A DNA stretch of 64,000 nt, taken from contig PLNR01000006.1 in NCBI GenBank assembly GCA_003141835.1, forward strand, positions 142,558-206,557. The letters run 5' to 3'. A program made the position numbers and the translations under genes. This stretch comes from Candidatus Omnitrophota bacterium (GTDB lineage: Bacteria > Omnitrophota > Gorgyraeia > Pluralincolimonadales > Pluralincolimonadaceae). Below are positions 1 through 64,000 of this stretch, in pieces; the first letter of the stretch is position 1, and each line of letters begins with the position of its first letter. A model generated the notes under the pieces. That model was not told the origin of the DNA, made no database searches, and saw nothing but the letters and a program-made list of their open reading frames with translations.

Positions 1-1408
1 ACCTCCTCCCGGAATTGTCGCGCTGGATGAAATCCGCCTGTTTGAAATTCTTGTCTATCTCCTTGGCGCGCTTTAGCTGGTGGTCCCTGAAATATTCGGT
101 CTTCTCCAGCATAAAGTCCGAGTCTCCCGTCTTTTGGATATAAAGGCGGGTCGTAAGGTACGGCCAGATACCGTGATCCATCCAGACGCGGCTTATCCTG
201 TTGCGGTCGGCGATGAACCTGCCGTCTTTGGCGATGACCGTTGCGTTCGATCCGTCGAGCCGCACGCCGCGGAAACTGTCGAATATAAAATCCCTCGCCT
301 TCTCCGGCTCGGTCAATAAAAGCGTCAGCGCGTCCTGCCAGATATCGCGCCAGCCGCGGCCGCCCTTTCCGTAATCAAAGTGCGGCAGAAATGAGCAGCC
401 GAATAATTTCCTGAGGGTCGGCTGCATCTTGACCCACAGCAGCCAGTTGTTGAAATCGCCGTCGTTGAAATCGAATTCGAGCTTCGAAAGGTATTGCTGC
501 CAGTATTTCTTCGTCGCATCGAGGCTCTTATCGACCTTTGCCGGCGAATCCAGGCCCTTGAATATCTTTTTTACGCCTTTCCTGTCGTCGCTGATCCCCA
601 TGACGAGGATATAATCGACCTTCCCGCCTTTTTTCAGCTTCTTACGGTTGAACCTGAACGCGGCGCACGCTTCTTTCCCGTCGAAATCCGGGAGTTTTTT
701 AGAGGCGAGCTTCACGTATTTCTCTGTCGCGTCCGGGAATATCAGATCTCCCTCTCCGCAGAACATGCCGATCGTCGGGAATTGCCCTGCCGGCGCCTTG
801 CCCTTATCCTCGCATCCGAAGACGAAATAATTTGTCCTGTTCTCGATGTGGCCCTTCTCGTCGAATATCATCGTCGGCTTGAGGAAGATACCGTTTCTTT
901 CGAGGTCGACGCGGTTCAACAGCGAGCTCACGTGCCTGTGGTCGCGGATATTTTTTTCGCTGCGGCCGTATAGCGGGATGAAAGACGTCGGCGTTATCTC
1001 TACATCCTTGCCTCTTTTATTCGTGACGCGGACGCGCATGACTTCGACCGCCGTATTGAACGGGATGAAATTCAGCACCTCTATCTCGAGGCCGTGGGCC
1101 TGTTTCGTGACCTTATGGTACAGGAAACCCGCTTCGACGACATCGTCGTGCGGATAAGAGACCCTTATTATCTCATTTCCCACTTTGATGAAGAAATCGC
1201 GGCGGCAGAAGAGGTTGTTGCGGACGTCCTCGATGCTCGCCGGCGGCGTAAGGAAATGGTCATTATCGCGTTTTATGTCCCCGCCGAGGTTGGGGCTTAT
1301 CGAAGACAACAATTTTCCGTCTTTGTCGGCCAGCGGAAAATACAGGTTATACTTGTGCGGATCTTTTACGACGAATGTGCCCTTATCGTCAATGAATTTA
1401 TATATCAT
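1..1408 (-). CDS. 5'-anchored gene running off the left edge of the window (no stop in window). Glycoside phosphorylase-like protein (GH94-like).
   Basis: My hand translation of the minus strand from ATG at 1408 (RBS GGAAAGGA upstream) gives an uninterrupted frame of more than 460 codons to position 1. It begins MIYKFIDDKGTFVVKDPHKYNLYFPL and contains YGKGGRGWRDIWQDAL, reminiscent of GH94-type phosphorylases. It is not in the ORF track because the stop lies outside the window. Confidence 0.45.
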   Translation of the reverse strand, partial: MIYKFIDDKGTFVVKDPHKYNLYFPLADKDGKLLSSISPNLGGDIKRDNDHFLTPPASIEDVRNNLFCRRDFFIKVGNEIIRVSYPHDDVVEAGFLYHKVTKQAHGLEIEVLNFIPFNTAVEVMRVRVTNKRGKDVEITPTSFIPLYGRSEKNIRDHRHVSSLLNRVDLERNGIFLKPTMIFDEKGHIENRTNYFVFGCEDKGKAPAGQFPTIGMFCGEGDLIFPDATEKYVKLASKKLPDFDGKEACAAFRFNRKKLKKGGKVDYILVMGISDDRKGVKKIFKGLDSPAKVDKSLDATKKYWQQYLSKLEFDFNDGDFNNWLLWVKMQPTLRKLFGCSFLPHFDYGKGGRGWRDIWQDALTLLLTEPEKARDFIFDSFRGVRLDGSNATVIAKDGRFIADRNRISRVWMDHGIWPYLTTRLYIQKTGDSDFMLEKTEYFRDHQLKRAKEIDKNFKQADFIQRDNSGRR

Positions 1409-1419
1409 TTTCCTTTCCT

Positions 1420-1446
1420 GGGGGACGTCCCATTGGGGGACACCCT
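1420..1446. repeat. 27-bp REP-like palindromic element, copy 1 (GGGGGACGTCCCATTGGGGGACACCC; inverted relative to copies 3 and 4)
   Basis: Near-identical to the elements at 23422-23448 and 26467-26493. Contains the palindromic GGGACGTCCC half-site. Intergenic, between the phosphorylase-like start and the TrpB2 stop. Confidence 0.7.
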
Positions 1447-1447
1447 A

Positions 1448-2797
1448 TTATGCGTTGCCGATCTCCGGTATTTTCTTTATCGCCTCTTTTATCTTCTCTT
1501 CCGGATGCTCATAGTCCTCGAGCTTTCCGTCGAGGTACGCGTCGTATGCGGAGAGGTCGAAGTGGCCGTGTCCGCTGTAATTGAAGACGATGCATTTGCC
1601 GTCGTTCTTCTTCGCCTCGTCGATGACGCAGCGTATCGCGTGCGCCGTTTCGGGAGCAGGCAGGAATCCTTCTATTCTCGCCCACATCACAGCCGCCTCA
1701 AAGACCGGGTTCTGCGAATACGCCCTCGCCTCTATCACTTTCTTCTTCGCCAACAACGACACCTCAGGCGCCATGCCGTGATACCTCAACCCCCCTGCGT
1801 GTATCCCGGCCGGCACGAAACTGTGGCCCAGCGTGTACATCTTCACAAGCGGCGTAAGTTTCCCGGTATCGCCGAAATCGTACAGGTATTCGCCCTTCGT
1901 CAACGTCGGGCAGGCGGTCGGCTCGACCGCGATGAACTTTATATCCTTCCCCTTTAATTTATCCGGCACGAACGGGAACGTGAACCCGGCGAAATTGCTG
2001 CCGCCGCCGACGCACGCTATCATCGTGTCCGGCTTCTCGCCTATCATCTCGAGTTGTTTCTTCGTCTCGAGCCCGATGACAGACTGGTGCGTAAGCACGT
2101 GGTTTAATACGCTGCCGAGGGAATATTTAGTGTCGTCGTGGATGGCCGCGTCCTCGACCGCCTCTGAGATCGCGATGCCTAAACTGCCCGGCGTCTCCGG
2201 GTCATCGGCCAGAGCCTGCCTTCCGGAATTGGTCTTCGTTGTCGGAGACGGGAATATTTCCGCGCCCCAGACGCGCATCAAGGATTTGCGGTAAGGCTTC
2301 TGGTAATAGCTCGCCTTGACCATATAGACCGTGCATTTCAGGCCAAGGATATTGCAGGCGAACGATAACGCCGAACCCCATTGCCCAGCGCCTGTTTCGG
2401 TCGCTATGCGTTTTACGCCTTCCTTTTTATTGTAATATGCCTGGGCGATGGCCGTGTTCAATTTGTGGCTGCCGGCAGGCGAGGCGCTTTCATCTTTATA
2501 ATAAATGCGGCAATTCGTTTTCAGGGCCTTCTCGAGGCGGACCGCCCTCTTGAGAGGCGTCGGCCTGTAAATTTTATATACATCAAGGACTTCGTCGGGG
2601 ATATCTATCCAGCGCTGCTGGCTCATCTCCTGCTCAATCAACGCCATCGGGAATATCGGCGCCAGGTCGGCTGGCCCGAGCGGTTTCCCGGTCCCGGGAT
2701 TTAAAGGCGGGGGCAATTGTTCGGGCAAGTCAGGGGCAATGTTATACCAGGCTTTGGGGATGTCGTTCAACGACAAGATAACTCTGTCCTTGTCCAT
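1448..2797 (-). CDS. trpB: tryptophan synthase beta chain, TrpB2-type (PLP-dependent)
   Basis: 449-aa ORF. It has the long N-terminal extension typical of TrpB2 and PLP-fold motifs (HKLN, GGGSN); GAG RBS-like context. No trpA adjacent. Confidence 0.8.
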
Positions 2798-2861
2798 CTC
2801 GGTCTCCTTTTACTGGGGGTTATTATGCGGAATTAGGGGTATTTTAGCACAAAGCGTCCCC

Positions 2862-5138
2862 TTAGTATAGGGTTACCTCGTAAATGTCGCATTCACCCTT
2901 GCCGGTGTTGCCGGGGAAATAGAGGTCGAAGTTCCTGACGGCCTGCAGGTCGAGCGTCTTATTGCCGCCCTGGTTGCCGTACATATTCCTGATGGTGAAT
3001 TCCTCGAACGTAAATTCATACGTCTCGGTTTTGCCTGTGCCGTCACCCGTCTCCGAAGCGAAACCCTCGCCGTCGGCCCCGTTGACGCCGTCATACTTCA
3101 CCTTCCCGAGATCGGCCACGCCGGATTCATTTATGAAGACCGAGAACGGCATGCCGTTGGTCAGCGACATCTTTATCCTGATGCCCTTGAAACCCTGGAG
3201 GTCGAAAGAGCCGTCGCTGTTGACGGTCTTGACCTGGCAAGGCAGGCCGAAACCGCAGCCCCAACCGCTGCCGGTATCGATGACGCATTTCAAATAGGCC
3301 CTGCTGAACTTGATCCCGGCCGTTGTCGAGCTGTCCGCCCAGACGCCTAATTTTTCCACATCAATAGTCTTGACGTCGAAGAACGGCTCGGCCTCGCGCT
3401 TGACATCCTTATTGTTAACTTTTGCGTACCCGCCGACCTTGATCAATTTATCCGGATAAGGCATAATGGATTTCTTGTGCATGGAGTCGGCTGCGGCATT
3501 CATCTTCTTCATCTCGGCAGCCAGGAGAGCGTATTCATTATCATGGATGTCGACGAGCCCGTAATCGCTGTCTTCGCCGTCGAAGCTGCGGCCCTGCGGC
3601 GACTCGTCAAAATATTGGAACCAGTGGTAACCGACAAGGTACGGGAATTCCATCATCTGTGTCACGTATTTGTTGAACCCGGCCGCCCTGTCCTGCTGGG
3701 TCCGGACCGTGACATCGGCGCCTTTCCTGTTCTTGTCCCCGCTGCTGTTCTCCATCGCCCTGTAGGAGAACTCGGTTATCATCACCGGCTTCTGCCCGAG
3801 TAAGTAAAAATTATCGATCAGCTCTTTATTGACCTTCATGTCCTTGCAATAATAATTGACCGTCAGCACGTCGCAATACTTCCCGCACGCCCTCGCCACC
3901 TCATCCGGGGCGTTGCCGGCGAAACGGACGCCGAGTATCAGGTGGTTCGGGTCGTACTTTTTGATGAACCCGCATACCGTGGAAAAATACCGTTCGGCGA
4001 TGACGCCGGCAAAAAGCTCCCGCGCCTCTTTGGCCGAGGCGCCGCGCACGTGCATGAAGTCCTCGATGCTCTTGCCGTATTTCTGCTGCAGGAACTCGGC
4101 TAATTTCTGCCTGCCCGGCGCTTTTTCCGGAAGTTTGGCGTATTCATCGAGAAGCGTGGATGGGTGGCCGGTATACCAGCCATAATCCCCGTACCACGGC
4201 AGCTCATTCTCTATAAAATATCCCAAAAGGTATTTCGCGTCCTTGAACCGCTTGCATCTGCCCATAACGTTCTGTTCGGCCATCTCGTCGAACAACGGGT
4301 CAAAAACATCGACGAGCCTGTGGTCGCTAGTCGACGGGATGCCCAGCATGACGGTAAAAGGCATGTCATAATAGAACGTAGCCGGGTCGGACCATGAGCC
4401 TATCGTGTTAAAATCCAGATTTTTAAGGCGCTTTATAACGCTCTTGGCCCACTCGGCGTAATCCTTATACTTCGACGACACGTCATAATATTCGGAATTC
4501 GGAAGCACCGCGCCATCCTTGCTCAGGACCGCGTTGACCCCTTTCGAGATGAACCGCTCCCCGTCCGGAGTGATGAGCCAGTATTTGCCCTTATCCTGTT
4601 TCACGGTGAAAAACGTCTTGCCCTTCGTCAGCATTGCCCTCTTGGAAATATCCTTATACGGCCCGCCTGCCTTGAATTCCATCTCCCATATCGAGAAGCC
4701 CCACGCCGTCGCCCTCTCGATGCAGTCTATCTTCACGAATTTACAGGCTGCCTTCTCCTTAAAATTGATCTTTATATCTTCGCCTTCGTTGCCGTCGTTT
4801 ATCTCGGCGAGGGTCTGCCATGCGGCGCCGTCGGCCGAGCCCAGGACCTTATAACGGTAGGCTGAGGCCGTTTCCCATTTTATCTCGATGCCGTACAGGT
4901 CGACCGGCTGTTCGAATTCCACCTGTATCCACTGGTTATCCTTCAATTCCGATTCCCAGCGGGTGCGAAGATTCCCGTCGACCGCCTTCTCCGGCCTGTT
5001 GTTATCTTTATCGGATGATGCGGTGACGGCTTTGACCGCCGCTGCCGGCGCCGGTGCAGGCGTTTCGGCGCAATAGGCGGGGGTGATAAATATGGGCAAA
5101 AGTGATAACGACAAAATAACGGCGCTAACGGTTTTCAT
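2862..5138 (-). CDS. secreted F5/8 type C (discoidin) domain protein fused to a clan GH-A-like glycoside hydrolase domain
   Basis: Signal peptide MKTVSAVILSLSLLPIFITPAYCA. The N-terminal segment DGNLRTRWESELKDNQWIQVEFEQPVDLYGIEIKW is discoidin-like. The central segment has IENELPW and ITEFSY, which resemble GH-A acid/base and nucleophile motifs. A C-terminal beta-rich region follows. Confidence 0.6.
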   Translation of the reverse strand: MKTVSAVILSLSLLPIFITPAYCAETPAPAPAAAVKAVTASSDKDNNRPEKAVDGNLRTRWESELKDNQWIQVEFEQPVDLYGIEIKWETASAYRYKVLGSADGAAWQTLAEINDGNEGEDIKINFKEKAACKFVKIDCIERATAWGFSIWEMEFKAGGPYKDISKRAMLTKGKTFFTVKQDKGKYWLITPDGERFISKGVNAVLSKDGAVLPNSEYYDVSSKYKDYAEWAKSVIKRLKNLDFNTIGSWSDPATFYYDMPFTVMLGIPSTSDHRLVDVFDPLFDEMAEQNVMGRCKRFKDAKYLLGYFIENELPWYGDYGWYTGHPSTLLDEYAKLPEKAPGRQKLAEFLQQKYGKSIEDFMHVRGASAKEARELFAGVIAERYFSTVCGFIKKYDPNHLILGVRFAGNAPDEVARACGKYCDVLTVNYYCKDMKVNKELIDNFYLLGQKPVMITEFSYRAMENSSGDKNRKGADVTVRTQQDRAAGFNKYVTQMMEFPYLVGYHWFQYFDESPQGRSFDGEDSDYGLVDIHDNEYALLAAEMKKMNAAADSMHKKSIMPYPDKLIKVGGYAKVNNKDVKREAEPFFDVKTIDVEKLGVWADSSTTAGIKFSRAYLKCVIDTGSGWGCGFGLPCQVKTVNSDGSFDLQGFKGIRIKMSLTNGMPFSVFINESGVADLGKVKYDGVNGADGEGFASETGDGTGKTETYEFTFEEFTIRNMYGNQGGNKTLDLQAVRNFDLYFPGNTGKGECDIYEVTLY

Positions 5139-5154
5139 GCGGGCTCCTCCGTAA

Positions 5155-5850
5155 TTATTTATATGCTGCGAATATCTCGCCGGATTTCTTCTCGAGCGTT
5201 TTAAGGTCGACGCCGAAGGTTTTCGTAAATTTATCGCTGAAACTGCCGCTTTGCTTGTAGATATCCTTGAGTTTATCCTTGCCGTAAGTGTCCATCACAT
5301 ATGAGACGATAGCCCACGCATAGAGATACGAGGACTGTTCCGTCTTACCCGCGCCGAATTTCGCCCCGAGCCGCGTAAATGAAAAATCCGTGAAATCCGG
5401 GAGGGCCTTATGGTACACCTTCTTCATATCCCCGTTCTCTACATACATCGCCACGCCTTCGTGGAACCACCGCGGCGCGGTCGACAGCGGTTTGGAAATA
5501 AGGATGTGCGTGATCTCATGCTTGAGCACTCCTTCGTCGATCCTGCCGAGCGTAAGAAAGATAGTCGATGCGCTGGCAGCTGTCCTAAGGGCCCTGCCAT
5601 TTTCCGGCGTTACGTAGACCCGGATCTCTATCTTTCCCGAACTGGTGTATCCCGTGCCGACGGCCTCCGAGACCTCTTTATAAATACCCTCTACACTATC
5701 GCCTACATCCTTGAGGTCCTGCGCCTTGAGGCCCTGCCCGTTAGCGACGACCCTGAAATGCGCCGTTTCTACCGGCGAGACTGCACCGGCCGTTCCCGCA
5801 AATAACAGGATACAAAATGCAATGCTCACATACAAAGCGGGTCTTTTCAT
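5155..5850 (-). CDS. secreted HExxH zinc-metallopeptidase-like protein
   Basis: Signal peptide plus HEITH motif in a 231-aa ORF. Confidence 0.4.
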   Translation of the reverse strand: MKRPALYVSIAFCILLFAGTAGAVSPVETAHFRVVANGQGLKAQDLKDVGDSVEGIYKEVSEAVGTGYTSSGKIEIRVYVTPENGRALRTAASASTIFLTLGRIDEGVLKHEITHILISKPLSTAPRWFHEGVAMYVENGDMKKVYHKALPDFTDFSFTRLGAKFGAGKTEQSSYLYAWAIVSYVMDTYGKDKLKDIYKQSGSFSDKFTKTFGVDLKTLEKKSGEIFAAYK

Positions 5851-6449
5851 GGTCTCCTTAACGTTTCAAGCCATCTGTTTAATTTATCAATGAATTGCGC
5901 GTAGGCGGCTTTTTCGTCGGCGGTGTAGCGGCCACGGCATTCGGTCTCAAATTTTAACCGGTCCTCTGCGGACTCATGGATGATCTCCTGGATCGAATTG
6001 ACGGCATTTACCGTGTCCCTCTCACCATCCCATTTTTCATTGACCGAAAATCCCGCTTTTTTAAGCGGCAGGTCATAAGTCGCGTCGACCAGTACCCATT
6101 TGCTGTTGATATCCGCCTTGCAGGCGAGGTGATAACTCACAGGCATCCGGCTTAACAGGCCCTTTAGATCGGCGGGATATTTTATTTCGGAATCGCCCCA
6201 CCTGAAAACATACGTCACAAACCTGATGGGGATATTTAATTTTCCGAATAACCCGGCCATAAGATAATGCTTCGGCTGGCATGAACCCCTGTTCTGCTCG
6301 ATCAGGCCCGGCGGCCCGGAGACCGGATCTCTTAGTTCGGGAATGATGGCATACGGGATGTCGCGGATATGCTCATAGACCGAGATGCGGGCCTCTTTCG
6401 GCCCTTTCCCCGCGGTCCATTCGCTGAATTTTTGGGTTATGATATCCAT
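5847..6449 (-). CDS. transglutaminase-like domain protein
   Basis: Spacing of Cys (GSCQPKH), His (YHLACK) and Asp (VDATYD) matches a transglutaminase/cysteine-protease core. Overlaps the downstream gene by 4 nt. Confidence 0.45.
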   Translation of the reverse strand: MDIITQKFSEWTAGKGPKEARISVYEHIRDIPYAIIPELRDPVSGPPGLIEQNRGSCQPKHYLMAGLFGKLNIPIRFVTYVFRWGDSEIKYPADLKGLLSRMPVSYHLACKADINSKWVLVDATYDLPLKKAGFSVNEKWDGERDTVNAVNSIQEIIHESAEDRLKFETECRGRYTADEKAAYAQFIDKLNRWLETLRRP

Positions 6450-6670
6450 TATTCCTGCAGGTCTTTGAGCATTTCCTTGGCCGTTTTGGCGTCTTTCTCG
6501 GCAACCTGTATCTCGGGAACGCCGTCTATGGCTTCGAGGCCGATCATGCTCATTACATCCTCGCCCTTGACATAATACTCTATACCGGCGCTTCTAAGAA
6601 GCGATTTTGCAGTCGCTAACGAGGCGCGGTTACCGCTCGTAAATATTGTCACAAATTCTGATTTTTCCAT
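6449..6670 (-). CDS. DUF2007-like small putative signal-transduction protein
   Basis: 73-aa ORF with FVTIFTSGNRASLATAKSLLRSAGIEYYVKGED, typical of the DUF2007 family. Start overlaps the upstream stop. Confidence 0.45.
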   Translation of the reverse strand: MEKSEFVTIFTSGNRASLATAKSLLRSAGIEYYVKGEDVMSMIGLEAIDGVPEIQVAEKDAKTAKEMLKDLQE

Positions 6671-6705
6671 TTATACCTCCCTAATTAAGTGAGCTGTCAC
6701 CATAA

Positions 6706-7869
6706 TTATTTCGACCCCTGCATGACCCAATAATCCGAACCGTTGGTGTATTTCAAAAGGTAGAGGTGCCTGTTAATGTTCGGGTTCGTGTCAAGAATGC
6801 GCGTATAAAAATCATCATAAAATTCCGGGCATTCCAGGTAATAGCCGTGCTTGAAACTCGAGTTATTTATCGCGGTCACATCGATCGTCATGAAGCGCTC
6901 CGGGTCGAGGGATTTCAAATAAAGCACCCCTCTCGCTTCTTCGAGCTGCTCCGGCTCAGCCACCCTCAGTTTTTCGCGCCCGAGCTTCTTCTCCCCGGTG
7001 ATCATTCCGCTCATCAGCAAAGCGCCATCGTCGGAAGAGACGTATGCGGTCAATTTTTTCGATATGGCCTCAAACTCATTTTTGAATTTTTCATTGAATT
7101 TATTACTGCTGATGTCCGGGGCCGCAAGTATGACCTGGTCTATCTCGATATCCGCATCGGCAAAATCGGGATACGTATAAAGCGTGTCAAAAGCGTCGCA
7201 GACCACCTGGCAGCCGAGGCTCGACGCCTCTATCCAGAGTTTTTCCGGTTTGACTTCACGGACGACCTTCGCCAGCACATTCGCCAGGTACAGCCCGGAC
7301 TCGCCGGCCAGGGATTGCGCTTTCACATAGCCGCCGATGCTGACCGATTGGTCGCCGGGCCAGTCAAATAACAATACCGGGGTATTTACATCCAGCAGAT
7401 ACGCGAAATAGGCGGCCTTCATTGCCGTGGCCTCAAAACCGTCTTTATAACCGAAGACAAGCACGAGCAGGGACTTGTGCGGAGACGCCTGCACCGCTGC
7501 AGATAACTCCCTTGTGAAAACTTCAGGATCGAGTCTCGTTGTGTTTTGCAGCTCTATTATGCCGTTCTTCTTAAGCTGGTCCGGCAGCATCGTCCCTATC
7601 CTTACCCTCGGGTCCATCTTGATATCAAGTGTGCCATATGTCGTCTCGTTAGCCAGGTTGGCCTTGAAAACCGGGGAAGGCTTTGCGGTATAGTCAACTT
7701 CCCTGCTTGTCGCGTAGAAGATATTGACTACCCTGTAGCTGCCTTCTACTTTATAGTTCATGCGTTTATAAATGTCATCAAGGGAATAGGACGGGCCTTT
7801 CTTGACGGGAAGGGCCGCGCAGCCCGAGAGGACCGTGCAGCAGAACAACAGCATTAAATATTTACGCAT
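6706..7869 (-). CDS. lipoprotein, alpha/beta-hydrolase-like (DUF900-like)
   Basis: Lipobox LSGCAA. GxSxG-like SSLGC nucleophile elbow. Confidence 0.45.
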   Translation of the reverse strand: MRKYLMLLFCCTVLSGCAALPVKKGPSYSLDDIYKRMNYKVEGSYRVVNIFYATSREVDYTAKPSPVFKANLANETTYGTLDIKMDPRVRIGTMLPDQLKKNGIIELQNTTRLDPEVFTRELSAAVQASPHKSLLVLVFGYKDGFEATAMKAAYFAYLLDVNTPVLLFDWPGDQSVSIGGYVKAQSLAGESGLYLANVLAKVVREVKPEKLWIEASSLGCQVVCDAFDTLYTYPDFADADIEIDQVILAAPDISSNKFNEKFKNEFEAISKKLTAYVSSDDGALLMSGMITGEKKLGREKLRVAEPEQLEEARGVLYLKSLDPERFMTIDVTAINNSSFKHGYYLECPEFYDDFYTRILDTNPNINRHLYLLKYTNGSDYWVMQGSK

Positions 7870-7872
7870 TGG

Positions 7873-8313
7873 TTATTTTTTCCTTAATGTCCTTAGAGCC
7901 CATACGATGAAACGGATCAGCAATAATACCAGGTAAACGATGAGGACTTTTAAAACAAAGAATTTGCCGAAAAATGAGATGAATAATTTATACCAATAAA
8001 CCGCCGTGGAATTAACATAACGCGATCCTTTTAAACCGGATTTAATATGAGCCGTATCCGTAAATTCCTTTATCCGTTTTTCAATAAGTTTTGGCGGCGG
8101 GTTAAGGGCGTCTTCAATGACCTCATTAGAATTATAACCATTGCGGATCTCCGGATATACCTTTATTGTGTATGTTTCCCCGTTAAGGAACTCCAATTTA
8201 TACTTTGGGAATACAACGGGTATTTCGGGGAGGAAGTGCAGGACCGCATATAATACAATGGCTAATCCTATAACTATCAGCCCTTCTTTTGCTATTATTT
8301 TATTGATATTCAT
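7873..8313 (-). CDS. hypothetical membrane protein
   Basis: 146-aa ORF with two hydrophobic segments. AT-rich gene. Confidence 0.35.
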   Translation of the reverse strand: MNINKIIAKEGLIVIGLAIVLYAVLHFLPEIPVVFPKYKLEFLNGETYTIKVYPEIRNGYNSNEVIEDALNPPPKLIEKRIKEFTDTAHIKSGLKGSRYVNSTAVYWYKLFISFFGKFFVLKVLIVYLVLLLIRFIVWALRTLRKK

Positions 8314-8315
8314 TC

Positions 8316-8669
8316 CTATCTATCCACGGGATTATTTACGCTCTCGGTGCTTACGCTGCCTCCATCCGGGCCGTCAGGGTTGTTGACGCTTCCCTCGGCG
8401 GGCGAGTCGATATGCTTTCCCACGGGTTCGGTAGTCGGTTCCGGCGGGAGCGTATTGTCACCTGATTTGCCGATATCCTTATTGTCTTTATTCTCTATTA
8501 CCGGATTATCCGTAGCTTCCGGAGTATCTGCAGTTTCAGGATTATCGACGTTTTCTTGTGTTCCCGGATTATCGTTGGTGGTATCTGAATATTCACCTTC
8601 CGCGTAAGCGCAGCAAGTTGCAAATAACACGATCCCGATCAAGCTGATGAATAATTTTCTAATCTTCAT
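8316..8669 (-). CDS. secreted acidic low-complexity protein with (D/N)NP repeats
   Basis: Signal peptide then NDNPGT, VDNPET, TDNPVI, VNNPDG, VNNPVD. Confidence 0.4.
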   Translation of the reverse strand: MKIRKLFISLIGIVLFATCCAYAEGEYSDTTNDNPGTQENVDNPETADTPEATDNPVIENKDNKDIGKSGDNTLPPEPTTEPVGKHIDSPAEGSVNNPDGPDGGSVSTESVNNPVDR

Positions 8670-8679
8670 TCCCTCTCCT

Positions 8680-9192
8680 TTATGGATGGAATCCTATCTT
8701 CTTCTTTGGCTTTTCTTCCGGCGGCGCCATTAATTCATCAATAAGCTGGTAAATCGTTGTAATATGTCGACCATGTTCTCCAAGTATTTTACCATGTTCT
8801 TTTACCTGTTGCGCAAGTTCTTTATTTTCAGCTAACATTTCTCTTAACCTAACAAATACTCGCATTATTATGATATTTACCCGAATTGCTCTATCACTAT
8901 TTAAAACGCTCGAGAGCATAGCAACCCCTTGCTCTGTAAAAGCATTGAAATTGTATCTTCTGCCGCCCCATCTTGAGGTCGCAAATTGCGACCTCAAGTT
9001 CGTAACTTCTTGTCTTGTAAGAAGAAACATGAAATCAGCTGGAAATCTCTTTAGATTCCTTTTAACTTGTTCATTCGGCCTCTTCGTTGATACTCCGTAC
9101 AGCTGTGCAAGATCTTTATCAAACATCACCTTTTTACCCCTGATAATAAAGATCTTCTGCCGCACAACATCCTGCTCAACCAGATTTGACAT
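8680..9192 (-). CDS. ORF6N-domain DNA-binding protein (antirepressor-related)
   Basis: N-terminal IRGKKVMFDKDLAQLYGVSTKRPNEQVKRNLKRFPADFMF...RWGGRRYNFNAFTEQGVAMLSSVL matches the ORF6N/KilA-N-like family. RBS AAGGAGGG 6 nt upstream. Confidence 0.6.
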   Translation of the reverse strand: MSNLVEQDVVRQKIFIIRGKKVMFDKDLAQLYGVSTKRPNEQVKRNLKRFPADFMFLLTRQEVTNLRSQFATSRWGGRRYNFNAFTEQGVAMLSSVLNSDRAIRVNIIIMRVFVRLREMLAENKELAQQVKEHGKILGEHGRHITTIYQLIDELMAPPEEKPKKKIGFHP

Positions 9193-9199
9193 AAAAAAT

Positions 9200-9250
9200 C
9201 CCTCCTTTAGCTGTATAGACGCTAAAAGGAGGGATTTTCTTTCAACTATT
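9200..9250. repeat. about 50-bp hairpin repeat, copy A (hairpin with TATAGACG loop plus 18-bp tail GATTTTCTTTCAACTATT)
   Basis: The tail 9233-9250 is identical to 17693-17710, and the loop TATAGACGC is shared. On the minus strand it reads as stem-loop plus T-run plus RBS. It overlaps the SIMPL stop codon. Confidence 0.6.
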
Positions 9251-9998
9251 CCGTTATCGCAAAATCCGCATGGACGACCGCGAAGACCTTCTTCTCGAGC
9301 GATGAGGTGTCGTTACTGCCCCAGTCCGAGACCTCGGTCGAATTGACCGGCGTTATCTGGAAGACGCCCATATCCGCCGAGCGTATCCTGCCGACCTTGT
9401 TGCCGGACGCCGAGGCGATCCGTTCGGCCCGTTTCTTCGCGTCCGCGGAGGCCGCGCCGAGCATCTCGAGCTTCAGCTCGGCCAGCTTGGTGTAAAAATA
9501 CTGCGGCGGGTACGAAACGAACCGTATATCCTGCTCGATGAGCCCGGTCGATTCGCGCGACACGGCGGTTATCTTGGCGACGTCAGCCGAGCGCACTTCT
9601 ATCACCTGGCTGAGGTCGTAGGCCTCGATCTCGTTGGTGGCGATGCCCTTCTCGTTCTTCTTGTAGATGACTGTCGTCACCACCTGCGAAACGATCATCT
9701 CGCCCTCGGTTATCCCCTTGGACGCGAGGTAAGCCCTGACCTTGGCCGTGTCCTCTTTTAATTTGGCGAACGCGTCCTTCATCTGTGGGTCCCGCGCCGA
9801 GAACTCGGCCGTCCAGACCGCGTAATCCGATGTTATCCTCTTCTCGGCGGAGCCGGTTACGTTTATCACCTCGGCCGAGGCCTTCTTGAACTTCACCATC
9901 CCGTTGGTCAATATCACCGCGGAACCGATCGCCGCCACTACAAAACATATCCCCAAGATCACTATCTGCGCATTACGCAGGAAACCGTACTTCTCCAT
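9246..9998 (-). CDS. SIMPL-domain (DUF541) periplasmic protein
   Basis: 250 aa, N-terminal TM/signal segment, overall SIMPL-like architecture. Confidence 0.55.
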   Translation of the reverse strand: MEKYGFLRNAQIVILGICFVVAAIGSAVILTNGMVKFKKASAEVINVTGSAEKRITSDYAVWTAEFSARDPQMKDAFAKLKEDTAKVRAYLASKGITEGEMIVSQVVTTVIYKKNEKGIATNEIEAYDLSQVIEVRSADVAKITAVSRESTGLIEQDIRFVSYPPQYFYTKLAELKLEMLGAASADAKKRAERIASASGNKVGRIRSADMGVFQITPVNSTEVSDWGSNDTSSLEKKVFAVVHADFAITE

Positions 9999-10070
9999 CT
10001 CTCTCCCCTTTACATCTTTTTATTCCCGTTTTATCTTTACCGCTTGCCCGGCATCATTGTTTGATCTTCA

Positions 10071-10421
10071 TCACCTCCCCCATGCTATACCGGTGCAAAC
10101 AAAATCACGCAATCTTATATTCTCTTTTACAGGCACAGCCTCAAGTTTAATAGTAAAACCGACATAACGCAAGACCTTTTCCAGCGTCTCCATACTGCTG
10201 AATTCACCATTCTCGATCTTCGATATATGTTGTTGGGTAACACTGATCTTCTTCGCCAGTTGTCCCTGCGTGAGTTTGTGGTCGATGCGGTAGCGGATGA
10301 TGGGTATAACAATCTTTAATTTTTGCTGGCTTATCTCCCACCGCTTCCTGAAATCCGGATTTTTCTTCAGCTCCTCGATATGCTCATTAACACTCATTCC
10401 TAAATGAATATTTCTTTTCAT
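10071..10421 (-). CDS. HTH XRE-family antitoxin (HigA-like)
   Basis: LTQGQLAKKISVTQQHISKIENGE helix-turn-helix. Overlaps the upstream toxin gene by 4 nt. Confidence 0.65.
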   Translation of the reverse strand: MKRNIHLGMSVNEHIEELKKNPDFRKRWEISQQKLKIVIPIIRYRIDHKLTQGQLAKKISVTQQHISKIENGEFSSMETLEKVLRYVGFTIKLEAVPVKENIRLRDFVCTGIAWGR

Positions 10422-10816
10422 ATTCCCTCCCTTTGGCTACTAATAGATATCTTACGTCTTTGTCTGGCCAATGAAATTTCTTTAAGTGGCATTTTTGCGC
10501 TCTTCTTGACAAACGCGTTTGTCATAATGGCTCTGTTCTCCCAAAAGAAATATAATATTCTGATTGTGCCAGCTTCGCTTTGAAATCTTAATTCGAATAT
10601 ATCATCGCCGATATATTTTGAATACGGTTGTTTTAACTCCCTTCCTAATTCTTCGAGCAATCTTTGAATATAAGCAAATTTATCCTGTGTTTTTGATTCA
10701 AACGACTCTATGAATTCCTTTACCGGCATCCTTCCTGAACTTAAACTGTAATAGAAACAGTTAAATCTTCCCACTCTCGCCTCCTTAACTTTACAACCAT
10801 TTAGTTGTATTGTCAA
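10418..10816 (-). CDS. RelE/ParE-superfamily toxin (HigB / Gp49-like). True start possibly the internal Met (MPVKEF...).
   Basis: IFELRFQSEAGTIRILYFFWENRAIMTNAFVKKSAKMPLKEISLARQR matches addiction-module killer proteins. It sits upstream of the XRE antitoxin. Confidence 0.6.
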   Translation of the reverse strand: MTIQLNGCKVKEARVGRFNCFYYSLSSGRMPVKEFIESFESKTQDKFAYIQRLLEELGRELKQPYSKYIGDDIFELRFQSEAGTIRILYFFWENRAIMTNAFVKKSAKMPLKEISLARQRRKISISSQREGI

Positions 10817-10908
10817 TACGTCTTTTTACTGCCCTTATTGTAATAGACGTATAAAGAAGGCATTTTCTTTCAAAATTATTTTTATAAGGGCGTGGATGGA
10901 GGACTGCC

Positions 10909-12120
10909 CTAAACTTGGTATTCTTCGCCGTCAGTTAGGATTTTGACGTTCTGGAATAGTTTGGGATATCTCTCGGCTTCAAAGGTATGGATGGGGATAA
11001 GGACGCGGGGATTAAGGGCCTTGGCGAAGGCCTGGAGGTCCTCGATGATAGCGTGGCCGCTGGTATGTACCGGCTCGATTATCAGACCCTCGCGCTCACA
11101 ATATGCTTTGAATTCATCGGTCAGATATCCCTGCCACATCGAATAAATTATCTTGGCGCCGCGCGCGCCATCGAGTTCCTTCACCGCGATCGGGAAAAAG
11201 GAATTATCGCGCGCCAGCATAAGTATCCTGTTTTTCATGCGGGCGATCTCGAATAGATCGATCTTTCGCTTGTTATAGACAAAAAGCAAATCCCTGTACC
11301 CGGCGCTTTCTAAACATTTGGCATGGTACCCAAGGAATTTTACCCTGATATTCTTCCAATTAAACTGCGGTATATTTTTAGACACCTTTCTCAGCTTATC
11401 CAATATAAACGCGGTATAAAGGTCTATCACGAATACCGAATCCGTCTTCAAGCATGCCCTGTAAGCCGAAACGATCCTGTCGATGTTCTGGGACGAGGCA
11501 AATAGAAAGGTGATCTCCTTCCTCTCTTCCAATATCCGGGCGATCCGCGCCTCGACCTCTTTCTCGTCTTTATACTCCTGCGCGCCCCTGCCGAGCATCG
11601 AGCCCTCCATTATCAGGCAATCAATATCCTTCGGCGGGGCTTCTAACATCATCTTGAATAACGCGCTCTTCCTCCCGTGGCCGCGGAAATCGCCGGAATA
11701 GAATATCCTCTTGCCTTCGCCCTCCACAAGGAAAGTAAGCGCGTCAAACGCGGAATGGTCGACCTGATACGGCGTCACCGTCATGTCCCCAACGACAAAA
11801 GGCTTTTTTGGCTTTACGATGCGCGTGTTTATCTTGCCGGTCTTGTTCGGCGTGAATATATTGGACACCTCTATCAGCTCTTTTGCCCCCTGGCTCATAT
11901 AAACGGGGATATCCGGATGGATGTGGCCCAGCAAGCCATAATGGTCCATGTGGGAATGTGAGATAAGTACGGCATCCGGGAGGATTTTGGGATAGGATGG
12001 CTTTTCGATCTCTTCGTCCAGCGGCTGGCCGAAATCTATCAGGAGCCGCGTTTTATCTGTCTTTAACTCGACGCAGCTACCGCCGATTTCCTGAGTGCCG
12101 CGGTGGATTGTTACTTGCAC
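10909..12120 (-). CDS. MBL-fold metallo-hydrolase (possible nuclease)
   Basis: HSHMDHYG metallo-beta-lactamase motif near the N-terminus, 403 aa. Start overlaps the upstream gene by 1 nt. Confidence 0.65.
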   Translation of the reverse strand: MQVTIHRGTQEIGGSCVELKTDKTRLLIDFGQPLDEEIEKPSYPKILPDAVLISHSHMDHYGLLGHIHPDIPVYMSQGAKELIEVSNIFTPNKTGKINTRIVKPKKPFVVGDMTVTPYQVDHSAFDALTFLVEGEGKRIFYSGDFRGHGRKSALFKMMLEAPPKDIDCLIMEGSMLGRGAQEYKDEKEVEARIARILEERKEITFLFASSQNIDRIVSAYRACLKTDSVFVIDLYTAFILDKLRKVSKNIPQFNWKNIRVKFLGYHAKCLESAGYRDLLFVYNKRKIDLFEIARMKNRILMLARDNSFFPIAVKELDGARGAKIIYSMWQGYLTDEFKAYCEREGLIIEPVHTSGHAIIEDLQAFAKALNPRVLIPIHTFEAERYPKLFQNVKILTDGEEYQV

Positions 12121-12965
12121 TATTTAATCCTGCTAAAATCAATCTCGTTTTTTATATGTAATATTTTTATCTCGGGATGCTTTTTCTTAAGCCCATTTAT
12201 GCTCTGCTCAGCCAAACCTGAATACCCCCCAACGACAACAATTCCCAAAACACCTTCGACAATATCGATCTCCAAACCGTCTGGCAACAGCCCGAGTCCC
12301 CGCTTCTGTAATGCATTCTTTACGTAACACTCCTTATACTGCTGAAAGTTCTTTGTAATACGCTCAATATAGCCGCTAAGTTGCGTAAAGACCTCTTCCT
12401 TCAATTCCAAATTATTTCCCAGCTTAACTTCCAAGACGCAGAACTGATATTTGCCTGCATTATTCCTCTTGAGCGCAAGAAGATCCATCTTAGTAGAGCT
12501 GTCCCGGTCAACAACCTGCCGGTCGATTATTATCAAATCATCTCTGTTAGAATTGTCGGTCAAGATCATTTGCTCGAAAACGATCTCCTCTTGAAACTGA
12601 ACTTCTTTAACCTTTTGTCCCATCAATAATAAATTTCTCGTGCTAAAAAAGGAATGCAATTTCTTATGCCCAACGGTGAATAAATAGTACTCCTTCTCCA
12701 TAGCGTTCTTGAACCGTTTAACCGCAGGGCCCATACCTTCTACAAATTTACGATGGATTCTGATTTCGTACAGATTTTTTGACTTACGGTAGGATATTTT
12801 CCCAAGGCTGTTGCCTTTATAATAAAGATTTAGGTAATCGTCGCGTATCTGCAAACCATACTCAAAACCAGATTGCTTGATCTTATTAATCAAGAAGTCG
12901 AAATCCCTCTTCACGGCCTCGTATGTTTCCTGAGATAGATATCGGCTTATAACTTTATTTTTCAT
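12120..12965 (-). CDS. hypothetical protein with PD-(D/E)XK-like signature (candidate nuclease)
   Basis: 281 aa, AT-rich. MDLLAL...CVLEVK fits a D-x(n)-E-x-K pattern. Unrelated to anything I recognise. Confidence 0.4.
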   Translation of the reverse strand: MKNKVISRYLSQETYEAVKRDFDFLINKIKQSGFEYGLQIRDDYLNLYYKGNSLGKISYRKSKNLYEIRIHRKFVEGMGPAVKRFKNAMEKEYYLFTVGHKKLHSFFSTRNLLLMGQKVKEVQFQEEIVFEQMILTDNSNRDDLIIIDRQVVDRDSSTKMDLLALKRNNAGKYQFCVLEVKLGNNLELKEEVFTQLSGYIERITKNFQQYKECYVKNALQKRGLGLLPDGLEIDIVEGVLGIVVVGGYSGLAEQSINGLKKKHPEIKILHIKNEIDFSRIK

Positions 12966-12992
12966 TTTAGGTTTCCTGCGAACCTTTTATTT

Positions 12993-13053
12993 GGGGACAC
13001 TCTGCAGCCTGTCCCTTTTTGACACGCCCCTATTACCTACTATTACCTATTAC
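12993..13053. repeat. island repeat unit U1 (GGGGACAC...TGTCCCTTTTTGACACGCCCC plus TATTACC tandem)
   Basis: Shares the core GGGGMSKTKTCAAAAAGGGACA (reverse orientation) with U2, U3 and the helicase-gene element. It sits between the Dam-like MTase stop and the 281-aa gene start. Confidence 0.5.
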
Positions 13054-13101
13054 TTCTTCGTGATTTTGCCTTTTTTACGCCCATAAAATAGCAACCTTAG
13101 G

Positions 13102-13989
13102 TTATACAAATAATGTAAAACAATGTTTATTTTTGATTTTGGGTAAGATACAATTCTCGCTGGATATTAATAATTCCTTACCGATGCTAGCTTTATGAAT
13201 AGAATATCTTATTTTAAGATTATTCCGCTGAACGCCTTTGTAAATATTCTTAATAAATGCTATGTTATCATATGAAAGAACCCATTTTAGATCGCTATTT
13301 TCTTTCAAATAATTGCTTAGTCTTTCGTGTTCTTGGGCCTCCATGTAATATTTATATAAATCTCTTCCCTTTTGATAATACGGAGGATCCAAATATATTA
13401 AATAATTTGATTTATCAGGACTTTTTAACGCTAAGTAAGTTTTTAAAAAATCGACTCCATCCTTATTAAATAGCTCAATTTTACTTTTATATTTTGATAT
13501 CAGTTCGATTCTTTTAATTAAATTTATTTTATTAAACCTTGCGTCAATCTTCCATTCGCCATCCTGCTTCATGCCACCTACTGGACCTGACGATAGTATT
13601 CCAGAACGGTTGCAACGATTTAGATAGAAGCTAGCAAACCCAACATCAATATCTGAACCATGTTTTATAAATTCTTTGTCCTTCAATAAATCTCTTTGTA
13701 TTTTCCACTCGCTAATTTTAACAGGTGTAGAAATTACGCGCGCAATAAAACCATCTGTTTGATTTAAAACTGCTTTCCAGAATTTATATATTCGTTCATC
13801 CAAATCGTTAAGTACGATTTTGTCAACGAACCCTTTCGTCAACAAATTTAAAGCTGCGCCAGCTCCTCCAGCAAAAGGTTCAATATACGCTACGTTGACT
13901 AATTCATTGCTTTGGATCACTTTATTTAAATATTTCCACAAAGCTGTTTTTCCGCCGGGGTATCTCAAGGGACTTATATGATTATCCAT
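13102..13989 (-). CDS. DNA adenine methyltransferase, Dam-like (alpha class)
   Basis: EPFAGGAGAALN (motif I) near the N-terminus and YLDPPYY (motif IV, DPPY) in the C-terminal half. AT-rich. Confidence 0.8.
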   Translation of the reverse strand: MDNHISPLRYPGGKTALWKYLNKVIQSNELVNVAYIEPFAGGAGAALNLLTKGFVDKIVLNDLDERIYKFWKAVLNQTDGFIARVISTPVKISEWKIQRDLLKDKEFIKHGSDIDVGFASFYLNRCNRSGILSSGPVGGMKQDGEWKIDARFNKINLIKRIELISKYKSKIELFNKDGVDFLKTYLALKSPDKSNYLIYLDPPYYQKGRDLYKYYMEAQEHERLSNYLKENSDLKWVLSYDNIAFIKNIYKGVQRNNLKIRYSIHKASIGKELLISSENCILPKIKNKHCFTLFV

Positions 13990-15374
13990 TATTCGTTCTT
14001 TTTTAGAACATGTCTCAAATATTCAGATAATTTTTTCCACTTATCTGAAAGCACTGTTCTGTCAGGTATATAACTAGCGTTATGTACGAAAGAGTTCAAA
14101 TCGTCCAATATTGGTTCTTTTCCTTTAAAATCGACATATTTTTTAAGCGCTTTCTTAATTTGCGGATCCATCGCTATATCATTTTCACTAAGCCAAAGTA
14201 GCATTCCCTTAAGTGAGGGCCACGTATCTGGTAAACTTTTCCCGCTTTTTAACTTAGTTTCATCGCGGTTTTTATATTTTTTTAATTCCCCGCTTCTCTC
14301 CATGTAAATATACGTGCCCAATTCTACTAATAGTCTAAAAGTTACCGCATGGGCATTTGGATATGTTTTAGGGTTGAGCCCGTGCAGTTCTCTAAATATA
14401 TCTTTGATTCGCTCATTATTGATTTCACATATAATCGCATCTGGGATAATCGACTTAAACTGAAGTGTTTTAGGTATTTGGTTTTTTATGGCGGATTTTT
14501 TGAAATCTCCAGGATTTGAAAGATAATCTTCTATTGCATCTGCTGTACTTAAATTTCTTGAATTGACTTCTTTATTGGCAATATCCTCAACAATCTGTTT
14601 TAACTTTATATCAGTCTTTTTCTCATTTTCTATAAACTCAATATTTCCATTATCGTTGTAAGTAACTTTTAGATAATCTTTACCTGGCTTGCTTTGAACA
14701 ACTCTATCTAGGGTAGTAAATTCAAATTTTTCTTTTTCGTTTCCGTTTTCTAGACTTAATAATTGATCTTTAATTTTTTTCGAAATAGGTAGTTTGTGTG
14801 CTCTCTGAATGAAGTTGTAACTTACAATTAATTTTTTTATTTTATTAGCTTTGACACCAACGGATAGCGATAAATTATTGATTGTTTCTCCATCTCTAAT
14901 ACGCCGGTAATAAAATATGGCTTGATTTATCGGCAGCCACTTTTTAATAGGTATTTCTGTATGTCTACCTGCAATAATATAATCAGCATCTTTCCTGCTT
15001 GGAGCAAGTACCCCGTTTATTTTTTTAATACTACCTGATTTAGCATTTTTTGCAATTGCCTTAAATCGTTTTTGGTACTTATCAGGTGCGATGCTGGGAT
15101 TCAAAAGAAGCTTGCATGCTGCAAGCCGCCTATTTCCTTCTAATACATATAGTTTTCCTTCTATATCACAAACTATTATAACCTCTGTTGGTAAAAAACC
15201 TCTTTCTGCTATTCTTAACGATAGATCTATAATATTCTCATATTTAATTAGCTCTTCAAGAATGTTTTCTTCTGATAACTCTTCTAAATTAGCAAATCGC
15301 GGGTTTTCAGGGTCTAGTAACAAATTCTCTACATCATACTTATCTATCTTCCAATCCGAATAATTTGTTGGCAT
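13989..15374 (-). CDS. ParB N-terminal (ParB/Srx nuclease-like) domain protein, 461 aa
   Basis: LYVLEGNRRLAACKLLLN matches the ParB GxRR box. Long lysine-rich C-terminal region of unknown function. Its stop overlaps the MTase start (13989). Confidence 0.6.
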   Translation of the reverse strand: MPTNYSDWKIDKYDVENLLLDPENPRFANLEELSEENILEELIKYENIIDLSLRIAERGFLPTEVIIVCDIEGKLYVLEGNRRLAACKLLLNPSIAPDKYQKRFKAIAKNAKSGSIKKINGVLAPSRKDADYIIAGRHTEIPIKKWLPINQAIFYYRRIRDGETINNLSLSVGVKANKIKKLIVSYNFIQRAHKLPISKKIKDQLLSLENGNEKEKFEFTTLDRVVQSKPGKDYLKVTYNDNGNIEFIENEKKTDIKLKQIVEDIANKEVNSRNLSTADAIEDYLSNPGDFKKSAIKNQIPKTLQFKSIIPDAIICEINNERIKDIFRELHGLNPKTYPNAHAVTFRLLVELGTYIYMERSGELKKYKNRDETKLKSGKSLPDTWPSLKGMLLWLSENDIAMDPQIKKALKKYVDFKGKEPILDDLNSFVHNASYIPDRTVLSDKWKKLSEYLRHVLKKNE

Positions 15375-15427
15375 TTAAACCTCCTCAAGTAATAAAATAT
15401 CTTCCGCCCTTATTTGAAATTTAACTA

Positions 15428-15500
15428 GGGGGACGCATACCTTATGACACTGTGCAACCTGTCCCTTTTTGAAGAGTCCTCTATTCTACTTCTATTATTT
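15428..15500. repeat. island repeat unit U2
   Basis: GACACTGTGCAACCTGTCCCTTTTTGAAGAG...CTATTCTACTTCTATTATTT is collinear with U1. Confidence 0.45.
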
Positions 15501-15514
15501 GCTATGGGAACTTC

Positions 15515-15575
15515 GGGGACGTGTCATTTTGGGGCACCCTGCAATCTATTTCTTTTTGACACGTCACTAATATTT
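15515..15575. repeat. island repeat unit U3 (bounded by 9-bp inverted repeat GACGTGTCA / TGACACGTC)
   Basis: GGGGACGTGTCATTTTGGGGCACCCTGCAATCTATTTCTTTTTGACACGTCAC. Confidence 0.45.
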
Positions 15576-15619
15576 TGAATTGATCTGCTCAGAGCTTATC
15601 TAGATTGGAGTATTAGTAA

Positions 15620-16561
15620 TCAAATGCCTTTCAAAAGCTTAGAAAATCCTGCGGTATTAACGAAATAATTGCTCTTATTCTTTTTAAGATATTTATATAT
15701 ATCTTTTTTTGCTTTTGACATCTTATTGTCTGTTGATGCTTCAATTAGTTCGTTAAACATAATTCCATCCAAAAATGCTACATACGAAACATTTTTGTCT
15801 GTGTATTTCAATAAATCCACTATTTCTACAATTGCACCGTATTGCCCTCCACCGCCACCTTTTTTATGTTTATGCTCAACAACATACATATTAGGCCCTT
15901 TTTGAATATAACAATCTGGCATCTTACCTTGTTTTGATTTACTCCATTCAAATTTAATATTACGTTTGTTACAAATGTCTTTAAAATATTTTTTCTCTCC
16001 TTTATCAGGCAATAAATAAAACGAATCCTTTTTGATATCATCGCTTCTTTTATATCTTTTGAAACCTTCCCGCTCAACAAGCATAATAATCTTATTTGCT
16101 CCTGTTGAGCCCCCTCTTTTATGCGAATAATTGTCAGATAGTACTTGTAAAACAATATTAGAATATCCATGAGATGAATACATCGAATGCCTATCCTTAA
16201 TATATTTAATTAACAATTCCCGTAGTAATTTTTTTCTTTCTTGTTCTTTTTCGGCACGCAGTACAGAATATGGCATATCCCATACCATTAAATATTGCGA
16301 GAATGCCGTATAATTCATATGATGTATTTTGAATAATATTGAATCAATCTCCCTGATAATTTCATCATCCTGCTTCTTGGTGAGCTTACCATCCAAAGTA
16401 TGGTACGTTGTTATTAGATCAATTAACCTTTCATTGCTATTAATAATCTTGTTTTTATCTTTTGCGTTTTTCGTTATTACAATAATTTCTTTTTTATTAG
16501 CATCATCAAAAATCTGCTCTCTATTCTTTAACGAGTATTCGAATAAGAGGATGTTGTCCAT
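15620..16561 (-). CDS. hypothetical protein; candidate restriction endonuclease partner of the adjacent MTase
   Basis: 313 aa, AT-rich, no recognisable motifs. Overlaps the upstream NPPY methyltransferase gene by 34 nt. Confidence 0.35.
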   Translation of the reverse strand: MDNILLFEYSLKNREQIFDDANKKEIIVITKNAKDKNKIINSNERLIDLITTYHTLDGKLTKKQDDEIIREIDSILFKIHHMNYTAFSQYLMVWDMPYSVLRAEKEQERKKLLRELLIKYIKDRHSMYSSHGYSNIVLQVLSDNYSHKRGGSTGANKIIMLVEREGFKRYKRSDDIKKDSFYLLPDKGEKKYFKDICNKRNIKFEWSKSKQGKMPDCYIQKGPNMYVVEHKHKKGGGGGQYGAIVEIVDLLKYTDKNVSYVAFLDGIMFNELIEASTDNKMSKAKKDIYKYLKKNKSNYFVNTAGFSKLLKGI

Positions 16562-17613
16562 AATAATTCTTCTCCATAAATATTATTATACGCATTTTCG
16601 AGTATGGCCCTTGCAGTTTCATAATCTAGGCGCCTTCTTCTGCAACCATTTTTCATATTTCCTTTAAAGGGCGACAAAAGCACATCATTCGTTTTGTCTC
16701 TATAATCTGTAAGAATGTTATTGCATTTCTCCAAAAACAATTCTAGCTTATCATGCTTTAATTTATCCAATTTAATTATTGTTATTAGCCTAGAGCTTAT
16801 CTTAATCCCCTTTAAATCATAATCAAGTTCTTCCTTTTTCATGAATTTTATCATGGATTTAGGATTTGTTGTGTCGACCGCTCTTAAGGCAATATTTCCA
16901 CTAGTATCATTAAAAAATATCCTAAGGTATTTTGCGGGCCTTAATCTCAATTTTTCATAATAGTCCAGATTATTTAAATATTTATCATTTTTATACACCT
17001 TGATTTCCGAATATTCTTTTGCTCTGCCATCAAAGCAAAGAACACATACCGGCGTCTCTGTATCATCAAAACAATTTTCTTCTATTATAGTAATCGAATT
17101 TAATCGATATTTATGCTTAAAATTACTATTTATGAAAGTCTCTGGAACAATTGCTACAACGTATTCTTGCGCTTGCAGCATTTTTTCAAGTGCAATTAAA
17201 TATAAATCGCCATATTCAGAACTAATAAAATAATTTTCAGTACTATCATAGATACCTTTTCTTTTAGCACTATAATTACTTAGGTAGGGCGGATTTGTAA
17301 TTATTATGGCATTTTTTCTTGTGGGAATTTTTAATAAACTATCATTCACTGGGAAATTCTTTTTAGAGTCTATGTCCAAACCAAACGCTTTGGTAATTCC
17401 GAAATTATCGGAGAGTTTTAACAAATCGCCGTCTCCAGCATATGGATCATAAATCTCACTACAACCGCTGGATATCACGAATTCTTTAATATGAGTTTTT
17501 AGCCATTTATCTTTTTTAGTAAAATATTGTCCTAATATTTTTTGGTTCATATAATGCCTCTGACAATATTGCGTTTTTTCGTCTCTAACATGGACTTTTA
17601 TCTCGCTTGTCAT
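16528..17613 (-). CDS. N6-adenine (or N4-cytosine) DNA methyltransferase, gamma-class order (motif I then NPPY)
   Basis: DPYAGDGDLL (SAM-binding) followed about 40 residues later by IIITNPPY. Confidence 0.7.
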   Translation of the reverse strand: MTSEIKVHVRDEKTQYCQRHYMNQKILGQYFTKKDKWLKTHIKEFVISSGCSEIYDPYAGDGDLLKLSDNFGITKAFGLDIDSKKNFPVNDSLLKIPTRKNAIIITNPPYLSNYSAKRKGIYDSTENYFISSEYGDLYLIALEKMLQAQEYVVAIVPETFINSNFKHKYRLNSITIIEENCFDDTETPVCVLCFDGRAKEYSEIKVYKNDKYLNNLDYYEKLRLRPAKYLRIFFNDTSGNIALRAVDTTNPKSMIKFMKKEELDYDLKGIKISSRLITIIKLDKLKHDKLELFLEKCNNILTDYRDKTNDVLLSPFKGNMKNGCRRRRLDYETARAILENAYNNIYGEELLWTTSSYSNTR

Positions 17614-17661
17614 GTGTATTTTAACACCTCCCTATTCATGCGTCAATGCAAGGTTTCTTTG

Positions 17662-17710
17662 CTTCCTTACCTATATAGACGCAAGTTAGGAAGATTTTCT
17701 TTCAACTATT
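17662..17710. repeat. about 50-bp hairpin repeat, copy B (partner of 9200-9250)
   Basis: CTTCCTTACCTATATAGACGCAAGTTAGGAAGATTTTCTTTCAACTATT. Identical 18-bp tail and TATAGACGC loop. Confidence 0.6.
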
Positions 17711-17764
17711 TTTTAGAGTTTCCCCTATAACTCCTCACCTTTCATCGGCGTTGCACTCGGGTCC

Positions 17765-17992
17765 CTAATAATTAAAAATATCTTTAATAGCAAAATTATC
17801 TTCCGGCTTTAGCGCGCGAAGGGCATTCAGAATCTTATGTTGGATATTAAGGGTTAATCGCCTTCCCTTGCGCCCCTTTTGCACCATCTTATGCGACAAC
17901 TGCTCAGTGGAAATCTTAACAAGGTCAGAGTTTGAAAAACCTAGCCGCACCATGATCCTGTCAAGCGGCTGGATGCCTAATTCTTCCTTCAT
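17765..17992 (-). CDS. small hypothetical protein (75 aa), basic, possibly DNA-binding
   Basis: Its ATG overlaps the TGA of the upstream NYN gene (ATGA). Flanked by a roughly 30-bp direct repeat. Confidence 0.35.
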   Translation of the reverse strand: MKEELGIQPLDRIMVRLGFSNSDLVKISTEQLSHKMVQKGRKGRRLTLNIQHKILNALRALKPEDNFAIKDIFNY

Positions 17993-18360
17993 ATTTTACT
18001 CCAAAACTCCTCGCATTTCATCGGCGTTGCACGCGCATCCTTCGCATAAAAATACAGCGAGCGGTCGGAGGAGACGACACGCAGGTTGCGGCGCTGGCGC
18101 GGCGGGATCTGGTCGATGTGTTTCTTTATGTAAGAGTCGGCGTTCCGGGCCGCGACGATATGCAGTTTCGCCGTGCTCCTGTTCGGTATATCGAGATATT
18201 CATTCTTGCTGTCGAATACAAGGGTGATGGGGTCGGCGTGGGTCTCCTGGAACTTCTCCAGGATAGCGATCAGGTGCATGGCGCCGGCCAGGGCGTCGTC
18301 ATGATCTATCCCTGAGCCTTCGTGGCGGACCATGTTCCAACCGTCTATAAGTATAGGCAT
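17989..18360 (-). CDS. NYN/PIN-like (YacP-like) domain protein
   Basis: N-terminal ILIDGWNMV and acidic residues are typical of YacP/NYN nucleases. Confidence 0.5.
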   Translation of the reverse strand: MPILIDGWNMVRHEGSGIDHDDALAGAMHLIAILEKFQETHADPITLVFDSKNEYLDIPNRSTAKLHIVAARNADSYIKKHIDQIPPRQRRNLRVVSSDRSLYFYAKDARATPMKCEEFWSKI

Positions 18361-18373
18361 GGCTCCCTAGCAC

Positions 18374-19516
18374 CTAAACCTTTTCGTGGCTAAATTGGCG
18401 CAGATAATCACTGTACATAAACTTGCGATTGCGCTCTTTTCCGGTTATTTCATATAATATGTCTGCCTTAACAAACTTTTCTATCAACTGAAGGATATTC
18501 GCTTTAGAGGATATTCCGGTAATCCGCGAGGCAATCCCTGAATCTACTATAGGGGTTGAATATAGTTTGTTTAACAGTTTTAAGGCTGTTGCGGAATTTC
18601 TGCCCATGCCGGAAACCTTCCTGATGTGCTCCTCCCTTAATTTTGTGATCTTTTGGGCAGTTATCACGGCTTCCTCAGAAACTTCGCGTACGCCTACAAG
18701 AAAATATTTTAGCCAATCTTCTATACCTTTATTAAACCTATATCCGTTTAATTTATCGTAATAATTTGTACGGTGTTTTTTAAAATACTCCGAAATATAC
18801 AAAAGTGGCCGGGACAGCACCTGTTCTTTGTAAAGATAAAAAGTAATCAAGAGTCTCCCCATCCTTCCGTTACCGTCAAGGAACGGATGGATGGTTTCAA
18901 ATTGAGCGTGTATAATGCCGGCTTTTATTAAAGGCGGAAGTTTCGTGGTTTCATCGTGCAAGAACTTTTCCAGATCAGACAAAGATTCATGCATTTGGTG
19001 AGCGGGCGGAGGAACAAAAAAAGCTGTTTCTATAGTAGGGCCTCCTATCCAATTTTGGGAAGTCCTGAATTCCCCCGGATTTCTGTGCTGCCCACGCACT
19101 CCTTTAAGCAAGGCGGAATGCATTTCTCTTATCAAACGCCAGGAGAGAGGAAAGGTCTTTAGCCTTTCTATGCCATGATCCATTGCGGTTATGTAGTTTT
19201 TTATCTCATCGACATCCGAAGGGGAATCCTTATCCTTTAGTTTCGCCTCCGCTTTTATGTAATCGATGAATGTCGCCTGAGTACCTTCTATCTGGCTTGA
19301 TAACGCGGCTTCTTTCGTAACGTACATGTAGATAAAGAAATTAACGTCGGGGACAAGCTGGTCTATGGCATTGAGACTACCTATAGCGCGATCTGCCTTT
19401 GAGAGAAGCATGATTAAATTGTCATCCCAGTTTATGAGATGCTCAGGTGGAAATTTTGCCGGTATAAACGCCTTGTAACCTGTAGGTTGCTGTTGATAAA
19501 AACCTATTTTTCCCAT
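18374..19516 (-). CDS. Fic family protein (probable AMPylase) with C-terminal winged-helix
   Basis: Canonical Fic motif HPFLDGNGRMGR within a 380-aa ORF. Confidence 0.85.
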   Translation of the reverse strand: MGKIGFYQQQPTGYKAFIPAKFPPEHLINWDDNLIMLLSKADRAIGSLNAIDQLVPDVNFFIYMYVTKEAALSSQIEGTQATFIDYIKAEAKLKDKDSPSDVDEIKNYITAMDHGIERLKTFPLSWRLIREMHSALLKGVRGQHRNPGEFRTSQNWIGGPTIETAFFVPPPAHQMHESLSDLEKFLHDETTKLPPLIKAGIIHAQFETIHPFLDGNGRMGRLLITFYLYKEQVLSRPLLYISEYFKKHRTNYYDKLNGYRFNKGIEDWLKYFLVGVREVSEEAVITAQKITKLREEHIRKVSGMGRNSATALKLLNKLYSTPIVDSGIASRITGISSKANILQLIEKFVKADILYEITGKERNRKFMYSDYLRQFSHEKV

Positions 19517-19688
19517 TTCATCCTCCCAGAACTACTGTTTTGGTTAGTTCTGGATAAGTAGTATATCCGATACTTACGCAATATGCAAGTTTTAATTTCA
19601 ATGATTCCAACGTGTTAGAGTAGCTCAATAATTAGTTCTGGTTAATGCCATTATCCAGAACTTGATATTTTCTAAGTTCTGGCTACAG

Positions 19689-22600
19689 TTACCCCCAGCA
19701 GATATCGTAAAAATCGCATTTATTGTTGCCCTGGCCGCATTTGCCGGGTTTCTCGTCGATCTCCGGCAGTTTGGCGAAGTCGAGCTTCCTGATGCGGCGG
19801 CTAACGTCCTTTATGAGCGACTCGAGCTCGGCGACCATATCCTCGGTCAGCTCGACCTTCTTCTTGACGAATTCGCCTTCCTTGAGGTCGTGCTTTATGA
19901 CCGTCTCTTTAGCCGGGTCGAGGAAGACGAGCACCCCCTCCTTTACCTTGCGGCCCTGTGATTCCTTCTTGTCCCTGTCGAAGAGGAGTTTATACGCGAT
20001 GAGCTGGCGCAGGTACCCCTCGAACTCATCACTTGATACCGGTATCTTTTTCGCGAGAGAATTATTGATCCCTTTGACATGTCTATCCGGTTCACCCGTT
20101 TTATAATCTATCACACGAACGGCGGCGGTGCCCGCGGGTTCGGTTTTATCATATTTTCCGGTAAATTTCAGGTCGTCATCGAGCATGACCATCAGGTTTT
20201 TCTCGAGGCCGAGCGGCTTTATCGGCGCGCGTGATTCTTCCTTGAACCAGGCCTTGAACGTCTCGACCTGGCGCAGGCAGGCGGTCTTTATCGCCGCTTC
20301 CGGGGCTTCGTGGCTTAATTCCCTGGTGAACGCCTCCTTGAAGAACGCGAAATCCGGGAATTTGCCGGTCTTCATGAATTTATCATAGGTATTTTCCAGC
20401 GCCTTGTGGGTGCAGTTACCGAAGACGAGCGGCTGCTTCTTGCCCGACGGCAGCATCAGGGCGTTATCATAGAGATATTTGCGCGGGCAATTTATATAAT
20501 TGTTGAGCGATGTGGGGTTGAGCGAGATGCCGGCGACGAGGTCTTTCAATATCTTGTCGGTGCCGATGAACGGGTCTTCTGCGTCGGTTATCTCGAGCGC
20601 GGCTTTGAGCAGGTCCTCTTCTTTATTTGCGGAGGCCTCCCCATCGGCCACGCCCGTAAGATACGAGCTCGGGATCGCGCTCTCGGTCGGGCTGGCGGTG
20701 TAGATGAGGTTCGCCTTGGCGCGCGTCGAGGCGACGTAGAACAGGCGCGTCTCGTCGTAATAATCGAGTTGCTTTAAGATATCCTTGTCGGGCGGGATCT
20801 CCTTCGACTTGTAGACCTCGGGCGGGAGCGGGATCGAGACGCCCTGCGGCCGCTTCGGCCAGCGCTTCTTTTCGAGGCAGAACGGGATGAATACCGTGTG
20901 GAATTCGAGGCCTTTCGAGCCGTGGGCCGTGTAGATGCGCACGCCTTCCTGCGTGGCCGTGACGAGCTCGCCCTTCAGGGACATGCCGTGGGCCTTGCGG
21001 GTCTCGAGCTCATCGATGAATTCCTTGAGCGTGATGCCCGGGCGCGCGATGTCGGATTCCTTGACCATGTTGACGAATGACGTTAGCGCGCGCAGGTCGC
21101 GGATGCGCAGGAGATCATTATCATCATATTTATCCAAGATGAACTTCAAAACCCCTGCATCTTTGATAAATTGCATCAAAATTGCATGCACTGGTCTACT
21201 TTCGGCTTCAAAAAGCAAAGCAGAAATCGAAGCTAAATTTGGGGACGTTTCAAAAAGGGACACTTCACCCACTGAAGTATTAGCAGGGGTGAAATGTAAC
21301 CCTTTTTGAAACGTCCCCAAGCGCATTAGCTCGCTGAACATCGAAATCGTCGGGGCTTCGCCCTTCTTGCGCTGGTCATATTTTTTCACCCGGACTTCGG
21401 CGATGAAGCGCAGGACGTCGCTCATCGGGATGTGCATGTAATCGGCGGTCAAAATGCGGTAGAGATAGGCGTCTTTCTGCTCTATATCGATGTCGGGCGT
21501 GTGCGCGAAATAGAGCACGTCGAGCATCTGGCGGACGCGCTTCTCGCCGGCGATGTCCTCCTTGCCGTCGGTTGCGTACGGGATACCGGCGCGCAGGAAA
21601 GTGTCGACTATTTTGAGGATATCGTCGCGCTGGCGCACGAGGACGGCGACTTCATCAAGCGGGACCTCCTCCTTCTTCGCGATCTCCTTTATGCGGCGCG
21701 CGATAAAGAGCAACTCCTCGGTCTCGGTCGTGAATTCGTCATATTCGATGGTCTTTTTCTTGAAATCTGTCTCCGGCGCGAGTTCTTTGGCGTGGACGCG
21801 CTCTTTAACCGGAAGGTTATTTATTATGCGGCCTGCGAGCGAGATTATCTCTTTTGTCGAGCGGTAGTTCTTTTCGAGCGGGATCTCTTTTAATTTCGGA
21901 AATCTCTTCTTTAGTTCGCGGAAATTCGCTACCGACGCCCCCTGGAACCTAAAAATAGATTGGTCGTCGTCCCCTACGCAGCAAATATTCGTGCCGCCTA
22001 GCTCGAATAATAAGTCCATCTGCGCGCCGTTGGTGTCCTGGAACTCATCAACCATGATGTAGGTGTACTGCTTCTGGAGGGCGGATTTGAGCTCCGGTTC
22101 ATTGCGGATCGCCTCGACCGCGAAAAGTATCATATCATCGTAATCGTAGCGGCCCCGGTCATCGAAAAGTGCCTTATTTTTGCCCGCTTTGTACTCTTCA
22201 TACAGCTTATATACGGTGGCGAGGGCCTTGAGACGTTCTATGTGCTTTTCTTCAATGTAGGCGCCGTCAGGCTCGGTTTTTTCTATTATCTCAGCGAACT
22301 GCGCCGGCGAAACACCTTCGCGCTTAAGCTCGGTTATCCGCTGGCTTATCTCGCGCTCAAAAGCGTACGGCGCGCGGAACGGCCGGATCTTATCGATGCC
22401 GTCAGTATTATCCAAAATATATTCGAGGAGCTTTATCTGCTCGATATCGGTTATCTGGACGCGTTCCTGGATGTATTCGGCCGCCTCTTCGGACTCCAAC
22501 ACGACAGAATTCGCGAAACTGTGGAATGTCGCCGTTTCAATATTGTAAGCGGCGGCTCCAAGGAGTTTCACGAGGCGCTCTTTCATCGCCTTCGCGGCGG

Positions 22601-22775
22601 CATTCGTGTATGTTAGGATGAGGATATTCTCGGGGCGGGCCTTCTTTGCCTTAATTATGTTCGCCGCGCGGACGGAAAGCAGCTCGGTCTTGCCTGTTCC
22701 GGGTCCGGCTAGGACTAAAACGGGGCCATCGAGGGTCTCGGCGGCTAATTTTTGCTTGGTATTCAGATTGATCAT
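19689..22775 (-). CDS. UvrD/PcrA-like SF1 helicase fused to a C-terminal PD-(D/E)XK Cas4/AddB-like nuclease with Cys cluster
   Basis: Walker A LAGPGTGKT and helicase motifs in the N-terminal 650 aa. C-terminal segment VIDYKTGEPDR...QLIAYKLL plus Cys residues (NCPRKY...CGQGNNKCDFYDIC). Start taken at MINLN (ATG 22775). The track ORF extends to 22823. Confidence 0.8.
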   Translation of the reverse strand: MINLNTKQKLAAETLDGPVLVLAGPGTGKTELLSVRAANIIKAKKARPENILILTYTNAAAKAMKERLVKLLGAAAYNIETATFHSFANSVVLESEEAAEYIQERVQITDIEQIKLLEYILDNTDGIDKIRPFRAPYAFEREISQRITELKREGVSPAQFAEIIEKTEPDGAYIEEKHIERLKALATVYKLYEEYKAGKNKALFDDRGRYDYDDMILFAVEAIRNEPELKSALQKQYTYIMVDEFQDTNGAQMDLLFELGGTNICCVGDDDQSIFRFQGASVANFRELKKRFPKLKEIPLEKNYRSTKEIISLAGRIINNLPVKERVHAKELAPETDFKKKTIEYDEFTTETEELLFIARRIKEIAKKEEVPLDEVAVLVRQRDDILKIVDTFLRAGIPYATDGKEDIAGEKRVRQMLDVLYFAHTPDIDIEQKDAYLYRILTADYMHIPMSDVLRFIAEVRVKKYDQRKKGEAPTISMFSELMRLGTFQKGLHFTPANTSVGEVSLFETSPNLASISALLFEAESRPVHAILMQFIKDAGVLKFILDKYDDNDLLRIRDLRALTSFVNMVKESDIARPGITLKEFIDELETRKAHGMSLKGELVTATQEGVRIYTAHGSKGLEFHTVFIPFCLEKKRWPKRPQGVSIPLPPEVYKSKEIPPDKDILKQLDYYDETRLFYVASTRAKANLIYTASPTESAIPSSYLTGVADGEASANKEEDLLKAALEITDAEDPFIGTDKILKDLVAGISLNPTSLNNYINCPRKYLYDNALMLPSGKKQPLVFGNCTHKALENTYDKFMKTGKFPDFAFFKEAFTRELSHEAPEAAIKTACLRQVETFKAWFKEESRAPIKPLGLEKNLMVMLDDDLKFTGKYDKTEPAGTAAVRVIDYKTGEPDRHVKGINNSLAKKIPVSSDEFEGYLRQLIAYKLLFDRDKKESQGRKVKEGVLVFLDPAKETVIKHDLKEGEFVKKKVELTEDMVAELESLIKDVSRRIRKLDFAKLPEIDEKPGKCGQGNNKCDFYDICWG
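21241..21319. mobile_element. MITE-like structured element inside the helicase-nuclease CDS (perfect 19-bp terminal inverted repeats GGGGACGTTTCAAAAAGGG / CCCTTTTTGAAACGTCCCC plus nested hairpin)
   Basis: It is embedded in an AT-rich stretch of about 200 bp (21125-21330) within an otherwise GC-rich gene. The reading frame is maintained. Its core is related to the island repeats U1-U3. Confidence 0.45.
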
Positions 22776-22822
22776 ATTTATGCTATAATTGGATGGTATA
22801 ATTATACCCCAAGGAGGACGCA
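22776..22822. promoter_or_regulatory. divergent promoter region (two TATAAT boxes, RBS AAGGAGGA for the plus-strand gene)
   Basis: TATAAT at 22784-22789 and 22797-22802. AAGGAGGA 5 nt upstream of ATG 22823. Confidence 0.35.
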
Positions 22823-23155
22823 ATGAAAACTGCTATTATTATGTTATCTGTTCTCTCTTTTACCCTTTTCGTGAGCCCGGCAACGGTCAAGGCCGAAGGC
22901 ACCAGCGGCACGCTCGCCGCGCAGGTAGATACGGTCACTGTGGCACAGACCGAGGGCGAGGATTCCACCGTTTCAGTTGTAGATGAATCCGGCGTCACGA
23001 TACTCTTTTATGTGACAGCCGCAACCGTCATCTCCGGCCCGATAGGCGAGCCGATAAGCCTCGGCAATATCAACCAGAACGACCCGGTCGAGATAGAATA
23101 CGATAATCTCGAGGGCGGGGTCGGGCTGGCGAAGTCAATAAAACTAACAGAGTAA
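22823..23155 (+). CDS. small secreted protein, paralog 1 of 3 (possible OB-fold periplasmic protein)
   Basis: Signal peptide. Shares the C-terminal pattern of hydrophobic and Gly positions with 25322-25636 and 25662-26000. Confidence 0.5.
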   Translation: MKTAIIMLSVLSFTLFVSPATVKAEGTSGTLAAQVDTVTVAQTEGEDSTVSVVDESGVTILFYVTAATVISGPIGEPISLGNINQNDPVEIEYDNLEGGVGLAKSIKLTE

Positions 23156-23160
23156 ATATA

Positions 23161-23207
23161 GGGTGTCCCCCACTGAGGTGGGACCTTGCCCCAATGGGAC
23201 GTCCCCC
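23161..23207. repeat. REP-like element copy 2 (split by a 19-bp internal insert)
   Basis: GGGTGTCCCCC / ACTGAGGTGGGACCTTGCC / CCAATGGGACGTCCCCC. Confidence 0.6.
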
Positions 23208-23215
23208 AGGAAAAA

Positions 23216-23896
23216 ATGCGCATACTTGTAGTCGAAGACGAAAAAAAGATAGCAAATTTCATAAAACGCGGCCTGAAGGAAGAGGGCTACGCTGTCGACG
23301 CGGCTGAAGACGGCGAGCAGGGATATTTTATGGCCACAACGCAGGATTACGACCTCATCGTCCTCGACCTGATGCTGCCGAAGATGGATGGCCTCACCCT
23401 TTGCAGGAAGTTGCACGAAATGGGGTGTCCCCCAATGGGACGTCCCCCAGTATTGATACTCACGGCCAAGGACACGGTAAAAGACAAGGTCTCCGGCCTC
23501 GACTCCGGCGCGGACGATTACATCACCAAGCCGTTCGCTTTCGAGGAGTTCCTGGCGCGGGTGCGGGCGCTTTTGCGCAAACGCGAAGGCAGTGCGTCGA
23601 CGAAACTCACGGCCGGCGAACTCACGCTCGACCTCGTCACGCACAAGGTATCGCGCGGCGGCAAAGAGATCGAGCTTACGGCCAAGGAATACGCGCTCCT
23701 TGAATATTTCATGCGCAACGCCGGCACGTGCGTCACCAGGACGATGATATCCGAGCACGTCTGGGACATGAATTTCGATAGTTTTACAAACGTCATAGAC
23801 GTCTATGTGAACTATCTACGAAAAAAACTGGACAACGGCCCCGGCAAAAAACTCATCCAGACCGTCCGCGGCAGGGGTTATATCCTCAAAGGTTAA
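23216..23896 (+). CDS. OmpR-family response regulator
   Basis: Receiver domain (VVEDE, D..LDLMLP, LTAKD) plus winged-helix effector (LTAKEYALLEYF...RTVRGRGY). Confidence 0.85.
   Translation: MRILVVEDEKKIANFIKRGLKEEGYAVDAAEDGEQGYFMATTQDYDLIVLDLMLPKMDGLTLCRKLHEMGCPPMGRPPVLILTAKDTVKDKVSGLDSGADDYITKPFAFEEFLARVRALLRKREGSASTKLTAGELTLDLVTHKVSRGGKEIELTAKEYALLEYFMRNAGTCVTRTMISEHVWDMNFDSFTNVIDVYVNYLRKKLDNGPGKKLIQTVRGRGYILKG
23422..23448. repeat. REP-like element copy 3, inside the response-regulator CDS (encodes GCPPMGRPP in frame)
   Basis: GGGGTGTCCCCCAATGGGACGTCCCCC. Confidence 0.7.
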
Positions 23897-23897
23897 T

Positions 23898-25247
23898 ATG
23901 AATATCAAGTCTATCCGCGTCAAACTGATCCTCTGGTACATGATGTTGCTCGCGCTGACTCTTATATTCTTCAGCGTGCTTCTCTACAACATCTTCAGCG
24001 GCAGCATAAGAAGCAGCGCCGACGCCCTCCTGCGGTCGAGGGCCGAGGGCATCGCGAACTCTATAGACACCTATTGGGAGACCGAGCGGCTCGAGGCGAT
24101 AAAAGACGGCGTTGTCATCGAGGAATTCAGCAAGATAGACAACATCAATTTCGCCAAGGTAGCCCAGCGCTGGGTCGAGGAAAAAAGCAACGACCCCCAG
24201 CTCATAGGGACTATCGTCCAGATATACGACGCCGACGGGAACCGCATCGCGTATTCAAAGAACATCCCGAAGATATCCATCCTTTCGCAAAAGACTTTTG
24301 CTCACATCCTCAAGGGAAAGGGCATATTTGAAAAAATAGATATTGACCTGCCGGGAAGCAAGCCGGTAGACCTGAGGACACTCACGATGCCGGTGATGGA
24401 AAATCACAAGGTCGCCTATATCGTGCAGGTGGCAAGGCCCCTTGCCCTGGTGACCTCGGCGCGGCAGAATTTGAAGTTCCTCCTCTTCATCCTCCTCCCC
24501 CTGACCGTCCTCCTGACCGGGTTGATCGGGTCGATACTGGCGAAATTCGCCAACCTGGAACGGTCATTCATGATGCAGAAGCAATTCATCGAGGACCTTT
24601 CGCACGAATTGAAGACCCCTCTCTCCGTTTTAAAGGGCGAGATGGAGGTCACATTAAAGAAGTTGCGCTCGCCCGAGGATTACGAGTCGATATTAAAGAG
24701 CGGCCTCGATGAGACGAATACCCTCATCCGGATCGTCGAGAACCTTTTGATGCTGGCGAGGTTCGACAGCAATGCTATCCCGCTTGAAATGAAGACGCTC
24801 GATGCCGCGGAAATAATACGTAACGCCGCGCGTGATGTCAAAGTCCTCGCCGACCAGAAAAATATAACCATATCCCTACCCCCGGCCGCGGTGGCCGGAG
24901 CCACGAAAATAAAAGGCGACGAAGGCCAGATACGCCGGCTCTTTTTGAACCTGTTCGACAACGCCGTCAAATACACCCCTGAGGGGGGAAGCGTGACGGT
25001 GGATATCGCCGAAGACCATCCTTACGTGAAGATCTCGGTTACCGACACGGGCGTGGGCATCCCCCCTGCCGAGCTGCCGCATATATTCGACAGATTCTTC
25101 CGCGTAGACAAATCCCGCGGGTCGGTCGGCTTCGGCCTGGGGCTAAGCATATCGAAAGCCATCGCAGAAGCGCACAAGGGCCGCATCGAAGTTAAGAGCG
25201 AGCCGGGCCGCGGCGCCACATTCACGGTATTCATTAGAAATTTTTAA
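23898..25247 (+). CDS. sensor histidine kinase (HisKA + HATPase_c), two TM segments
   Basis: H-box SHELKTPL. N, G1 and G2 boxes (NLFDNAVKYT, DTGVGI, GLGLSI). Confidence 0.85.
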   Translation: MNIKSIRVKLILWYMMLLALTLIFFSVLLYNIFSGSIRSSADALLRSRAEGIANSIDTYWETERLEAIKDGVVIEEFSKIDNINFAKVAQRWVEEKSNDPQLIGTIVQIYDADGNRIAYSKNIPKISILSQKTFAHILKGKGIFEKIDIDLPGSKPVDLRTLTMPVMENHKVAYIVQVARPLALVTSARQNLKFLLFILLPLTVLLTGLIGSILAKFANLERSFMMQKQFIEDLSHELKTPLSVLKGEMEVTLKKLRSPEDYESILKSGLDETNTLIRIVENLLMLARFDSNAIPLEMKTLDAAEIIRNAARDVKVLADQKNITISLPPAAVAGATKIKGDEGQIRRLFLNLFDNAVKYTPEGGSVTVDIAEDHPYVKISVTDTGVGIPPAELPHIFDRFFRVDKSRGSVGFGLGLSISKAIAEAHKGRIEVKSEPGRGATFTVFIRNF

Positions 25248-25321
25248 TCATCTACTAATGATGGTTTAACCGCCGTTATTGTATACTTCCTCCTAGATAC
25301 AATAAAAAGGAGGTGAAACAA

Positions 25322-25636
25322 ATGAAGAAGATAGCGATCCTGTTGGTAGCATTGATGTCTCTTGGCATGATATCCGGGACGGTAATGGCGGCAGATACGA
25401 AAGCTGCGGATACAGCGAAGGCCGGCATGGAGACTATAAAGGGCAAAATAACCTCGATCGACACGACAAAGAACGTAATCGTCCTCAAAGAAATGAAGAC
25501 GAAGGTAGAGAAGACCATAACGGTCGATCCTAAGGTCATCGCAACACTGAAGGTCGGCGACGCGGTTAAGATCGAGTCGAAGACAGGCAGCAACGTGGCT
25601 GATAGCGTTAAAGTTGTACCCCCGAAGAAGAAGTAA
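25322..25636 (+). CDS. small secreted protein, paralog 2 of 3
   Basis: Strong RBS AAAGGAGGTG, signal peptide, KGKITSIDTTKNVIVLKE...LKVGDAVKIE pattern. Start moved to ATG 25322. Confidence 0.5.
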   Translation: MKKIAILLVALMSLGMISGTVMAADTKAADTAKAGMETIKGKITSIDTTKNVIVLKEMKTKVEKTITVDPKVIATLKVGDAVKIESKTGSNVADSVKVVPPKKK

Positions 25637-25661
25637 GATATTCGGGATGGAAGGAGCGGGA

Positions 25662-26000
25662 ATGAAAAAGATAGTTTTAGCGGTATTGTTGATCGCAGTC
25701 ATGCTTTCTTTGACTGCCAACGCGATAGCGGCGAAAAAAGTCGAATCGGAGAACGTCGAGGGTAAGGTGACTTCCGTGATGTCAGCCGATCCGGCCAGAG
25801 GCATGAAACCGACGATCGCAGTCACCGATAAGAAGGGTGAAAGGACTTTATTCGAGATCACCCCCACCACCACTCTTTACGGGATCGATATGAAGCCGGT
25901 TACGTTAGAGGTAATAAAAAAGGGTGCCTCGGTTAAGGTAAAAGGCACCTCTATAGTAGAAGGCATCGGCTCAGCGACTTCGATAAGATTACTGAAATAG
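25662..26000 (+). CDS. small secreted protein, paralog 3 of 3
   Basis: RBS GGAAGGAG, signal peptide, shared C-terminal pattern. Confidence 0.5.
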   Translation: MKKIVLAVLLIAVMLSLTANAIAAKKVESENVEGKVTSVMSADPARGMKPTIAVTDKKGERTLFEITPTTTLYGIDMKPVTLEVIKKGASVKVKGTSIVEGIGSATSIRLLK

Positions 26001-26014
26001 ATCCAAAGCAGTAA

Positions 26015-26069
26015 AGAGGACATCTGTAGTTTAAGAGGGCCACCCCCTCCAGGATGTCCTCTTTTTTTT
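26015..26069. terminator. bidirectional rho-independent terminator between convergent genes
   Basis: AGAGGACATC...GATGTCCTCT stem followed by TTTTTTTT. Confidence 0.65.
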
Positions 26070-26451
26070 ACCGCAATACTGCGTTTATTTCGGGATTGCC
26101 GTGCAGGGTGTTGTGGACGGGGCAATTATTGATGAAGCGCATGAGGTTGTCCTTTTTTGCCTGGTCTAACGGCGCGTCTTTCAGGTCTATCACGACGTTT
26201 ATCTTCCTGAAACTCATTACCGGGGTCTTTTCGAGCTCGGCCTCGACGCTGATGCTGAATTCCTTGATCGGGAGCTTCATGTTATCGGCGTACCTGCGCA
26301 GGAAGACGCCCATGCACGAGCCCAAAGCCGCCAAAAGCGTCGGCAGCGGACCGAGGTTCTCTTTTTCGGCCATGTCTATCGTGGATTTCGCCTCACCCGA
26401 CGTCACATTAAACACGCTGCCCTCTTTGCATGAAATGTCGACTTTATACAT
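26068..26451 (-). CDS. OsmC/Ohr-family peroxiredoxin-like protein
   Basis: 127 aa with LAALGSCMG and NCPVHNTL motifs. Confidence 0.7.
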   Translation of the reverse strand: MYKVDISCKEGSVFNVTSGEAKSTIDMAEKENLGPLPTLLAALGSCMGVFLRRYADNMKLPIKEFSISVEAELEKTPVMSFRKINVVIDLKDAPLDQAKKDNLMRFINNCPVHNTLHGNPEINAVLR

Positions 26452-26466
26452 GTTTTCCTCCGGAAT

Positions 26467-26493
26467 GGGGTGTCCCCCAATGGGACGTCCCCT
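26467..26493. repeat. REP-like element copy 4 (intergenic)
   Basis: GGGGTGTCCCCCAATGGGACGTCCCC, between the OsmC start and the YhaM-like stop. Confidence 0.7.
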
Positions 26494-27433
26494 AGGTTTT
26501 TTTGAGAAGATATTTGCGGCCTTTGAGGCTTACATACGAGGACCAGACCTTGTCTCCGCCGGACTGCTGGACGATGATCTCCTTGACCGCGTTCGCCTGC
26601 GAGACGAGCTCGTCGGCCTGGTAGACGATCGTCGCCTCGAGCGTCTTCGGGAGTATCGGCGACTGCTGTTCGTATTCGCCGTGGTGGCTTAAGATGATAT
26701 GCTTGAGGCGCAGGGCGAGGTCCTTCGGGAAGTTCTTGATATTTTTTATCTTCTCGGAGACCATCTCGTAGCCGAGCGTCAGGTGGCCGATCAGCCCGCC
26801 GTCGACCGTGTATTCGAAGGTGCTGATGTCGAGCTCGACGGTCTTGCCGATGTCGTGGGCGAACGCGCCGATCATCACGATGTCGCGGTCGGCGTCGGGA
26901 TAAAGGTCGCAGACCACGCCGCTGATGCGCATCACCTCGTACGTGTGCTCCATCAGCCCGCCGATGTAGGCGTTGTGCCAATTCTGGGCGCCGGGCGATT
27001 TTTTGAATTTCGCCATCAGTTCGTCATCGGAGAGGAACTCCTTCGCCAGCGCCGCGAGCCATTTTTCGGAGATCCCGTCAAGTGCCTCTTTGATATTCTT
27101 GAATATCTCTTCGGGCTTTTCGACGGAGCGGACGAGCTCCTCGAATTTGTATTCTTTCGGCTCGGCAAGGCGTATCTGGTCGACGCGTATCTGCAGGTCG
27201 CCCTTGAATGAATCGACGCGGCCGTTGACGAAGACCGCTTCGCCTGTCGCGACCATTTCGTCGGCGGCCCCGGCATTCTCCCAGACCTTCGCTTCCATCC
27301 GGCCGGTCTTATCCGAGAGCGTTAATTTAAGGAACGGCTTTCCGCCTTGCGTGAGCGCAAGTTCTTTCTTCTTGAGGAAATACACGTCCTCGATCGTATC
27401 GTTTGTCTTGAGGTTTTTTATGAATTTAGGCAT
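26492..27433 (-). CDS. OB-fold + HD-domain phosphohydrolase (YhaM-like 3'-5' exoribonuclease family)
   Basis: N-terminal OB-fold region then an HD-domain motif (FAHDIGK...H...D). Confidence 0.6.
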   Translation of the reverse strand: MPKFIKNLKTNDTIEDVYFLKKKELALTQGGKPFLKLTLSDKTGRMEAKVWENAGAADEMVATGEAVFVNGRVDSFKGDLQIRVDQIRLAEPKEYKFEELVRSVEKPEEIFKNIKEALDGISEKWLAALAKEFLSDDELMAKFKKSPGAQNWHNAYIGGLMEHTYEVMRISGVVCDLYPDADRDIVMIGAFAHDIGKTVELDISTFEYTVDGGLIGHLTLGYEMVSEKIKNIKNFPKDLALRLKHIILSHHGEYEQQSPILPKTLEATIVYQADELVSQANAVKEIIVQQSGGDKVWSSYVSLKGRKYLLKKT

Positions 27434-27451
27434 GTGCTTATTATACCACCC

Positions 27452-28504
27452 TTATGCCGGGCAGGCTATCTTCCTGCGGTACGCGTTTATCATGAGGATG
27501 ATGAGCAGCGGACCCGCGATCAGGCTCGCGTCATGCGCCATATGAGAATGCGAACCCTTGCCAAGGCCCGTCATTATATTTATATTGAAAGTCTTGTAGA
27601 CATAATTTAAAAGTAACCCCATGCCGACCGCGCATACCGATATGGCCAAAAGATAGATAGCGACTGTCCTCTTCCCCATAAATTTGGCGACCGTGATTAT
27701 CCCCGCGGTATTCGTCGCCGGCCCTGCCAGCAAAAATACGAGTGCCACGCCCGGGCTCATCCCCTTCGCGATCAGCGCCGCCGCGATAGGCGTCGAGGCC
27801 GACGCGCAGATATAAAGCGGGATGCCGATCAAGAGCATTATGAACATCGCGGGCAAGTCGTATCCGAGATAATTTTTTATCAGGTCCGCCGGCACGAAAT
27901 ACGATATCACGCCCCCGGCGATTATGCCCAAGGCAAGCCAGGCGGCTATGTCCCCGAGAAGGTCCACAAAGGCGTATTCCATCGAGTGGATGAACTTGTT
28001 GAAGAAAGAATGCGAGTGCGCGTGTCCGTGGCCTTCCTCCTCGCAGAATACGCATTTTTCTTCTTTAGGCGCCGCAACCGGCTTTTCTTTCTTCCCGAAG
28101 AGGTTTTCCGATATGCCTGCCGTCAGGGCGGTAATAAGGGCCGCGAAAGGCCGGAATACCGTCATCAGCGGGTCGAGCAGCGCGTATGACAGGAATATCG
28201 AGTCTACGCCTGTCTCAGGCGTCGATATCAAAAATGAAAGCGTGGCCCCCTTCGATGCGCCGTTCTTGCGCAGGGACATCGCCGTCGGCAGTACGCCGCA
28301 CGAACAGAGCGGCAGCGGTATGCCGAAGAGCGCCGCCAGGAATACCGACTTGAACCTCGGCTTGCCGAGGTGTTTCACCACTTTTTCGCGGTCGAAGAAA
28401 ATATGGATAAACCCCGCCACGAAAGTCCCGAAAAGTATATACGGCGCGGCGGTGCTGAACGTTTTCCATATCTCTTTTATAAGACCGGTAAGTATTTCAA
28501 CCAT
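27452..28504 (-). CDS. permease (DUF318/ArsP-like family) with His-rich cytoplasmic loop
   Basis: Multiple TM segments, LPLCSCGVLP motif, EEEGHGHAHSHSF loop. Confidence 0.55.
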   Translation of the reverse strand: MVEILTGLIKEIWKTFSTAAPYILFGTFVAGFIHIFFDREKVVKHLGKPRFKSVFLAALFGIPLPLCSCGVLPTAMSLRKNGASKGATLSFLISTPETGVDSIFLSYALLDPLMTVFRPFAALITALTAGISENLFGKKEKPVAAPKEEKCVFCEEEGHGHAHSHSFFNKFIHSMEYAFVDLLGDIAAWLALGIIAGGVISYFVPADLIKNYLGYDLPAMFIMLLIGIPLYICASASTPIAAALIAKGMSPGVALVFLLAGPATNTAGIITVAKFMGKRTVAIYLLAISVCAVGMGLLLNYVYKTFNINIMTGLGKGSHSHMAHDASLIAGPLLIILMINAYRRKIACPA

Positions 28505-28580
28505 GGGAACGGGACGGCTCCTTTGCCATATTCTAATATAGTCGGTGAGTTATTTCCATAAGTATTGTATAATAGTGGCC

Positions 28581-29012
28581 ATGGGCAAGATGAATAAAAT
28601 AATTACATTCCTGTCCGGCATATACCTGGCTGTATTCGGGGCGTTCCAGCTCGTCCGCCTCTTACCGCGTTATAATTTCATAATGGGGTTGACCCCCAGC
28701 CCGCATCACACGTTCCTGGCGGTGAACTTCGGCATCTTCTCGACCTTAGGCCTTTTATGCGTGATCATTGGATTGGGGCTCATATACAGGCAGGCCTGGG
28801 CGAGGAGCATGGTGATAATCGCGTCTATATTCTCGCTTTTCTTCGGGATAACTATCGTGGTATGCATGACATGGTTGTATTTTATGCTCCCTTACGGCGG
28901 GGTCGCGGTGAGCGAGACATACACCCTTTATTATTGGGTTTATCTTCTAATATGCCTCATCATAATGCCGGCGTTTTTTCTTATATTTTTTTCCAGGGAA
29001 AAGACGCTGTAA
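28581..29012 (+). CDS. hypothetical membrane protein (4 TM)
   Basis: Hydrophobic 143-aa ORF. Start placed at MGKMNK. Confidence 0.35.
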   Translation: MGKMNKIITFLSGIYLAVFGAFQLVRLLPRYNFIMGLTPSPHHTFLAVNFGIFSTLGLLCVIIGLGLIYRQAWARSMVIIASIFSLFFGITIVVCMTWLYFMLPYGGVAVSETYTLYYWVYLLICLIIMPAFFLIFFSREKTL

Positions 29013-29024
29013 GCCTGTTTTAAA

Positions 29025-30758
29025 CTACCAGCCCCCGCCTCCCCCTCCGCCGCCGCCACCTCCCCCGCCTCCCCCTCCGCCGCTGAAACCGGAGCTTGAA
29101 CCCGGAGCGACCGAAGAAGAAGATATGGAACTTGCGAGCGAACCTCCTAATGACGAAAAACCGGTGATGCCTCCGAACCTCGTTACGCCGATACCCGGCC
29201 CTCTATACCAAACCGGCGAGTATCCTTCGCCTCCCGTACCGGCGCGCGATAACACATCGGTGAATTTTTTCGCCCAGGCGTTCTCCAGGTCGAGCGCGAC
29301 AGCGTACGGCAGGTATTTCTCGAAAAGTTCCGGCGTCTTCGCCGGCGCGGCCATGCCTGCTATCTCGTCCTTTTCCGCCGTGCGGAGGTACATTCCGAAA
29401 CCTTCTATCTGGTCCATGACGGTCCTGCCTGCAAGCGTCGGCGCCTTAAGCAGCTGGTAGAAGATAAAATTAAGCGCGGCGAGAATAATAGATGATGCGA
29501 AAGTGCTTAAAGTATCCATGGACGATAATAACGCGACGGAGAGGATGGTAATAATAGATATCACCATGCCGGGGACAAAATATTGCGCGTTGGTCAGGAA
29601 ATATGTCTTCTCGAACTCCGTCTTTAGGGTATCCTTGAGCGAATCTATCGCCCCCGCTACTTCATCGTGATTGGCGTTCTCGAATTTGAAGTACTTCCGC
29701 TCCCCCATAAGCTCATCGGCTATGACCTTTTCTTCCGGGCTTAAGTTCGACGGATCCGCGGGACCGCGGTCTACGGAATAAGTTCCGTCCTCTTCAATTA
29801 TGGTGAAATACCTTTTGACCGCCATATTTATTACTGCCGAGGAGAAACACTTGGCATCATAACCCATATTTTTTATATAACGGATCGCGGACGGAGATAC
29901 GCCTTTCGGCGGCGCAAATAACGGGATTATGGTCCCTTTCGGCGGATTTTTGCCGAAGAGAGCCCAGGTAATGATGAAGTAAACAAAAAGCACGACGACA
30001 CCCAGCGCGCCGGCAGCCAAGCCGGGATTATCACTCAGGAAATACATCCATTTCTCCCGGGCGGTCAGCTCATGCACAAAACCTTTCGGCCAACCGACCA
30101 CGATCGTTAAGCCCTCGCGGGGGGCAAGCGGCCGTGTCGTCACAAAAACCGGCCTGCCCTCATTATCGAAGGATACATTAGAATCTTTCGCGTGCGAACC
30201 TAGCGGCCCGGTGTATTCATCTGTCTTTATCACGTCCCGGGCGATCCCCGCAGGGAGGACCACGGTCGCGGACGCGTTGAGGATCGGGAAATCCCACCCG
30301 TTACCCGTGACATTCCAATAGAGTTCATCGTGGTCCTTGAAAAATCCCAGCTGGCGGTTGGTGTCATATTTTATCGTATATGTATGGACTCCGGGCTGGA
30401 CATAAGTATTTTCGTTGCCTATGTAGACCCTTTCCCCGTTCGAGAGCGCGGCAGTATGATACGGCTCGGGCGTCCCGTCGCGCAGGACCTCTTTCACAGT
30501 AAAACCTACGGAATACCGGAGCGAGGTGCCGTTTTTGTAGATCGTATATTTTGTCGGGAAATCGCGGTATATGCCGTGCCTTATCCGGTAATTCTCGGCG
30601 TTTACCTTTATAGCCTCGATCACCGACATCGTCGAGTCCTGATGTACGGTAATGAGGCTGTCAAAGGAGAGTATGCTTTCGGAGGCACGGGAAACAGGCA
30701 AAGCAAAAAGGATAGCTATGAGGAAGAATACCGCGAAAAGGGATCTTTTCCCAAACAT
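29025..30758 (-). CDS. DUF2207-family membrane protein with C-terminal poly-glycine tail
   Basis: Signal peptide, large extracytoplasmic domain, TM region, then a run of about 17 Gly ending in W. LemA gene adjacent. Confidence 0.6.
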   Translation of the reverse strand: MFGKRSLFAVFFLIAILFALPVSRASESILSFDSLITVHQDSTMSVIEAIKVNAENYRIRHGIYRDFPTKYTIYKNGTSLRYSVGFTVKEVLRDGTPEPYHTAALSNGERVYIGNENTYVQPGVHTYTIKYDTNRQLGFFKDHDELYWNVTGNGWDFPILNASATVVLPAGIARDVIKTDEYTGPLGSHAKDSNVSFDNEGRPVFVTTRPLAPREGLTIVVGWPKGFVHELTAREKWMYFLSDNPGLAAGALGVVVLFVYFIITWALFGKNPPKGTIIPLFAPPKGVSPSAIRYIKNMGYDAKCFSSAVINMAVKRYFTIIEEDGTYSVDRGPADPSNLSPEEKVIADELMGERKYFKFENANHDEVAGAIDSLKDTLKTEFEKTYFLTNAQYFVPGMVISIITILSVALLSSMDTLSTFASSIILAALNFIFYQLLKAPTLAGRTVMDQIEGFGMYLRTAEKDEIAGMAAPAKTPELFEKYLPYAVALDLENAWAKKFTDVLSRAGTGGEGYSPVWYRGPGIGVTRFGGITGFSSLGGSLASSISSSSVAPGSSSGFSGGGGGGGGGGGGGGGGGW

Positions 30759-30768
30759 GGGACCTCCT

Positions 30769-31326
30769 TTATATTTTTACTTCGGGGGCCTGGCGCTCCG
30801 TCGCTAATTCTATTTCAAAAAATTCAGCTTTGCCAAAATGGAAAGAGCCGGCTATCATGCTGCTGGGAAAGGTCTGCGACAGGATATTATAATCGCGGAC
30901 CGTGCCGTTGTAATAACGGCGGGCCATCTGGAGGTTGTCCTCTATATCAACAAGGTTCTTGTGCAGGTCGAGGAAACTCTGGCTGGCTTTAAGTTCGGGG
31001 TACGCTTCTACTACTGCAAAAATTGATTTTAATGAGCGGGAGATCGCATTCTCCGGGCCGGCTTTATCCTGCGGCCCTTCCGCGGCTGTGGCTTTGGAAC
31101 GCAAAGCGGTGACTTCTTCTAGGGTCTTCCTTTCGAATTGCTTGTATCCTTTGACGGCCTCTACGAGGTTCGGGATGAGGTCTGCGCGGCGCTTAAGCTG
31201 GACGTCTATCCCGCTCCAGGCCTCTTTCATCAGGTTCTTGTATTTGATAAGGAGATTATAAGTAAAAACAGTCCATATTACCAGCCCGGCTAAAAGCAAT
31301 AACCCTGCGGTCCCGTATCCCAGCAT
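30769..31326 (-). CDS. lemA: LemA family protein
   Basis: N-terminal TM plus LemA-like helical region (NLLIKYKNLMKEAWSGIDVQLKRRADLIPNLVEAVKGY). Confidence 0.7.
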   Translation of the reverse strand: MLGYGTAGLLLLAGLVIWTVFTYNLLIKYKNLMKEAWSGIDVQLKRRADLIPNLVEAVKGYKQFERKTLEEVTALRSKATAAEGPQDKAGPENAISRSLKSIFAVVEAYPELKASQSFLDLHKNLVDIEDNLQMARRYYNGTVRDYNILSQTFPSSMIAGSFHFGKAEFFEIELATERQAPEVKI

Positions 31327-31335
31327 TTTTGCCTC

Positions 31336-32232
31336 CTACTTAGTAAGCGGTTTGCCGTCCAGCGGCGGGCTGATCTTCCCCACGTCCACACCAAACCTGT
31401 CGAGGATAGTCGGGGTGACGTCTGATTGGAAACCCTGCCTTATCCCCCTCGGGTCGTTCGTGGCCATGAAGACGTACGGTGCATAACCGTGGCCCTTTTG
31501 CCCCTCATCAAAACCGTGGTCGGCGGTCACATAGATGATCGTCGTATCGTATAATTTCAGGTCTTTAAGCTTTTTGACGATGTCGCCTGTCAACTTATCG
31601 CAGGCGATGAGCGCGTCGTTGTATTCTTTCGAATTCTCGCCGAATTCATGGCCCTTGCTGTCGATCGCGGCGAACTGCAGGAAAAAGAAGAACGGCCTTC
31701 CTTTGTATTCCTCGAGAAGCCTCTCCGCCTCGCTCGCGACCCTCTGGTCTTCGTTGAGGCCGTTCTTGAATACGTCGGTCTCCTTGGCGGCATTGTAATA
31801 CGGCTTATCGGGGCTGTCGGATTTAAAACGATGGCCCTTATTATAAAGTGCCACCGTCACGAATTTATCGTGCCCGAAATGGTCCTCGAGCCGCTCGAAT
31901 ATCGTATAGCCTTTCGGTATCGCCTGATATTTTTCGTTACTGCGGACGCCCGAGGTCTCGGCTTTATATCCGGTGAGTATCTGCGCGAAACCGGGCTCGG
32001 TCTCGGTCTGGTGGCCCTGGACGTCTATCTCGACGAACGAACCTTCTGACGATAATTTTTTGAGGTACGGGAGTTCGCCGCGGCCGAGGCATTCCTTCAC
32101 GTGGTTCAATTGCGCCCCGTCCCAGCCGATGAGTACTATATCTTTCGGCCGCTCGTTTAATCCCAGCGCATATGATGGGACCGTAATACAGAGCGCGGCG
32201 CAAAACGCCAGGAAAAGCGCAAACCTCTTCAT
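31336..32232 (-). CDS. secreted alkaline-phosphatase-superfamily enzyme (nucleotide pyrophosphatase/phosphodiesterase-like)
   Basis: Signal peptide. LIGWDGAQ and VTADHGFDE metal-binding motifs. Confidence 0.55.
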   Translation of the reverse strand: MKRFALFLAFCAALCITVPSYALGLNERPKDIVLIGWDGAQLNHVKECLGRGELPYLKKLSSEGSFVEIDVQGHQTETEPGFAQILTGYKAETSGVRSNEKYQAIPKGYTIFERLEDHFGHDKFVTVALYNKGHRFKSDSPDKPYYNAAKETDVFKNGLNEDQRVASEAERLLEEYKGRPFFFFLQFAAIDSKGHEFGENSKEYNDALIACDKLTGDIVKKLKDLKLYDTTIIYVTADHGFDEGQKGHGYAPYVFMATNDPRGIRQGFQSDVTPTILDRFGVDVGKISPPLDGKPLTK

Positions 32233-34010
32233 TTATTTACCAGTCCGCGTTTGGTGTATGTCGTGTGCAGGAGATGGTGCGACTTCTCCCCGAGCGGCTC
32301 GACCAGGAATTCCTTGTAGATAGCTGTGATCGAGGGGTTCTCGTGCGATTTCCTTATCGGTTTGCCCAGGTCTTCCCTGTATATCGCTTCAGCCCTCTTC
32401 TTTCTCACTTCGGTATTCGTGGGGATGGGCTGTCCGCCGCCGCCGAGGCATCCGCCCGGGCAGCACATTATCTCTATGAAATGGTACGGGGACTTGCCGG
32501 CCTTGACCTCGTCCAGCAATTTCCGCGCGTTCGCCAGGCCGCTCGCGACCGCGACCTTTACCTTCAGCCCGTCGACGTCTACCTCTGCGGATTTTATCCC
32601 TTCGAAGCCGCGGACGGCCTGAAAATCGAGCTTGTCGAGCTTCTTCTTCGTGATGACTTCATACGCGGTCCTTAACGCGGCTTCCATGACGCCGCCTGTC
32701 GCGCCGAATATTACGGCCGCGCCGGTCGACTCGCCGAGCGGATTGTCAAAATCCTCATCGGGAAGTTTATTGAAATCGATGCCCGCTTCTTTTATCATCT
32801 GGGCGGCTTCCCTCGTCGTAAGGACGTAATCGACGTCCGGGAACTTGTCGCTCTCCTTGTATGCCTTCTTGTCTTTCCAGTATTCGAAGGCACTGTCCAT
32901 CTCCGGGCGTTTCGCCTCGAATTTCTTCGCGGTGCAAGGCATTATCGAGACGACTACCATATCTTTCGCGTCTACGCCGGCCTTCTCCGCGTAATAGGTC
33001 TTCGCGACCGCGCCGAACATCTGCTGCGGCGATTTGCAGGTCGAAAGATGGTCGAGGAGATCCGGGAAAAAATGCTCGCTGAACTTTATCCATCCCGGGG
33101 AGCACGATGTTATAAGGGGAAGCACGCCTTTATTCTTTATCCTGTCGATGAGCTCGAAGCCCTCCTCCATAATGGTGAGGTCTGCGGTAAACTGCGTGTC
33201 GAAGACTTTATTGTACCCGAGCCTGCGGAGCGCCGCGGTCATCTTTCCGGTAACAAGCGTCCCGGCAGGCAGGCCGAATTCCTCGCCTATCGCGGCCCTT
33301 ACAGCCGGCGCGGTCTGGACTACGACGGTCTTCTTCGGATCGTGTATAGCCTTCCATACGTCGTCTATCGAGCTCTTCTCTGTCAATGCGCCTGTCGGGC
33401 AGACGAGTACGCACTGGCCGCAGTTAGCGCATTCGACCTTGCCGAGCCCTTCGTTAAAAAATGTCGAGACGATCGTCTTGCTGCCCCTGTTCACGAAATC
33501 GATAGCATTGACCGACTGGACCTGCGAGCAGACCGCGATGCAGCGTCCGCAAAGTATGCATTTGTTGGGGTCGCGTATGATCGACGGGGAGCTCAGGTCG
33601 ACGTCGAAGTCGCGTTTCCGCGTCTTCGCGAACCTGACATCCCTTATGCCGAGGTCCGAGGCCAAGATGCGCAATTCGCAGGTCTCGTTTTTGTCGCAGG
33701 TCGGGCATTCTTTCGGATGGCCCGCAAGGAGGAGTTCGACGTTCATCCTGCGCGCGCCGCGGACTGCCGGCGTGTTTGTGTATATCTCCATACCTTCGGA
33801 GACCTTCGTTATGCACGCCCTCAAAAGGCTCTTGGCGTTCCTGACTTCGACGCAGCAGACGCCGCACGAAGCGTTCTCGGATATCCCCTCGAGATAGCAG
33901 AGCGTCGGTATATCGATCCCCGCTTCCCTGGCCGCCTTAAGTATCGTCGTCCCTTCGGCCGCTTTGTATTCTTTCCCGTCTATCTTTATGTTCATTATCC
34001 TGTCGGCCAT
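32229..34010 (-). CDS. hydA: [FeFe]-hydrogenase catalytic subunit HydA (N-terminal 2Fe-2S and 4Fe-4S ferredoxin domains plus H-cluster domain)
   Basis: H-cluster motifs MPCTAKKFE and EIMCCPGGCLGGGGQP are present. Motif 1 reads TSCSPGW instead of TSCCPxW. Start taken at MADRIM, overlapping the hydB stop. Confidence 0.8.
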   Translation of the reverse strand: MADRIMNIKIDGKEYKAAEGTTILKAAREAGIDIPTLCYLEGISENASCGVCCVEVRNAKSLLRACITKVSEGMEIYTNTPAVRGARRMNVELLLAGHPKECPTCDKNETCELRILASDLGIRDVRFAKTRKRDFDVDLSSPSIIRDPNKCILCGRCIAVCSQVQSVNAIDFVNRGSKTIVSTFFNEGLGKVECANCGQCVLVCPTGALTEKSSIDDVWKAIHDPKKTVVVQTAPAVRAAIGEEFGLPAGTLVTGKMTAALRRLGYNKVFDTQFTADLTIMEEGFELIDRIKNKGVLPLITSCSPGWIKFSEHFFPDLLDHLSTCKSPQQMFGAVAKTYYAEKAGVDAKDMVVVSIMPCTAKKFEAKRPEMDSAFEYWKDKKAYKESDKFPDVDYVLTTREAAQMIKEAGIDFNKLPDEDFDNPLGESTGAAVIFGATGGVMEAALRTAYEVITKKKLDKLDFQAVRGFEGIKSAEVDVDGLKVKVAVASGLANARKLLDEVKAGKSPYHFIEIMCCPGGCLGGGGQPIPTNTEVRKKRAEAIYREDLGKPIRKSHENPSITAIYKEFLVEPLGEKSHHLLHTTYTKRGLVNK

Positions 34011-37000
34011 TAGATTGCCTCCTTCACATCGCATCTCAAGCAGCGGGTAGTCTCAGTTTTTACGTCATCCCAGCACAATCCGAGCGATACTTCTTTAAAG
34101 TTCTTCTTCCTGGCTTTCACCGAGAGCGTCTTCGGATACCTCCTGCCCTCAGGGCTCGGCTCGAGCGGGACAATGTTCTTATATTTGAATTTCTTCGACA
34201 GCATCTCTATCCTCTTCTCCCCCATGAGGTCAAGGTCGATCGCCTCGGCAGCTTTTCTGCCTTGGGCCATCGCCTCGACCGCGGTCGCAGGCCCCATGAC
34301 AAGGTCGCCGCCCGCATAAATTTTAGGATCGACGGTCTGGAGCGTGGATTTATCTACTTTTATCGTACCGTCCTCGTTGGCGTCGATGCCGACATTGCGT
34401 ATGAAGCCCGAGTCGACGCGCTCGCCTATGGCGAGTATGACCGAGTTGCAGGTGATCGCCTCGTATGTATCGGTCGCGACAGGCCTTCTCCTGCCGGATA
34501 GGTCGAATTCACCCGGCTTCATCTTGCTTATCTCTATGCCCTTCACTTTTCCTTTTTCGCCGATGATGGATTTCGGAGCGGCAAGGAAGATGAATTTAAT
34601 TCCTTCATGCTCGGCTTCTTTGATCTCTTCTTTATTCGCAGGCATATCCGCTTTCTCGCGGCGGTAGACTACCGTGACGTCGCTGCCGAACCTGAAAGCG
34701 GTCCTGGCCGCGTCTATGGCGACGTTACCGGCGCCGATTATCGCTACTTTCTTGCCTATCGCCGGTTTCTTTCCGGTTGCCACCTGCTCTAAGTATTCGG
34801 TCCCGCGCAGGACTCCTTTAAGGTCCCTGCCGGGGATGTCGAGGTCCATCTCTTTATACGCGCCCGTCGCGAGGAAGATCGTGTCGAACGAACTCTCGAG
34901 TTCACGCAATTTCTTCTCGCTGACTTTAGAGTTAAAAATGAACTTCACCCCGAAGTCCTTGATGAACTTAATCTCCCTTTCAAGGACGTCCTTCGGCAGC
35001 CTGTATGACGGTATGCCGTACATCAGGACGCCGCCGGCCTTCGGTTTCTCTTCGTACACTGTCACCGAATGGCCGAGCCGCGCCAGGTAATAAGCCGCGG
35101 TAAGTCCGGCCGGGCCAGCGCCGACTACGGCGATCTTTTTCCCGGTCGCAGGCAGTTTCTCTTTCAATAACCTGCGCATGACCGGCTTGTCCTTGCCGTA
35201 TTTGTGCATATTATCGGCGACGAAGCGGTGTATCTCGCCCTGGGATACCGGATCGTCGATATCCTCCCTCCTGCAGCGCATCTTGCAATGGAAATGGCAT
35301 ATCCTTCCCGAACTTGCCGGGAAAGGATTGTCGCGCAGGATAAGGTCATACGCGTCGTCCATCTGCTTTTCGTTCACCAATTCGAGGAAGCCCGGGATGT
35401 TCATATGGAGCGGGCAGCTGTTCTCGCACGGAGATAGGAACAGCGACTGGCAAACGCCTGCGTCGCATCTCTTGTCCCTTATGTGCTCCTCGTATTCGTC
35501 CCTGAAATATTTCAGCGTCGTAAGGACCGGGTTCGGCGCTGTCTGGCCGAGGCCGCATATCGCCGTATCCTTTATGACCTTGCCGAGGTCTTCGAGGGTC
35601 TTGATGTTTTCCATCTTGCCCCTTCCCTCGGTTATGTCCTTTAAGATCTTCAACGCCTGCTGTAGCCCCTCGCGGCACGGCGTGCACTTGCCGCACGACT
35701 CGGAAGTGGTGAATTCTATGAAATAGCGGGCGACATCGACCATGCAATTGTCCTGGTCCATGACGACCATACCGCCTGAGCCGAGTATCGCGCCGAGCTG
35801 CGCGAGGTTCTCGTAATCTATCTTGGAATTAAAAAGCGACGCCGGGATGCATCCGCCTGAAGGGCCGCCTGACTGGACCGACTTGATGACCTTATTCTTG
35901 CCGCTACCCTCGCCCATCTGGTAGATGAGAGAAAGTATCGGCGAGCCGAATGGCAGTTCCACAAGCCCCGTATTCTTCACCTTGCCTACGAGCGAAAATA
36001 CTTTTGTGCCGGCGCTCGCCGACGTGCCTGTCTGCGCGAACCACTGGCCGCCCCTGGCGATTATCGCCGGGACGTTGCTTAATGTCTCGACATTATTTAT
36101 GGTCGTGGGTTTGTCCCATAATCCCTTCTCCGCCGGGAAAGGAGGCCTGGGCCTCGGACGGCCGGGCTTGCCTTCGAGCGAGAATATGAGCGCCGTCTCC
36201 TCGCCGCAGACGAACGCGCCCGCGCCCTCGACTATCTGGATGTCAAAACTAAAATTTGTCCCCATTATATTCTTCCCGAGGAAACCCCACTCCTCGGCCT
36301 GGACGAGCGCCTTCTTTATCCTCTGGACCGCCAATGGGTATTCGGCGCGGATGTAGATTATCCCGGCGGTAGCGCCCATCGTATAAGCGGCTATCGCGAT
36401 GCCCTCTATCAGCATGTGCGGGTCGCTCTCTATCTCGTTGCGGTTCATGTAAGCGCCCGGGTCGCCTTCGTCGGCGTTGCACGCTACAAATTTTTGGTCG
36501 GCCTTTATGCCGCGCATGATCTCCCATTTCCTCCACGGCGGAAAACCCGCGCCGCCCCTGCCCCTCAACTTCGAGATCTTGAGCTCTTCTATGATCTTCT
36601 CAGGGGTCATGCTAGTGATGGCTTTATATAACGACTGGTAACCGCCGACCGCTATGTAATCGTCTATGTTCTCGGGGTCTATGAGTCCGCAGTCCCTCAG
36701 GACTATCTTCTTTTGCCCCTTAAAGAACGGCACCTCGTTCCAGATCGGGACTCCTGGCCAACCACGCCCGTATATCACCTTTCCGGTGATGTGGTCCCAT
36801 TCCTCGATCTTGCATAATACCCTTTCCTCATATATGTCGCCCTTCATAGTTTTTTCAACTATCTTCGCGGCGTCCTTCGGTTTGACCTTAGAGAGGATGA
36901 TAAGCGGTTTCCCGGGCATATAAATATTTACCACCGGCTCGTCGGCGCAGAAACCGAAACAGCCGACCTTTCCGAGGGATATCTCGGCCTTCTTCCTGCG

Positions 37001-37153
37001 CAGCGATTTCTCGAGTTCCTTATATACCTCGTCGGCGCCGTTCCCGATGCCGCAGGTGCCCATGCCCACGGAGATCCGCGGCCTGTGCGACAATATCTGC
37101 CTTAGCCTTTTATCGCGTTCGCTGTTCAATTGTTCAAGATTGGCTATGTTCAT
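34010..37153 (-). CDS. hydB: HydB (NuoF-like flavoprotein, Complex1_51K) fused to a GltD-like FAD/NAD(P)H oxidoreductase domain, 1047 aa
   Basis: N-terminal thioredoxin-like 2Fe-2S region, GGAGFP FMN/NADH site, FeS Cys motifs. Then C-x-C-rich linker, VAVVGAGPAGLTAAYYLARLG and a second AIIGAGNVAIDAART Rossmann motif typical of GltD/NfnB. Confidence 0.8.
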   Translation of the reverse strand: MNIANLEQLNSERDKRLRQILSHRPRISVGMGTCGIGNGADEVYKELEKSLRRKKAEISLGKVGCFGFCADEPVVNIYMPGKPLIILSKVKPKDAAKIVEKTMKGDIYEERVLCKIEEWDHITGKVIYGRGWPGVPIWNEVPFFKGQKKIVLRDCGLIDPENIDDYIAVGGYQSLYKAITSMTPEKIIEELKISKLRGRGGAGFPPWRKWEIMRGIKADQKFVACNADEGDPGAYMNRNEIESDPHMLIEGIAIAAYTMGATAGIIYIRAEYPLAVQRIKKALVQAEEWGFLGKNIMGTNFSFDIQIVEGAGAFVCGEETALIFSLEGKPGRPRPRPPFPAEKGLWDKPTTINNVETLSNVPAIIARGGQWFAQTGTSASAGTKVFSLVGKVKNTGLVELPFGSPILSLIYQMGEGSGKNKVIKSVQSGGPSGGCIPASLFNSKIDYENLAQLGAILGSGGMVVMDQDNCMVDVARYFIEFTTSESCGKCTPCREGLQQALKILKDITEGRGKMENIKTLEDLGKVIKDTAICGLGQTAPNPVLTTLKYFRDEYEEHIRDKRCDAGVCQSLFLSPCENSCPLHMNIPGFLELVNEKQMDDAYDLILRDNPFPASSGRICHFHCKMRCRREDIDDPVSQGEIHRFVADNMHKYGKDKPVMRRLLKEKLPATGKKIAVVGAGPAGLTAAYYLARLGHSVTVYEEKPKAGGVLMYGIPSYRLPKDVLEREIKFIKDFGVKFIFNSKVSEKKLRELESSFDTIFLATGAYKEMDLDIPGRDLKGVLRGTEYLEQVATGKKPAIGKKVAIIGAGNVAIDAARTAFRFGSDVTVVYRREKADMPANKEEIKEAEHEGIKFIFLAAPKSIIGEKGKVKGIEISKMKPGEFDLSGRRRPVATDTYEAITCNSVILAIGERVDSGFIRNVGIDANEDGTIKVDKSTLQTVDPKIYAGGDLVMGPATAVEAMAQGRKAAEAIDLDLMGEKRIEMLSKKFKYKNIVPLEPSPEGRRYPKTLSVKARKKNFKEVSLGLCWDDVKTETTRCLRCDVKEAI

Positions 37154-37671
37154 TTCTTCTTACCTCCCCGGCTGAGCTCTTTTACCATCCTTGATAATCT
37201 CCCTGTGTCCATATGGACAAATATTTTGCCGTCCAGGACAACGACCGGCGCGAGCGCGCATTGGCCGAAGCAGGCGACCGTCCTCACCGTGAATTTATTA
37301 TCGGGCGTCGTATAGAACGACTCGCCCTCGTCAAAAACCCCTTTTATCTTCAATATGCTTTCGAGATGCTCTAACAATGCCTTTGAACCCTTCGTGTGGC
37401 AGGCCGTCCCCCTGCATACTATTATCGAATGCTCGCCCTGCGGTTTAAGGTTAAAAAATGCGTAAAAAGTGGCGACGCTGTAGATCTTCGAGGCCGGCAG
37501 GTCGAGGCTCCCGGCTATGTATTCAAGCGTCTCCCTTGGGAGATATTTATGCCTGTGGAGCTCCTGCGCCTCTTCGAGGATACAAAGGACGTCGCCCGGC
37601 CCTCCCTTATATTTCTCGATTATCCTGTCCAGCGATTTCGTATCGACGTCTTTTTCCAAAGTTGCTTTCAT
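37150..37671 (-). CDS. hydC: HydC / NuoE-like thioredoxin-fold [2Fe-2S] subunit
   Basis: CRGTACH...CFGQCALAP motifs. Confidence 0.75.
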   Translation of the reverse strand: MKATLEKDVDTKSLDRIIEKYKGGPGDVLCILEEAQELHRHKYLPRETLEYIAGSLDLPASKIYSVATFYAFFNLKPQGEHSIIVCRGTACHTKGSKALLEHLESILKIKGVFDEGESFYTTPDNKFTVRTVACFGQCALAPVVVLDGKIFVHMDTGRLSRMVKELSRGGKKK

Positions 37672-38306
37672 ACACGTTCTCCTTTTAATTTATATATCAG
37701 GCCCTGAAGCTCTGAGGCCATATCTACGTTCGAGACTGAAATTTTTTTGGGTAACATGAGGTTTACCGGCGCGAAGTTCAATATCGCCTTTACGCCGCAG
37801 GCTGCGAGCTCCTCGCCGACTTCCTGCGCCTTATCGGCCGGGACCGCGAGGATAGCTATCTTTATCCCCTTTTTCCTTAATACGCCCCTCATCGACTTGG
37901 CGTCTTCTATCGTTATGCCCTTGCGGACCTTGCCTATCCTTTCAGGGTCATTATCGAATGCGGCGTTGATCTGGAGGTTAGATTCCGTGAAACCGGGGTA
38001 TCCCAGGAGGGCTGAGCCGAGCTTGCCGGCCCCGACGATGGCTATCTTCCACGCTACGTCGGCGCCGAGGATCTTTTCTATCTCTTTTGTAAGCGCGCTT
38101 GTGCCGTAGCCGACGCCGCGCTTTCCGAAGCCGCCGAAATAAGAGAGGTCCTTCCTGAACTGGACTGACGAGACATTGAGGAACTCGGTGATGTCCTCAG
38201 ATGAGGCGACGTCCACTCTCTTCTTCTCAAGCATCCTTAAGCTTCTAAGGTATAGGCTTAAACGGCTTGCTGTATCCTGGGGAATGTACTTTTTAGTTTT
38301 GGGCAT
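37668..38306 (-). CDS. rex: redox-sensing transcriptional repressor Rex
   Basis: N-terminal winged helix (RLSLYLR) plus Rossmann GAGKLG. Overlaps hydC by 4 nt. Confidence 0.8.
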   Translation of the reverse strand: MPKTKKYIPQDTASRLSLYLRSLRMLEKKRVDVASSEDITEFLNVSSVQFRKDLSYFGGFGKRGVGYGTSALTKEIEKILGADVAWKIAIVGAGKLGSALLGYPGFTESNLQINAAFDNDPERIGKVRKGITIEDAKSMRGVLRKKGIKIAILAVPADKAQEVGEELAACGVKAILNFAPVNLMLPKKISVSNVDMASELQGLIYKLKGERV

Positions 38307-38317
38307 TCAAAAATACT

Positions 38318-38335
38318 TTGTTACGATTTTCACAA
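38318..38335. promoter_or_regulatory. candidate Rex operator (TTGTTACGATTTTCACAA)
   Basis: Close match to the TTGTGAA-N4-TTCACAA Rex box consensus, immediately upstream of the rex start. Confidence 0.55.
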
Positions 38336-38410
38336 TCTAATTAATTATACCATATAATCCTTAAATGTCACGAAAATTATTTGCTGCGGGAGGGCTGCGG
38401 CGGGACCGGC

Positions 38411-39484
38411 TTAGACGTTAAATCTTATGTTTATTATATCCCCGTCCTCTACTATATATTCTTTGCCCTTGAGGTAGAGCTTTCCGGCTTCCTTGACCTT
38501 CTCCTCGCTGCCGAGCCCTTCGAGGTCGGCGAATTTAATGACCTCTGCGCGGATGAAGCCCTTCTGCAGGTCGGAATGTATCGCGCCTGCCGCCTCGGGC
38601 GCCGAGGAATTGCGCTTTACCGGCCATTGCCTTACCTCGTCCTCACCTACGGTGAAGAACGATATGAGGTTGAGCGCCTGTATGCAAAGGCGGCTGAGCA
38701 TATTTATTGCCGGCTCCTCTATCCCGAGCGCGGAAAGGAACTCCTGCTGCTCCTTCTCCGTCTCTAGGGAGGCGATCTCGGATTCGACCTTGGCCGAGAC
38801 GAGCATCACCTCGATCTTTAAATGTTCGTATCTTTTCTTCAGTTCGTCCAGGAGCGCCTTGTTCTTCAGGTCGTCTTCCGAGACGTTCACGGCCAGTATC
38901 ATCTCCTTTAACGTCACGAAAGGATAGCTGGCGATCACCCTCTTCTCCTCGGGTTTAAGTTCAAGGAGCCTGAGCGGAAGTTCTTTTTCGATATGGGCTT
39001 TTATGTGAGCCACGACCTCCCTCTCCTTCGCCTTTACCTCGTCCTTGGCCTTCCTGAGGTCCAGGTCAAGTTTTTCGAGGCGTTTCTCCGCGAAGATGAG
39101 GTCATGGAGGATGAGTTCGGAATTGACGCTGTCTATGTCGCGCTTGGGGTCGACCGTGCCGTTTATGTGGTAGACCGAATCGTCCTTAAAGCCCCTTACG
39201 ACATGGCATATGGCGTCGGTTTCGGCGATATCTTTAAATATGTCACCTTTGGTTATGGCGTCTTTTTCTATTTTAGGGAGGAGCTCTATCTCTATCCTGG
39301 CCCTGACGTTCTTCTTGGGCTTATAGAGCGCGACGAGCTTGTCGTAACGGGGATCCTTGATCTCGGCGATGCTCTTGATGTTCTTGTTCGAGGCAAGGTC
39401 CTTCTCCGAGATCTTGTGGTTTGTCAGGAGTTCGAATAAGGTCTTCTTGCCGGTCTGTGGCAGGCCTATAATACCGATCTTCAT
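38411..39484 (-). CDS. YchF/Obg-family GTPase-like protein with C-terminal TGS-like domain
   Basis: G1 GLPQTGKKT, coiled-coil insertion, C-terminal YIVEDGDIINIRFNV. Confidence 0.55.
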   Translation of the reverse strand: MKIGIIGLPQTGKKTLFELLTNHKISEKDLASNKNIKSIAEIKDPRYDKLVALYKPKKNVRARIEIELLPKIEKDAITKGDIFKDIAETDAICHVVRGFKDDSVYHINGTVDPKRDIDSVNSELILHDLIFAEKRLEKLDLDLRKAKDEVKAKEREVVAHIKAHIEKELPLRLLELKPEEKRVIASYPFVTLKEMILAVNVSEDDLKNKALLDELKKRYEHLKIEVMLVSAKVESEIASLETEKEQQEFLSALGIEEPAINMLSRLCIQALNLISFFTVGEDEVRQWPVKRNSSAPEAAGAIHSDLQKGFIRAEVIKFADLEGLGSEEKVKEAGKLYLKGKEYIVEDGDIINIRFNV

Positions 39485-39500
39485 AGCTAGGGATTATATC

Positions 39501-40793
39501 TTAAACGGGAGCGGAAGACAACCACGAAAACTTGCGGTTGTTCCACTTCCATTCTTTTACGATGAAATATCCCATGAAGCGCAGCATCCCGTTCCTGAAA
39601 TGCATCCTCATGAGCAAGGAGAGTGACGTCCATACCGAATAATACTTGGTATAGGCCTTTAGGACGCTTAACTGCAGGTCCCTGGCCGATATCAGTTTCG
39701 GCTTAAAGACTATGTGCTGGCCGTCGTAGAGGTTCCAGTCCTTTGTGAATATCCTTTTCTGGGCTTCCAGGTCGTGATAGACCTTCGTCCCCGGGAAAGG
39801 GGTCAATACCATCATCTGGATGGTGTCTATCTTCTGTTTCACCGCGAACCTGAGCGTCTCCCATACGGTCTTAATGCTGTCGTCATCGCCGCCCAGGACG
39901 AACATCCCGTGGACCTTGATATTCCTTTTATGGAACGCGCGGATAGCGTCTATGATCTGCGCTACCGTCTGTTTCTTGTCATAGGCGGCGAGGGTCTTCT
40001 CGTTGACCGACTCGATGCCCACGCATACGCCGATGCACCCGGCGTCGGACATGAGTTTGAGCATCCGGTCGTCCCTGGTGACGTCGCAGCGGACCTGGCA
40101 TGTCCAGTTCCTTATATTGCTCTTGAGCAAAAGCTCAAGCAATTTGTATGTGCGCGAAGGTTTGGCGGCGAAATTGTCGTCGCAGAAAAATATCGACTTC
40201 TTGTCCCTGTTCTTTAACTCGCCCATCACGTTCTCGGCGCTCCTGAAACGGTATTCGCGCCCGAACATCTTCGTGACCGAGCAGAAACTGCAGTCGTAAG
40301 GGCAGCCCCTGGACGTCGAGATGGGCCTCGCCAAAGAGCGCGACTTGTCGCCCATTATCAATGAAAAATCCGGGTACGGCAGGGCGTCGAGGTCCTTTAC
40401 CGGCCTGCCCTTTACGATCGGTTCCGTTATCCTGCCTTCGGCGATATCGACGATGACCTCTTCGGCCTCGCCGACAACGACCTGCCTGGCGTATTTTATG
40501 GCCTCTTCCGGGATAAGGCTGGCGTGCACCCCGCCCATTATCACTTTTTCCCTGGGAAATTGGGCCGCTATCTCGTATCCGCGCTTGGCGGTCGAGGTCA
40601 GGATCGAGATCCCTACCAGGTCCGCTTCCAGCTTGGAGTAATCCGGCTTGAATATATCCTCATTATATATCTCGACCTCATGCCCGCGGGCTTTAAGTAT
40701 GGTACCCAGATATATCGGTCCCAAAAGTGGCATGGATACTTTGCTGTATACATTCGCTTCTGTCGAGCGCGGTTCGATAAATACTATCTTCAT
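39501..40793 (-). CDS. B12-binding-domain radical SAM protein
   Basis: N-terminal B12-binding-like domain plus radical SAM motif CPYDCSFC. Confidence 0.75.
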   Translation of the reverse strand: MKIVFIEPRSTEANVYSKVSMPLLGPIYLGTILKARGHEVEIYNEDIFKPDYSKLEADLVGISILTSTAKRGYEIAAQFPREKVIMGGVHASLIPEEAIKYARQVVVGEAEEVIVDIAEGRITEPIVKGRPVKDLDALPYPDFSLIMGDKSRSLARPISTSRGCPYDCSFCSVTKMFGREYRFRSAENVMGELKNRDKKSIFFCDDNFAAKPSRTYKLLELLLKSNIRNWTCQVRCDVTRDDRMLKLMSDAGCIGVCVGIESVNEKTLAAYDKKQTVAQIIDAIRAFHKRNIKVHGMFVLGGDDDSIKTVWETLRFAVKQKIDTIQMMVLTPFPGTKVYHDLEAQKRIFTKDWNLYDGQHIVFKPKLISARDLQLSVLKAYTKYYSVWTSLSLLMRMHFRNGMLRFMGYFIVKEWKWNNRKFSWLSSAPV

Positions 40794-40811
40794 TTTACGC
40801 CTGTTCTTTCT

Positions 40812-40850
40812 ATGCCCGGAATAAAAAAGGGCCCGCGCTTTGACGCGGGC
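40812..40850. terminator. rho-independent terminator downstream of csp (GC-rich stem GGGCCCGCG...CGCGGGCCC flanked by T/A runs on both strands)
   Basis: Perfect 9-bp GC stem with T-run. Confidence 0.6.
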
Positions 40851-40866
40851 CCGTTGTTTTCGGGTC

Positions 40867-41067
40867 TTACGCCTTTGTTACATTTTTAGCTTGTTCGCCT
40901 TTGTCGCCTTTTTCGATGTCGAAATTGACTGCCTGGCCCTCTTCTAGGGTCTTGTAACCGTCGCCCTGGATGGCGCTGTAATGCACAAACACATCATTAC
41001 CCGACTCAGGGGTTATGAAGCCATAACCCTTCTGGTTGCTGAACCACTTCACCTTGCCTGTAGCCAC
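40867..41067 (-). CDS. csp: cold-shock protein (CspA family), GTG start
   Basis: [18 protein letters not shown]1-like motif. AGGAGG RBS 7 nt upstream of the GTG. Confidence 0.8.
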
Positions 41068-41245
41068 TGTACTACCTCCTTTCGATAAAAATTGTAGATA
41101 AGGGCAGAACAAAAAAAAGCCGCAAGGTTAGACTATCTTGCCTTACGGCTCAATCTTTCTAAACCCTCACTTACTCTTAAAACACTTCTTAATCGTAAAA
41201 CCATGACTACCTAATTATACCTGAACTTTCGTTATTGTCAACTGA

Positions 41246-42223
41246 TTATTTGAAACTGTATTTCTTTATGAACTTCACGATCTCGGAAACGCTCGCCTCG
41301 GCCATGCCTATGCAGGTGTCGGCGCAGCCGTAATACAGCCTCAGGCGGTCGCCATCGACCACGGCAGAGCTCGGGAAGAGGACGTTCGGGACGTCGCCTA
41401 CGCGCTCGTACATCTCGGACGGATACATCAGGTAATCCCGCGTCCTGTAAAGCACCTTCCATGGCTTTTTAAGGTCCAAAAGCGCGCCGCCGGCCGAGTA
41501 GATATAGCCGTTACAGCTCGTCCAGACGCCGTGGTATATGAGCAGCCAACCGTCTTTTGTCCTTATGGGATGCGGCCCGGGGCCAACCTTTGTCGATTGC
41601 CAGCCGCCTTTGGGCCCGAATACGAACCTGTGGTGGCCCCAGTGGACCAGGTCCGGGCTCTCGGCGTAGAATACGTCGCCGAACGGGGTATGCCCCCTGT
41701 CGCTCGGCCTGTGGAGCATCGCGAACTTGCCGTCTATCTTCTCCGGGAAGATGACGCAGTTGCGGTTGGCCGGGGGGAGCGGGTTCTCCAGCTGCTTGAA
41801 CGCCTTGAAATCCTTGGTCGTGGCAAGGCCTATGCACGGGCCCTGGGCGCCGGCGTTGCACCATGTAATGTAATAGGTGTCGCCTAACTTTGTGACGCGC
41901 GGGTCGTAGCTATGGTCGGTCACGAAGACCTCGGGATCGCCGCTCTTCATCTTTATGGGAGCGGCTTCTATGTCCCACTTGATCCCGTCCTTGCTCCTGC
42001 CGAGATGGAGGGTGTAGTTCAAGTCGATCTCATCGACGCGGAATATGCCCCGGTATTCGGCGCCGAAGGCGATGATGGCGCTATTGTGGATGGAGTTAGC
42101 GCGGGGAACGGCTTTCGCCGTTATGATAGGATTGCCTCTGTAACGCTTAAAAACTGTATCGTTAGCCATTAACTTCTCCTCGTATGGCTCCCTTACCCGA
42201 ATTGTTTTAAAGTATACTAGCAA
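41246..42223 (-). CDS. GH130-family glycoside phosphorylase/hydrolase
   Basis: YRGNPIIT, beta-propeller-like repeats, about 325 aa, consistent with GH130. Confidence 0.65.
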   Translation of the reverse strand: MLVYFKTIRVREPYEEKLMANDTVFKRYRGNPIITAKAVPRANSIHNSAIIAFGAEYRGIFRVDEIDLNYTLHLGRSKDGIKWDIEAAPIKMKSGDPEVFVTDHSYDPRVTKLGDTYYITWCNAGAQGPCIGLATTKDFKAFKQLENPLPPANRNCVIFPEKIDGKFAMLHRPSDRGHTPFGDVFYAESPDLVHWGHHRFVFGPKGGWQSTKVGPGPHPIRTKDGWLLIYHGVWTSCNGYIYSAGGALLDLKKPWKVLYRTRDYLMYPSEMYERVGDVPNVLFPSSAVVDGDRLRLYYGCADTCIGMAEASVSEIVKFIKKYSFK

Positions 42224-42382
42224 ATACCGGAAATGTCAATGACGGCAGGCTGGCGGCTGATAAGCGCCGAGGTGGAGTTTCAGAAGATCTAAGATGTGAT
42301 GGGGCGAAACTCCACCGCCGGAGCCGGATCCTTCTCCTCCCCCGAGAAATACGTAGGAGCGCCTTCATCTCCCCCGATTGAA

Positions 42383-42634
42383 TCAAGACGAAAGCGCTCC
42401 AAAATCCAGTTCATTGTCCAAAGCCTTACGGATGACCCGCAAAGGAAGGCCCGCGTTTATGAGTTGGGTTATCTTCGCGAGGCGCGCGGCGGTATCATCT
42501 CCGTCATAAAGGCGGATGTTCCCCTTCCTTGAAACGACGTTTATCAAGCCGATATTGGTATAGTGGTTGACAGTCTGGTAGGTAAGGCTGTGTTTCGTGG
42601 CTATCTCCTTGGCTGATATGAGGTCCTTCTTCAT
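42383..42634 (-). CDS. small MerR-family HTH regulator
   Basis: ISAKEIATKHSLTYQTVNHYTNIGLI...RLYDGDDTAARLAKITQL fits a MerR N-terminal domain. Start at MKKDL (ATG 42634). Confidence 0.5.
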   Translation of the reverse strand: MKKDLISAKEIATKHSLTYQTVNHYTNIGLINVVSRKGNIRLYDGDDTAARLAKITQLINAGLPLRVIRKALDNELDFGALSS

Positions 42635-42756
42635 ATCCCCCCGTTTATTATAGTTACAATAACTATGATACTTATTATTGTTATCAAACTTATCATAATC
42701 ACAATAACTTGTCAACAAAAAAAGAAGGGCTGCCCTTTTCCGGCCGCCCGTCTTAA

Positions 42757-43380
42757 TTATTTATATGATTCTTTTGGTATGATCGAGGTCGCGATAAGCG
42801 CTGCGATGACGGATTTAATTATGTCCCCGGGTATGAACGGTATGAAGCCCATCCATAAAACCTCGCCTAACGAGGCCCCTTGCCCTTTCACGGCGCTTAG
42901 CCATATCCAGAGATAGGCCGAACCTAACGCGAGGATTAAAGCGCTCGAGATGAGCATCAGGTTGAACATCGGCAGGAATTTCCTCGCCTTCGCGTAATTG
43001 TCCGTTACATAACCGATGAGGAACGAGACCGCTATTATTCCGATAAGGTATCCGGCCGTAGGCCCGAATAAAATGGCCGCGCCGCCTTTAAGCCCTGTGA
43101 ATACCGGAAGGCCTGCAGCGCCGAGGGTTACATATATGAGCATGCTTATCCCGCCCCATACATTCCCTAGGAGGACGCCGGCGAATATCGCGCCGAACGT
43201 CGAGCCGGTTATCGGGACAGGCGTCCACGGCAGCGGTATCCTTACCTGCGCAAGTATCACCATAACGCCGGCCATCAAAAAGGCAAGTGTCAGCTTCTCG
43301 GCCTCAGCCAAATGGTACCGCCACTTGAATACTTCGTATCTTGTCCTTGCGTATCTTTCGCCCAGAGTTATCGCGGTCAT
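42757..43380 (-). CDS. bioY: biotin transporter BioY
   Basis: Membrane protein with VPITGSTFG and GAAGLPVF motifs typical of BioY. Confidence 0.7.
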   Translation of the reverse strand: MTAITLGERYARTRYEVFKWRYHLAEAEKLTLAFLMAGVMVILAQVRIPLPWTPVPITGSTFGAIFAGVLLGNVWGGISMLIYVTLGAAGLPVFTGLKGGAAILFGPTAGYLIGIIAVSFLIGYVTDNYAKARKFLPMFNLMLISSALILALGSAYLWIWLSAVKGQGASLGEVLWMGFIPFIPGDIIKSVIAALIATSIIPKESYK

Positions 43381-43463
43381 CGTCTACCTCCGTTAATTTT
43401 ATCGTTTACGATTATCCCGCAAATATATATATTTGCGGGATACGATTATACCACATTACGGTA

Positions 43464-44588
43464 TTAAAGCAACTCACTTGAGACCGTGTCGCAGAAGAGG
43501 AACCCTTTCTTCGTGAGCGATACCGCGGCGGCCCTGCCTTTGGCTTTCTTATATTTTATGAGGCCCGCGCCGGTAAGTTTCCGCAGGGCATCCGCCTCAA
43601 GCTCGCCCAGGGCGAACCCGGTCTTCTTTTTGAACCAGCTGAAATCTATCCCTTCGGCAGTCCTTATCTTTACCGCCGCAGTTTCTTTCGCCTTGCGCTC
43701 GCCGGTAAGCCGCTCGGATGAAACGATAGTGCTCTTCCCGGCATTGGCCCTATTGATGTACTCCCAGACATCGGGCACATGCCTCTTCCTGATCCCGCCG
43801 ATATACGAGACAGCCGACGGTCCGAGGCCTATATATTCATCGTTGCGCCAATAATTGAGGTTGTGCCTGCATTCAAAACCTTTTTTGGCGAAATTCGACA
43901 CTTCGTAATGCCGGAAACCGTGCCTGGGGAGATACCCGATCGCGAAGGAATACATCTGGGCGGTGCATTCCTCGTCGACAGGGATGATATTCCCGCATTT
44001 CCTCGCGTTATAAAGCGTTGTCCCTTTTTCATAGGTCAGGCCGTAGCATGAGATATGCGTGACCGGTAATTTTACTGCCCGCGCCAATTCGGAGTAACAG
44101 TCATTAAGTGTTTCGCCGGGCGCGCCGAAGATAAGGTCTATGTTGAGGTCGGCGAAACCTTTCTTCTTTGCCAGCATAACCGAGTCGACCGCCTTTTTGG
44201 CGCTATGGATCCTGCCCAGCCTCTTTAGCTTCCTGTCGTCGAAAGACTGGACCCCGATGCTCAACCTGTTGGCCCCTTCGTCCAATAAGAGGCGCAGCTT
44301 CCCGGCGTCAAGGCTTTCAGGGTTCGCCTCGACCGTGAACTCGGCTCCTTCGGCGGCCAATCTTCGGGCGGCGCGCAGAAGTTTTTTCAACAACGGACTA
44401 CCAAGCGCGCTGGGGGTGCCTCCGCCGATAAATACGGTAGAGACGCTGCTGTTAATGCCGTTTATTTGCGCGGCAAGCGCGTCAACGTAAGCGGCTGCCG
44501 GGCCTTCTTCGTAAGCGATGCTGTAGAAATCGCAATAACCGCATTTTTTCGCGCAAAAGGGTATGTGCACATATAATGAAGGCGTCAT
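43464..44588 (-). CDS. hemW: radical SAM heme chaperone HemW (HemN-like)
   Basis: HIPFCAKKCGYCDF. Start taken at the internal Met MTPSLYVHIPF. Confidence 0.7.
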   Translation of the reverse strand: MTPSLYVHIPFCAKKCGYCDFYSIAYEEGPAAAYVDALAAQINGINSSVSTVFIGGGTPSALGSPLLKKLLRAARRLAAEGAEFTVEANPESLDAGKLRLLLDEGANRLSIGVQSFDDRKLKRLGRIHSAKKAVDSVMLAKKKGFADLNIDLIFGAPGETLNDCYSELARAVKLPVTHISCYGLTYEKGTTLYNARKCGNIIPVDEECTAQMYSFAIGYLPRHGFRHYEVSNFAKKGFECRHNLNYWRNDEYIGLGPSAVSYIGGIRKRHVPDVWEYINRANAGKSTIVSSERLTGERKAKETAAVKIRTAEGIDFSWFKKKTGFALGELEADALRKLTGAGLIKYKKAKGRAAAVSLTKKGFLFCDTVSSELL

Positions 44589-44659
44589 TTTATTTTTCTC
44601 TTGCATTATACCGTATTTCCTATATAATTGTAAACCATAAAACATCAAGGAGGTTTACA

Positions 44660-45472
44660 ATGCGTAAAGCCAGGATGGCTGCCGTTTTCTCCCTGCTGAT
44701 CATTATACCAAATATTGCTGCAGCCATAAACTTCTATGACGGGGTGCGCGCGGCCAAAGGGCTCTACTTCCTCACCTACTCCACCGTCTATGCCGCCGAC
44801 AAGGTGACCGACTCAAAGGGCAGGACAGCCATAAAGGATTACGACCTCCTTAAGGTCGAGGAGTTGCTGCGTTTTTGCTATTACTCGCCCGATTTCGTCT
44901 TCACCGCGCTCCTGCCGGCTGGAGGCGTCCATGTCGGGTCGACGGACAAAAATTCATTCGGCCTCGGCGACGCCTCGATAGGCGCCGGCTGGTTCCTGCC
45001 TGTCAAGGAAGTCGATATCCTGCCGATGCTCTTTGTCAAGGCGCCTACCGGGCAATACGCCTCGGACAAGAGCACAAATTACGGTACGCACCAGGTAGAC
45101 ATCAAGCCCGTCGTATTCTTCCATAAGACGATAAACGATTTCAGCATGGATGCGGCCGCGAAATATTTTTTCAGGCTGGAGAATGATAAGAATATCGCTC
45201 CGGGCGACGAGCTCCACCTGGAATATCTCCTCGGATATAACGTCACGAAAAACTTCAAGCTCGGCCCCTCGGTAAGCTGGATGATAAGCCGGGACAAGCG
45301 GGTGGACGGGGCCAGGGTGCCGGGCAGCGCGCGCCAGACGCTTTCGGCCGGGGCGGAATTTTACACGAAGTTCTCGGGGATGAGTTTTGATTTCAGCTAT
45401 CTTTACGACGCCTTCGCGGAGAACTCGCCGAAAGGCCATTTCTTCCAATTGAAAAGCTGCTACAAGTTTTAG
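44660..45472 (+). CDS. putative outer-membrane beta-barrel protein (MetA-pathway/phenol-degradation-like family)
   Basis: RBS AAGGAGG. Signal peptide, alternating beta-strand pattern, C-terminal F. Confidence 0.45.
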   Translation: MRKARMAAVFSLLIIIPNIAAAINFYDGVRAAKGLYFLTYSTVYAADKVTDSKGRTAIKDYDLLKVEELLRFCYYSPDFVFTALLPAGGVHVGSTDKNSFGLGDASIGAGWFLPVKEVDILPMLFVKAPTGQYASDKSTNYGTHQVDIKPVVFFHKTINDFSMDAAAKYFFRLENDKNIAPGDELHLEYLLGYNVTKNFKLGPSVSWMISRDKRVDGARVPGSARQTLSAGAEFYTKFSGMSFDFSYLYDAFAENSPKGHFFQLKSCYKF

Positions 45473-46206
45473 AATTTACCGCTCAATAATTCCGATACGG
45501 TCACGAACTTATAGCCCTTTTCCTCCAACCTCTTTACAAGCCGCGGGATGGTCTTGACGGTTTGGCTGCGGTCCCCTCCCTCGGTGCTGAAGACCCCTCC
45601 GCTGTCATGGAACAGGATGATGTCCCCGGGCTTGATATGCCTCGCTATGAATGAGGTGATCTGTTTATCGTGGAACGTGACCCAATCCTTGGAGTTCAAG
45701 GACCACAGGACCACCCCGTATCCCATATCCTTGACCTTTTGTTTCTCCGTATCGTTAAGCCAGGCTTTGGGGGGCCTGAAATACTTTGTCGTCCGGCCGG
45801 TGACGTCCTTAATGACCTTCTCCGTCTCATCTATCTCTTTCTTAAGCTCATCTGTTTTATAATAGATCATGACCTTGTGGTCATATCCGTGGTTCTCTAT
45901 ATCGTGCCCCTCGCGCGCGACGCGCCTGGCGATCTCGGGATACTGTTCCACGTGTTTTCCTATCATGAAAAAAGTCGCCTTGATGCCGGCCTTTTTAAGC
46001 TCGTCCAGGACTTGCGGCGTCCATAACGGCGAAGGGCCGTCGTCGAAGGTCAACGCGACGACTTTCTCGTCGGTTTTAAGGCGGTAGATGGTGGATTTGC
46101 GCACGAGGACTGCCTGGTCAAAAAAGACGCAAAAAGCCATTATCGCCGTCGCGGCAATGATGACCGCTATCGTCGAGATCCAGATATATCTTTTAAGGTT
46201 TCGCAT
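45469..46206 (-). CDS. polysaccharide deacetylase (NodB homology domain), membrane-anchored
   Basis: LTFDDGP and HGYDH motifs. Confidence 0.75.
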   Translation of the reverse strand: MRNLKRYIWISTIAVIIAATAIMAFCVFFDQAVLVRKSTIYRLKTDEKVVALTFDDGPSPLWTPQVLDELKKAGIKATFFMIGKHVEQYPEIARRVAREGHDIENHGYDHKVMIYYKTDELKKEIDETEKVIKDVTGRTTKYFRPPKAWLNDTEKQKVKDMGYGVVLWSLNSKDWVTFHDKQITSFIARHIKPGDIILFHDSGGVFSTEGGDRSQTVKTIPRLVKRLEEKGYKFVTVSELLSGKF

Positions 46207-46214
46207 ATCCGATC

Positions 46215-48773
46215 CTAATCATAACCGAATTTCTTTACGAACCAGGTTTTCACGACCTGCACCAGCAGCATATATGTCACGACCATGACAAAAAGGATCA
46301 CGAAGAATAATGGCGGTGGCGCCACGAACCCGAAGGACTTGGCCAGTGGAGACAAGGGAATTAATATGCCCATCGCGACTATGGCTATTGACGTCATAAT
46401 AAGGAACTTGCTCGGCCTGCTCTCGATGAACGGTATCTTTCCGGTGCGTATGACGTGGATGATGAGCGTCTGGGTGCAAAGAGACTCTATAAACCAGCCC
46501 GTGTGGAACAATTCCGGGTTGTTCCAGGTATTGAATACGAAAAGCATCACGCCGTAAGTCAGGAAATCATAGATAGAGCTCAGCGGGCCTATAAACACCA
46601 TGAAATTCCTTATCGACTTGATGTTCCAGGCGCGAGGTTTCACGAGGTACTCCTTGTCCACTTCGTCGGTGGGTATGGCTACCTGCGACAGGTCGTAAAG
46701 GAAGTTATTAAGCAGGATCTGTATCGGCAGCATCGGCAGGAACGGCAGGAAGATGGTACCGCCGGTCATGCTGAGCATATTCCCGAAGTTCGAGCTGGAA
46801 CCCATTTTTATATATTTTATTATATTGCCAAAAGTCTTCCTCCCTTCTACGACCCCGTCCTCGAGGACTAGAAGATTTTTTTTGAGGAGTATTATATCCG
46901 CGGATTCCTTCGCTATGTCCACGGCGTTATCCACGGAGATGCCGACGTCTGACGCCTTCAGCGCCGGCGCGTCGTTTATGCCGTCGCCGAGGTAACCTAC
47001 TATATGTTTATTCCGGTGGAGAGCCCGGATCACCCGCTCTTTCTGGAGGGGCGACATTCGCGCGAAGACGTTCGAGGTCTCGGCCGCAGCCTGGAGTTCG
47101 GCATCGGACATCTTTTCCAATTGTTCGCCTATGATAAGGCCCGTGATATTGAGGCCTACCTCATTGCATATCTTTTTCGTGACGAGCTCGTTATCGCCCG
47201 TCAGGACCTTGAACTGTATCCCCTGCTTAGTAAGCGCCTCGATAGCCTCTTTCGCGTCCGCCTTCGGAGGGTCAAGGAAAGCGACATAGCCCTTCAGGAC
47301 GAGCTCCTGCTCGTCATCCCGCGAATAGGCCTCTTTCTTTGTCTCCTCATCCTTATAGGCGATGGCGAGGACCCTGAAACCGTCGGTGCTCAGCCTGTCG
47401 TATTCTTCCCTCAGATCCGCCAAAAGCCACTGCTCCATCTCGAATATCTCGCCGTCAAGCTCATAGTGCGTGCAGCGTTTGAATATCTCTTCCGGCGCGC
47501 CTTTCGCGATAAGCGTATGCTTGCCGTCCATCCCCACAACGACCGACATGATCTTCCTCGAAAAATCGAACGGCATCTCGTCTATTTTTTTGAACTCCTT
47601 GACAGGCATCTTCTTGTACTTCAGGATGGCCTTATCGAGGAGGTTCTTAAGCCCTGTCTGGTAGTAGCTGTTAAGGTACGCGTACTTCAGGACGGTCTCG
47701 TCGTCTTTCCTGACCACGTCGCAATGCTTCTCCAGGATGATGTGGTCCATGGTCAAGGTGCCGGTCTTATCGGTGCAGATGACGTCCATGGCGCCGAAGT
47801 TCTGGATCGAGTTCAAGCGCTTTACTATGACGTCTTTCTTGGACATCGCGATAGCGCCCTTTGAAAGGTTAAGGGTGATGAGCATAGGCAGCATCTCCGG
47901 AGTCAAGCCTACCGCCACGCCGAGAGAGAAAAGGAAAGCCTCCCTGAAAGGGCGCCCGCGCAACGCGTTTATCCCGAAGATGACTATTACCATGAATATC
48001 ATCGCCCGGATCATGAGCCACGTGAAACTGTTCACGCCCTTGTCGAAGCTCGTCTCGATCCTCATGGTAGCCAGCCTGCGCGATATTTCGCCGAACTGCG
48101 TCGAGATGCCTGTCTTTACGACCACCGCCAGCGCAGTGCCGCTTACCACGCTTGAGCCCATGAACGCGATATTGCGCAATTCCGAATTAGCGGAGGATTT
48201 TGCCTGTACCGGCCCGGCGACTTTCTCTATAGGGAAAGATTCCCCTGTCAAAGAGGCCTGGTTGATAAAAAGGTCCTTGCACGAGATTATCCTTAAGTCG
48301 GCAGGGATCATGTCGCCGGCGAAAAGGTCTACGATATCGCCCGGGACGATTTCGCGGATATTTATCTCTTTCGGCCTGCCGTTCCTGTAAACGGTCGCGG
48401 TCGTGTGTACCATCTCGCTGAGTTTTTCGACGGCTTTTTCGGAACGGTGCTCCTGTATGAACGAAAGGAACACGCTAAGGACGATCATCAGGAAGACAAG
48501 GAAGGCGCTCACCGTAGAGCCGGAATAGAGGGAAAATCCGCAGATGATTATAAGGACGATCACGAGCGGGTTTACGAACTTGGAGAGGATCTGGGTAAAG
48601 ATAGTCCTCTTCTTCTTCCTGGCGGGCTCATTTAACCCGTAATACTCGAGGCGTTTTTTCGCTTCTTTCTCGGAAAGGCCCTTCTGGGAGGTTTTAAGCT
48701 TTAAAAAGACCTCCTCGATGGGGGTGCTGATATAATTAAAAGACGGGCTAGATATTTTCGGTAAGGACTTCAT
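46215..48773 (-). CDS. mgtA: magnesium-translocating P-type ATPase (MgtA-like)
   Basis: DKTGTLT, TGES and GDGINDAPAL motifs. 852 aa with 10 TM segments. Confidence 0.8.
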   Translation of the reverse strand: MKSLPKISSPSFNYISTPIEEVFLKLKTSQKGLSEKEAKKRLEYYGLNEPARKKKRTIFTQILSKFVNPLVIVLIIICGFSLYSGSTVSAFLVFLMIVLSVFLSFIQEHRSEKAVEKLSEMVHTTATVYRNGRPKEINIREIVPGDIVDLFAGDMIPADLRIISCKDLFINQASLTGESFPIEKVAGPVQAKSSANSELRNIAFMGSSVVSGTALAVVVKTGISTQFGEISRRLATMRIETSFDKGVNSFTWLMIRAMIFMVIVIFGINALRGRPFREAFLFSLGVAVGLTPEMLPMLITLNLSKGAIAMSKKDVIVKRLNSIQNFGAMDVICTDKTGTLTMDHIILEKHCDVVRKDDETVLKYAYLNSYYQTGLKNLLDKAILKYKKMPVKEFKKIDEMPFDFSRKIMSVVVGMDGKHTLIAKGAPEEIFKRCTHYELDGEIFEMEQWLLADLREEYDRLSTDGFRVLAIAYKDEETKKEAYSRDDEQELVLKGYVAFLDPPKADAKEAIEALTKQGIQFKVLTGDNELVTKKICNEVGLNITGLIIGEQLEKMSDAELQAAAETSNVFARMSPLQKERVIRALHRNKHIVGYLGDGINDAPALKASDVGISVDNAVDIAKESADIILLKKNLLVLEDGVVEGRKTFGNIIKYIKMGSSSNFGNMLSMTGGTIFLPFLPMLPIQILLNNFLYDLSQVAIPTDEVDKEYLVKPRAWNIKSIRNFMVFIGPLSSIYDFLTYGVMLFVFNTWNNPELFHTGWFIESLCTQTLIIHVIRTGKIPFIESRPSKFLIMTSIAIVAMGILIPLSPLAKSFGFVAPPPLFFVILFVMVVTYMLLVQVVKTWFVKKFGYD

Positions 48774-49326
48774 AAAACGCCTGCGGGTGTTTGCAGGCCG
48801 GGCATTCTTTGGGGGCTTCAGCCCCTTCGAACACGTAGCCGCAGTTTATGCAATGCCATTTGACCGGCGCCTTCTTCTTGAAGACTTCGCCATTCGCTAT
48901 GTTATTGATCAGCTTCCTGTACCTGGATTCGTGGAATTTTTCCACTTTAGAGATATTGTCGAAGGACCTTGCGACCTCCGGAAATCCCTCGTTCTCGGCT
49001 ACCCTCGAAAAATCGGAATACAACGTAGTCCACTCGAGGTTCTCCCCCGCGGCGGCAGCCTCAAGGTTCGCCTTCGTGTTATTTATCGTGCCGGCCGGAT
49101 AGGTAGCGGTTATCTCGACGTCCCCGCCCTCAAGATACTTGAAAAATACCTTGGCGTGCTCCTTCTCATTCTCCGCGGTCTCGATGAATATATTCGCTAT
49201 CTGCTCGTAACCTTCCTTCCGCGCGGCGCTTGCGAAATATGTGTACCTGTTCCTCGCCTGCGATTCACCCGCGAACGAGGCAAGCAGGTTCTTCTCGGTC
49301 TGTGTGCCCTTCAGTGATTTGCCCAT
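48748..49326 (-). CDS. rbr: rubrerythrin (ferritin-like diiron domain plus C-terminal rubredoxin-like CxxC...CxxC)
   Basis: EXXH motifs and CINCGYVF...CPACKHP. RBS GAGGAGG. Start at MGKSLKG. Confidence 0.8.
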   Translation of the reverse strand: MGKSLKGTQTEKNLLASFAGESQARNRYTYFASAARKEGYEQIANIFIETAENEKEHAKVFFKYLEGGDVEITATYPAGTINNTKANLEAAAAGENLEWTTLYSDFSRVAENEGFPEVARSFDNISKVEKFHESRYRKLINNIANGEVFKKKAPVKWHCINCGYVFEGAEAPKECPACKHPQAFYEVLTENI

Positions 49327-49357
49327 TTTTGATTTCCTCCTCGGTGGGATGACTATA

Positions 49358-49391
49358 TATATACCATAAATATATATATTTATGGTGTTAT
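49358..49391. promoter_or_regulatory. AT-rich perfect palindrome CCATAAATATATATATTTATGG upstream of rbr (candidate PerR/Fur-type operator)
   Basis: 22-bp perfect inverted repeat located 35-60 bp upstream of the rbr start. Confidence 0.4.
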
Positions 49392-49406
49392 ACCACAAAC
49401 GGCGCG

Positions 49407-50345
49407 TTATTTCAACGGCCTAATGTCAAATACGGTTATCTCCGGCCTGACCAGGAACCTTACCCTGATGCCGAACTTCCCTTCGGTCCCTATGCCGCGG
49501 TTCACATAGAGGACCGTATTCCCGACCTTGTATTCCCCTGCTTCGTATCTCTTGCCGTATTTTGAAAGCGTGATTATGGCCCCGTAAAAAGGCAGCGCCA
49601 CCTGGCCGCCGTGCGTGTGGCCGGCAAGATACAAGTCGACATTCGAGTTCTTCACATCTTCGATGAGGTCTGGCCTATGATACAGGAATATGCTGTAATA
49701 CCCGCGCGGCACATTCTTCAACACGGGGAACCAATACATGCCATGCTCGAAGTTTACCCCCGAGATGAAAACGGTATCACCGTCCTTGTTTATCTTCTCG
49801 ATCCTGCCGTCCAGGACGCTAAAATCGGTGCCGCCGAAAAGGTCAATGCCGCGCAGGAACCAGTAATCATAATTCCCTGTCACGGCGTATTTCCCTATAC
49901 CCGCCTTCAGGCTCTTCATGGTCTTCTTAAATACGGGCAGCGCCTTCGAGGCATTTACCGTATCCCCGGTAAAAACTATGATGTCGGGTTTCAGGGCGTT
50001 GACTATCTCTACTATTTTTTTCTCGTTTATTCCTTTAGGGTCGGTATGCAAGTCCGACAGCTGGACTATGCGGAGGCTGGCGTGGGATAGTTTTGGGGTC
50101 TTTATCTCTACCGTCTTCACGTCTATCCAATGCGGTTCTATGAGGAGGCCATACAGGAAACAAAGGATGCCGGCTGCCGCAACTATGTGTACGGCTATCG
50201 CAGGCTTGGTCAGGAAACCTGAAGGGCCTTCTTTGCGCCCTAACTTATGGAGGAGCAGCTTTGATATCAGCTGCCCCTCCTTGATGTATATTGCGAGGAC
50301 AAACGCCAGAAAAACGCTGAGCGATACGAATTCCCGGATCAGCAT
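49407..50345 (-). CDS. membrane-anchored metallophosphoesterase (calcineurin-like)
   Basis: GDTVN, GNYDYW and GHTHGG motifs. Confidence 0.7.
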   Translation of the reverse strand: MLIREFVSLSVFLAFVLAIYIKEGQLISKLLLHKLGRKEGPSGFLTKPAIAVHIVAAAGILCFLYGLLIEPHWIDVKTVEIKTPKLSHASLRIVQLSDLHTDPKGINEKKIVEIVNALKPDIIVFTGDTVNASKALPVFKKTMKSLKAGIGKYAVTGNYDYWFLRGIDLFGGTDFSVLDGRIEKINKDGDTVFISGVNFEHGMYWFPVLKNVPRGYYSIFLYHRPDLIEDVKNSNVDLYLAGHTHGGQVALPFYGAIITLSKYGKRYEAGEYKVGNTVLYVNRGIGTEGKFGIRVRFLVRPEITVFDIRPLK

Positions 50346-52855
50346 TAAAGCAATTTGCCGTTTTGGAGCGTAAATGCCCCTTTGAGCTTGATATCCCTGG
50401 ACGAACTGCCTACCAGGATTTCAAATTGCCCGGGTTTCACGGCCCAGTCCTTTTTCCCGGCGTCATAAAATGCGAGGGACCTCTTATCGAGCCTGATCGT
50501 CACCCTTACCGTCTCGCCGGGCTTCACGTCGACCCTCTTGAATCCCTTGAGTTCCATCACCGGCCTCTCGACGCCGGGCGCGACTTCCCTTATATAAAGC
50601 TGGGCCACTTCGGCGCCGGCCCTCTGGCTCGTGTTCTTGAGGTCGAAAGACGCCTCGAGATCGATATTGCCGGCCTGCACCGTGCCGGGCGTTATCGTGA
50701 GGTTGCTGTATTCAAACGTGCTGTAAGAAAGGCCGTGTCCGAACGGGAAGAGGACTTTCATCCCGTGCTTGTCGAAATAACGGTAGCCGACGAAGATGCC
50801 TTCCGCATAAATCACCTTGCCGTTTTTCCCGGGATAATTCGAATACGCGGGACAATCCTCCCACTTCAGGGGGAAGGTCGTGGGCAATTTGCCCGACGGG
50901 TTATAATCACCGAGGAGCACGTCCGCGATAGCGTTGCCGCCCTCCTGCCCGGGGAACCACATCTCGATCAGCGCGGGGACTTTATCCCCCCAGTCGTTCA
51001 TGACGACAGGGGCGCCGGTATTCAGCACGACGACTGTATTTTTGTTCGCCGCAACGACCTTCTTGACGAGATCGTTCTGGTTCTCGGGAAGGCTCATGTC
51101 CTTCCTGTCGAAATTTTCCGACTCAATACGGCCGGAAAGGCCGATGAATACGATCGCGATATCGGATCTCTTAGCGACCTCGGCTGCCTGGTTTGCCAGC
51201 TCACCGGGAATGTCCCATCCCAGCTTGCAGGTTGCGTTGCCGGTATTCTCGTAAAATTCCACGCGCACGCCGTACTCTTTTCCCGCCTCAAGAGTTACCC
51301 ATGTGCTTTTAGTATCTTCACCGTGGTCCTTCCAGTTGCTTATGACTTCCTTGCCGTCTATGAAGAGGCGGGAACCGTCATCGCTCATAACGCTTAGCTC
51401 GTACGTCCCGGTCTTCGGCGGCGCAAGCTTCGCCGTCCATCTTACGGAGAAATGGTCTTTCGGGATGCCGTCTGCCGGCGACGCTTCGCCCCAGTTGAAA
51501 TTTACCTGTTTATCCACCCTCGACAGGACGGGTGAGCCCGAAAGCTGCTGGTTATTGAAATATTCCCCCAGGAAACCGTTCACTTTCTTGCCCTCAAAGA
51601 CCGTATGTGCCGCCGAAGATTCGATAGGCGTCATTTCCCCGTCAAGCTTGCAGCCTAACGCGTAATTGATCGCGACCTTATCCCCGAGCTTTTTCTTCAA
51701 GCCGTCAAGCGGGCTCACGGCATAAGCCGGCGTCACCTCTGAGCTGCCGCCGCCTCCGAACCTGTTGATGGCGGCATTCGGACCTATTACCGCGATCGAT
51801 TTGACCTTATTTATGTCTATAGGAAGGATCCCGCCGGAATTTTTAAGCAGGACTATGCCTTCCCTGGATACCTGGAGTGCGGCCTGTTTGTGTTCCGAAG
51901 TATTAAGGACGCCATGGACCGGCGCCGGATTGGCGTCAAAAAGTCCGAGCCAGAACATAGCCCTAAGGATGCGCCTTACTTTGTCGTCTATTACCGATTC
52001 CTTTACCTGGCCGTTATTAACCGCGCTCACCAGGTTCGCGTTGAAATTATCCCCTTTCGGCATCTCGAGATCGAGGCCGTAATTCGCCGCGTTGACCGTG
52101 CTGTGCGTGGCTCCCCAGTCCGAGACGACAAATCCCTTGAATCCCCATTCTTTCTTAAGGATATCGTTAAGCAGGTGGTCGTTCTCGCTCGCATGATAGC
52201 CGTTTATTTTATTATAGGAGCACATCACCGACCACGAACCGCCCTCTTTTACCGCCGCCTCGAACGCAGGGAGGTATATCTCCCTGAGCGCGCGCTCGTC
52301 GATGACCACATCTATCGTGCCGCGGTCCCATTCCTGGTTATTGCAGGCGTAGTGTTTTACCGTCGCGACGACTTTATTGTCCTGAAGGCCCTTTACATAC
52401 GCTACGGCCAGCCGGGATGATAGATAGGGATCTTCCCCAAAGCTCTCAAAATTCCTTCCGCCCATCGGGACCCTGTGGATATTCACGCACGGGCCCAGGG
52501 ACATATTATTGTCCTTCGCCTTGACTTCTTCGGCAAGCGCCGTTGACATCTTGTAGGCCGCATCCGGATCCCATGTCGCCGCCAGGCATACCGACGACGG
52601 GAAAGACGTCACCGGGCCGCTCCTGGCGACGCCGACCGGGCCGTCGCACATCTTCAATTTCGGGATACCCAGCCGCCCGATAGTATACGTCTCCATGCCG
52701 TTTCCACCGATAAGGGTCACCTTCTCACTGAGTGTCATCTTATTTATCAATTCGTCTATCTTCTTTTCCACCTGTGAATCCTCGCCGTAAAGTATCGTGC
52801 CCGAAAGCAAAAAAACCGAAACAAGGGAGACCATAAAAACAACGGGCTTATTCAT
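50345..52855 (-). CDS. secreted GH3 beta-glucosidase with PA14 insertion
   Basis: KHYACNNQE, VVSDWGA and a PA14-like segment (FSVRWTAKL...TYELSVMSDDGSRLFIDGK). Confidence 0.85.
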   Translation of the reverse strand: MNKPVVFMVSLVSVFLLSGTILYGEDSQVEKKIDELINKMTLSEKVTLIGGNGMETYTIGRLGIPKLKMCDGPVGVARSGPVTSFPSSVCLAATWDPDAAYKMSTALAEEVKAKDNNMSLGPCVNIHRVPMGGRNFESFGEDPYLSSRLAVAYVKGLQDNKVVATVKHYACNNQEWDRGTIDVVIDERALREIYLPAFEAAVKEGGSWSVMCSYNKINGYHASENDHLLNDILKKEWGFKGFVVSDWGATHSTVNAANYGLDLEMPKGDNFNANLVSAVNNGQVKESVIDDKVRRILRAMFWLGLFDANPAPVHGVLNTSEHKQAALQVSREGIVLLKNSGGILPIDINKVKSIAVIGPNAAINRFGGGGSSEVTPAYAVSPLDGLKKKLGDKVAINYALGCKLDGEMTPIESSAAHTVFEGKKVNGFLGEYFNNQQLSGSPVLSRVDKQVNFNWGEASPADGIPKDHFSVRWTAKLAPPKTGTYELSVMSDDGSRLFIDGKEVISNWKDHGEDTKSTWVTLEAGKEYGVRVEFYENTGNATCKLGWDIPGELANQAAEVAKRSDIAIVFIGLSGRIESENFDRKDMSLPENQNDLVKKVVAANKNTVVVLNTGAPVVMNDWGDKVPALIEMWFPGQEGGNAIADVLLGDYNPSGKLPTTFPLKWEDCPAYSNYPGKNGKVIYAEGIFVGYRYFDKHGMKVLFPFGHGLSYSTFEYSNLTITPGTVQAGNIDLEASFDLKNTSQRAGAEVAQLYIREVAPGVERPVMELKGFKRVDVKPGETVRVTIRLDKRSLAFYDAGKKDWAVKPGQFEILVGSSSRDIKLKGAFTLQNGKLL

Positions 52856-53429
52856 TTTCTTTCATTCCTTTCATCATATTGCCGATATCCGGCATGTCCA
52901 TGGAGAATTTTTTGTAATCCGACGGTACCTCGAACAGCGAGTCCGGCTGCGGCCCGGTCTTTATGTTCCTGTATTCGACGCTCCAGCTGCCGTCTAACGC
53001 AGCCGATTTAAGGGGGAGGCTCGAACCGCTCTCCACCCATTGCAGCATCTCGTTCTTGATCCCGTCTATCTCGTAAGTCACTTTATATTTGTCCGCCGTC
53101 TTCCCGTCGACCGTATCCTTGCCGAGGGGCGTGCGCTCAAGCTCGCCTTCGACCTTTTCTGCGGCGGTCGTCATTTTCTTAGGGTCAAAAGGCTGCTCCA
53201 TATACATCTTCTGGCCCGGCATAAGTATCCACACGACCTTCTTGTCCACCCTTGATATGGATATGCTCTCGGGGGCTTCCATCCTGCTCTTCTCCCCGCT
53301 GACGAAAACCCTGGCACTAAAGGTCTTGCCACCCTGGGTGGTGACTACATCAGCGGAAAAGTCCACCGCGAAGGCGGGTACGGCCAGCGAAAAAACCAGC
53401 ATGACCGCAAAACAAAAAGGAACCCTCAT
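52848..53429 (-). CDS. secreted hypothetical protein (LolA-like / DUF4412-like)
   Basis: Signal peptide. 193 aa. Confidence 0.35.
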   Translation of the reverse strand: MRVPFCFAVMLVFSLAVPAFAVDFSADVVTTQGGKTFSARVFVSGEKSRMEAPESISISRVDKKVVWILMPGQKMYMEQPFDPKKMTTAAEKVEGELERTPLGKDTVDGKTADKYKVTYEIDGIKNEMLQWVESGSSLPLKSAALDGSWSVEYRNIKTGPQPDSLFEVPSDYKKFSMDMPDIGNMMKGMKENE

Positions 53430-53512
53430 TATTTTTCCTCCTCATTTATACAAAAGGGGCACAACATCAATTATATATTGTGCCCCTCCATTTATCCAGT
53501 AAATATTCGGTC

Positions 53513-55651
53513 CTATTCCGTTATCTTATAACACCCTCCGTCCAGGACGACGATGACGTTCTTTGCGATCGCGAAATATTTCGCGGCCTGGGGATTCTGC
53601 TTGAGCAGTTCGAAATACTTGCCGCTCAAATATTTAACCTCGGCCGTCTTCATGCTCTCCTTATATTTCGCGTCTATCCAAACGTTCCCGTTCAGGTAAA
53701 AGGTCTTGTCGCCGACATGTTTGACCGTATCGAGCGACGGCTGGGAAGCGGACATCTTTTCCTTCATGCCCTTTATGTCCACTGAGGCATATACCGCATC
53801 GGCTCCGACTTCCCGCTGCATCGAATCCTTGAACACCATACCGTTAAACTCTAATTTCTTGGCCTCTTCGCCCCTTATCCCCCACCGTCCGGAATCCTGC
53901 TCGTTCTCCAGGACGAGGAAAGACGTGTACGGCGTCATGATCCCGTGCTCCTTGCTCAGTTTTACTATCTCATCGACAAGCTCCTTATTCTCGCCCTTGA
54001 GGCGTATCTCGCTCATAAGGTAACCGATCTTGCGCGTAGCCCAGATGCGCGGGATGAAATCATTCTCGGTGCTCGCCTCCGGGAACCTGTCTTCAAATGT
54101 CATCCTCTTCTCGGAGCCGTTGACATTTCCCGTAAGGGTGATAGCGACAGCTCCGGCGCCTTCATACCTGCCGAATAATACGAGCTGCGATCCCTTGAAT
54201 ATATCGGGAAGCGCCGTTGGATACATATCCTTCACTTTGATCTTCCCGAAATCAAGCTTTATGTCCGAGAGGACCGGCTCGCTTATCTTCGAGTAGAAAG
54301 ACGAGACTTTTACCTCTATATCCTCTCCCGGGACGACGTATTCGCACACGCCGCGCTGGACTTCGGCCATCTTATCGAGAAGATGCGTGTTCACGTCGCT
54401 TCCTACCCCGAAGATGAATATCCTCGCCTTGACCCCGTTGGCATCCGCGACATTCTTGAGGATATCGTTGGGGTTCGTCGTGCCGACAGTCGGCTCCCCG
54501 TCGGTAAGGAAGACCACCATCCGCGGCCTTTTAGAGTCCCCGAACATCCTGAGGGACGTGAGAAGGGCATTATTTATGTCAGTCCCTCCCCTCGCCTGGA
54601 ACTTGCCGACAAATTCGGAAGCGCTGCTTATATTATCCTTCGTGGCGTCGACAAGGGTATCCCTGAATGTATTCACGTCTGAAGCGAAGTTCACGATATT
54701 GAACCTGTCGCCTTCGCCGAGCCTGTTGACGCAGAACCGCAGCGCCGCTTTCGCCTGGTCTATCTTATCCCCGGCCATGCTCCCCGACGTGTCGAGGACG
54801 AATATTATGTCCTTCTCTATCGCGCGCGCGTCGAGCTGGCCCGGGGAAAGCAGCATTATGAAGTAACCGTCCTCGCCGGCCTTTTCGCGGTAAGTGAGGA
54901 GGTTCAGGCCCATCTCTTTCTCGGAGACCGTATAATACATGACGAAGTCCTTGTCCGGCCTGACATTCTTCGCCTCGAAACCGCAGCTGGCAGTGAACCG
55001 GTCCAGCTTCGTATCCACTTCATGGCTGGGCGAATAGATGCTCTTTATGGCGACCTTCGAGGTGACCTTGGCAGATATCGTCACTTCCTCAAGCGGCTTG
55101 GGAGAGAACTTCTCGGTATTGAGCGGATAGACGTATTTGTATACGCCCGCGTCGTAATTAAGTGTTTGCTGGTAGACTATCTCGATGCGGGTCTCCCCGT
55201 GTTTCGGGACGGGATATACCCGCGCCTTGAACATGTTGCGCCCGGCGTATTCCAGCAGCCCCGGGTCCTTCATGCGCCTTACGATATCCTCGTATATCTG
55301 CCGCGCCTTGTCTTTATCCAGGAGTTCGCCGCTTACCCTTTTGCCGTTCATGTAAAGCGCAAAATCCTTTATCGCCGCCTCTTCCGGTATCGGGAACATA
55401 TATGTCGCCTCAAGGTCGGCGTCATAATCGTTCCTGAATACCTGGTCGATGGATGTGGTCGCTACCCCGTTATTGATATCGACCTTGACCCTGTGGTATT
55501 TGACAGGCAGGGGCTGGGGATTCACGAACCTTTCGATGCGGATACCAATGGGAGGTTCGGCTATCAATACACCGTCCGCGAATGCGGTATTCAACGCAAA
55601 AAACAGGCCTAACACTGACAACATTACCGGTAAAAACGCTTTGGTCTTCAT
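53513..55651 (-). CDS. secreted VIT (vault/inter-alpha-trypsin) + von Willebrand factor A domain protein
   Basis: vWA MIDAS motif FVLDTSGSM. N-terminal VIT-like region. Confidence 0.7.
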   Translation of the reverse strand: MKTKAFLPVMLSVLGLFFALNTAFADGVLIAEPPIGIRIERFVNPQPLPVKYHRVKVDINNGVATTSIDQVFRNDYDADLEATYMFPIPEEAAIKDFALYMNGKRVSGELLDKDKARQIYEDIVRRMKDPGLLEYAGRNMFKARVYPVPKHGETRIEIVYQQTLNYDAGVYKYVYPLNTEKFSPKPLEEVTISAKVTSKVAIKSIYSPSHEVDTKLDRFTASCGFEAKNVRPDKDFVMYYTVSEKEMGLNLLTYREKAGEDGYFIMLLSPGQLDARAIEKDIIFVLDTSGSMAGDKIDQAKAALRFCVNRLGEGDRFNIVNFASDVNTFRDTLVDATKDNISSASEFVGKFQARGGTDINNALLTSLRMFGDSKRPRMVVFLTDGEPTVGTTNPNDILKNVADANGVKARIFIFGVGSDVNTHLLDKMAEVQRGVCEYVVPGEDIEVKVSSFYSKISEPVLSDIKLDFGKIKVKDMYPTALPDIFKGSQLVLFGRYEGAGAVAITLTGNVNGSEKRMTFEDRFPEASTENDFIPRIWATRKIGYLMSEIRLKGENKELVDEIVKLSKEHGIMTPYTSFLVLENEQDSGRWGIRGEEAKKLEFNGMVFKDSMQREVGADAVYASVDIKGMKEKMSASQPSLDTVKHVGDKTFYLNGNVWIDAKYKESMKTAEVKYLSGKYFELLKQNPQAAKYFAIAKNVIVVLDGGCYKITE

Positions 55652-55711
55652 GGGACCCTCCTTTCCTTTACACCAGTTTAGACAGGAAAGGGGGCAAAAA
55701 GTTCCCGGATA

Positions 55712-56584
55712 TTATTTTACGGCGAGCTTGATGCGGACCCGGACGGTTTCCAGGCCCTGGGGCGCTTCTTTCAGGATAGGTTCTTGGAGGACGCCGATGC
55801 CGGCGAGCTTCCCTATAAATGCCGGGTAACCGGCCGCGGGTATCTCGGCATCGATGTATTGCGGCATGCCTGTATCTTTATTCATTTCGACATTCGTGAC
55901 CTTGCCCTGCGCCAGTTCTACCTGGTTCTTAACCTTCGAAAGGGCTTCGGTTAAATAGGGTCTCCTGGCTTGCGCCATTTCCGCTTGAGGAACTGATTTT
56001 CCCTTTTCAAGGGCCCTCTCTTCGTAGACCCTCTCTTCGGAGGCTTTTTCTTCACGCCCTCTCTCCGTAAATACATTCCCTTTTACCGCACCTACCAGGA
56101 GGGCAAGTTCTACGGGTTTGCTTTCCGCGGCCGGCGCCTGGGCAGCGATCTTATCGCTAAACTCAAGACTTGCCGAAATACGTTCTTTATTTGCATAGAC
56201 GTTTTCGGCGTCGCCCCTGCCGCCTTCCGCCTCGGCTAACTTCTTATCGGCAACCGGTTGATTCGCGAATCCGTTAAACGCCATTTCTGATTTAGGCGCA
56301 TGATCAGGTTTAGGCGCATAAGCGAGCTGTTCAGCCGGTTTCTTTATTCCGATAGTAGAGACGATCAGGATGACCGCCGCGGCCATTGCGGCGACTTCCA
56401 GCGGGACCTTGATCTTTACCGGGACGAATAAAGTCCGCATTATCTTTTCAAACGCGGAACGCCTTTCGATGCGCTCGTGCACCTTCTTAAGGAAGTCTTC
56501 GGGCGCTTTTACCTTCGGCAGGGAATTCATCTGCTTCAGGTACTCTTCTTCCGGCATCATGTTTTTCTTGTCTTCGCGTTCCAT
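55712..56584 (-). CDS. putative anti-sigma factor (single TM)
   Basis: Immediately downstream of the ECF sigma gene. Central TM, Ala/Glu-rich periplasmic part. Confidence 0.45.
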   Translation of the reverse strand: MEREDKKNMMPEEEYLKQMNSLPKVKAPEDFLKKVHERIERRSAFEKIMRTLFVPVKIKVPLEVAAMAAAVILIVSTIGIKKPAEQLAYAPKPDHAPKSEMAFNGFANQPVADKKLAEAEGGRGDAENVYANKERISASLEFSDKIAAQAPAAESKPVELALLVGAVKGNVFTERGREEKASEERVYEERALEKGKSVPQAEMAQARRPYLTEALSKVKNQVELAQGKVTNVEMNKDTGMPQYIDAEIPAAGYPAFIGKLAGIGVLQEPILKEAPQGLETVRVRIKLAVK

Positions 56585-57127
56585 CTATACCAGCCCCTTT
56601 AATTTCTCTCTCAATTCCTGCCTCGCCCTCGCGAGTTTCGATTTCACGGTCCCGAGGTTATAACCGGTCACTTCCGATATCTCCTCATACGGCAGCCCTT
56701 CAACGTCGCGCAGCACCACGACCGACTTCTGGTCGGCCGGAAGGGAATTTATCGCGGCCTGTATAAGCTCGCCCTTCTCTTTCCTGTCCAATTCGCCGGA
56801 CGGGGACAATGACCTCCCCGCAACCTCGACCGCCCGCTCGCCGTCTTCCGTCTCTTTGGGCTCATCCAGCCGGACCATATTCCTGCTGCCGCGGTACTGC
56901 GCGGACTTGAGCCTGTTCTTGCATGTGTTCACCGCTATCCTGTATATCCAAGTCGAGACGGACGACTCGGCCCTGAAATCTTTCAAAGACCGGTAGACCT
57001 TTACGAACGTCTCCTGCGCGCAATCGTCGGCTTCACCGTGATCACCCATAAAACGGTAGCACAAATTGAAGACCTTGTCCTTATGCTTAAGGACCAGCTC
57101 GTCGAAATTTACGCTCTCTTCATCCAT
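56585..57127 (-). CDS. ECF-type RNA polymerase sigma-70 factor
   Basis: Region 2 (FVKVYRSL, WIYRIAVN) and region 4 HTH. Confidence 0.8.
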   Translation of the reverse strand: MDEESVNFDELVLKHKDKVFNLCYRFMGDHGEADDCAQETFVKVYRSLKDFRAESSVSTWIYRIAVNTCKNRLKSAQYRGSRNMVRLDEPKETEDGERAVEVAGRSLSPSGELDRKEKGELIQAAINSLPADQKSVVVLRDVEGLPYEEISEVTGYNLGTVKSKLARARQELREKLKGLV

Positions 57128-57523
57128 TTAGACAATCTTCAGTTTGGAAAGTTCCGCAGCCGGAATAGGCTTTGTCTTGAGGTTTGTATCCACGCACGCG
57201 CATACGACCTTCGCTTTCAATAAAAGGGTGCCGCCCTTCCTTATCTCCTGCTCGAAATCAATGGAGGCGTGGCCGACCTTCCCGATCGAGGTAGCCACCT
57301 CGATAGTGTCCCCGTAAACCGCGGGGAACTTGTAGTCCACCTCGATATGGATGACCGGGAATATCGTTCCGCTGCGGGCCAGCTCCCCGACGTCGATACC
57401 CTTCTCGCGGAGGAATTCGGTCCTTCCCTCCTCCAGGTGGTTAAGGTATGCGGCGTGATAGACTACGCCGCCGCAATCGGTATCATGGTAATATATCTTT
57501 TTTTTGAGGATCCCGGCCGCCAT
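57128..57523 (-). CDS. acyl-CoA thioesterase (YbgC/4HBT hotdog fold)
   Basis: YHDTDCGGVVYHAAYL motif. Confidence 0.7.
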   Translation of the reverse strand: MAAGILKKKIYYHDTDCGGVVYHAAYLNHLEEGRTEFLREKGIDVGELARSGTIFPVIHIEVDYKFPAVYGDTIEVATSIGKVGHASIDFEQEIRKGGTLLLKAKVVCACVDTNLKTKPIPAAELSKLKIV

Positions 57524-57535
57524 CCTATCCCCCTG

Positions 57536-58033
57536 TTAAAACTTTTTCATCAGCCACTTTCCCACAAATTCGCTCGCTATGATGACAACGATCGCGATGG
57601 AAAAGTGCTCGAGTATCGACTGGTACGGGTTCAGTCCCCTGCCCCTGGCTATGGAATAGCTTATTGCGGCAAGCAGGCCCATTCCCCAGATCACGGAGCA
57701 CGGTACGGCAAGGTTAAGCGGGAGGAATGCGACCAGAGCGACGAATGATAAGGAGACGAAAAGCCGCGTAAAGAAATTCGTAACGGTCGACAGCCAGACC
57801 TCTTTCTTGTCTACGCATTCCGATTCCTGGAAGATGTGTATCCCCAGGGAATCCGAGATGTTATCGGCCAGCGCTATTACCAATATGCCGCTTATTATCA
57901 CTACTTTGGGATTGGCCGTGCCGTCCAGGCCTATTATAAGCCCCAGGATGGTGATGATAGCCGAGGTCCCGCCGAAACTGAATTTGGTCTGGTTGGGCCG
58001 GCACTTTCCTTTCGTCTCAACGTTTTTTTGCAT
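57536..58033 (-). CDS. VIT1/CCC1-family-like membrane protein (short)
   Basis: GGTSAIITILGLIIGLDG and subsequent TM helices resemble the VIT family membrane domain. Confidence 0.4.
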   Translation of the reverse strand: MQKNVETKGKCRPNQTKFSFGGTSAIITILGLIIGLDGTANPKVVIISGILVIALADNISDSLGIHIFQESECVDKKEVWLSTVTNFFTRLFVSLSFVALVAFLPLNLAVPCSVIWGMGLLAAISYSIARGRGLNPYQSILEHFSIAIVVIIASEFVGKWLMKKF

Positions 58034-58124
58034 GGCTACATTTTACCTTAAAGACGAAACCTCTGCAAGACTATTGAAATCTTCGGCTGTTTATGTAAAA
58101 ATGGCCTTAACAAAGGAGGGTGCC

Positions 58125-58763
58125 ATGTCCAAGACAAGTGTTGTTTTAATGGCGGTTTGCATCTCTGTCTTTTCTTTGTTTTCCGGCAAAACATACGCCG
58201 CCGTAAAAGCTGCCGCCGCGCCGTCAGCCACGCTCAGCAATCTTTTAGCCGCTTATAACGGCGAAAAGAACGCCCAGATGCGTTATATGCTATTCGCCCA
58301 ACAGGCTGACAAGGAAGGCTATAACGGCGTAGCCAGCCTTTTCAGGGCAGCAGCGCGCTCCGAGCAGGTCCATTACGAAGGACACGCCAAGGCAATAAAT
58401 GAACTGGGCGGCGCTCCTCCGGCGATAAAGATGGCGACACCGGTAGTAAAGAGCACTAAAGAGAACCTTGAGGCGGCCATAAACGGCGAAAATTACGAAT
58501 TCGGGAAGATGTACCCGGAATTCCTGAAGCAGGCGGAGAAAGATAAGGTCAAATCCGCGATCGTTTCGTTCAAAGGCGCCTTGAAGATCGAGGGGATCCA
58601 CGCCCAATTATTCAAGAAGGCCCTAAAGGACATGGAAACGTGGAAGGGACAGAAGAAAGATTTCTTCGTCTGCCTGGTATGCGGCAACGTAGTGGAGAAT
58701 AAGCCGCCGATGGTCTGCCCTATTTGCGCAGCTCCCAGGGAAAAATTCACGGCCGTTAACTAA
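58125..58763 (+). CDS. rubrerythrin-like protein with N-terminal signal peptide (ferritin-like plus C-terminal rubredoxin-like CxxC x2)
   Basis: RBS AAGGAGGG. Signal-like N-terminus MSKTSVVLMAVCISVFSLFSG. CLVCGN...CPICAAP. Confidence 0.6.
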   Translation: MSKTSVVLMAVCISVFSLFSGKTYAAVKAAAAPSATLSNLLAAYNGEKNAQMRYMLFAQQADKEGYNGVASLFRAAARSEQVHYEGHAKAINELGGAPPAIKMATPVVKSTKENLEAAINGENYEFGKMYPEFLKQAEKDKVKSAIVSFKGALKIEGIHAQLFKKALKDMETWKGQKKDFFVCLVCGNVVENKPPMVCPICAAPREKFTAVN

Positions 58764-58767
58764 ACTT

Positions 58768-59337
58768 TTATTTTGCGGCCTTTAGGTACGCCTTGATGAT
58801 CTTTTGTTCGGCCTTAGGTTTGTCGTTCCTGCCGACGGCCGAGTTCTCTATCTTCTCGACCGCGTCGTAGCCCGATACCACCTTGCCGAATATGGTATGC
58901 TTCCCGTTCAACCAAGGGGTCTTGGCGGTCGTAATGAAGAACTGGCTCCCGTTGGTGCTGGGCCCGGAATTCGCCATGGCCAGCAGGCCCGGTGCGTCAA
59001 ATTGGACTTTCGGATCGATCTCGTCCCCGAACGATTTTCCCCAGCATGATTGCCCTCCCATCCCGGTCCCGGTCGGGTCGCCGCCCTGTATCATGAAACC
59101 TTTTATGACCCTGTGGAATATCAGGCCGTTATAATACCCTTTCCCTACCAGCGTGGTGAAATTTTCGCAAGCCTTCGGCGCTACTTCAGGCATAAGTTTT
59201 ATCTCGATGATCCCCTGGTTAGTCTCTAAGACAACGACCTGGTCATCCATGGCAAAAAGGCCTCCGTTGGTGTTAATACAGGTTATACAGAAAAACAGGA
59301 CGGTAATAAAGACAAATATCCTCTCCATTGTCCGCAT
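58768..59337 (-). CDS. secreted cyclophilin-type peptidyl-prolyl cis-trans isomerase
   Basis: FHRVIKGFMIQGGDP and WLNGKHTIFG motifs. Confidence 0.85.
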   Translation of the reverse strand: MRTMERIFVFITVLFFCITCINTNGGLFAMDDQVVVLETNQGIIEIKLMPEVAPKACENFTTLVGKGYYNGLIFHRVIKGFMIQGGDPTGTGMGGQSCWGKSFGDEIDPKVQFDAPGLLAMANSGPSTNGSQFFITTAKTPWLNGKHTIFGKVVSGYDAVEKIENSAVGRNDKPKAEQKIIKAYLKAAK

Positions 59338-59406
59338 CTCCTTTTTTCTTATTTTACCATATCTTGCGGAAAATTATCTTACTCTTTCTTTTTGCCCATG
59401 GCGTTC

Positions 59407-59934
59407 TTACCTGCCATACAAGGCCCTCAATTGGTCCACGGTCGGATTGCCCGGGTAAAATTCACCCTGCGGCCCTTTGTATCCGTTCCCGTGCTTAAAC
59501 AGCGTTATCTTGGTAAAAGTTCCGTCTGAATTCGGGACATTTACTTCCACCGGTTGCCCCTCTGCGGCAGGAGCCTGCACGACGACAGGAGCCGCCGGCG
59601 CAACGTAATAATTTGTCGCAGGCGCGGCTACCACGACAGGCTGCTGGACGATCATATAGCCCTGGGGCACTTGCTGGTAGTAGCTGCCGTCGCAATAGTA
59701 GTAAGTCTGCCCGTTCATCACCATATATCGCCCGTTATCCGGCCTGGACGCCAATATTGCGCCTATGGCAAGCGTGGTAACACCGAAATCAAGCCAGGCG
59801 CCTTCACGGTAATAACGATGGTTGCGGTAAGTATACCTGCCGCCGCCACGCCCGCCGCGGCCCCAATCCGCGAACGCGGGAGCGCACGACAAAGTCAGAA
59901 AAACAACTGCCATTAACATACACAGCTTCTTCAT
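59407..59934 (-). CDS. secreted hypothetical protein (Tyr/Gln-rich)
   Basis: Signal peptide. YYYCDGSYYQQVPQGY. Confidence 0.4.
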   Translation of the reverse strand: MKKLCMLMAVVFLTLSCAPAFADWGRGGRGGGRYTYRNHRYYREGAWLDFGVTTLAIGAILASRPDNGRYMVMNGQTYYYCDGSYYQQVPQGYMIVQQPVVVAAPATNYYVAPAAPVVVQAPAAEGQPVEVNVPNSDGTFTKITLFKHGNGYKGPQGEFYPGNPTVDQLRALYGR

Positions 59935-60002
59935 CTCTCTACCTCCTCTTTTAACATATTAGACGCGATATGTCCTGAGAAGGTTTACTCGATAATTATT
60001 CC

Positions 60003-60581
60003 TTATAGGGACGCTATTTTCTTGCCGAATGCGAACGCTTTACCGCGGATACCCTTAAGCTTTACGATATCCCCGGATTCGCGGGCGTTGGGAACGAGCA
60101 GGGAGAAGAATTTCATTTCACTGTAATCGGCTATGATCTTGAAAGATCTTTTAACGTTATCCAGCCCTATATCCTCATAAGCGCTCAGGAGCAGGGCCAT
60201 AGCCTTACCCTTCAACGGGGATTCGAAGGTGTCGGTCGTATTGTCCCATTTGTACAGGGAGAACATCCGGTCGATGATCACCTTCAGCTGCGCGCTGGGG
60301 CCGTAGAAATAGAGCGGCGTAGCGAAAACAATGACGTCCGCTTTGGCCATTTTCTTGAGGACGGCCTTCGCGCCGTCATTTATCACGCACTCGTATTCCT
60401 TGATCTTCTGGCACGTCCTGCAGGATGTGCAGCCGCTGGACTTGTACTTAAGGAAAGCGGCATTTATGACCTCGACACCGGCGCCTTTAGAGCGCGCGCC
60501 GGCCGCGAACCAGCAGGAAAGCTTTGCGGTGTTCCCGTTCTTTTTAGGGCTTCCGTTGAGGACCAGGATCTTCTTGGGCAT
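60003..60581 (-). CDS. iron-sulfur flavoprotein (NADPH-dependent FMN reductase fold with compact Cys motif)
   Basis: KILVLNGSPKKNGNT flavodoxin-like start. CTSCRTCQKIKEYEC. Confidence 0.6.
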   Translation of the reverse strand: MPKKILVLNGSPKKNGNTAKLSCWFAAGARSKGAGVEVINAAFLKYKSSGCTSCRTCQKIKEYECVINDGAKAVLKKMAKADVIVFATPLYFYGPSAQLKVIIDRMFSLYKWDNTTDTFESPLKGKAMALLLSAYEDIGLDNVKRSFKIIADYSEMKFFSLLVPNARESGDIVKLKGIRGKAFAFGKKIASL

Positions 60582-60659
60582 GGCGTTATTTTACGGCAAA
60601 CAAAAATCCCCTGCAAGTTAAATTGCAGGGGATCTCTGGTGTACCTATCGAATCTCTAA

Positions 60660-60833
60660 TTAACGTCCTTCGTTCTTGCGCTTCGAAAAACAATCCTTGC
60701 AATATACGGGACGGTCATCTCTCGGTTTGAAAGGGACTTCGCATTCCTTCTTGCAATCCGCGCAAGTCGCTTTGTGCATTTCCCTAGGCCCGCCGAACCC
60801 GCCACCACCACCGCCACCACCTTGGTACCCCAT
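60660..60833 (-). CDS. unannotated 57-aa CxxC-x17-CxxC zinc-ribbon mini-protein with N-terminal Gly8 run
   Basis: Hand translation gives MGYQGGGGGGGGFGGPREMHKATCADCKKECEVPFKPRDDRPVYCKDCFSKRKNEGR. Too short for the 60-aa ORF track. Confidence 0.5.
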   Translation of the reverse strand: MGYQGGGGGGGGFGGPREMHKATCADCKKECEVPFKPRDDRPVYCKDCFSKRKNEGR

Positions 60834-60908
60834 GTTACCTCCTTTTTATTGAACTACACTCTAGGTGTGATTCTACCCTAAATCAGGGCCCAGCGCAACA
60901 TATTTTTA

Positions 60909-61271
60909 TCAGTACCCCGGTGAAGGTTGTACGGGCTTTGAGGACGTAATGCTTTCGGCGACGCTTGAGTCGCTCTTATATTTGACCTCGACAGTATCTC
61001 CGAGCCTGAGCGAATTGATCTCTTCGGGCTTTACCGTAAATTGTCTCTCGGTGAGCTTATTCGGGTCCTTGACCGTGATCTGGTTGAACGACCTCTTGAT
61101 CGAGACTACTTCGCCGGACAATGTCATGAGGGGCGCTCCTTCCCCGGAGATCCCTGCCGACTGGTCATCTCCCACCAAAGCTTCACGTGCCGCTTTTTGC
61201 TGGGAAGGGCTCACTGCGAAACAACTCGCCGCAAGGCATAATATCGCGGCCGCGGCCATTATCCGTTTCAT
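60909..61271 (-). CDS. secreted hypothetical protein
   Basis: Signal peptide. 120 aa. Confidence 0.35.
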   Translation of the reverse strand: MKRIMAAAAILCLAASCFAVSPSQQKAAREALVGDDQSAGISGEGAPLMTLSGEVVSIKRSFNQITVKDPNKLTERQFTVKPEEINSLRLGDTVEVKYKSDSSVAESITSSKPVQPSPGY

Positions 61272-61522
61272 CTTTTTCCCCTTTCGCTTTTTACCAATGC
61301 CAGTTTTTTCTCGCGGGGCCAGGTCTTGATCCGGGATTCGCGCTTCTGGGCTATCGACCTGTTAGGATGGACTTCTTTGTATAACAATTCGACAGGCCTG
61401 TGCATCCTGGTATACTTTCCGCCTTTACCGGAATTATGCTCTTTCAGGCGGCGGCCTACGTCGGAACTGGCGCCGGTATAAAAACTTCCGTCAAGGCAGC
61501 GTAATATATATACGTACCACAT
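61268..61522 (-). CDS. GIY-YIG nuclease-domain protein (UPF0213-like)
   Basis: YVYILRC...GSFYTGAS...RLKEHNSGKG GIY-YIG motif. Confidence 0.7.
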   Translation of the reverse strand: MWYVYILRCLDGSFYTGASSDVGRRLKEHNSGKGGKYTRMHRPVELLYKEVHPNRSIAQKRESRIKTWPREKKLALVKSERGKR

Positions 61523-61525
61523 AAA

Positions 61526-62098
61526 TTAGAACGACCAGTTTACCAGGACCATGAACTCAAACGGTTTCTTGTTGCCGTTATAGTTTCCGAGGCCTATCTG
61601 CAGGCCGTCGAGGGATTTCGTATAGTTGACGAACCCGAACTGGAGCCCGTGCATCTCTTTGGCATAATTAACGCCGCCGAACTGGAGGCCCTTGAACGAT
61701 CCTTCGCTATAATTCACCATGCCAAGTTCCATTCCCGCAGATTGCCCTTTCGAAACGTTCAGGAACCCGTACTGGAGGCCATGCATAAATCCTTCATCCC
61801 AGTTCACGAAACCCAGCTGCACGCCGCTGAAATCGCCTTCCGTAATATTTGCGGCGCCCCATTGCAGGCCTACGCCGCGCCCCTTGGTGCGGTTGATGAG
61901 GCCGAGGCTTATGCCGCCAACATCCTGGTTGGCGCCGTAGATAAGGCTCAGGCTCAGGCCATTTATCGACTCATTCTCCGGGACGAGCTGGATGGGATCG
62001 AAAATAGCCAACTGGATAGGCTTTGCTTCTGCGGCTTGCGCTAACTGCGGCATTAACACCATTACCGATAATACAAAAAACAGTACCTTTTTTGTCAT
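61526..62098 (-). CDS. secreted repeat protein with about 19-aa periodic GLQ(F/Y)G-x-(V/L)N motifs
   Basis: Signal peptide. At least 7 repeats (GVGLQWGAANI, GVQLGFVNW, GLQYGFLNV, GMELGMVNY, GLQFGGVNY, GLQFGFVNY, GLQIGLGNY). Confidence 0.5.
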   Translation of the reverse strand: MTKKVLFFVLSVMVLMPQLAQAAEAKPIQLAIFDPIQLVPENESINGLSLSLIYGANQDVGGISLGLINRTKGRGVGLQWGAANITEGDFSGVQLGFVNWDEGFMHGLQYGFLNVSKGQSAGMELGMVNYSEGSFKGLQFGGVNYAKEMHGLQFGFVNYTKSLDGLQIGLGNYNGNKKPFEFMVLVNWSF

Positions 62099-62137
62099 GG
62101 CTGGTCCTTTCTGTTTGGGAAACCGGCTTGCGATTAA

Positions 62138-62731
62138 CTATGCGGCTCCCCGCTTCTCCCGTTTCTTGTGTTTATAGAGAGTGGTGTAAGATACGCCGAT
62201 AATGATGCAGAGCGGGCTGAGGTAAGAATAGAAAGAACCCGGTAAGGCAGCGGGATAGAATAACCGGAAAGCGCTGAAAGCTGTCGGGATTAAAAGCAGC
62301 GCTCCCCAGAAAATGGCGATGAACCGGCAACCGCTGATCATATCTTCATTATTCCATTGATCTTTCGGCAGTTCTTCCCGCGCATATTGCAATGTGAACG
62401 GTTTGCCTGTCAGCACCGTGAACCAAATAACACCGGTCAGGAAGCCGTTTGAAATGATCGCCATATGTTGTGCCAGCCACATCCACTTGAATCCGTAGAA
62501 TGATATTGTGCAAACAAGAAAAAACATTATGGTAGCCCACTGCAAAATGAAGCCCCTGCGCAGCTCTTTCCAGCCGAAAATAACGGACATGACCAGGCAT
62601 ATCGCTACTGCTCTCTCTAAATGGCCCCAGCTATCTGTCGGCAGGATCAAAAACAGGATCCAGGGCAAGAACCCCAGGAGGAATTTCGCGATGTCCAATA
62701 ATTCATTAACCATTCGGATCTCCTTTTTCAA
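62138..62731 (-). CDS. hypothetical membrane protein (5-6 TM)
   Basis: Hydrophobic 197-aa ORF. Preceded by a terminator hairpin plus RBS. Confidence 0.4.
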   Translation of the reverse strand: MKKEIRMVNELLDIAKFLLGFLPWILFLILPTDSWGHLERAVAICLVMSVIFGWKELRRGFILQWATIMFFLVCTISFYGFKWMWLAQHMAIISNGFLTGVIWFTVLTGKPFTLQYAREELPKDQWNNEDMISGCRFIAIFWGALLLIPTAFSAFRLFYPAALPGSFYSYLSPLCIIIGVSYTTLYKHKKREKRGAA

Positions 62732-62813
62732 TCATTTTACTCCAAACAAAAACCCTCCGCAATGTTTAATTGCAGAGGGTAACTATAACGGCAATGCCGC
62801 TAGCTGTCATAGG

Positions 62814-63203
62814 TCAATCGAGCGCTTTAATCGATTCGGCCCCGTTCTTACCATTAGTTATGCTCGAGCCGTCCGTTATGGTAGAGTATTTAACTTCAAC
62901 GCGTTCGCCCATCTTGAGAAGCATGGCTCCGTGCGTTTTTCCGCCATCGTTCAGGTCTTTGCCGGAAGCGTCGGTCACGGACGTGGTCCCCATCACAAAA
63001 AATTCGACTTTCTCGCCGCTGTCGGGAGCTACCGTCATTTTGCAATACGGTCCGCTCGGTGACCTGCTCATAGTCATCTTCTTAGATTCTATTTTGCCTG
63101 CAAGGGTCTTGGCCTCATCGGCAGCCTTTAGGGACGGCTGGCTGATGAAACACAAGGACCCGGAAAATGCGACAGCGATTAATGCAAAAACTATTTTTTT
63201 CAT
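62814..63203 (-). CDS. secreted hypothetical protein
   Basis: Signal peptide MKKIVFALIAVAFSGS. 129 aa. Confidence 0.4.
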   Translation of the reverse strand: MKKIVFALIAVAFSGSLCFISQPSLKAADEAKTLAGKIESKKMTMSRSPSGPYCKMTVAPDSGEKVEFFVMGTTSVTDASGKDLNDGGKTHGAMLLKMGERVEVKYSTITDGSSITNGKNGAESIKALD

Positions 63204-63435
63204 TCCTCCCTCCTTTTCCTAATTTTACTCCAAACAATACCCCGCTCGGGTCGCTTCGCTCCCTGAGAGAAAACCCTGATGGTTTTCTCTCAGCGCCGCA
63301 CAACCTTTAGCGGGACTGCTCTCTTTCCTTCCGCCGGGATGCTTACGGGACAGAGGGAAAACGGTCTTTTCCCTCTGTAACTCCCTATTTCTCGGCGGTG
63401 TCGCCAAATTTTATTACTCTTGGCGCGAGAAAATT

Positions 63436-63475
63436 TGGCTCCCCCGCCTGGGCTCGAACCAGGGACACGTGGATT
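63436..63475 (-). other. tRNA-like 3' fragment (T-arm GGTTCGAGCC plus 7-nt acceptor strand plus discriminator plus encoded CCA) with no recognisable 5' half
   Basis: Minus-strand read ...GTGTCCCTGGTTCGAGCCCAGGCGGGGGAGCCA. I could not find a matching 5' acceptor strand (TCCCCCG), D-arm or paired anticodon stem within 170 nt upstream. Confidence 0.35.
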
Positions 63476-63648
63476 ACAAGTACCCCGGTATTGCTACCGG
63501 ACTTGGACTATATCATCTCCTACGGCTTTACGTTTAGGAGGCAGGTGCATAGTCTCTGAACCTTCCCTTTATTTCTAAAGGGCTCGGCTGCTGATTACCC
63601 CAGAGGGGCTTCCAGGATGCCACAATGTGGCATCTCCGTCAGCTAATA

Positions 63649-63999
63649 CTACGCTGCGGACAATTCTCCTGCTTTTTCAATCCCGATTTCTCGGGAAAGC
63701 TGCGCTTGGACATGAGTCTCTCGGTGACAATTGGCGCACAGCAATACACATTTGTCCAATTCTTCTTTTACTTTCGTCCAACTTCTCGTATATCCTTTTG
63801 AGGATATGCTGAAGTCTTTCTTGGAAGAATCGACGTGATGGAACTCCAAAGCATCGCTGCAACGGTCGTAACCGCATACTTCACAGCGACCGCCTTTATA
63901 CTCAATAGCCATTTGCCTTATCTTTCTCCGTCTTTTATGGACGGCGGCTATTATGTATTGCCGGCGATCTTTGTAAGTCCGCGTATCGCGTTTTGCCAT
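63649..63999 (-). CDS. HNH endonuclease
   Basis: CEVCGY...HHVD...CANCH HNH/zinc-finger motif. 116 aa. Confidence 0.7.
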   Translation of the reverse strand: MAKRDTRTYKDRRQYIIAAVHKRRRKIRQMAIEYKGGRCEVCGYDRCSDALEFHHVDSSKKDFSISSKGYTRSWTKVKEELDKCVLLCANCHRETHVQAQLSREIGIEKAGELSAA

Positions 64000-64000
64000 T

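Follow-up and report, generated by a model that had tools for sequence, protein, structure and literature searches.

What kind of repeat recurs in this 64-kb stretch of Omnitrophota DNA (the window), and how did one of its copies come to lie in frame inside a response-regulator gene? The repeat is a repetitive extragenic palindrome (REP). Its copies in the window very probably belong to a REP family of a narrow Omnitrophota clade, which is accompanied by a domesticated, single-copy RAYT-type Y1 (HUH) transposase.

The core GGGACGTCCC is present four times in the window (1422, 23196, 23437, and 26482), against 0.08 occurrences expected from shuffles, upholding the earlier note's identification of a REP-like palindrome in four copies. 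The 26-mer GGGGTGTCCCCCAATGGGACGTCCCC is matched with 0 mismatches at 23422-23447 and 26467-26492 (0 expected) and with one mismatch on the minus strand at 1421-1446, and copy-to-copy similarity extends beyond it to 32-33 nt. Read head first on one strand, this type-1 element is composed of CCTAG-GGGACGTCCC-ATTGG-GGGACACCCC-ATT, an imperfect palindrome of ~32 nt that is able to form a stem-loop and falls within the 20-40 bp of REPs. The predicted hairpin has a 5-nt loop and a stem of ~10 bp that includes an internal mismatch; one strand places two G.T pairs in the stem, and the complementary strand two A.C mismatches. Folding energies for the two strands are -17.1 and -16.9 kcal/mol as RNA and -8.1 and -8.8 kcal/mol as DNA. 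The element is free of stop codons in all six frames and generates the spurious ORF peptides WGTSHWGTP and LGDVPLGDT, both present as reported earlier. A description as two tandem 15-nt units (ATGGGRYGTCCCCCA) is valid but accounts for less than the hairpin together with the RAYT association.

Across the loci sampled, 24 distinct type-1 copies are near-identical to one another. Their heads read CTAG (10), CTGG (4), GTAG (2), or other sequences (8), with a conserved TAG core and a first base that is mostly C, and the tail CATT is found in 14. Outside these loci, a scan of species-representative genomes located one copy of the 26-mer in one other metagenome-assembled genome (MAG), and a metagenome scan located five stretches. 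An Rfam scan of the whole window at gathering thresholds returned no family.

All four type-1 copies in the window stand alone as singlets. Three of them are intergenic, positioned a few bases from stop or start codons in the gaps of co-directional operons; one of these three provides a TAG stop, and two adjoin a ribosome-binding site. Copy 1 (1419..1448, minus strand) occupies a 39-nt gap, with the stop of a TrpB-like PALP gene (1448..2797, minus) on one side and, on the other, the start of a GH94-like gene (..1408, minus); there its 3' flank, CAGGAAAGGAAAATG, provides or abuts the ribosome-binding site. The long-form copy (23158..23208, plus), arranged as GGGTGTCCCCC-ACTGAGGT-GGGACCTTGCCCCAATGGGACGTCCCC, follows a 110-aa gene (22823..23155) and precedes the start of the regulator at 23216, in a gap of 60 nt versus 4-15 nt in orthologs. 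This copy had been read as split by a 19-bp insert; both halves are indeed present, but they are 21 nt apart, and the form with 21 extra bases is a recurrent long subfamily rather than a one-off. Copy 4 (26465..26494, plus) is located between an HD-domain gene (26492..27433, minus) and an OsmC gene (26068..26451, minus), and the HD gene takes its TAG stop from the CTA end of the element. The HD ortholog in a relative, L016, terminates one codon earlier at a TAA, and its HD/OsmC gap, which differs in length by only ~8 nt, holds a different palindrome.

The fourth copy (23420..23449, plus) resides in frame within an OmpR/CusR-type response-regulator gene (23216..23896, plus), followed by the gene for its histidine kinase (23898..25247). 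It encodes MGCPPMGRPP in the α3-β4 loop of the receiver domain, leaving the reading frame intact, as the earlier note had stated. The loop was placed by aligning the regulator sequence with those of 1KGS and PhoP, two regulators of solved structure; a structure prediction from a 20-sequence alignment was set aside for this purpose (mean pLDDT 57, with the receiver domain <50). In receiver domains, the α3-β4 loop and the phosphorylation site are on opposite faces. Orthologous regulators, 92-94% identical, lack the element and carry a different, shorter loop, as expected from the proposed insertion; the change is not a 9-residue addition but a replacement of 8 residues by 12, a net gain of 4 aa (12 nt) that gives a protein of 226 aa versus 222 aa in orthologs. 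At the nucleotide level, the copy displaces about 15-20 nt of ancestral sequence that includes GGTCCCC. By its absence from aligned orthologs, the regulator copy is a lineage-specific gain. Identity among the copies does not speak for a recent origin: species whose RAYTs share only 78-91% identity have the same 26-nt core. Nor are in-frame REPs very rare, as had been supposed: they are catalogued in several phyla (Di Nocera et al. 2013, PMC3733652), and many are found in the clade studied here.

A second gene in the window is occupied by a related REP of another type. The gene for an AddA-like UvrD/PD-(D/E)XK helicase-nuclease (19689..22823, minus; database protein P0243, 1028 aa, with a start at 22775) contains a type-2 inverted doublet at 21239..21320, composed of GGGGTGTCCC-TTTTTGAA-ACGTCCCC. 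The doublet is in frame, encodes LGTFQKGLHFTPANTSVGEVSLFETSPN, and as single-stranded DNA folds at -33.8 kcal/mol (z = -11); with two close, inverted REPs forming one long hairpin, it has a REPIN-like architecture. The same helicase codon position accommodates type 1 in L018, type 2 in L017, the type-2 doublet in the window, and an L016-specific repeat in L016. In relatives, in-frame copies are also present in rpoN, macB, a radical-SAM gene, and an exporter gene; besides the regulator, five host genes carry in-frame copies, in several frames and both orientations. The two REP copies in MacB span ~100 nt with a net gain of only 36 nt, and in L005 they form an inverted pair with a long hairpin. 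The intragenic share, ~1/3 of the copies in a small sample, looks high. Two degenerate sequences, an intergenic type-2-like relic at 13010..13031 (plus; TGTCCCTTTTTGACACGCCCCT) and a similar one at 15460-15481, are both weakly assigned. The first is situated in a low-GC island at 12-18 kb, which was considered as a carrier of the transposase and rejected, as it contains restriction-modification genes instead.

The cognate transposase is found in close relatives, represented by Omnitrophota MAGs and metagenome contigs, bearing out the earlier note's core reading of a REP-type element with a RAYT-type partner. An ORF of 203 aa at L005:2763-3374 matches Pfam Y1_Tnp (PF01797) above the cut-off with E = 1.5e-15, and its best NCBIfam match is the REP-associated tyrosine transposase NF047646, at 69 bits (below the curated cut-off of 80 bits) versus 23 bits for IS200. 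The protein carries the HUH-type motif HIHLL, and Y120 within RYIERNP is a candidate catalytic tyrosine, judging from RAYT motifs. A PDB sequence search with the RAYT returned no match to any solved structure. On seven contigs (L005/L007, L010-L015; from NCBI, ENA, and JGI), representing about four variants of one syntenic locus, the gene lies between copies of the exact 26-mer that are inverted relative to each other, their heads pointing outward, the arrangement of a REPtron. The homologs on these contigs are 78-91% identical and occupy a conserved chromosomal position, flanked on every contig by polysaccharide-export/BBP2_2 on one side and, where covered, by MFS and/or MacB on the other. 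The 64-kb window itself contains no RAYT gene, a tblastn search with the RAYT giving noise only; the enzyme is therefore seen in relatives only, and we infer its presence in the genome from which the window derives.

If it acts like E. coli TnpA-REP and the IS200/IS605 family, the transposase would recognize the imperfect hairpin in single-stranded DNA, cut adjacent to it, and rejoin it elsewhere, generating new copies. Those landing in tolerant loops or linkers with a net length change divisible by three would persist as short Gly/Pro-rich peptide inserts, since none of the element's six frames contains a stop codon. The regulator gained such an insert in the α3-β4 loop, and the helicase doublet sits in a hypervariable linker; the decorated proteins presumably still work. 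The absence of a RAYT gene from the window, the below-cut-off RAYT score, the lack of a structure match, and a head that is mostly CTAG rather than the canonical GTAG count against this explanation. In addition, at the three sites compared with orthologs (regulator, MacB, and HD/OsmC gap), the element has taken the place of part of the resident sequence instead of being cleanly inserted, an outcome unpredicted by simple cut-and-paste.

This last pattern raises the alternative that the repeats spread mainly by templated replacement rather than by RAYT-catalyzed transposition. Resident sequence, in many cases an older palindrome, could be overwritten during replication through gene conversion, or through template switching where hairpins or short homologies are present. 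The ancestral stretch lost from the regulator for a net +12 nt, the small net gain in MacB relative to its two copies, the ~8-nt change in the HD/OsmC gap opposite a different palindrome in L016, and the succession of REP types at one helicase codon position all agree with such a process. Equal patterns would nevertheless be produced by insertion combined with selection for short loops, or by fast-evolving linkers; the orthologs compared amount to only two to four per site, and the strict REP-RAYT-REP order on 7/7 contigs argues for involvement of the transposase. We consider templated replacement as the main route unlikely. A further proposal is that the REPs of this clade do not simply insert but overwrite resident sequence, often an older palindrome, at preferred sites, so that orthologous and even codon-exact positions are taken in turn by whichever REP family the RAYT currently propagates, the six-frame-open element serving as a steady source of loop peptides. 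This proposal, too, is unlikely. If it is true, the orthologous-site series formed by the window, L016, L017, and L018 would be a natural record of the RAYT reaction in vivo, which to our knowledge has never been directly observed.

Selection might instead maintain the element as a functional cis signal, such as an mRNA-stabilizing or terminator hairpin or a protein-binding site, with no mobility involved. The operon-gap positions near stop and start codons and the G.T pairs of the stem, which suit RNA folding, are compatible with this role, as is copy 4, which is terminator-like on the plus strand and the only window copy with a T run. Copy 4 faces against both flanking genes, however, and is not an intrinsic terminator for either. 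Copies run with or against transcription and use several reading frames within genes, orthologous operons work without the element, Rfam contains no match, and the association with a transposase gene is left unexplained, rendering a primary cis function very improbable; a secondary, exapted RNA role may exist. An assembly or sequencing artifact is conceivable in a metagenome-assembled source, where misjoins are possible at short repeats, and the regulator peptide could in principle be an ancestral low-complexity loop. On both sides of each window copy, however, the flanking sequence is collinear with that of orthologous loci, the same 26-mer is recovered in independent NCBI, ENA, JGI, and Logan assemblies, and the regulator loop of orthologs is different and shorter, so that these readings are effectively refuted, with a negligible likelihood. 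The independent Logan assembly of run SRR7151659 contains a 22,032-nt contig with one end in copy 1 and the other in the regulator copy, confirming the left junction of the latter; the location of both ends in REP copies fits a multicopy repeat that breaks the assembly graph. The REP family with a RAYT-type partner remains the preferred reading.

The Omnitrophota family resembles the GTAG-tagged REPs and REPtrons of E. coli, Pseudomonas, Stenotrophomonas, and Opitutus terrae (Nunvar 2010; Bertels & Rainey 2011; PMC3733652) in its 20-40 nt imperfect palindrome with G.T pairs and a short unpaired head and tail, its copies dispersed by gene ends, its TAG-donating head, and a single-copy, syntenic Y1 transposase between inverted copies. 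Singlets, inverted doublets, and subfamilies are likewise shared, as are in-frame copies, notably in UvrD/RecB-type genes at a shared site. It differs in a head that most often reads CTAG or CTGG, where the superfamily has an unpaired terminal GTAG or a degenerate form such as GYAG, GTRG, or GTGG, in a RAYT scoring below the NCBIfam RAYT cut-off, and in an element open in six frames. The REPINs of Pseudomonas fluorescens, in which an inverted REP doublet is the replicating unit (Bertels & Rainey 2011), have counterparts in the long hairpins of the helicase doublet and the L005 MacB pair, whereas the four window type-1 copies are singlets and doublets are not predominant in the loci sampled. 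The tetranucleotide CGTC is in common with the CGTC-tagged REPs (Di Nocera et al. 2013). In that superfamily it is an unpaired terminal tag and no RAYT is flanked, whereas in the Omnitrophota element CGTC (GGGA-CGTC-CCC) is paired within the stem and the family flanks a Y1 transposase, excluding the element from the superfamily. The Rickettsia palindromic elements RPE-1, RPE-4, and RPE-6 (Ogata et al. 2000/2002), as summarized in PMC3733652, also add short peptides in frame at tolerant sites of otherwise intact proteins. According to that summary, RPE-1 exceeds the present element in length, RPE-4 and RPE-6 have a CGTC tag and no dedicated transposase, and the host is different; the likeness is one of behavior.

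The basic phenomenon is already documented: the 2013 survey (PMC3733652) described intragenic REPs, REPs donating TAG stops, and UvrD/RecB-type repair genes decorated at a common site. Omnitrophota lies outside the phyla covered there, and our findings extend the REP/RAYT partnership to this largely uncultured, undersampled phylum. For annotation, the element accounts for recurring spurious ORF peptides, an altered HD stop codon, and assembly breaks. The locus provides a compact, well-controlled case of a REP in frame in a receiver domain and in a repair helicase, and the available orthologs include some with the element, some without it, and some in which a different one is present. As clues to the cellular action of RAYTs, the apparent overwriting of resident sequence and the turnover of REP families at orthologous positions are of modest interest.

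The window contains four instances of the self-complementary decamer GGGACGTCCC (at 1422, 23196, 23437 and 26482) versus 0.08 expected from dinucleotide-preserving shuffles, and the 26-mer GGGGTGTCCCCCAATGGGACGTCCCC matches three times versus an expectation of 0: without mismatch at 23422-23447 and 26467-26492, and with one mismatch on the minus strand at 1421-1446. These counts bear out the four-copy repeat described in the earlier note, and the artefact ORF peptides it listed, WGTSHWGTP and LGDVPLGDT, are both found in the window. Pairwise comparison of the window copies extends the similarity to 32-33 nt; an alternative description of the element is a pair of 15-nt units, ATGGGRYGTCCCCCA, whose eight matches in the window all fall within the four copies. 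The window and related loci together provide 24 distinct copies, whose head-first consensus is CCTAG-GGGACGTCCC-ATTGG-GGGACACCCC-ATT, with a head tetranucleotide of CTAG in 10, CTGG in four, GTAG in two and other sequences in eight, and a CATT tail in 14. The arms pair over ~10 positions around a 5-nt loop, the pairing being broken by two G.T pairs in one strand and by two A.C mismatches in the other, and fold at -17.1 and -16.9 kcal/mol as RNA and at -8.1 and -8.8 kcal/mol as single-stranded DNA. All six reading frames of the element are free of stop codons. The element is a repetitive extragenic palindrome (REP).

Copy 1 (1419..1448, minus) lies between a TrpB-like gene (1448..2797, minus) and a GH94-like gene, occupying the whole space from the stop of the first to the start of the second, where its 3' flank CAGGAAAGGAAAATG adjoins the start codon. 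Copy 4 (26465..26494, plus) separates two minus-strand genes, one HD-domain and one OsmC, and its CTA end forms the TAG stop of the HD gene, whose orthologue in the relative L016 stops at TAA one codon earlier. Copy 2 (23158..23208, plus), followed by CAGGAAAAAATG, occupies the space that separates the response regulator from a 110-aa gene, just 4-15 nt long in orthologous loci. This is the copy previously described as split by a 19-bp insert; both 15-nt units are present and spaced apart, by 21 nt rather than 19. The same long form, GGGTGTCYCC-loop-GGGACCTTGCCCCAATGGGACGTCCCC, recurs on a relative's contig at L005:1440-1493 and L005:4746-4801; it is a subfamily rather than a chance interruption.

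Copy 3 (23420..23449, plus) lies within the OmpR/CusR-type regulator gene 23216..23896 (226 aa). Orthologues at 92-94% identity have 222 aa and lack the element's residues, reading LRGEKVP----SSILILTAK versus LHEMGCPPMGRPPVLILTAK in the window; at the DNA level, the element supplants ~15-20 nt of ancestral sequence, with a net gain of 12 nt. The REP is thus in frame inside the regulator, as the earlier note had it, in the form of 12 residues replacing eight rather than a clean 9-residue insertion. Aligned with 1KGS and PhoP, regulators of solved structure, the protein shows the same four-residue surplus in the loop preceding the beta-4 strand, which in receiver domains is on the face opposite the phosphorylation site; structure prediction of the regulator was too poor for use. 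Since the orthologues differ, the reading frame is intact and a kinase gene lies directly downstream, the change is lineage-specific and in frame. An independent assembly of run SRR7151659 yields a 22,032-nt Logan contig (SRR7151659_10645) spanning window ~1417-23448, with one end in copy 1 and the other inside copy 3. The left junction of the regulator copy is therefore confirmed by separate assembly software, and termination in two copies is the expected effect of a multicopy repeat of at least 31 nt on a de Bruijn graph; these REPs fragment short-k assemblies of the source organism.

The UvrD/PD-(D/E)XK (AddA-like) helicase-nuclease gene (19689..22823, minus) carries, in frame at 21239-21320, two 21-nt arms with 100% complementarity, extending to an 82-nt near-perfect hairpin (-33.8 kcal/mol, z = -11) composed of two inverted type-2 REP variants. 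Type 2 (GGGGTGTCCC-TTTTTGAA-ACGTCCCC) and type 1 (GGGGTGTCCC-CCAATGGG-ACGTCCCC) are variants of one element. Alignment of 23 orthologues places the doublet in a hypervariable linker, where near relatives carry other REP-encoded peptides (GVSPNGTSP in P0248, GVSLFDTSP in P0256 and GDVPFGDT...GVSPSRTSP in P0253) and distant orthologues carry unrelated sequence. At the same codon position, DNA from L018 has a perfect type 1 and L017 a type 2, versus the type-2 doublet of the window. The closest relative with DNA, L016 (GCA_028716565.1; 90% identity in the helicase), carries neither type 1 nor type 2 in 20 kb; a palindromic repeat of its own (…GGTGACAG…) is present at the helicase site, at the position in the HD/OsmC gap that is orthologous to copy 4, and in five other places. 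That repeat (AATTAAGGTGACAGTATACTTAATTA and TTTTGGTGACAGYTTCTCTAATTCC) was located at 7779, 8814, 9237, 10790/10838, 11518-11600 and 13213, in positions orthologous to window REP sites, the helicase interior among them.

Downstream of the helicase, window 12000-18000 is a low-GC island (33-37% versus ~52%) containing a D12 adenine methyltransferase (13102..13989), an Eco57I-like methylase (16528..17613) and several ORFs without a Pfam match, followed by NYN_YacP and Fic genes (17989..19516). The same position in L016, L017 and L018 holds other defence genes (GmrSD, type I HsdR, DpnI, AbiEii); this is a defence island of variable content. Three accessory genes (ORF6N-like, Gp49/HigB-like and the Eco57I-like methylase) each have a ~49-nt repeat (hairpin CTCCTTT...AAAGGAG plus GGATTTTCTTTCAACTATT) directly upstream on the minus strand, at 9202-9250, 10830-10878 and 17662-17710, possibly a promoter/RBS cassette that they share. 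Inside a 577-aa ORF (29025..30758, minus), a tandem 15-nt C-rich repeat (CCCCCGCCTCCCCCTCCGCCGCC...) at 29032-29090 implies a Gly-rich low-complexity protein stretch.

Intragenic REPs in relatives are all in frame, in several frames and both orientations, within genes of normal domain content: rpoN has two copies (GDVPLGDTP and a degenerate GDVSLGDTP), the MacB linker has an inverted pair (net +12 aa versus the L010 orthologue), and a MiaB/RimO-like radical-SAM gene (NGVSPNGTSP) and a polysaccharide-export gene, close to its N-terminus, have one each. The degenerate rpoN copy (L006 289-320, 21/26 nt) encodes QGDVSLGDTPL just ahead of the conserved sigma-54 helix-turn-helix region (LTLKEVA), a place that would be unusually conserved for a REP relic.

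Among 185,579 species-representative genomes, the exact 25-mer has one match, in an Omnitrophota MAG (L003), where the copy adjoins a TAG stop; a pattern allowing slight degeneracy picks up five stretches, spread over four metagenome contigs. The names of its homologues put the window in Omnitrophota as well, so the family is restricted to a narrow clade. The 46-kb contig that underlies L005 and L006 has a 203-aa ORF (L005:2763-3374) set between inverted copies of the element, which lie 2 nt past its stop and 17 nt ahead of its start. The ORF matches Pfam Y1_Tnp (E = 1.5e-15), contains HIHLL and RYIERNP motifs, and has REP-associated tyrosine transposase (RAYT) as its top NCBIfam match at 69 bits, under the curated cut-off of 80 but well above the IS200 model at 23 bits. 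Its nearest homologues (78-91% identity) are on six further contigs (L010-L015) from NCBI MAGs, ENA and JGI. All seven contigs, representing about four independent variants because L012-L014 are near-identical copies of one locus, share the same neighbourhood, with the gene flanked by inverted exact 26-mers, heads outward. A putative transposase with inverted flanking elements is the canonical REP-RAYT arrangement, and, judged by sequence, a RAYT-type transposase is the family's cognate enzyme in this clade. The earlier note suggested a possible RAYT-type transposase elsewhere in the genome; such a gene is REP-flanked on the relatives' contigs, and none was found in the 64-kb window. In two different genomes (L003 6452-6472 and L005 3425-3445), a type-1 REP has a third palindrome, AACTGGTGCCAATTTGTCACCAGTT, ~30-60 nt away, the L005 copy being just upstream of a RAYT-flanking REP.

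E. coli TnpA-REP and IS200/IS605 transposases act on single-stranded hairpins, and by analogy the RAYT would mobilise the REP in this form. Copies landing in tolerant loops with a net change divisible by three would persist as short Gly/Pro-rich inserts, since the element is open in every frame. Copy-to-copy identity is no sign of recency, as species with RAYTs that differ by 9-22% share an identical core; the only dating of the regulator gain comes from its absence in orthologues. At the three compared sites (regulator loop, MacB linker and HD/OsmC gap), resident sequence is partly replaced, not simply interrupted, and orthologous sites in sister genomes are occupied by different REP families. 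Insertion followed by trimming, fast evolution of the linkers themselves, and a replacement-type mechanism aimed at existing hairpins all fit these data.

Known REPs in other phyla behave in the same ways: they lie wholly inside ORFs in several phyla, with the highest numbers for Opitutus terrae and Rickettsia conorii, donate TAG stops from their heads, have stems with G.T pairs and decorate UvrD/RecBCD-type genes (Di Nocera et al. 2013, PMC3733652). Two Xanthomonas species carry different REPs at about the same recB position (PMC3733652), and orthologous RAYTs are flanked by different REP classes (Nunvar et al. 2013, PMC3686654). The Omnitrophota family differs in its head, mostly CTAG versus GTAG, and in a RAYT scoring under the NCBI equivalog threshold. 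The initial interpretation is supported, with details corrected. As the behaviours are already described elsewhere (PMC3733652, PMC3686654), the finding is a new REP family in a new phylum rather than a new kind of element, with modest upside if the pattern of replacement and turnover proves mechanistically informative.

Follow-up and report, generated by a model that had tools for sequence, protein, structure and literature searches.

The 64,000-nucleotide stretch of Candidatus Omnitrophota DNA analysed here (hereafter the window) contains, between 7873 and 22823, a dense run of nuclease, methyltransferase and toxin genes, which the sequence-only reading had taken for one horizontally acquired defence island with an AT-rich core. 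The question that it raises is whether these genes arrived as a single block and, if not, how they came to lie where they do. We consider the region to be a core-gene-flanked chromosomal defence hotspot of an Omnitrophota lineage, and put the probability of this reading, including the proposed recombination route by which its cargo would be exchanged, at roughly 85%.

Sliding GC analysis of the window gave 0.527 ± 0.020 in 1-kb windows outside 7873-22823 (minimum 0.477), 0.426 for 7873-22823 overall and 0.339 for 12120-17992. The reported drop in GC from the flanks into the core was confirmed, with a fall from 0.527 to 0.30-0.33 at about 13.1-17.6 kb; the four genes within 13102-17613 have a GC of 0.30-0.33 and a GC3 of 0.26-0.29, as compared with a GC3 of ~0.70 in the backbone genes described below, and tetranucleotide usage at 12-18 kb lies at a distance of 0.55-0.70 from the rest of the window, versus 0.18-0.27 for sequence elsewhere. 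While the AT-rich core is real, it is not a single trough: the region is a mosaic of cargo genes with GC 0.30-0.42 and backbone genes with 0.50-0.58, and host-like values occur inside it for the SIMPL (0.58), NYN (0.55), helicase (0.534) and metallo-beta-lactamase-fold (MBL; 0.50) genes. The region's genes are all co-oriented on the minus strand, and the longest intergenic gap in the island is at most 245 nt. All of the ORFs and start/stop overlaps recorded earlier (12120, 13989, 16528-16561 and 17989-17992) match ours, and every domain call was reproduced (ORF6N, Gp49/HigB with HTH, MBL, D12 methyltransferase, Eco57I-like NPPY methyltransferase, NYN_YacP, Fic_N + Fic, and UvrD + PD-(D/E)XK). 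The start of HigB, however, had been placed at 10816 and is probably the GTG near 10774 (118 aa), and the SIMPL/DUF541 gene at 9246-9998 had been missed.

We compared the region with about 10 related Omnitrophota assemblies (given L numbers here), all of them metagenome-assembled genomes or metagenome contigs, and found a fixed backbone order of helicase-nuclease, NYN, SIMPL and DUF900, which is kept in L001/L014 (one contig), L002, L003, L015 and L016. The backbone genes and the features that adjoin them are:

19689-22823, minus strand: fusion of a UvrD-type helicase and a PD-(D/E)XK (Cas4-like) nuclease, backbone, right flank
17989-18360, minus strand: NYN protein, YacP-like, backbone (Pfam NYN_YacP 2.4e-12)
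17765-17992, minus strand: 75-aa NYN partner, bracketed by the 53-nt direct repeat D4
17618-17764, minus strand: conserved leader at the entry to slot S2, with an E element (17675-17705) and a sigma70-like promoter (17618-17646)
9246-10122, minus strand: backbone separating slots S2 and S3, SIMPL/DUF541 gene (9246-9998; Pfam SIMPL 4.6e-24) with the conserved leader upstream of it
6706-7869, minus strand: DUF900 alpha/beta hydrolase, conserved left flank (Pfam DUF900 2.4e-25)

The helicase-nuclease (Pfam UvrD-helicase 1e-64, UvrD_C 2e-31, PDDEXK_1 2e-23) is 81-88% identical at the amino acid level in L001-L004, and NYN is 84-100% identical across all relatives while its neighbours vary. In L014-L016 the identities are 92-96% for SIMPL and 73-80% for DUF900, which keeps its order relative to SIMPL; an exact-sequence lookup of DUF900 gave no match. 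The NYN partner, with copies of D4 at 17712-17764 and 17988-18040, is present in L001 and L006-L013 and missing from L002, L003 and L015. Three slots are variable, namely S1 (18361-19688), S2 (about 10123-17617) and S3 (about 7849-9178), and nucleotide-level homology breaks at 17618, 10122, 9179 and 7848, the homology of the S2-entry leader extending to 17618 or 17610 in L001 and L015.

In every relative S2 holds different genes, with GC 0.28-0.37 and with AT-rich blocks in five other assemblies, and only one of the four S2 modules of the window is shared with any of them. The relatives' cargo includes HsdM/S/R, DpnII and TdeIII restriction endonucleases, D12 and N6_N4 methyltransferases, DndB/DpdB, TIR, OLD-TOPRIM with AAA_15, Fic and ParB_N. 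Because the same slot carries different AT-rich defence cargo each time, the possibility that related genomes have the same genes in the same context and composition can be set aside, and the proposal of a horizontally acquired, defence-rich cluster is supported, with PADLOC naming PD-Lambda-5, SoFic and PDC-S05 in it. The single 14.95-kb island did not survive the comparison: ~5 kb of it, comprising the helicase-Cas4-like fusion, NYN and SIMPL together with their leaders, is host-GC backbone whose order is kept in relatives at 73-96% amino acid identity, and the fusion, which had been counted as cargo, is the conserved flank of the hotspot. Nor is the region an assembly artefact, since L005, a Logan assembly made independently, reproduces 15.5 kb of it, every junction included, at 100% identity.

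Several recognised defence systems are clustered in the slots, PADLOC finding PD-Lambda-5 A+B, SoFic, PDC-S05 and MTase_II matches, to which the M+R pair is added. The cargo comprises:

18374-19516, minus strand: SoFic gene, cargo of S1, which spans 18361-19688 (PADLOC SoFic)
16528-17613, minus strand: M, gamma-class N6-adenine DNA methyltransferase of a type II restriction-modification (R-M) pair (Pfam Eco57I)
15620-16561, minus strand: R, putative restriction endonuclease (313 aa), 34-nt overlap with M
13989-15374, minus strand: PD-Lambda-5 protein A, ParB-N-like N-terminus (PADLOC PD-Lambda-5_A 7.2e-55)
13102-13989, minus strand: PD-Lambda-5 protein B, D12/Dam-class methyltransferase (PADLOC PD-Lambda-5_B 2.3e-106)
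12120-12965, minus strand: p281, NucS/EndoMS-like two-domain PD-(D/E)XK nuclease, no Pfam family
10909-12120, minus strand: beta-CASP MBL-fold nuclease, partner of p281 (Pfam Lactamase_B_2)
10071-10816, minus strand: HigB (Gp49) and HigA (HTH_3) toxin-antitoxin pair, probable HigB start about 10774
8680-9192, minus strand: ORF6N/KilA-N-type protein, S3 (Pfam ORF6N 1.6e-34)
8316-8669, minus strand: p117, 117-aa secreted low-complexity protein, S3
7873-8313, minus strand: p146, 146-aa membrane protein, S3

The S1 protein corresponds to known SoFic over its full length (PADLOC PDLC03963 2.3e-117, residues 5-359 of 361 covered) and in its Fic_N and Fic domains (Pfam), with an intact HPFxDGNGRxxR motif (HPFLDGNGRMGR at residue 210) that conforms to HxFx(D/E)GN(G/K)RxxR. 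It differs in that the copy here has its own promoter, TTGCAT-17-TATACT, and five CCAGAACT operator-like repeats (19517-19688), and is inserted precisely between two backbone genes. Strains at 95% nucleotide identity (L007, L010-12) have no Fic; in them the helicase stop is joined directly to the NYN start, the junction reading helicase-TAG-G-GTG-NYN, and no convincing target-site duplication was found at the SoFic insertion. Given that one related strain has a GH3 glycosidase in S1, the hotspot is not reserved for defence.

In S2, M exceeds the Pfam Eco57I cut-off (2.4e-6; 28.2 bits versus 25.3), has a GC of 0.31, and carries a motif I-like DPYAGDGDLL upstream of NPPY at residue 107. The partner with which it had been paired earlier is a putative PD-ExK nuclease, in which P215-D216...E229-x-K231 is invariant across 24 homologues and whose AF2 model (pLDDT 90) gives weak fold matches (best E 0.02), all of them to PD-(D/E)XK nucleases. 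Assignment of R to the DpnII family was rejected, there being no Pfam match to the DpnII domain PF04556 at E<=0.01 and the label being no more than the name that UniRef gives to a 79% homologue; hhalign of R against a 313-aa cargo ORF of L015, itself only a presumed DpnII homologue, gave no match, a result that carries no weight either way. The pair is common to L015 at 79-85% identity, and a Saganbacteria contig carries it among housekeeping genes, with M and R 69% and 79% identical and the pair again GC-poor (0.33 vs 0.42). As in type II R-M systems, an NPPY N6A methylase gene here overlaps a putative PD-ExK nuclease gene and the pair moves between phyla, but the nuclease family lacks a Pfam model.

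The PD-Lambda-5 genes adjoin with a 1-nt overlap at 13989. Protein A is matched by 20 further A models and has a weak ParB signal (NCBIfam, E 0.0023) in its N-terminal part only; protein B has a full-length Pfam MethyltransfD12 match (4.8e-21) and DPPY at residue 201. Two adjacent co-oriented genes matching the A/B models, with B a D12 methyltransferase bearing DPPY, are shared with the system originally reported from a prophage (Vassallo et al. 2022, bioRxiv 10.1101/2022.05.12.491691). In contrast to that E. coli prophage system, the pair here, a predicted PD-Lambda-5, lies in the chromosome of a distant phylum.

HigB (Pfam Gp49 2e-23) is encoded upstream of HigA (HTH_3 4.8e-11) in type II toxin-antitoxin order, with a 4-nt overlap (10418-10421); the last 17 codons of HigA are backbone sequence, and backbone homology extends to 10122. 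The S3 cargo genes are missing from L015 and L016. The ORF6N protein among them (PADLOC PDC-S05 4.6e-58; PHROG anti-repressor 6e-27) represents a candidate defence family only, and HigBA, p117, p146 and SIMPL need not have a role in defence.

The most novel element of the locus is the widespread, unannotated pair formed by p281 and the MBL protein. In p281, D161...E179-V-K181 is invariant in homologues, and the AF2 model (pLDDT 90.5) has EndoMS as its best Foldseek match (5gkj_B, E 8.8e-5, probability 0.97), at a TM of only 0.25-0.29; no PDB sequence matched at E<=1, and no Pfam, NCBIfam or PADLOC model matched. The family comprises 496 clusters at 50% identity in at least five phyla, and includes a 74% identical homologue in Margulisiibacteriota. 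The partner (Pfam Lactamase_B_2 2e-17, RMMBL 6e-5) has an HSHMDH motif, matches PDB 2az4 (5e-17), and gives weak RNase J and Cas14 matches. As modelled, p281 shares with NucS/EndoMS a two-domain PD-(D/E)XK fold with a C-terminal active site, and the MBL protein shares with the beta-CASP nucleases (RNase J, CPSF73, type VII CRISPR Cas14) an HxHxDH motif and an RMMBL tail. However, neither reaches any curated family cut-off, and in defence neighbourhoods the two make up a conserved two-gene operon, accompanied by neither a CRISPR array nor a mismatch-repair context; elsewhere the pair adjoins BREX, type ISP R-M, Dcm+MORC-like+HNH and toxin-antitoxin genes. We tentatively suggest that the operon might be a new two-gene anti-phage defence system, although we lean somewhat against it, and the pair is a testable candidate for one.

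Two kinds of short element, E and F, occur at the cargo junctions:

17675-17705, minus strand: E element at the S2 entry, TTGAAAGAAAAT-N12-CGTCTAT
10843-10873, minus strand: E element ahead of HigBA, with TTGACA-17-TAAAGT after it at 10788-10816
9215-9245, minus strand: E element abutting the SIMPL stop codon on its downstream side
15519-15572 and 15432-15485, minus strand: two F palindromic elements between the R-M pair and PD-Lambda-5
12982-13035, minus strand: F palindromic element in the gap between PD-Lambda-5 and the nuclease pair
21238-21327, minus strand: F-type palindrome in the helicase ORF, translated in frame (LGTFQKG...VSLFETSP)

The order in S2 is E, M+R, F, F, PD-Lambda-5, F, p281+MBL, E, HigBA. 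The E elements have a promoter geometry, with -35/-10-like boxes followed by an RBS and ATG; L016 has one at its 'empty' S3 site too, and L003 has one ahead of an unrelated secreted-protein gene. On these grounds E was rejected as an att or recombination site. E may resemble ECF promoters (TGAAAG-N17-CGTCTA). The window's ECF sigma (56585-57127) was nevertheless rejected as the factor that targets E, no E-like motif lying upstream of that operon; none was found elsewhere in the window.

The F element of the helicase contains a perfect 21-nt inverted repeat, matches the R1 model, and coincides with a variable-length indel in relatives. In 307 kb, copies of the long F variant are confined to the gaps between S2 cargo genes in five genomes and to the adjacent helicase gene. 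The window has a shorter, 29-nt relative (GGGGTGTCCCCCAATGGGACGTCCCC) at four further sites, where it lies at the 3' ends of ordinary genes or is read in frame within a response-regulator gene; F may therefore belong to a genome-wide REP-like family, and this weakens the case for F as a hotspot-specific element. F as attC was rejected, as it has no R''/R' (RYYYAAC/GTTRRRY) boxes, and so was F as a structured RNA, there being no covariation and the Rfam match being a spurious miRNA on the palindrome.

How, then, would the cargo turn over? As had been noted, no island ORF has an integrase or transposase domain, and no integrase domain was found in the annotated ORFs of the island or its flanks. 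The earlier view that mobilisation is unexplained can be narrowed: there are no mobile-element scars, and each junction coincides with the edge of a gene inside the conserved flanks. Recombination-driven replacement fits both observations, which suggest exchange by homologous recombination through those flanks. On this model the cargo of the three slots would be strain-specific and horizontally acquired, each module an autonomous one- or two-gene unit, with SoFic acting as a Fic AMPylase-type single-gene defence and PD-Lambda-5 as an R-M/Abi-like system; the methylases would mark self DNA, and the nucleases and toxins would strike unmodified invading DNA or the infected cell. Cargo would be replaced with no recombinase encoded by the element, incoming DNA presumably recombining through the highly conserved flanking genes so that whole modules are exchanged with start-/stop-codon precision. 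The promoter-like E elements and the REP-like F palindromes probably contribute to recombination, but that they themselves mediate cassette exchange we hold less firmly than the defence reading of p281+MBL.

Such a role for E and F would be central if the region were an integron-like or dif-module-like cassette array in which they are sites for a recombinase encoded elsewhere. E or F stands in direct orientation at every S2 junction, the long F variant has the restricted distribution given above, the homology of M+R with L015 stops at 15554, inside the first F copy, and the genes are co-oriented, all of which speaks for an array. We nonetheless consider it unlikely: the island and its surroundings contain neither intI nor another recombinase, neither F nor the ends of E have attC boxes, F shows no covariation that would back a conserved structure, and both the other positions of E, with its promoter geometry, and those of the shorter F relative, at ordinary gene 3' ends and within the response-regulator gene, sit poorly with recombination sites. 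Co-oriented, promoter-proximal modules of foreign composition, with toxin-antitoxin and defence cargo and short conserved palindromic repeats between them, do recall integron cassette arrays and CALIN, from which the locus differs in lacking IntI and attC boxes, in its REP-like repeat family and in its interleaved backbone.

A prophage, ICE or integrative island that arrived in a single insertion, then decayed and lost its integrase, has in its favour the likeness of ORF6N to phage anti-repressor families and of PD-Lambda-5_A to prophage PHROGs, the prophage origin of PD-Lambda-5, and the proximity of p281+MBL to integrase and Prim-Pol in other phyla. It is largely refuted, and we regard it as very improbable, as backbone genes with host GC and synteny split the cargo into three slots and strains differ by single modules, not by the whole block. 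There is no tRNA within the window, no integrase remnant, no repeat, direct or otherwise, flanking the region, and no structural phage or conjugation gene found by domain search; the idea that the AT-rich core derives from a prophage, plasmid or virus was rejected, no DNA match having been found in phage and plasmid collections or IMG/VR. Least credible of all is vertical inheritance, with AT-richness arising from functional or expression constraints, or else mis-assembly or a chimera of the metagenome-assembled genome. Defence genes are often AT-rich in many genomes, and M+R is shared with L015 at an identity like that of backbone genes. Synteny contradicts this explanation, since only that one S2 module of four has a counterpart in a relative, homologues in other phyla are 74-79% identical, and near-identical strains lack SoFic; against mis-assembly stand the exact independent assembly and the AT-rich blocks of five other assemblies in the same slot.

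The hotspot reading has a close precedent in the 'core defense hotspots' of Pseudomonas aeruginosa, where variable defence sets lie between conserved chromosomal markers and content is strain-variable, with no dedicated mobile-element genes inside (PMC10250203). Compared with what is described there, the present locus is in an uncultivated lineage, has three adjacent slots split by single backbone genes, and shows a very strong GC contrast (0.31 vs 0.53) with E/F elements at the junctions. Its architecture is thus familiar, a core-gene-flanked hotspot whose strain-specific R-M, Abi and toxin-antitoxin cargo is exchanged across phyla; it is a solid example that holds no surprise and overturns no current view. 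What sets this otherwise ordinary defence island apart is chiefly how sharply it is bounded, along with an uncharacterised pair of nuclease genes. The exact junctions can serve as anchors for mining the pan-immune repertoire of the lineage from metagenomes. To our knowledge, phage defence in the uncultivated Omnitrophota is almost uncharacterised.

REP/REPIN and Rickettsia palindromic elements are short GC-rich nested palindromes that occur at gene 3' ends and as in-frame copies in ORFs. The F family resembles them in its short GC-rich nested palindromes, in its positions at gene 3' ends and in its in-frame copies in the helicase and response-regulator genes; it differs in that no RAYT or transposase was seen here and in that sightings of the long F variant are limited to the hotspot. 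The GC-rich palindromes of this family tolerate in-frame insertion into both a helicase and a response regulator.

In a phylum that has been little studied, the region forms a genuine defence hotspot with clear limits, of a known architecture to which it adds new details, namely three adjacent slots and palindromic elements that lie in frame. The ORF layout and four start/stop overlaps are as the sequence-only reading gave them, with the island ORFs co-oriented on the minus strand, and the domain assignments made there were all recovered with Pfam. The main cargo genes, together with the p75 partner of NYN, are:

8680-9192, minus strand, ORF6N protein
10071-10816, minus strand, HigB(Gp49)/HigA pair
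10909-12120, minus strand, beta-CASP-type MBL nuclease (MBL)
12120-12965, minus strand, NucS-like protein p281
13102-15374, minus strand, PD-Lambda-5
15620-16561, minus strand, putative endonuclease (R)
16528-17613, minus strand, gamma-class NPPY methylase (M)
17765-17992, minus strand, p75, the 75-aa partner of NYN
18374-19516, minus strand, SoFic

The shift in composition is genuine and large. Outside the region GC is 0.527 ± 0.020 (1-kb windows, minimum 0.477), and inside it GC averages 0.426 over 7873-22823 and 0.339 over 12120-17992. The four genes in 13102-17613 have a GC of 0.30-0.33 and a GC3 of 0.26-0.29 versus about 0.70 for backbone genes, while the 12-18 kb segment shows a threefold tetranucleotide distance to the remainder of the window. 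These measures bear out the proposed drop in GC from the flanks into an AT-rich core. The overall fall is not a single trough, however, but a mosaic in which host-like genes (SIMPL, 0.58; NYN, 0.55; helicase-nuclease, 0.534; MBL, 0.50) are interspersed with low-GC genes (SoFic, 0.42; ORF6N and p281, 0.39; p146, 0.37; HigB, 0.36).

Synteny was anchored on the helicase in genomes, on the exact NYN protein in assemblies and on DUF900 in metagenomes, and revealed a conserved order of ArsP, HD/OB, helicase-nuclease, NYN, SIMPL, DUF900, glycosidase and PALP enzyme. These backbone proteins keep host GC and are 73-96% identical between genomes, and on the contig from which the relatives' loci L001 and L014 both derive, 13.6 kb separates helicase and DUF900 in the order of the window. 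The interval 7873-22823 had been taken as one defence island; it does hold defence cargo, but about a third of it is backbone, and the helicase-Cas4-like fusion counted as cargo is instead the flank of the hotspot.

Three slots among the backbone genes vary. Slot S1 lies between helicase and NYN. Four strains of about 95% nucleotide identity join the helicase stop directly to the NYN start (…GGGGGTAGGGTGCC…); at this point the window carries 1328 bp with SoFic and its promoter, inserted with no convincing target duplication, and in further strains a GH3 gene or other genes occupy the slot. The GH3/PA14 glycosidase found there in an ENA ERZ1426844 contig and in the relatives L006, L008 and L009 means that S1 also takes metabolic genes; a similar GH3 is encoded elsewhere in the window (50345-52855). 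In S2, from NYN (with or without p75) to SIMPL, nucleotide homology with relatives ends at 17618 and restarts at 10122, within the final 17 codons of HigA. Those codons (10071-10122) fall in a stretch upstream of SIMPL that is also conserved in relatives without HigBA, and therefore the junction of cargo and backbone made the present HigA C-terminus. S3, from SIMPL to DUF900, holds ORF6N and the small proteins p117 and p146, all absent from the relatives' contigs L015 and L016, of which L016 retains just an E element (described below) and the beginning of a UDG-like ORF that has decayed. This frameshifted uracil-DNA-glycosylase-like ORF (…VLILGSFPGP…) lies between SIMPL and DUF900 in relatives (L014, about 9580-10000; L015, 9650-9990; L016, 9840-10010), at the place taken in the window by ORF6N, p117 and p146.

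The defence-island reading is supported by the content of S2, which in every relative is a different block of GC 0.28-0.37 rather than the same genes with matching composition; the sole module common to the window and a relative is M+R in L015 (85% and 79% amino-acid identity). Sorted by family, 41 cargo proteins of the relatives include type I R-M (HsdM, HsdS, HsdR), DpnII and TdeIII endonucleases, D12 and N6_N4 methylases, DndB/DpdB, TIR, OLD-TOPRIM with AAA_15, AAA_21, RadC, Fic and ParB_N.

Two short elements recur at module junctions. Element E, AATAGTTGAAAGAAAAT-N12-CGTCTAT (also given as TTGAAAGAAAAT-N12-CGTCTAT), has three copies in the window versus 0.04 expected (9215-9245, 10843-10873 and 17675-17705), all in the island and each 5' of a module; in relatives it precedes other cargo or an unrelated gene, and it is also present at the S3 site that is empty. 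It has the geometry of a promoter, with a -35/-10 spacing that we take to resemble ECF-sigma promoters; the ECF sigma operon within the window has no E-type motif upstream. Element F is a nested palindrome, GGGGACGTGTCA-AAAA-GGGACA…TGTCCC-CAAG-TGACACGTCCCC, with two copies after the R-M pair and one after PD-Lambda-5, and is found at cargo junctions of four relatives (L015, L016, L001, L019). It also lies in frame within the helicase gene (window 21238-21327; L001 4208-4279; L003 11536-11619; L002 about 11420-11493), in a UvrD_C domain loop, where it is translated LGTFQKG…VSLFETSP and varies in length among relatives. A 29-nt GC-rich palindromic element, GGGGTGTCCCCCAATGGGACGTCCCC, has copies at 1417-1445, 23162-23209, 23422-23450 and 26467-26495, placed at 3' ends of ordinary genes and once in frame within a response-regulator ORF (…HEMGCPPMGRPPVLIL…). 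It is similar to the 3' half of F, which suggests a REP-like family, and its core GGGACGTCCCC occurs nine times versus 1.2 expected. Because this related element is found at ordinary genes, F appears to be the long variant of a REP-like family spread across the lineage.

The island has no recombinase genes, no tRNA and no flanking repeats. The lack of an integrase or transposase noted earlier holds among the domains of the island ORFs, no tRNA lies anywhere in the window, and the largest intergenic gap in the island is at most 245 nt, leaving no space for a decayed integrase or transposase. Slot junctions coincide with start or stop codons, and conserved leaders are kept upstream of differing cargo. 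Homologous recombination via the conserved flanks would replace cargo, with E and F probably supplying homology as well. An integron-like array with E and F as recombination sites is unlikely, given that its defining tests failed: there is no IntI and no attC architecture, and F shows neither covariation nor attC boxes. Considerably less probable still is a decayed prophage or ICE, against which stand the interleaving of backbone genes with cargo, the fact that no structural genes are present, and searches of phage, plasmid and viral collections that gave no match. Vertical inheritance or mis-assembly we regard as scarcely credible, being contradicted by the synteny and by L005, an independent Logan assembly 100% identical to window 7989-23447, so that the region is not an assembly chimera. 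A 53-nt direct repeat (77% identity; 17712-17764 and 17988-18040) flanks the p75 gene. It is the NYN 3' end duplicated downstream of that gene, is conserved in L001 and L007, and is the pattern expected of a single-crossover insertion, of which it may be the footprint, though suggestively only.

M and R overlap, and we read them as a predicted type II R-M system. The R product has no family match, but P215-D216…E229-x-K231 is invariant in 24 homologues, and the matches to its AF2 model (pLDDT 90), although weak (best E 0.02), are all PD-(D/E)XK nucleases. A DpnII-like identity, the label on one homologue, was not reproduced. A Saganbacteria contig also carries the pair, flanked there by hisB/ruvB and secretin/shikimate genes and with the same 34-nt overlap (R 79%, M 69% identical); nucleotide identity to the window is 76.6%, stopping exactly at the R stop codon, and the pair is GC-poor there too (0.33 versus 0.42). 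This is evidence for transfer.

The unannotated NucS-like/beta-CASP pair of p281 and MBL is a new detail worth testing. Although p281 has no sequence match in Pfam, NCBIfam or PDB, its family is well conserved (685 word-index hits; 496 clusters at 50% identity) with D161…E179-V-K181 invariant, and its AF2 model (pLDDT 90.5) has EndoMS/NucS as top structural match (E 8.8e-5). MBL, downstream, has an HSHMDH motif and RMMBL tail, weak RNase J, CPSF and Cas14 matches, and the uncharacterised EF2904 as top PDB match. Intact pairs occur in Thermodesulfovibrionales, Margulisiibacteriota, another metagenome lineage and a second Omnitrophota relative (partner merely 26% identical); in a deltaproteobacterial symbiont MBL is decayed. 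Neighbours include BREX, type ISP R-M, Dcm with HATPase_c_3 and HNH, TA pairs and an integrase/Prim-Pol element, linking the pair to defence through guilt by association only. The Margulisiibacteriota p281, 74% identical and from the metagenome series that also yielded L015, L016 and L020, is likewise evidence for transfer. In two other phyla a DUF6508 gene lies directly 5' of, and overlaps, the p281 homologue (L032 5570-6004; L036 5591-6004), and may be a third component of the module, absent in the window.

PD-Lambda-5 was identified with PADLOC (B 2e-106, A 7e-55); its discoverers describe broad protection and liken it to a compacted R-M and Abi system (bioRxiv 10.1101/2022.05.12.491691). 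SoFic is a full-length match (2e-117) with an intact Fic motif. Upstream of it (19517-19688), five CCAGAACT / AGTTCTGG repeats around a TTGCAT-17-TATACT promoter look like an operator array, perhaps for autoregulation. The ORF6N protein matches candidate family PDC-S05 and phage anti-repressor PHROGs.

Relatives of the helicase-nuclease (81-88% amino-acid identity) come from MAGs titled Candidatus Omnitrophota/Omnitrophica, with two records labelled Planctomycetia. Upstream of the helicase, 22824-26053 is a fourth variable slot, of host GC and without defence genes. It carries a 110-aa secreted-protein ORF, a response regulator/histidine kinase pair and a 209-aa ORF, which are absent at that position in L001 and L003 and present in the ERZ1426844 assembly. 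The genes in the remainder of the window have functions that are ordinary for the chromosome of an anaerobe, among them a bifurcating-type FeFe hydrogenase, GH3 and GH130 glycosidases, a P-type ATPase, radical-SAM enzymes, YchF and an ECF sigma factor. The last (Sigma70_r2 and r4_2) is followed, within 55712-57127, by a DUF2275 membrane protein that is likely its anti-sigma factor.

Follow-up and report, generated by a model that had tools for sequence, protein, structure and literature searches.

A repeated element ahead of accessory and core genes in Omnitrophota has the form of an ECF sigma factor promoter

Results

The window analysed here is the whole stretch of 64,000 nt from a Candidatus Omnitrophota bacterium, and in the region of interest all local genes lie on the minus strand. 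An ORF6N-domain gene (8680-9192; Pfam ORF6N, 1.6e-34) follows, in transcription order, a SIMPL-domain gene (9246-9998; Pfam SIMPL, 4.6e-24). Further upstream are a gene pair for a Gp49 (HigB-like) toxin and an HTH antitoxin (10071-10816; Pfam Gp49, 2e-23, and HTH_3, 4.8e-11) and an Eco57I-like DNA methylase gene (16528-17613; Pfam Eco57I, 2.4e-06), the first gene of a low-GC restriction-modification block. The GC content of the 12-18 kb block is 31-41%, versus about 52% measured for the genome, which the first-pass annotation of this DNA had called GC-rich.

The 18-mer GATTTTCTTTCAACTATT occurs exactly at 9233-9250 and 17693-17710 on the plus strand, and the 9-base loop TATAGACGC exactly at 9214-9222 and 17674-17682, at the same distance from the 18-mer at both sites. 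The first-pass annotation had judged this recurrence unlikely to be chance, and rightly so, as only 0.06 matches to the 18-mer are expected from dinucleotide shuffles, even with up to three mismatches. It had counted two copies, but there are three, the third (copy 3) lying at 10830-10878 in the same register. Nor is the hairpin that it proposed as their common feature what the copies share: the common part consists of two invariant blocks, which are unpaired in that hairpin. On the minus strand, all three copies read TTGAAAGAAAAT-N12-CGTCTAT and stand just upstream of a gene. The core motif of copy 1 spans 9215-9245, with a −35-like TGAAAG at 9244-9239 and a −10-like CGTCTA at 9221-9216; those of copy 2 (TTGAAAGAAAATCTTCCTAACTTGCGTCTAT) and copy 3 (TTGAAAGAAAATGCCTTCTTTATACGTCTAT) span 17675-17705 and 10843-10873, respectively. 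Besides the pattern match, copy 1 is marked by the alignment-invariant blocks, copy 2 by orthologous sites and copy 3 by an orthologous site in a related locus (L039). A position weight matrix (PWM) trained only on loci ascertained by their sigma factor gene, and hence independent of the window, recovered exactly these three copies, with scores of 39.3 (copy 2), 38.9 (copy 3) and 26.7 bits (copy 1); the next-best site in the window reached 12.8 bits, and the best site in each of ten shuffled windows at most 5.2 bits.

Copy 1 had been placed after the last gene of the block, but is more aptly assigned to the ORF6N gene that it precedes, whose ATG lies 22 nt past CGTCTAT. On its other side, the SIMPL stop codon TAG (9248-9246) falls inside the 18-mer and immediately adjoins TTGAAAG. 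Copy 1 belongs to a cluster of 14 non-redundant copies with an ORF6N gene after the motif, mostly at 21-25 nt. Copies 2 and 3 precede the methylase gene and the toxin-antitoxin pair. A consensus scan found sigma-70-like promoters between these copies and their genes (TTGACG-17-TAAAAT at 17646-17618 and TTGACA-17-TAAAGT at 10816-10788, respectively), which could by themselves drive the genes and thus count against a promoter function of the element.

The form of the motif argues for such a function. Its minus-strand consensus is TTGAAAGAA(A/T)(A/T)T-N12-CGTCTAT, i.e., TGAAAG and CGTCTA separated by 17 nt, an arrangement present in all copies. In a MAFFT alignment of 15 regions upstream of anti-sigma genes with the three window copies, TGAAAGAAAA and CGTCTAT were invariant and the 13 nt between them ungapped and unconserved. 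Among sites not chosen by the search pattern, TGAAAG and CGTCTA were 17 nt apart in nine cases, and each other spacing from 12 to 22 nt occurred at most once. Nearly all copies, including the three in the window, lie upstream of a gene in the same orientation, and often no more than 15-25 nt separate CGTCTAT from the start codon, which leaves no space for another promoter. A canonical terminator (8-12 bp stem followed by a T-run) directly abuts TTGAAAG in 7 of 109 copies versus 15 of 3000 random positions; at those loci transcription would have to begin within the element, which could thus not be an internal part of a longer transcript. CGTC is a hallmark of ECF −10 elements. Most ECF promoters carry AAC in the −35 block, as in the sigma-W, -M and -X consensus sequences, from which the AAG found here deviates.

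A candidate for the sigma factor came from metagenome loci that were fetched by ECF sigma protein similarity only, irrespective of the motif. In all 29 loci with a sigma protein of at least 47% identity and sequence extending past its gene, the motif lies 6-135 nt past the sigma gene, between it and the anti-sigma gene. The sigma protein has 190 aa and matches the superfamily model TIGR02937 (2.6e-21) without a named equivalog; its anti-sigma partner matches zf-HC2. In most of the 29 loci the motif recurs after another 500-940 nt, ahead of spoVG, so that the usual order is sigma gene, motif, anti-sigma gene, motif, spoVG. A relaxed pattern on the opposite strand of the 29 loci gave a single match (in L084). 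No motif was found near sigma homologues of 31% identity or less, and a locus at 32% identity (L095) carries a variant with CGTCAT. The motif is thus linked to an ECF sigma/anti-sigma operon, though ahead of the anti-sigma gene; upstream of the sigma gene itself it was not found, which is atypical for ECF autoregulation. The sigma gene is absent from the 64-kb window. We consider this conserved 190-aa protein the most likely reader of the motif, and the motif is probably recognised by an ECF-type sigma factor.

The same linkage could reflect regulation of the operon rather than recognition by its sigma factor, with the motif serving as a promoter-proximal transcription factor site or as the promoter of some other alternative sigma factor. 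The SpoVG family is reported to bind nucleic acids, and SpoVG is encoded in the same cluster; moreover, the motif is missing upstream of the sigma gene, and motif and sigma factor are matched by linkage alone. The motif, however, consists of two blocks 17 nt apart, the second with CGTC, and is not a palindrome. The anti-sigma copies have no space for a separate −10 element because the start codon lies 15-16 nt past the motif, and the distance from TTGAAA to any TATA-like hexamer (20-22 nt) is too long for a sigma-70-type promoter. We therefore regard another regulator as unlikely.

The motif is not confined to this genome. Scanning 185,579 species genomes for a 19-base exact pattern yielded 61 loci versus about four expected by chance (a uniform-composition estimate): 39 in Omnitrophota MAGs, 13 in MAGs labelled "uncultured Planctomycetia", whose gene families are those found in Omnitrophota, and 9 in other taxa. 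Viral contigs gave no match to the exact pattern. The genes downstream of the Omnitrophota and "Planctomycetia" copies include recA, spoVG, ORF6N, toxin-antitoxin, methylase and transposase genes, and the identical 18-mer stands ahead of unrelated genes in five other MAG contigs. Judged by this distribution, the motif is a putative phylum-wide promoter class in Omnitrophota, a little-studied phylum.

These data also bear on the proposal that the two copies first noticed are att-like scars, i.e., attL/attR-like direct repeats at the ends of an inserted 8.4-kb island. An exact 18-mer in the same orientation 8.4 kb apart would fit, as would the low GC content of the 12-18 kb stretch and the frequent loss of similarity to relatives exactly at the element. 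In locus L007, for instance, 88% identity extends through the SIMPL gene and the element to the start codon, with divergence beyond. However, a third copy lies within the block, and Pfam annotation of 8.6-19.5 kb revealed no integrase or recombinase between the copies or next to them. The bracketed interval and the low-GC region differ in extent: the GC content of the SIMPL and MBL genes resembles that of the host. The first-pass annotation had held that occurrence at many unrelated loci would speak against its reading, and the element is indeed found ahead of unrelated genes in many genomes, among them core genes such as recA, spoVG and an anti-sigma gene; core genes also follow it in the sigma-ascertained loci. 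It had also suggested looking for relatives with a single copy at an empty site; none of the relatives (L007, L034, L039, L015 and L008) has one, and they keep the element beside different neighbours. L015 (91% DNA identity) has the methylase arrangement seen at copy 2, and at the L015 and L008 sites orthologous to copy 2 both blocks are conserved with differing spacers; the site orthologous to copy 3 in L039 precedes the same toxin-antitoxin pair. An origin as island att sites is therefore very improbable. Since homology breaks at the element, recombination between its conserved 31-60 nt copies may still help to shuffle cassettes.

The hairpin that had drawn attention to the element differs widely among the window copies. 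In copy 1 it is strong (9193-9240, minus strand; −25.5 kcal/mol, z −6.83, equalled by 0 of 200 shuffles): one arm is the promoter spacer CCCTCCTTTTAGC, the other, GCTAAAGGAGGG, is the ORF6N ribosome-binding site, and a U6 run follows. In copy 2 (17662-17693, minus strand; −9.9 kcal/mol, z −1.95, equalled by 9 of 200 shuffles) the arms CUUCCU.ACUUG / UAGGU.AGGAAG enclose CGTCTAT, and the gene strand has no U-run. Copy 3 folds no better than shuffles (−5.1 kcal/mol, z −0.46), so that the form of an intrinsic terminator is seen in copy 1 only. Among the non-anti-sigma copies, spacers pair better with their own downstream sequence than they do after shuffling (mean z −0.88, n=101) and better than with the partners of other copies, in the same direction in 5 of 5 non-anti-sigma classes; within the spoVG class or the ORF6N class, the own-versus-other difference was not significant. 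No more than about half of the copies fold as strongly as −7 kcal/mol, and a fold-back geometry, with the 3′ arm over the ribosome-binding site, fits copy 1 and about half of the 101 non-anti-sigma copies. Anti-sigma promoters lack spacer pairing (−3.6 kcal/mol), which we count in favour of this geometry, because anti-sigma genes must be translated from the sigma/anti-sigma read-through transcript. A k-mer test found no association of CCTCC-like spacers with GGAGG-like downstream sequences (odds ratio 0.89, p 0.84), and hairpin strength did not depend significantly on whether the upstream gene is co-directional (p 0.14). The hairpin is secondary to the promoter. In many copies the promoter spacer is complementary to the nearby ribosome-binding site that follows, and this complementarity would account for the hairpin first noticed.

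Could the element instead be a generic bidirectional intrinsic terminator, a hairpin between an A-run and a T-run? Copy 1 has the looks of one: directly after the SIMPL stop codon, it forms a 16-pair hairpin with AGAAAA and UUUUUU at its two sides in the minus-strand reading and with AUUUUCUUUC after it on the plus strand. Conservation, however, resides in the loop (CGTCTAT) and the 5′ flank (TTGAAAGAAAAT) rather than in stem strength, and a hairpin is altogether missing from the anti-sigma and recA copies. A terminator scan flagged 0 of 3 window copies (their loops exceed its 8-nt limit), copies 2 and 3 lack the U-run and the fold, respectively, and a plus-strand terminator has nothing to terminate because the local genes are all on the minus strand. 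A terminator as the general identity of the element is accordingly quite improbable. Of the three options that the first-pass annotation had offered, its reused terminator/RBS cassette nevertheless comes closest to the truth: copy 1 does carry a ribosome-binding site and a terminator-like hairpin with U-run, but the strand was wrong and the promoter form was missed.

An equally low probability attaches to a cis-regulatory leader RNA made from a promoter further upstream, for instance a protein- or ligand-responsive hairpin, conserved in its loop and 5′ tail, over the ribosome-binding site. In its favour, many copies have the ribosome-binding site as their 3′ arm; 61 of 469 pairs are U-G or G-U, workable on the gene strand only; the sense fold is far better than the antisense fold in some copies (e.g., L005, L017 and L007); and the orthologous arms of window copy 2, L015 and L008 differ yet stay self-complementary. 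On the other side, Rfam covariance models gave no match at E up to 1 (8000-19000, both strands), the stem is absent from half of the copies, and the seven copies that abut a strong upstream terminator do not fit. Copy 1 has no place for a dedicated promoter because the upstream coding sequence reaches TTGAAAG, and an exact block spacing whatever the pairing is a property of promoters, not of RNA. For a small structured RNA as the primary function, proposed earlier, the missing Rfam match, the unpaired conserved bases and the unfolded half of the copies are likewise unfavourable.

Discussion

Taken together, the repeated element is probably a minus-strand promoter of ECF (group 4) sigma architecture, one of a phylum-wide class in Omnitrophota read by the conserved 190-aa ECF sigma factor. 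RNA would start about 6-8 nt past CGTCTA, and the three window copies would drive the ORF6N gene, the Gp49/HTH toxin-antitoxin pair and the methylase-led restriction-modification block. Read-through RNA arriving from upstream would fold and either stop at the U-run or have its ribosome-binding site masked, whereas transcripts initiated at the promoter itself, having no 5′ arm, would be translated. At copy 1, hairpin and U-run likely serve both as the terminator of the SIMPL gene and as a mask of the ribosome-binding site on read-through RNA.

A wider reading, possible though rather doubtful, is that a phylum-wide Omnitrophota ECF sigma regulon ties dozens of accessory cassettes to recA, spoVG and a comM-like gene in an SOS- or competence-like stress response through the sigma/anti-sigma switch, with anti-Shine-Dalgarno spacers and the promoter module as a homology patch. 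If so, the cassettes would comprise ORF6N/Bro-N, toxin-antitoxin, restriction-modification, IS200-like transposase and integrase genes. The anti-Shine-Dalgarno spacer built into many promoters would restrict translation to sigma-initiated transcripts, read-through RNA being terminated or silenced at such promoters, and the conserved module would provide homology for cassette swaps between islands.

Short same-orientation repeats at the borders of accessory cassettes, some of them at homology breakpoints, recall att and attC sites. Unlike att sites, the element has three copies, no recombinase in the block, no empty site in the relatives compared and a place ahead of core genes as well; unlike integron attC sites, its conserved bases form no imperfect palindrome with R′/R″ cores.

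The hairpin has parallels in insertion sequences. In IS10, fold-back inhibition protects against outside transcription. In IS200, a left-end terminator guards against impinging transcription and a stem-loop sequesters the ribosome-binding site (PMC4513863). The element similarly has an inverted repeat with the ribosome-binding site as its 3′ arm, and copy 1 joins a terminator-like U-run to it; the 5′ arm lies upstream of the inferred start, so that only read-through RNA would fold. In contrast to IS10 and IS200, the promoter's own spacer here supplies the 5′ arm, and the arrangement occurs in only about half of the copies, joined to many ordinary or accessory genes rather than to a transposase; its protective role is putative.

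The closest likeness is to the ECF promoters of Bacillus subtilis, with the consensus sequences TGAAAC-N16-CGTA for sigma-W and TGCAAC-N17-CGTC for sigma-M. As in promoters of sigma-W, sigma-M and sigma-X, the Omnitrophota motif is bipartite and non-palindromic, with a GAAA(C)-type −35 and a CGTC-type −10 at a rigid spacing of 16-17 nt, a linked sigma/zf-HC2 anti-sigma pair and a putative regulon scattered over unrelated genes. It differs in that the −35 block ends in AAG, not AAC, the two blocks (10 and 7 nt) are unusually long and invariant, and the gene that the site precedes encodes the anti-sigma factor, not the sigma factor. The sigma factor matches the superfamily model but no named equivalog, and in its putative regulon recA, spoVG and comM-like genes stand beside ORF6N, toxin-antitoxin, methylase, transposase and integrase genes.

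A repeated element upstream of minus-strand genes

The 18-mer GATTTTCTTTCAACTATT occurs exactly at 9233-9250 and 17693-17710, and TATAGACGC is found, likewise exactly, ten bases ahead of it at 9214-9222 and 17674-17682. This recurrence had been noted on the plus strand in the first-pass annotation and was confirmed, as shuffles are expected to yield 0.06 matches to the 18-mer at a tolerance of three mismatches. Pattern search and repeat finder recovered a third copy, in register with the other two, at 10830-10878. We refer to the motifs at 9215-9245, 17675-17705 and 10843-10873 as copies 1, 2 and 3. A near-match to the 18-mer at 13296-13313 was dismissed as chance, because it is internal to the D12 methylase gene, has no CGTCTAT and reaches only 9.8 bits.

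The repeat is thus real, but the strand and function first assigned to it were wrong, and we read the elements as minus-strand promoters. All plausible genes between 2.8 and 19.5 kb lie on the minus strand, on which each copy reads TTGAAAGAAAAT-N12-CGTCTAT just upstream of a gene start. Copy 1 precedes an ORF6N gene (8680-9192, minus), whose ATG follows 22 nt past CGTCTAT with the ribosome-binding site AAGGAGGG in between; copy 3 precedes a pair of Gp49/HigB-like and HTH genes (10071-10816, minus); and copy 2 precedes an Eco57I-like methylase gene (16528-17613, minus), the first of a low-GC restriction-modification block. The SIMPL gene ends in a TAG stop codon (9248-9246) that falls within the 18-mer and abuts TTGAAAG.

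Architecture of a probable promoter

Conservation is absent from the spacer (copies 1 and 2 are identical at 2/10 positions), whereas both blocks, and the distance that separates them, are exact. At sites outside the search pattern, TGAAAG and CGTCTA were separated by N17 nine times, and no other spacing in the 12-22 range occurred more than once. This arrangement, TGAAAG-N17-CGTCTA, resembles promoters of extracytoplasmic function (ECF) sigma factors such as those of B. subtilis sigma-W (TGAAAC-N16-CGTA) and sigma-M (TGCAAC-N17-CGTC). A sigma-70 promoter was rejected, since 20-22 nt separate TTGAAA from any TATA-like hexamer, more than such a promoter allows. Distinct sites of the canonical TTGACA-17-TATAAT-like form follow copies 2 and 3 and also occur at further loci.

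The repeat had also been proposed to be a terminator/ribosome-binding-site cassette or a small structured RNA. Canonical terminators (a stem of 8-12 pairs plus a T-run) end directly at TTGAAAG in 7 of 109 non-redundant copies, compared with 15 of 3000 random positions. Several of these terminator-abutted copies have a start codon within about 22 nt. Taken together with the fixed spacing, this leaves the element itself as the only place for transcription to start. A search of the 8-19 kb region against Rfam at a permissive threshold returned no match. We consider it likely that the element is a promoter and not an RNA element or terminator. A cruciform or single-stranded-DNA promoter was set aside, as loops of 9-14 nt disfavour extrusion. 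The three copies in the window are probably promoters of an uncharacterised, phylum-wide, ECF-sigma-dependent class.

Association with an ECF sigma factor

In four comparison loci from other genomes or metagenomes (L004, L032, L059, L046), the gene order is ECF sigma factor, motif, zf-HC2 anti-sigma-like gene, motif variant, spoVG. The sigma factor has 190 aa (TIGR02937, 2.6e-21; Sigma70_r4_2 and r2), the anti-sigma-like product roughly 180 aa, and the variant before spoVG reads TTGAAAGAATTT-N12-CGTCTAT. As an independent test, the four sigma proteins were aligned and metagenome-contig relatives were fetched via protein similarity only. The motif was present 6-135 nt past the sigma gene in 29/29 loci with at least 47% identity that extended beyond this gene, mostly with a second copy 500-940 nt further on; the opposite strand gave a single match to the relaxed pattern among the 29 loci, in L084. 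No motif was detected near sigma homologues with at most 31% identity, and the intermediate homologues L094 (39%) and L095 (32%) carried variants with CGTCCT and CGTCAT. When 15 anti-sigma upstream regions were aligned with the three window copies, the only invariant columns were TGAAAGAAAA and CGTCTAT, ungapped between. A weight matrix derived exclusively from the sigma-ascertained loci scored the window copies at 39.3, 38.9 and 26.7 bits, against 12.8 bits for the next site in the window and at most 5.2 bits in shuffled windows. The window itself contains no sigma gene according to tblastn. It is fairly likely that the motif is read by the neighbouring ECF sigma factor.

The order ECF sigma, zf-HC2 anti-sigma, spoVG is kept across many Omnitrophota-like contigs (L004 3497-5301; L059 5370-7618; L063-L091), where the motif precedes both the anti-sigma gene and spoVG. 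In L004, spoVG is followed by an ORF6N gene without motif.

Distribution and candidate regulon

An exact scan with 19 specified bases, using one genome per species for 185,579 species, matched 61 loci, with about 4 chance matches expected from our uniform-composition estimate. Candidatus Omnitrophota/Omnitrophica metagenome-assembled genomes (MAGs) contributed 39 loci, "uncultured Planctomycetia" MAGs with the same gene families 13, and other taxa 9. Viral contigs had no match to this pattern, giving no sign of a phage origin of the motif. The window DNA shares 78-91% identity with several matched Omnitrophota contigs, across island and host-like flanks alike, which places it in that lineage.

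In the scanned loci, the motif points in the direction of the gene that follows it. Among the products of these genes are RecA (Pfam 6e-140; five copies, non-redundant at species level), ORF6N (14 non-redundant copies forming one cluster, that of the window among them, with the start mostly 21-25 nt past the motif), SpoVG, a zf-HC2 protein, an IS200-like transposase, a nucleotidyltransferase, an N6/N4 methylase, Bro-N, a tyrosine integrase, a LAGLIDADG endonuclease, a ChlI/ComM-like protein and IlvD. The exact 18-mer also stands ahead of unrelated genes in five other contigs.

At least seven Omnitrophota and "Planctomycetia"-labelled MAG contigs (L002, L010, L013, L016, L020, L040, L047) have the motif 38-61 nt upstream of the recA start, and the ChlI/ComM-like gene of L012 carries it as well. 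Its position before these genes hints at a DNA-damage- or competence-like response. Three copies each were found in L043 (2.1 kb) and L060 (6.4 kb), which are dense arrays of small cassettes with one motif per cassette, encoding nucleotidyltransferase, HTH and toxin-antitoxin-like genes; several of these copies have the spacer CCCTCCGGGTTA in common but no downstream arm complementary to it. L060, labelled Gammaproteobacteria, is probably mis-binned.

Omnitrophota are a widespread phylum, for the most part uncultured, whose members are very small and may depend on hosts. To our knowledge, nothing is known experimentally about their transcription signals, and we found no description of Omnitrophota sigma factors, including ECF, or promoters in the literature. 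With its two invariant blocks and its link to a specific sigma/anti-sigma/spoVG cluster, the 31-nt motif offers a ready predictor of one regulon in metagenome-assembled genomes and a testable candidate for the co-induction of recA and mobile or defence genes.

Apparent island borders and other repeats

Copies 1 and 2 had further been suggested to be att-like scars bracketing a block of about 8.4 kb. The genes between the copies encode SIMPL, HTH, Gp49, an MBL-fold protein, the D12 methylase and unknowns, with no recombinase gene in the block. Relatives keep the element while its neighbours differ: the order is SIMPL, element, small toxin-like gene in L007; SIMPL, element, other DNA in L034; and NYN, copy-2-like site, methylase in L015. 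In L039, a copy-3-like site with the same toxin-antitoxin pair is directly followed by a copy-1-like site with ORF6N, without SIMPL. None of the relatives compared showed a single copy at an empty site, which speaks against att-like scars. As judged from the sequence, an attC identity was rejected too, because the conserved bases do not fit RYYYAAC/GTTRRRY cores. Homology to relatives often ends at the element or the start codon, so that the conserved module may act as a recombination patch, though not as an att site. The apparent island borders are probably ordinary regulatory signals and not integration scars.

Several other repeats were observed in the window. A 53-nt direct repeat (17712-17764 and 17988-18040, 77% identical) surrounds a 75-aa ORF (17765-17992) without Pfam match, one of the repeat copies being the NYN/YacP-like gene's 3' end. 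The inter-repeat segment of roughly 240 bp is present in L008 and absent in L015, which has a single repeat copy; this difference appears to reflect either a small insertion or a deletion via recombination between the repeats. Three copies of a 54-nt repeat (12982-13035, 15432-15485, 15519-15572; 61-74% identical) occupy both intergenic gaps of the restriction-modification block and hold GGGACA...TGTCCC inverted repeats adjoining TTTTTGACAC. They could be operators, e.g., of a controller protein, or terminators of this block. Repeated 35-mers with the palindrome GGGACGTCCC and GGGGTGTCCCC (23158-23209, 23416-23450, 26461-26495) border a 23-26 kb stretch with a sign change in AT skew and may be regulator binding sites. 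The repeat finder also reported a C-rich tandem repeat with a 15-nt period at 29032-29090 (CCCCCGCCTCCCCCTCCGCCGCC...), probably encoding a low-complexity Gly/Pro-rich segment.

An optional hairpin

The predicted RNA folds of copies 1, 2 and 3 (-25.5, -9.9 and -5.1 kcal/mol; z -6.8, -1.95 and -0.46) show that a hairpin is not their common denominator. In many copies, nevertheless, the spacer is rich in pyrimidines (commonly CCCTCC or CCTCC) and complements the purine-rich ribosome-binding region that directly follows CGTCTAT. The mean energy of this spacer-downstream duplex was -10.1 kcal/mol for ORF6N, -8.5 for spoVG, -8.2 for other-gene, -5.5 for recA and -3.6 for anti-sigma promoters, and about half of the non-anti-sigma copies reached -7 kcal/mol. 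Own spacers paired better than shuffled ones (mean z -0.88, n=101). Own partners also beat those of other copies, a direction shared by all five non-anti-sigma classes and significant in the two heterogeneous ones (38 and 44 of 3000 permutations); within the spoVG, ORF6N and recA promoters, partner permutation was not significant. CCTCC-like spacers were not associated with GGAGG-like downstream k-mers. At the orthologous sites of copy 2, L015 and L008, three different arm pairs are each self-complementary. The stems are rich in U-G pairs, workable on the gene strand only.

The 5' arm would lie upstream of the inferred start site, such that read-through RNA alone could fold. The copy 1 hairpin, together with its U6 run, would constitute a natural SIMPL terminator that also masks the ORF6N ribosome-binding site. 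Anti-sigma promoters without pairing fit this model, as the anti-sigma gene also needs translation from the sigma/anti-sigma read-through transcript. Hairpin strength showed only a trend with a co-directional upstream gene (-8.9 vs -6.75 kcal/mol, p 0.14). We tentatively suggest, as a possibility falling somewhat short of even odds, that the hairpin is an optional feature that insulates against read-through by terminating it or masking the ribosome-binding site. The motif would then be a possible natural case of promoter-specific translation. Such a role is akin to the protection of IS10 and IS200 from outside transcription; IS10 possesses a comparable device against impinging transcription. 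Comparable devices have been described for IS200 as well (PMC4513863).
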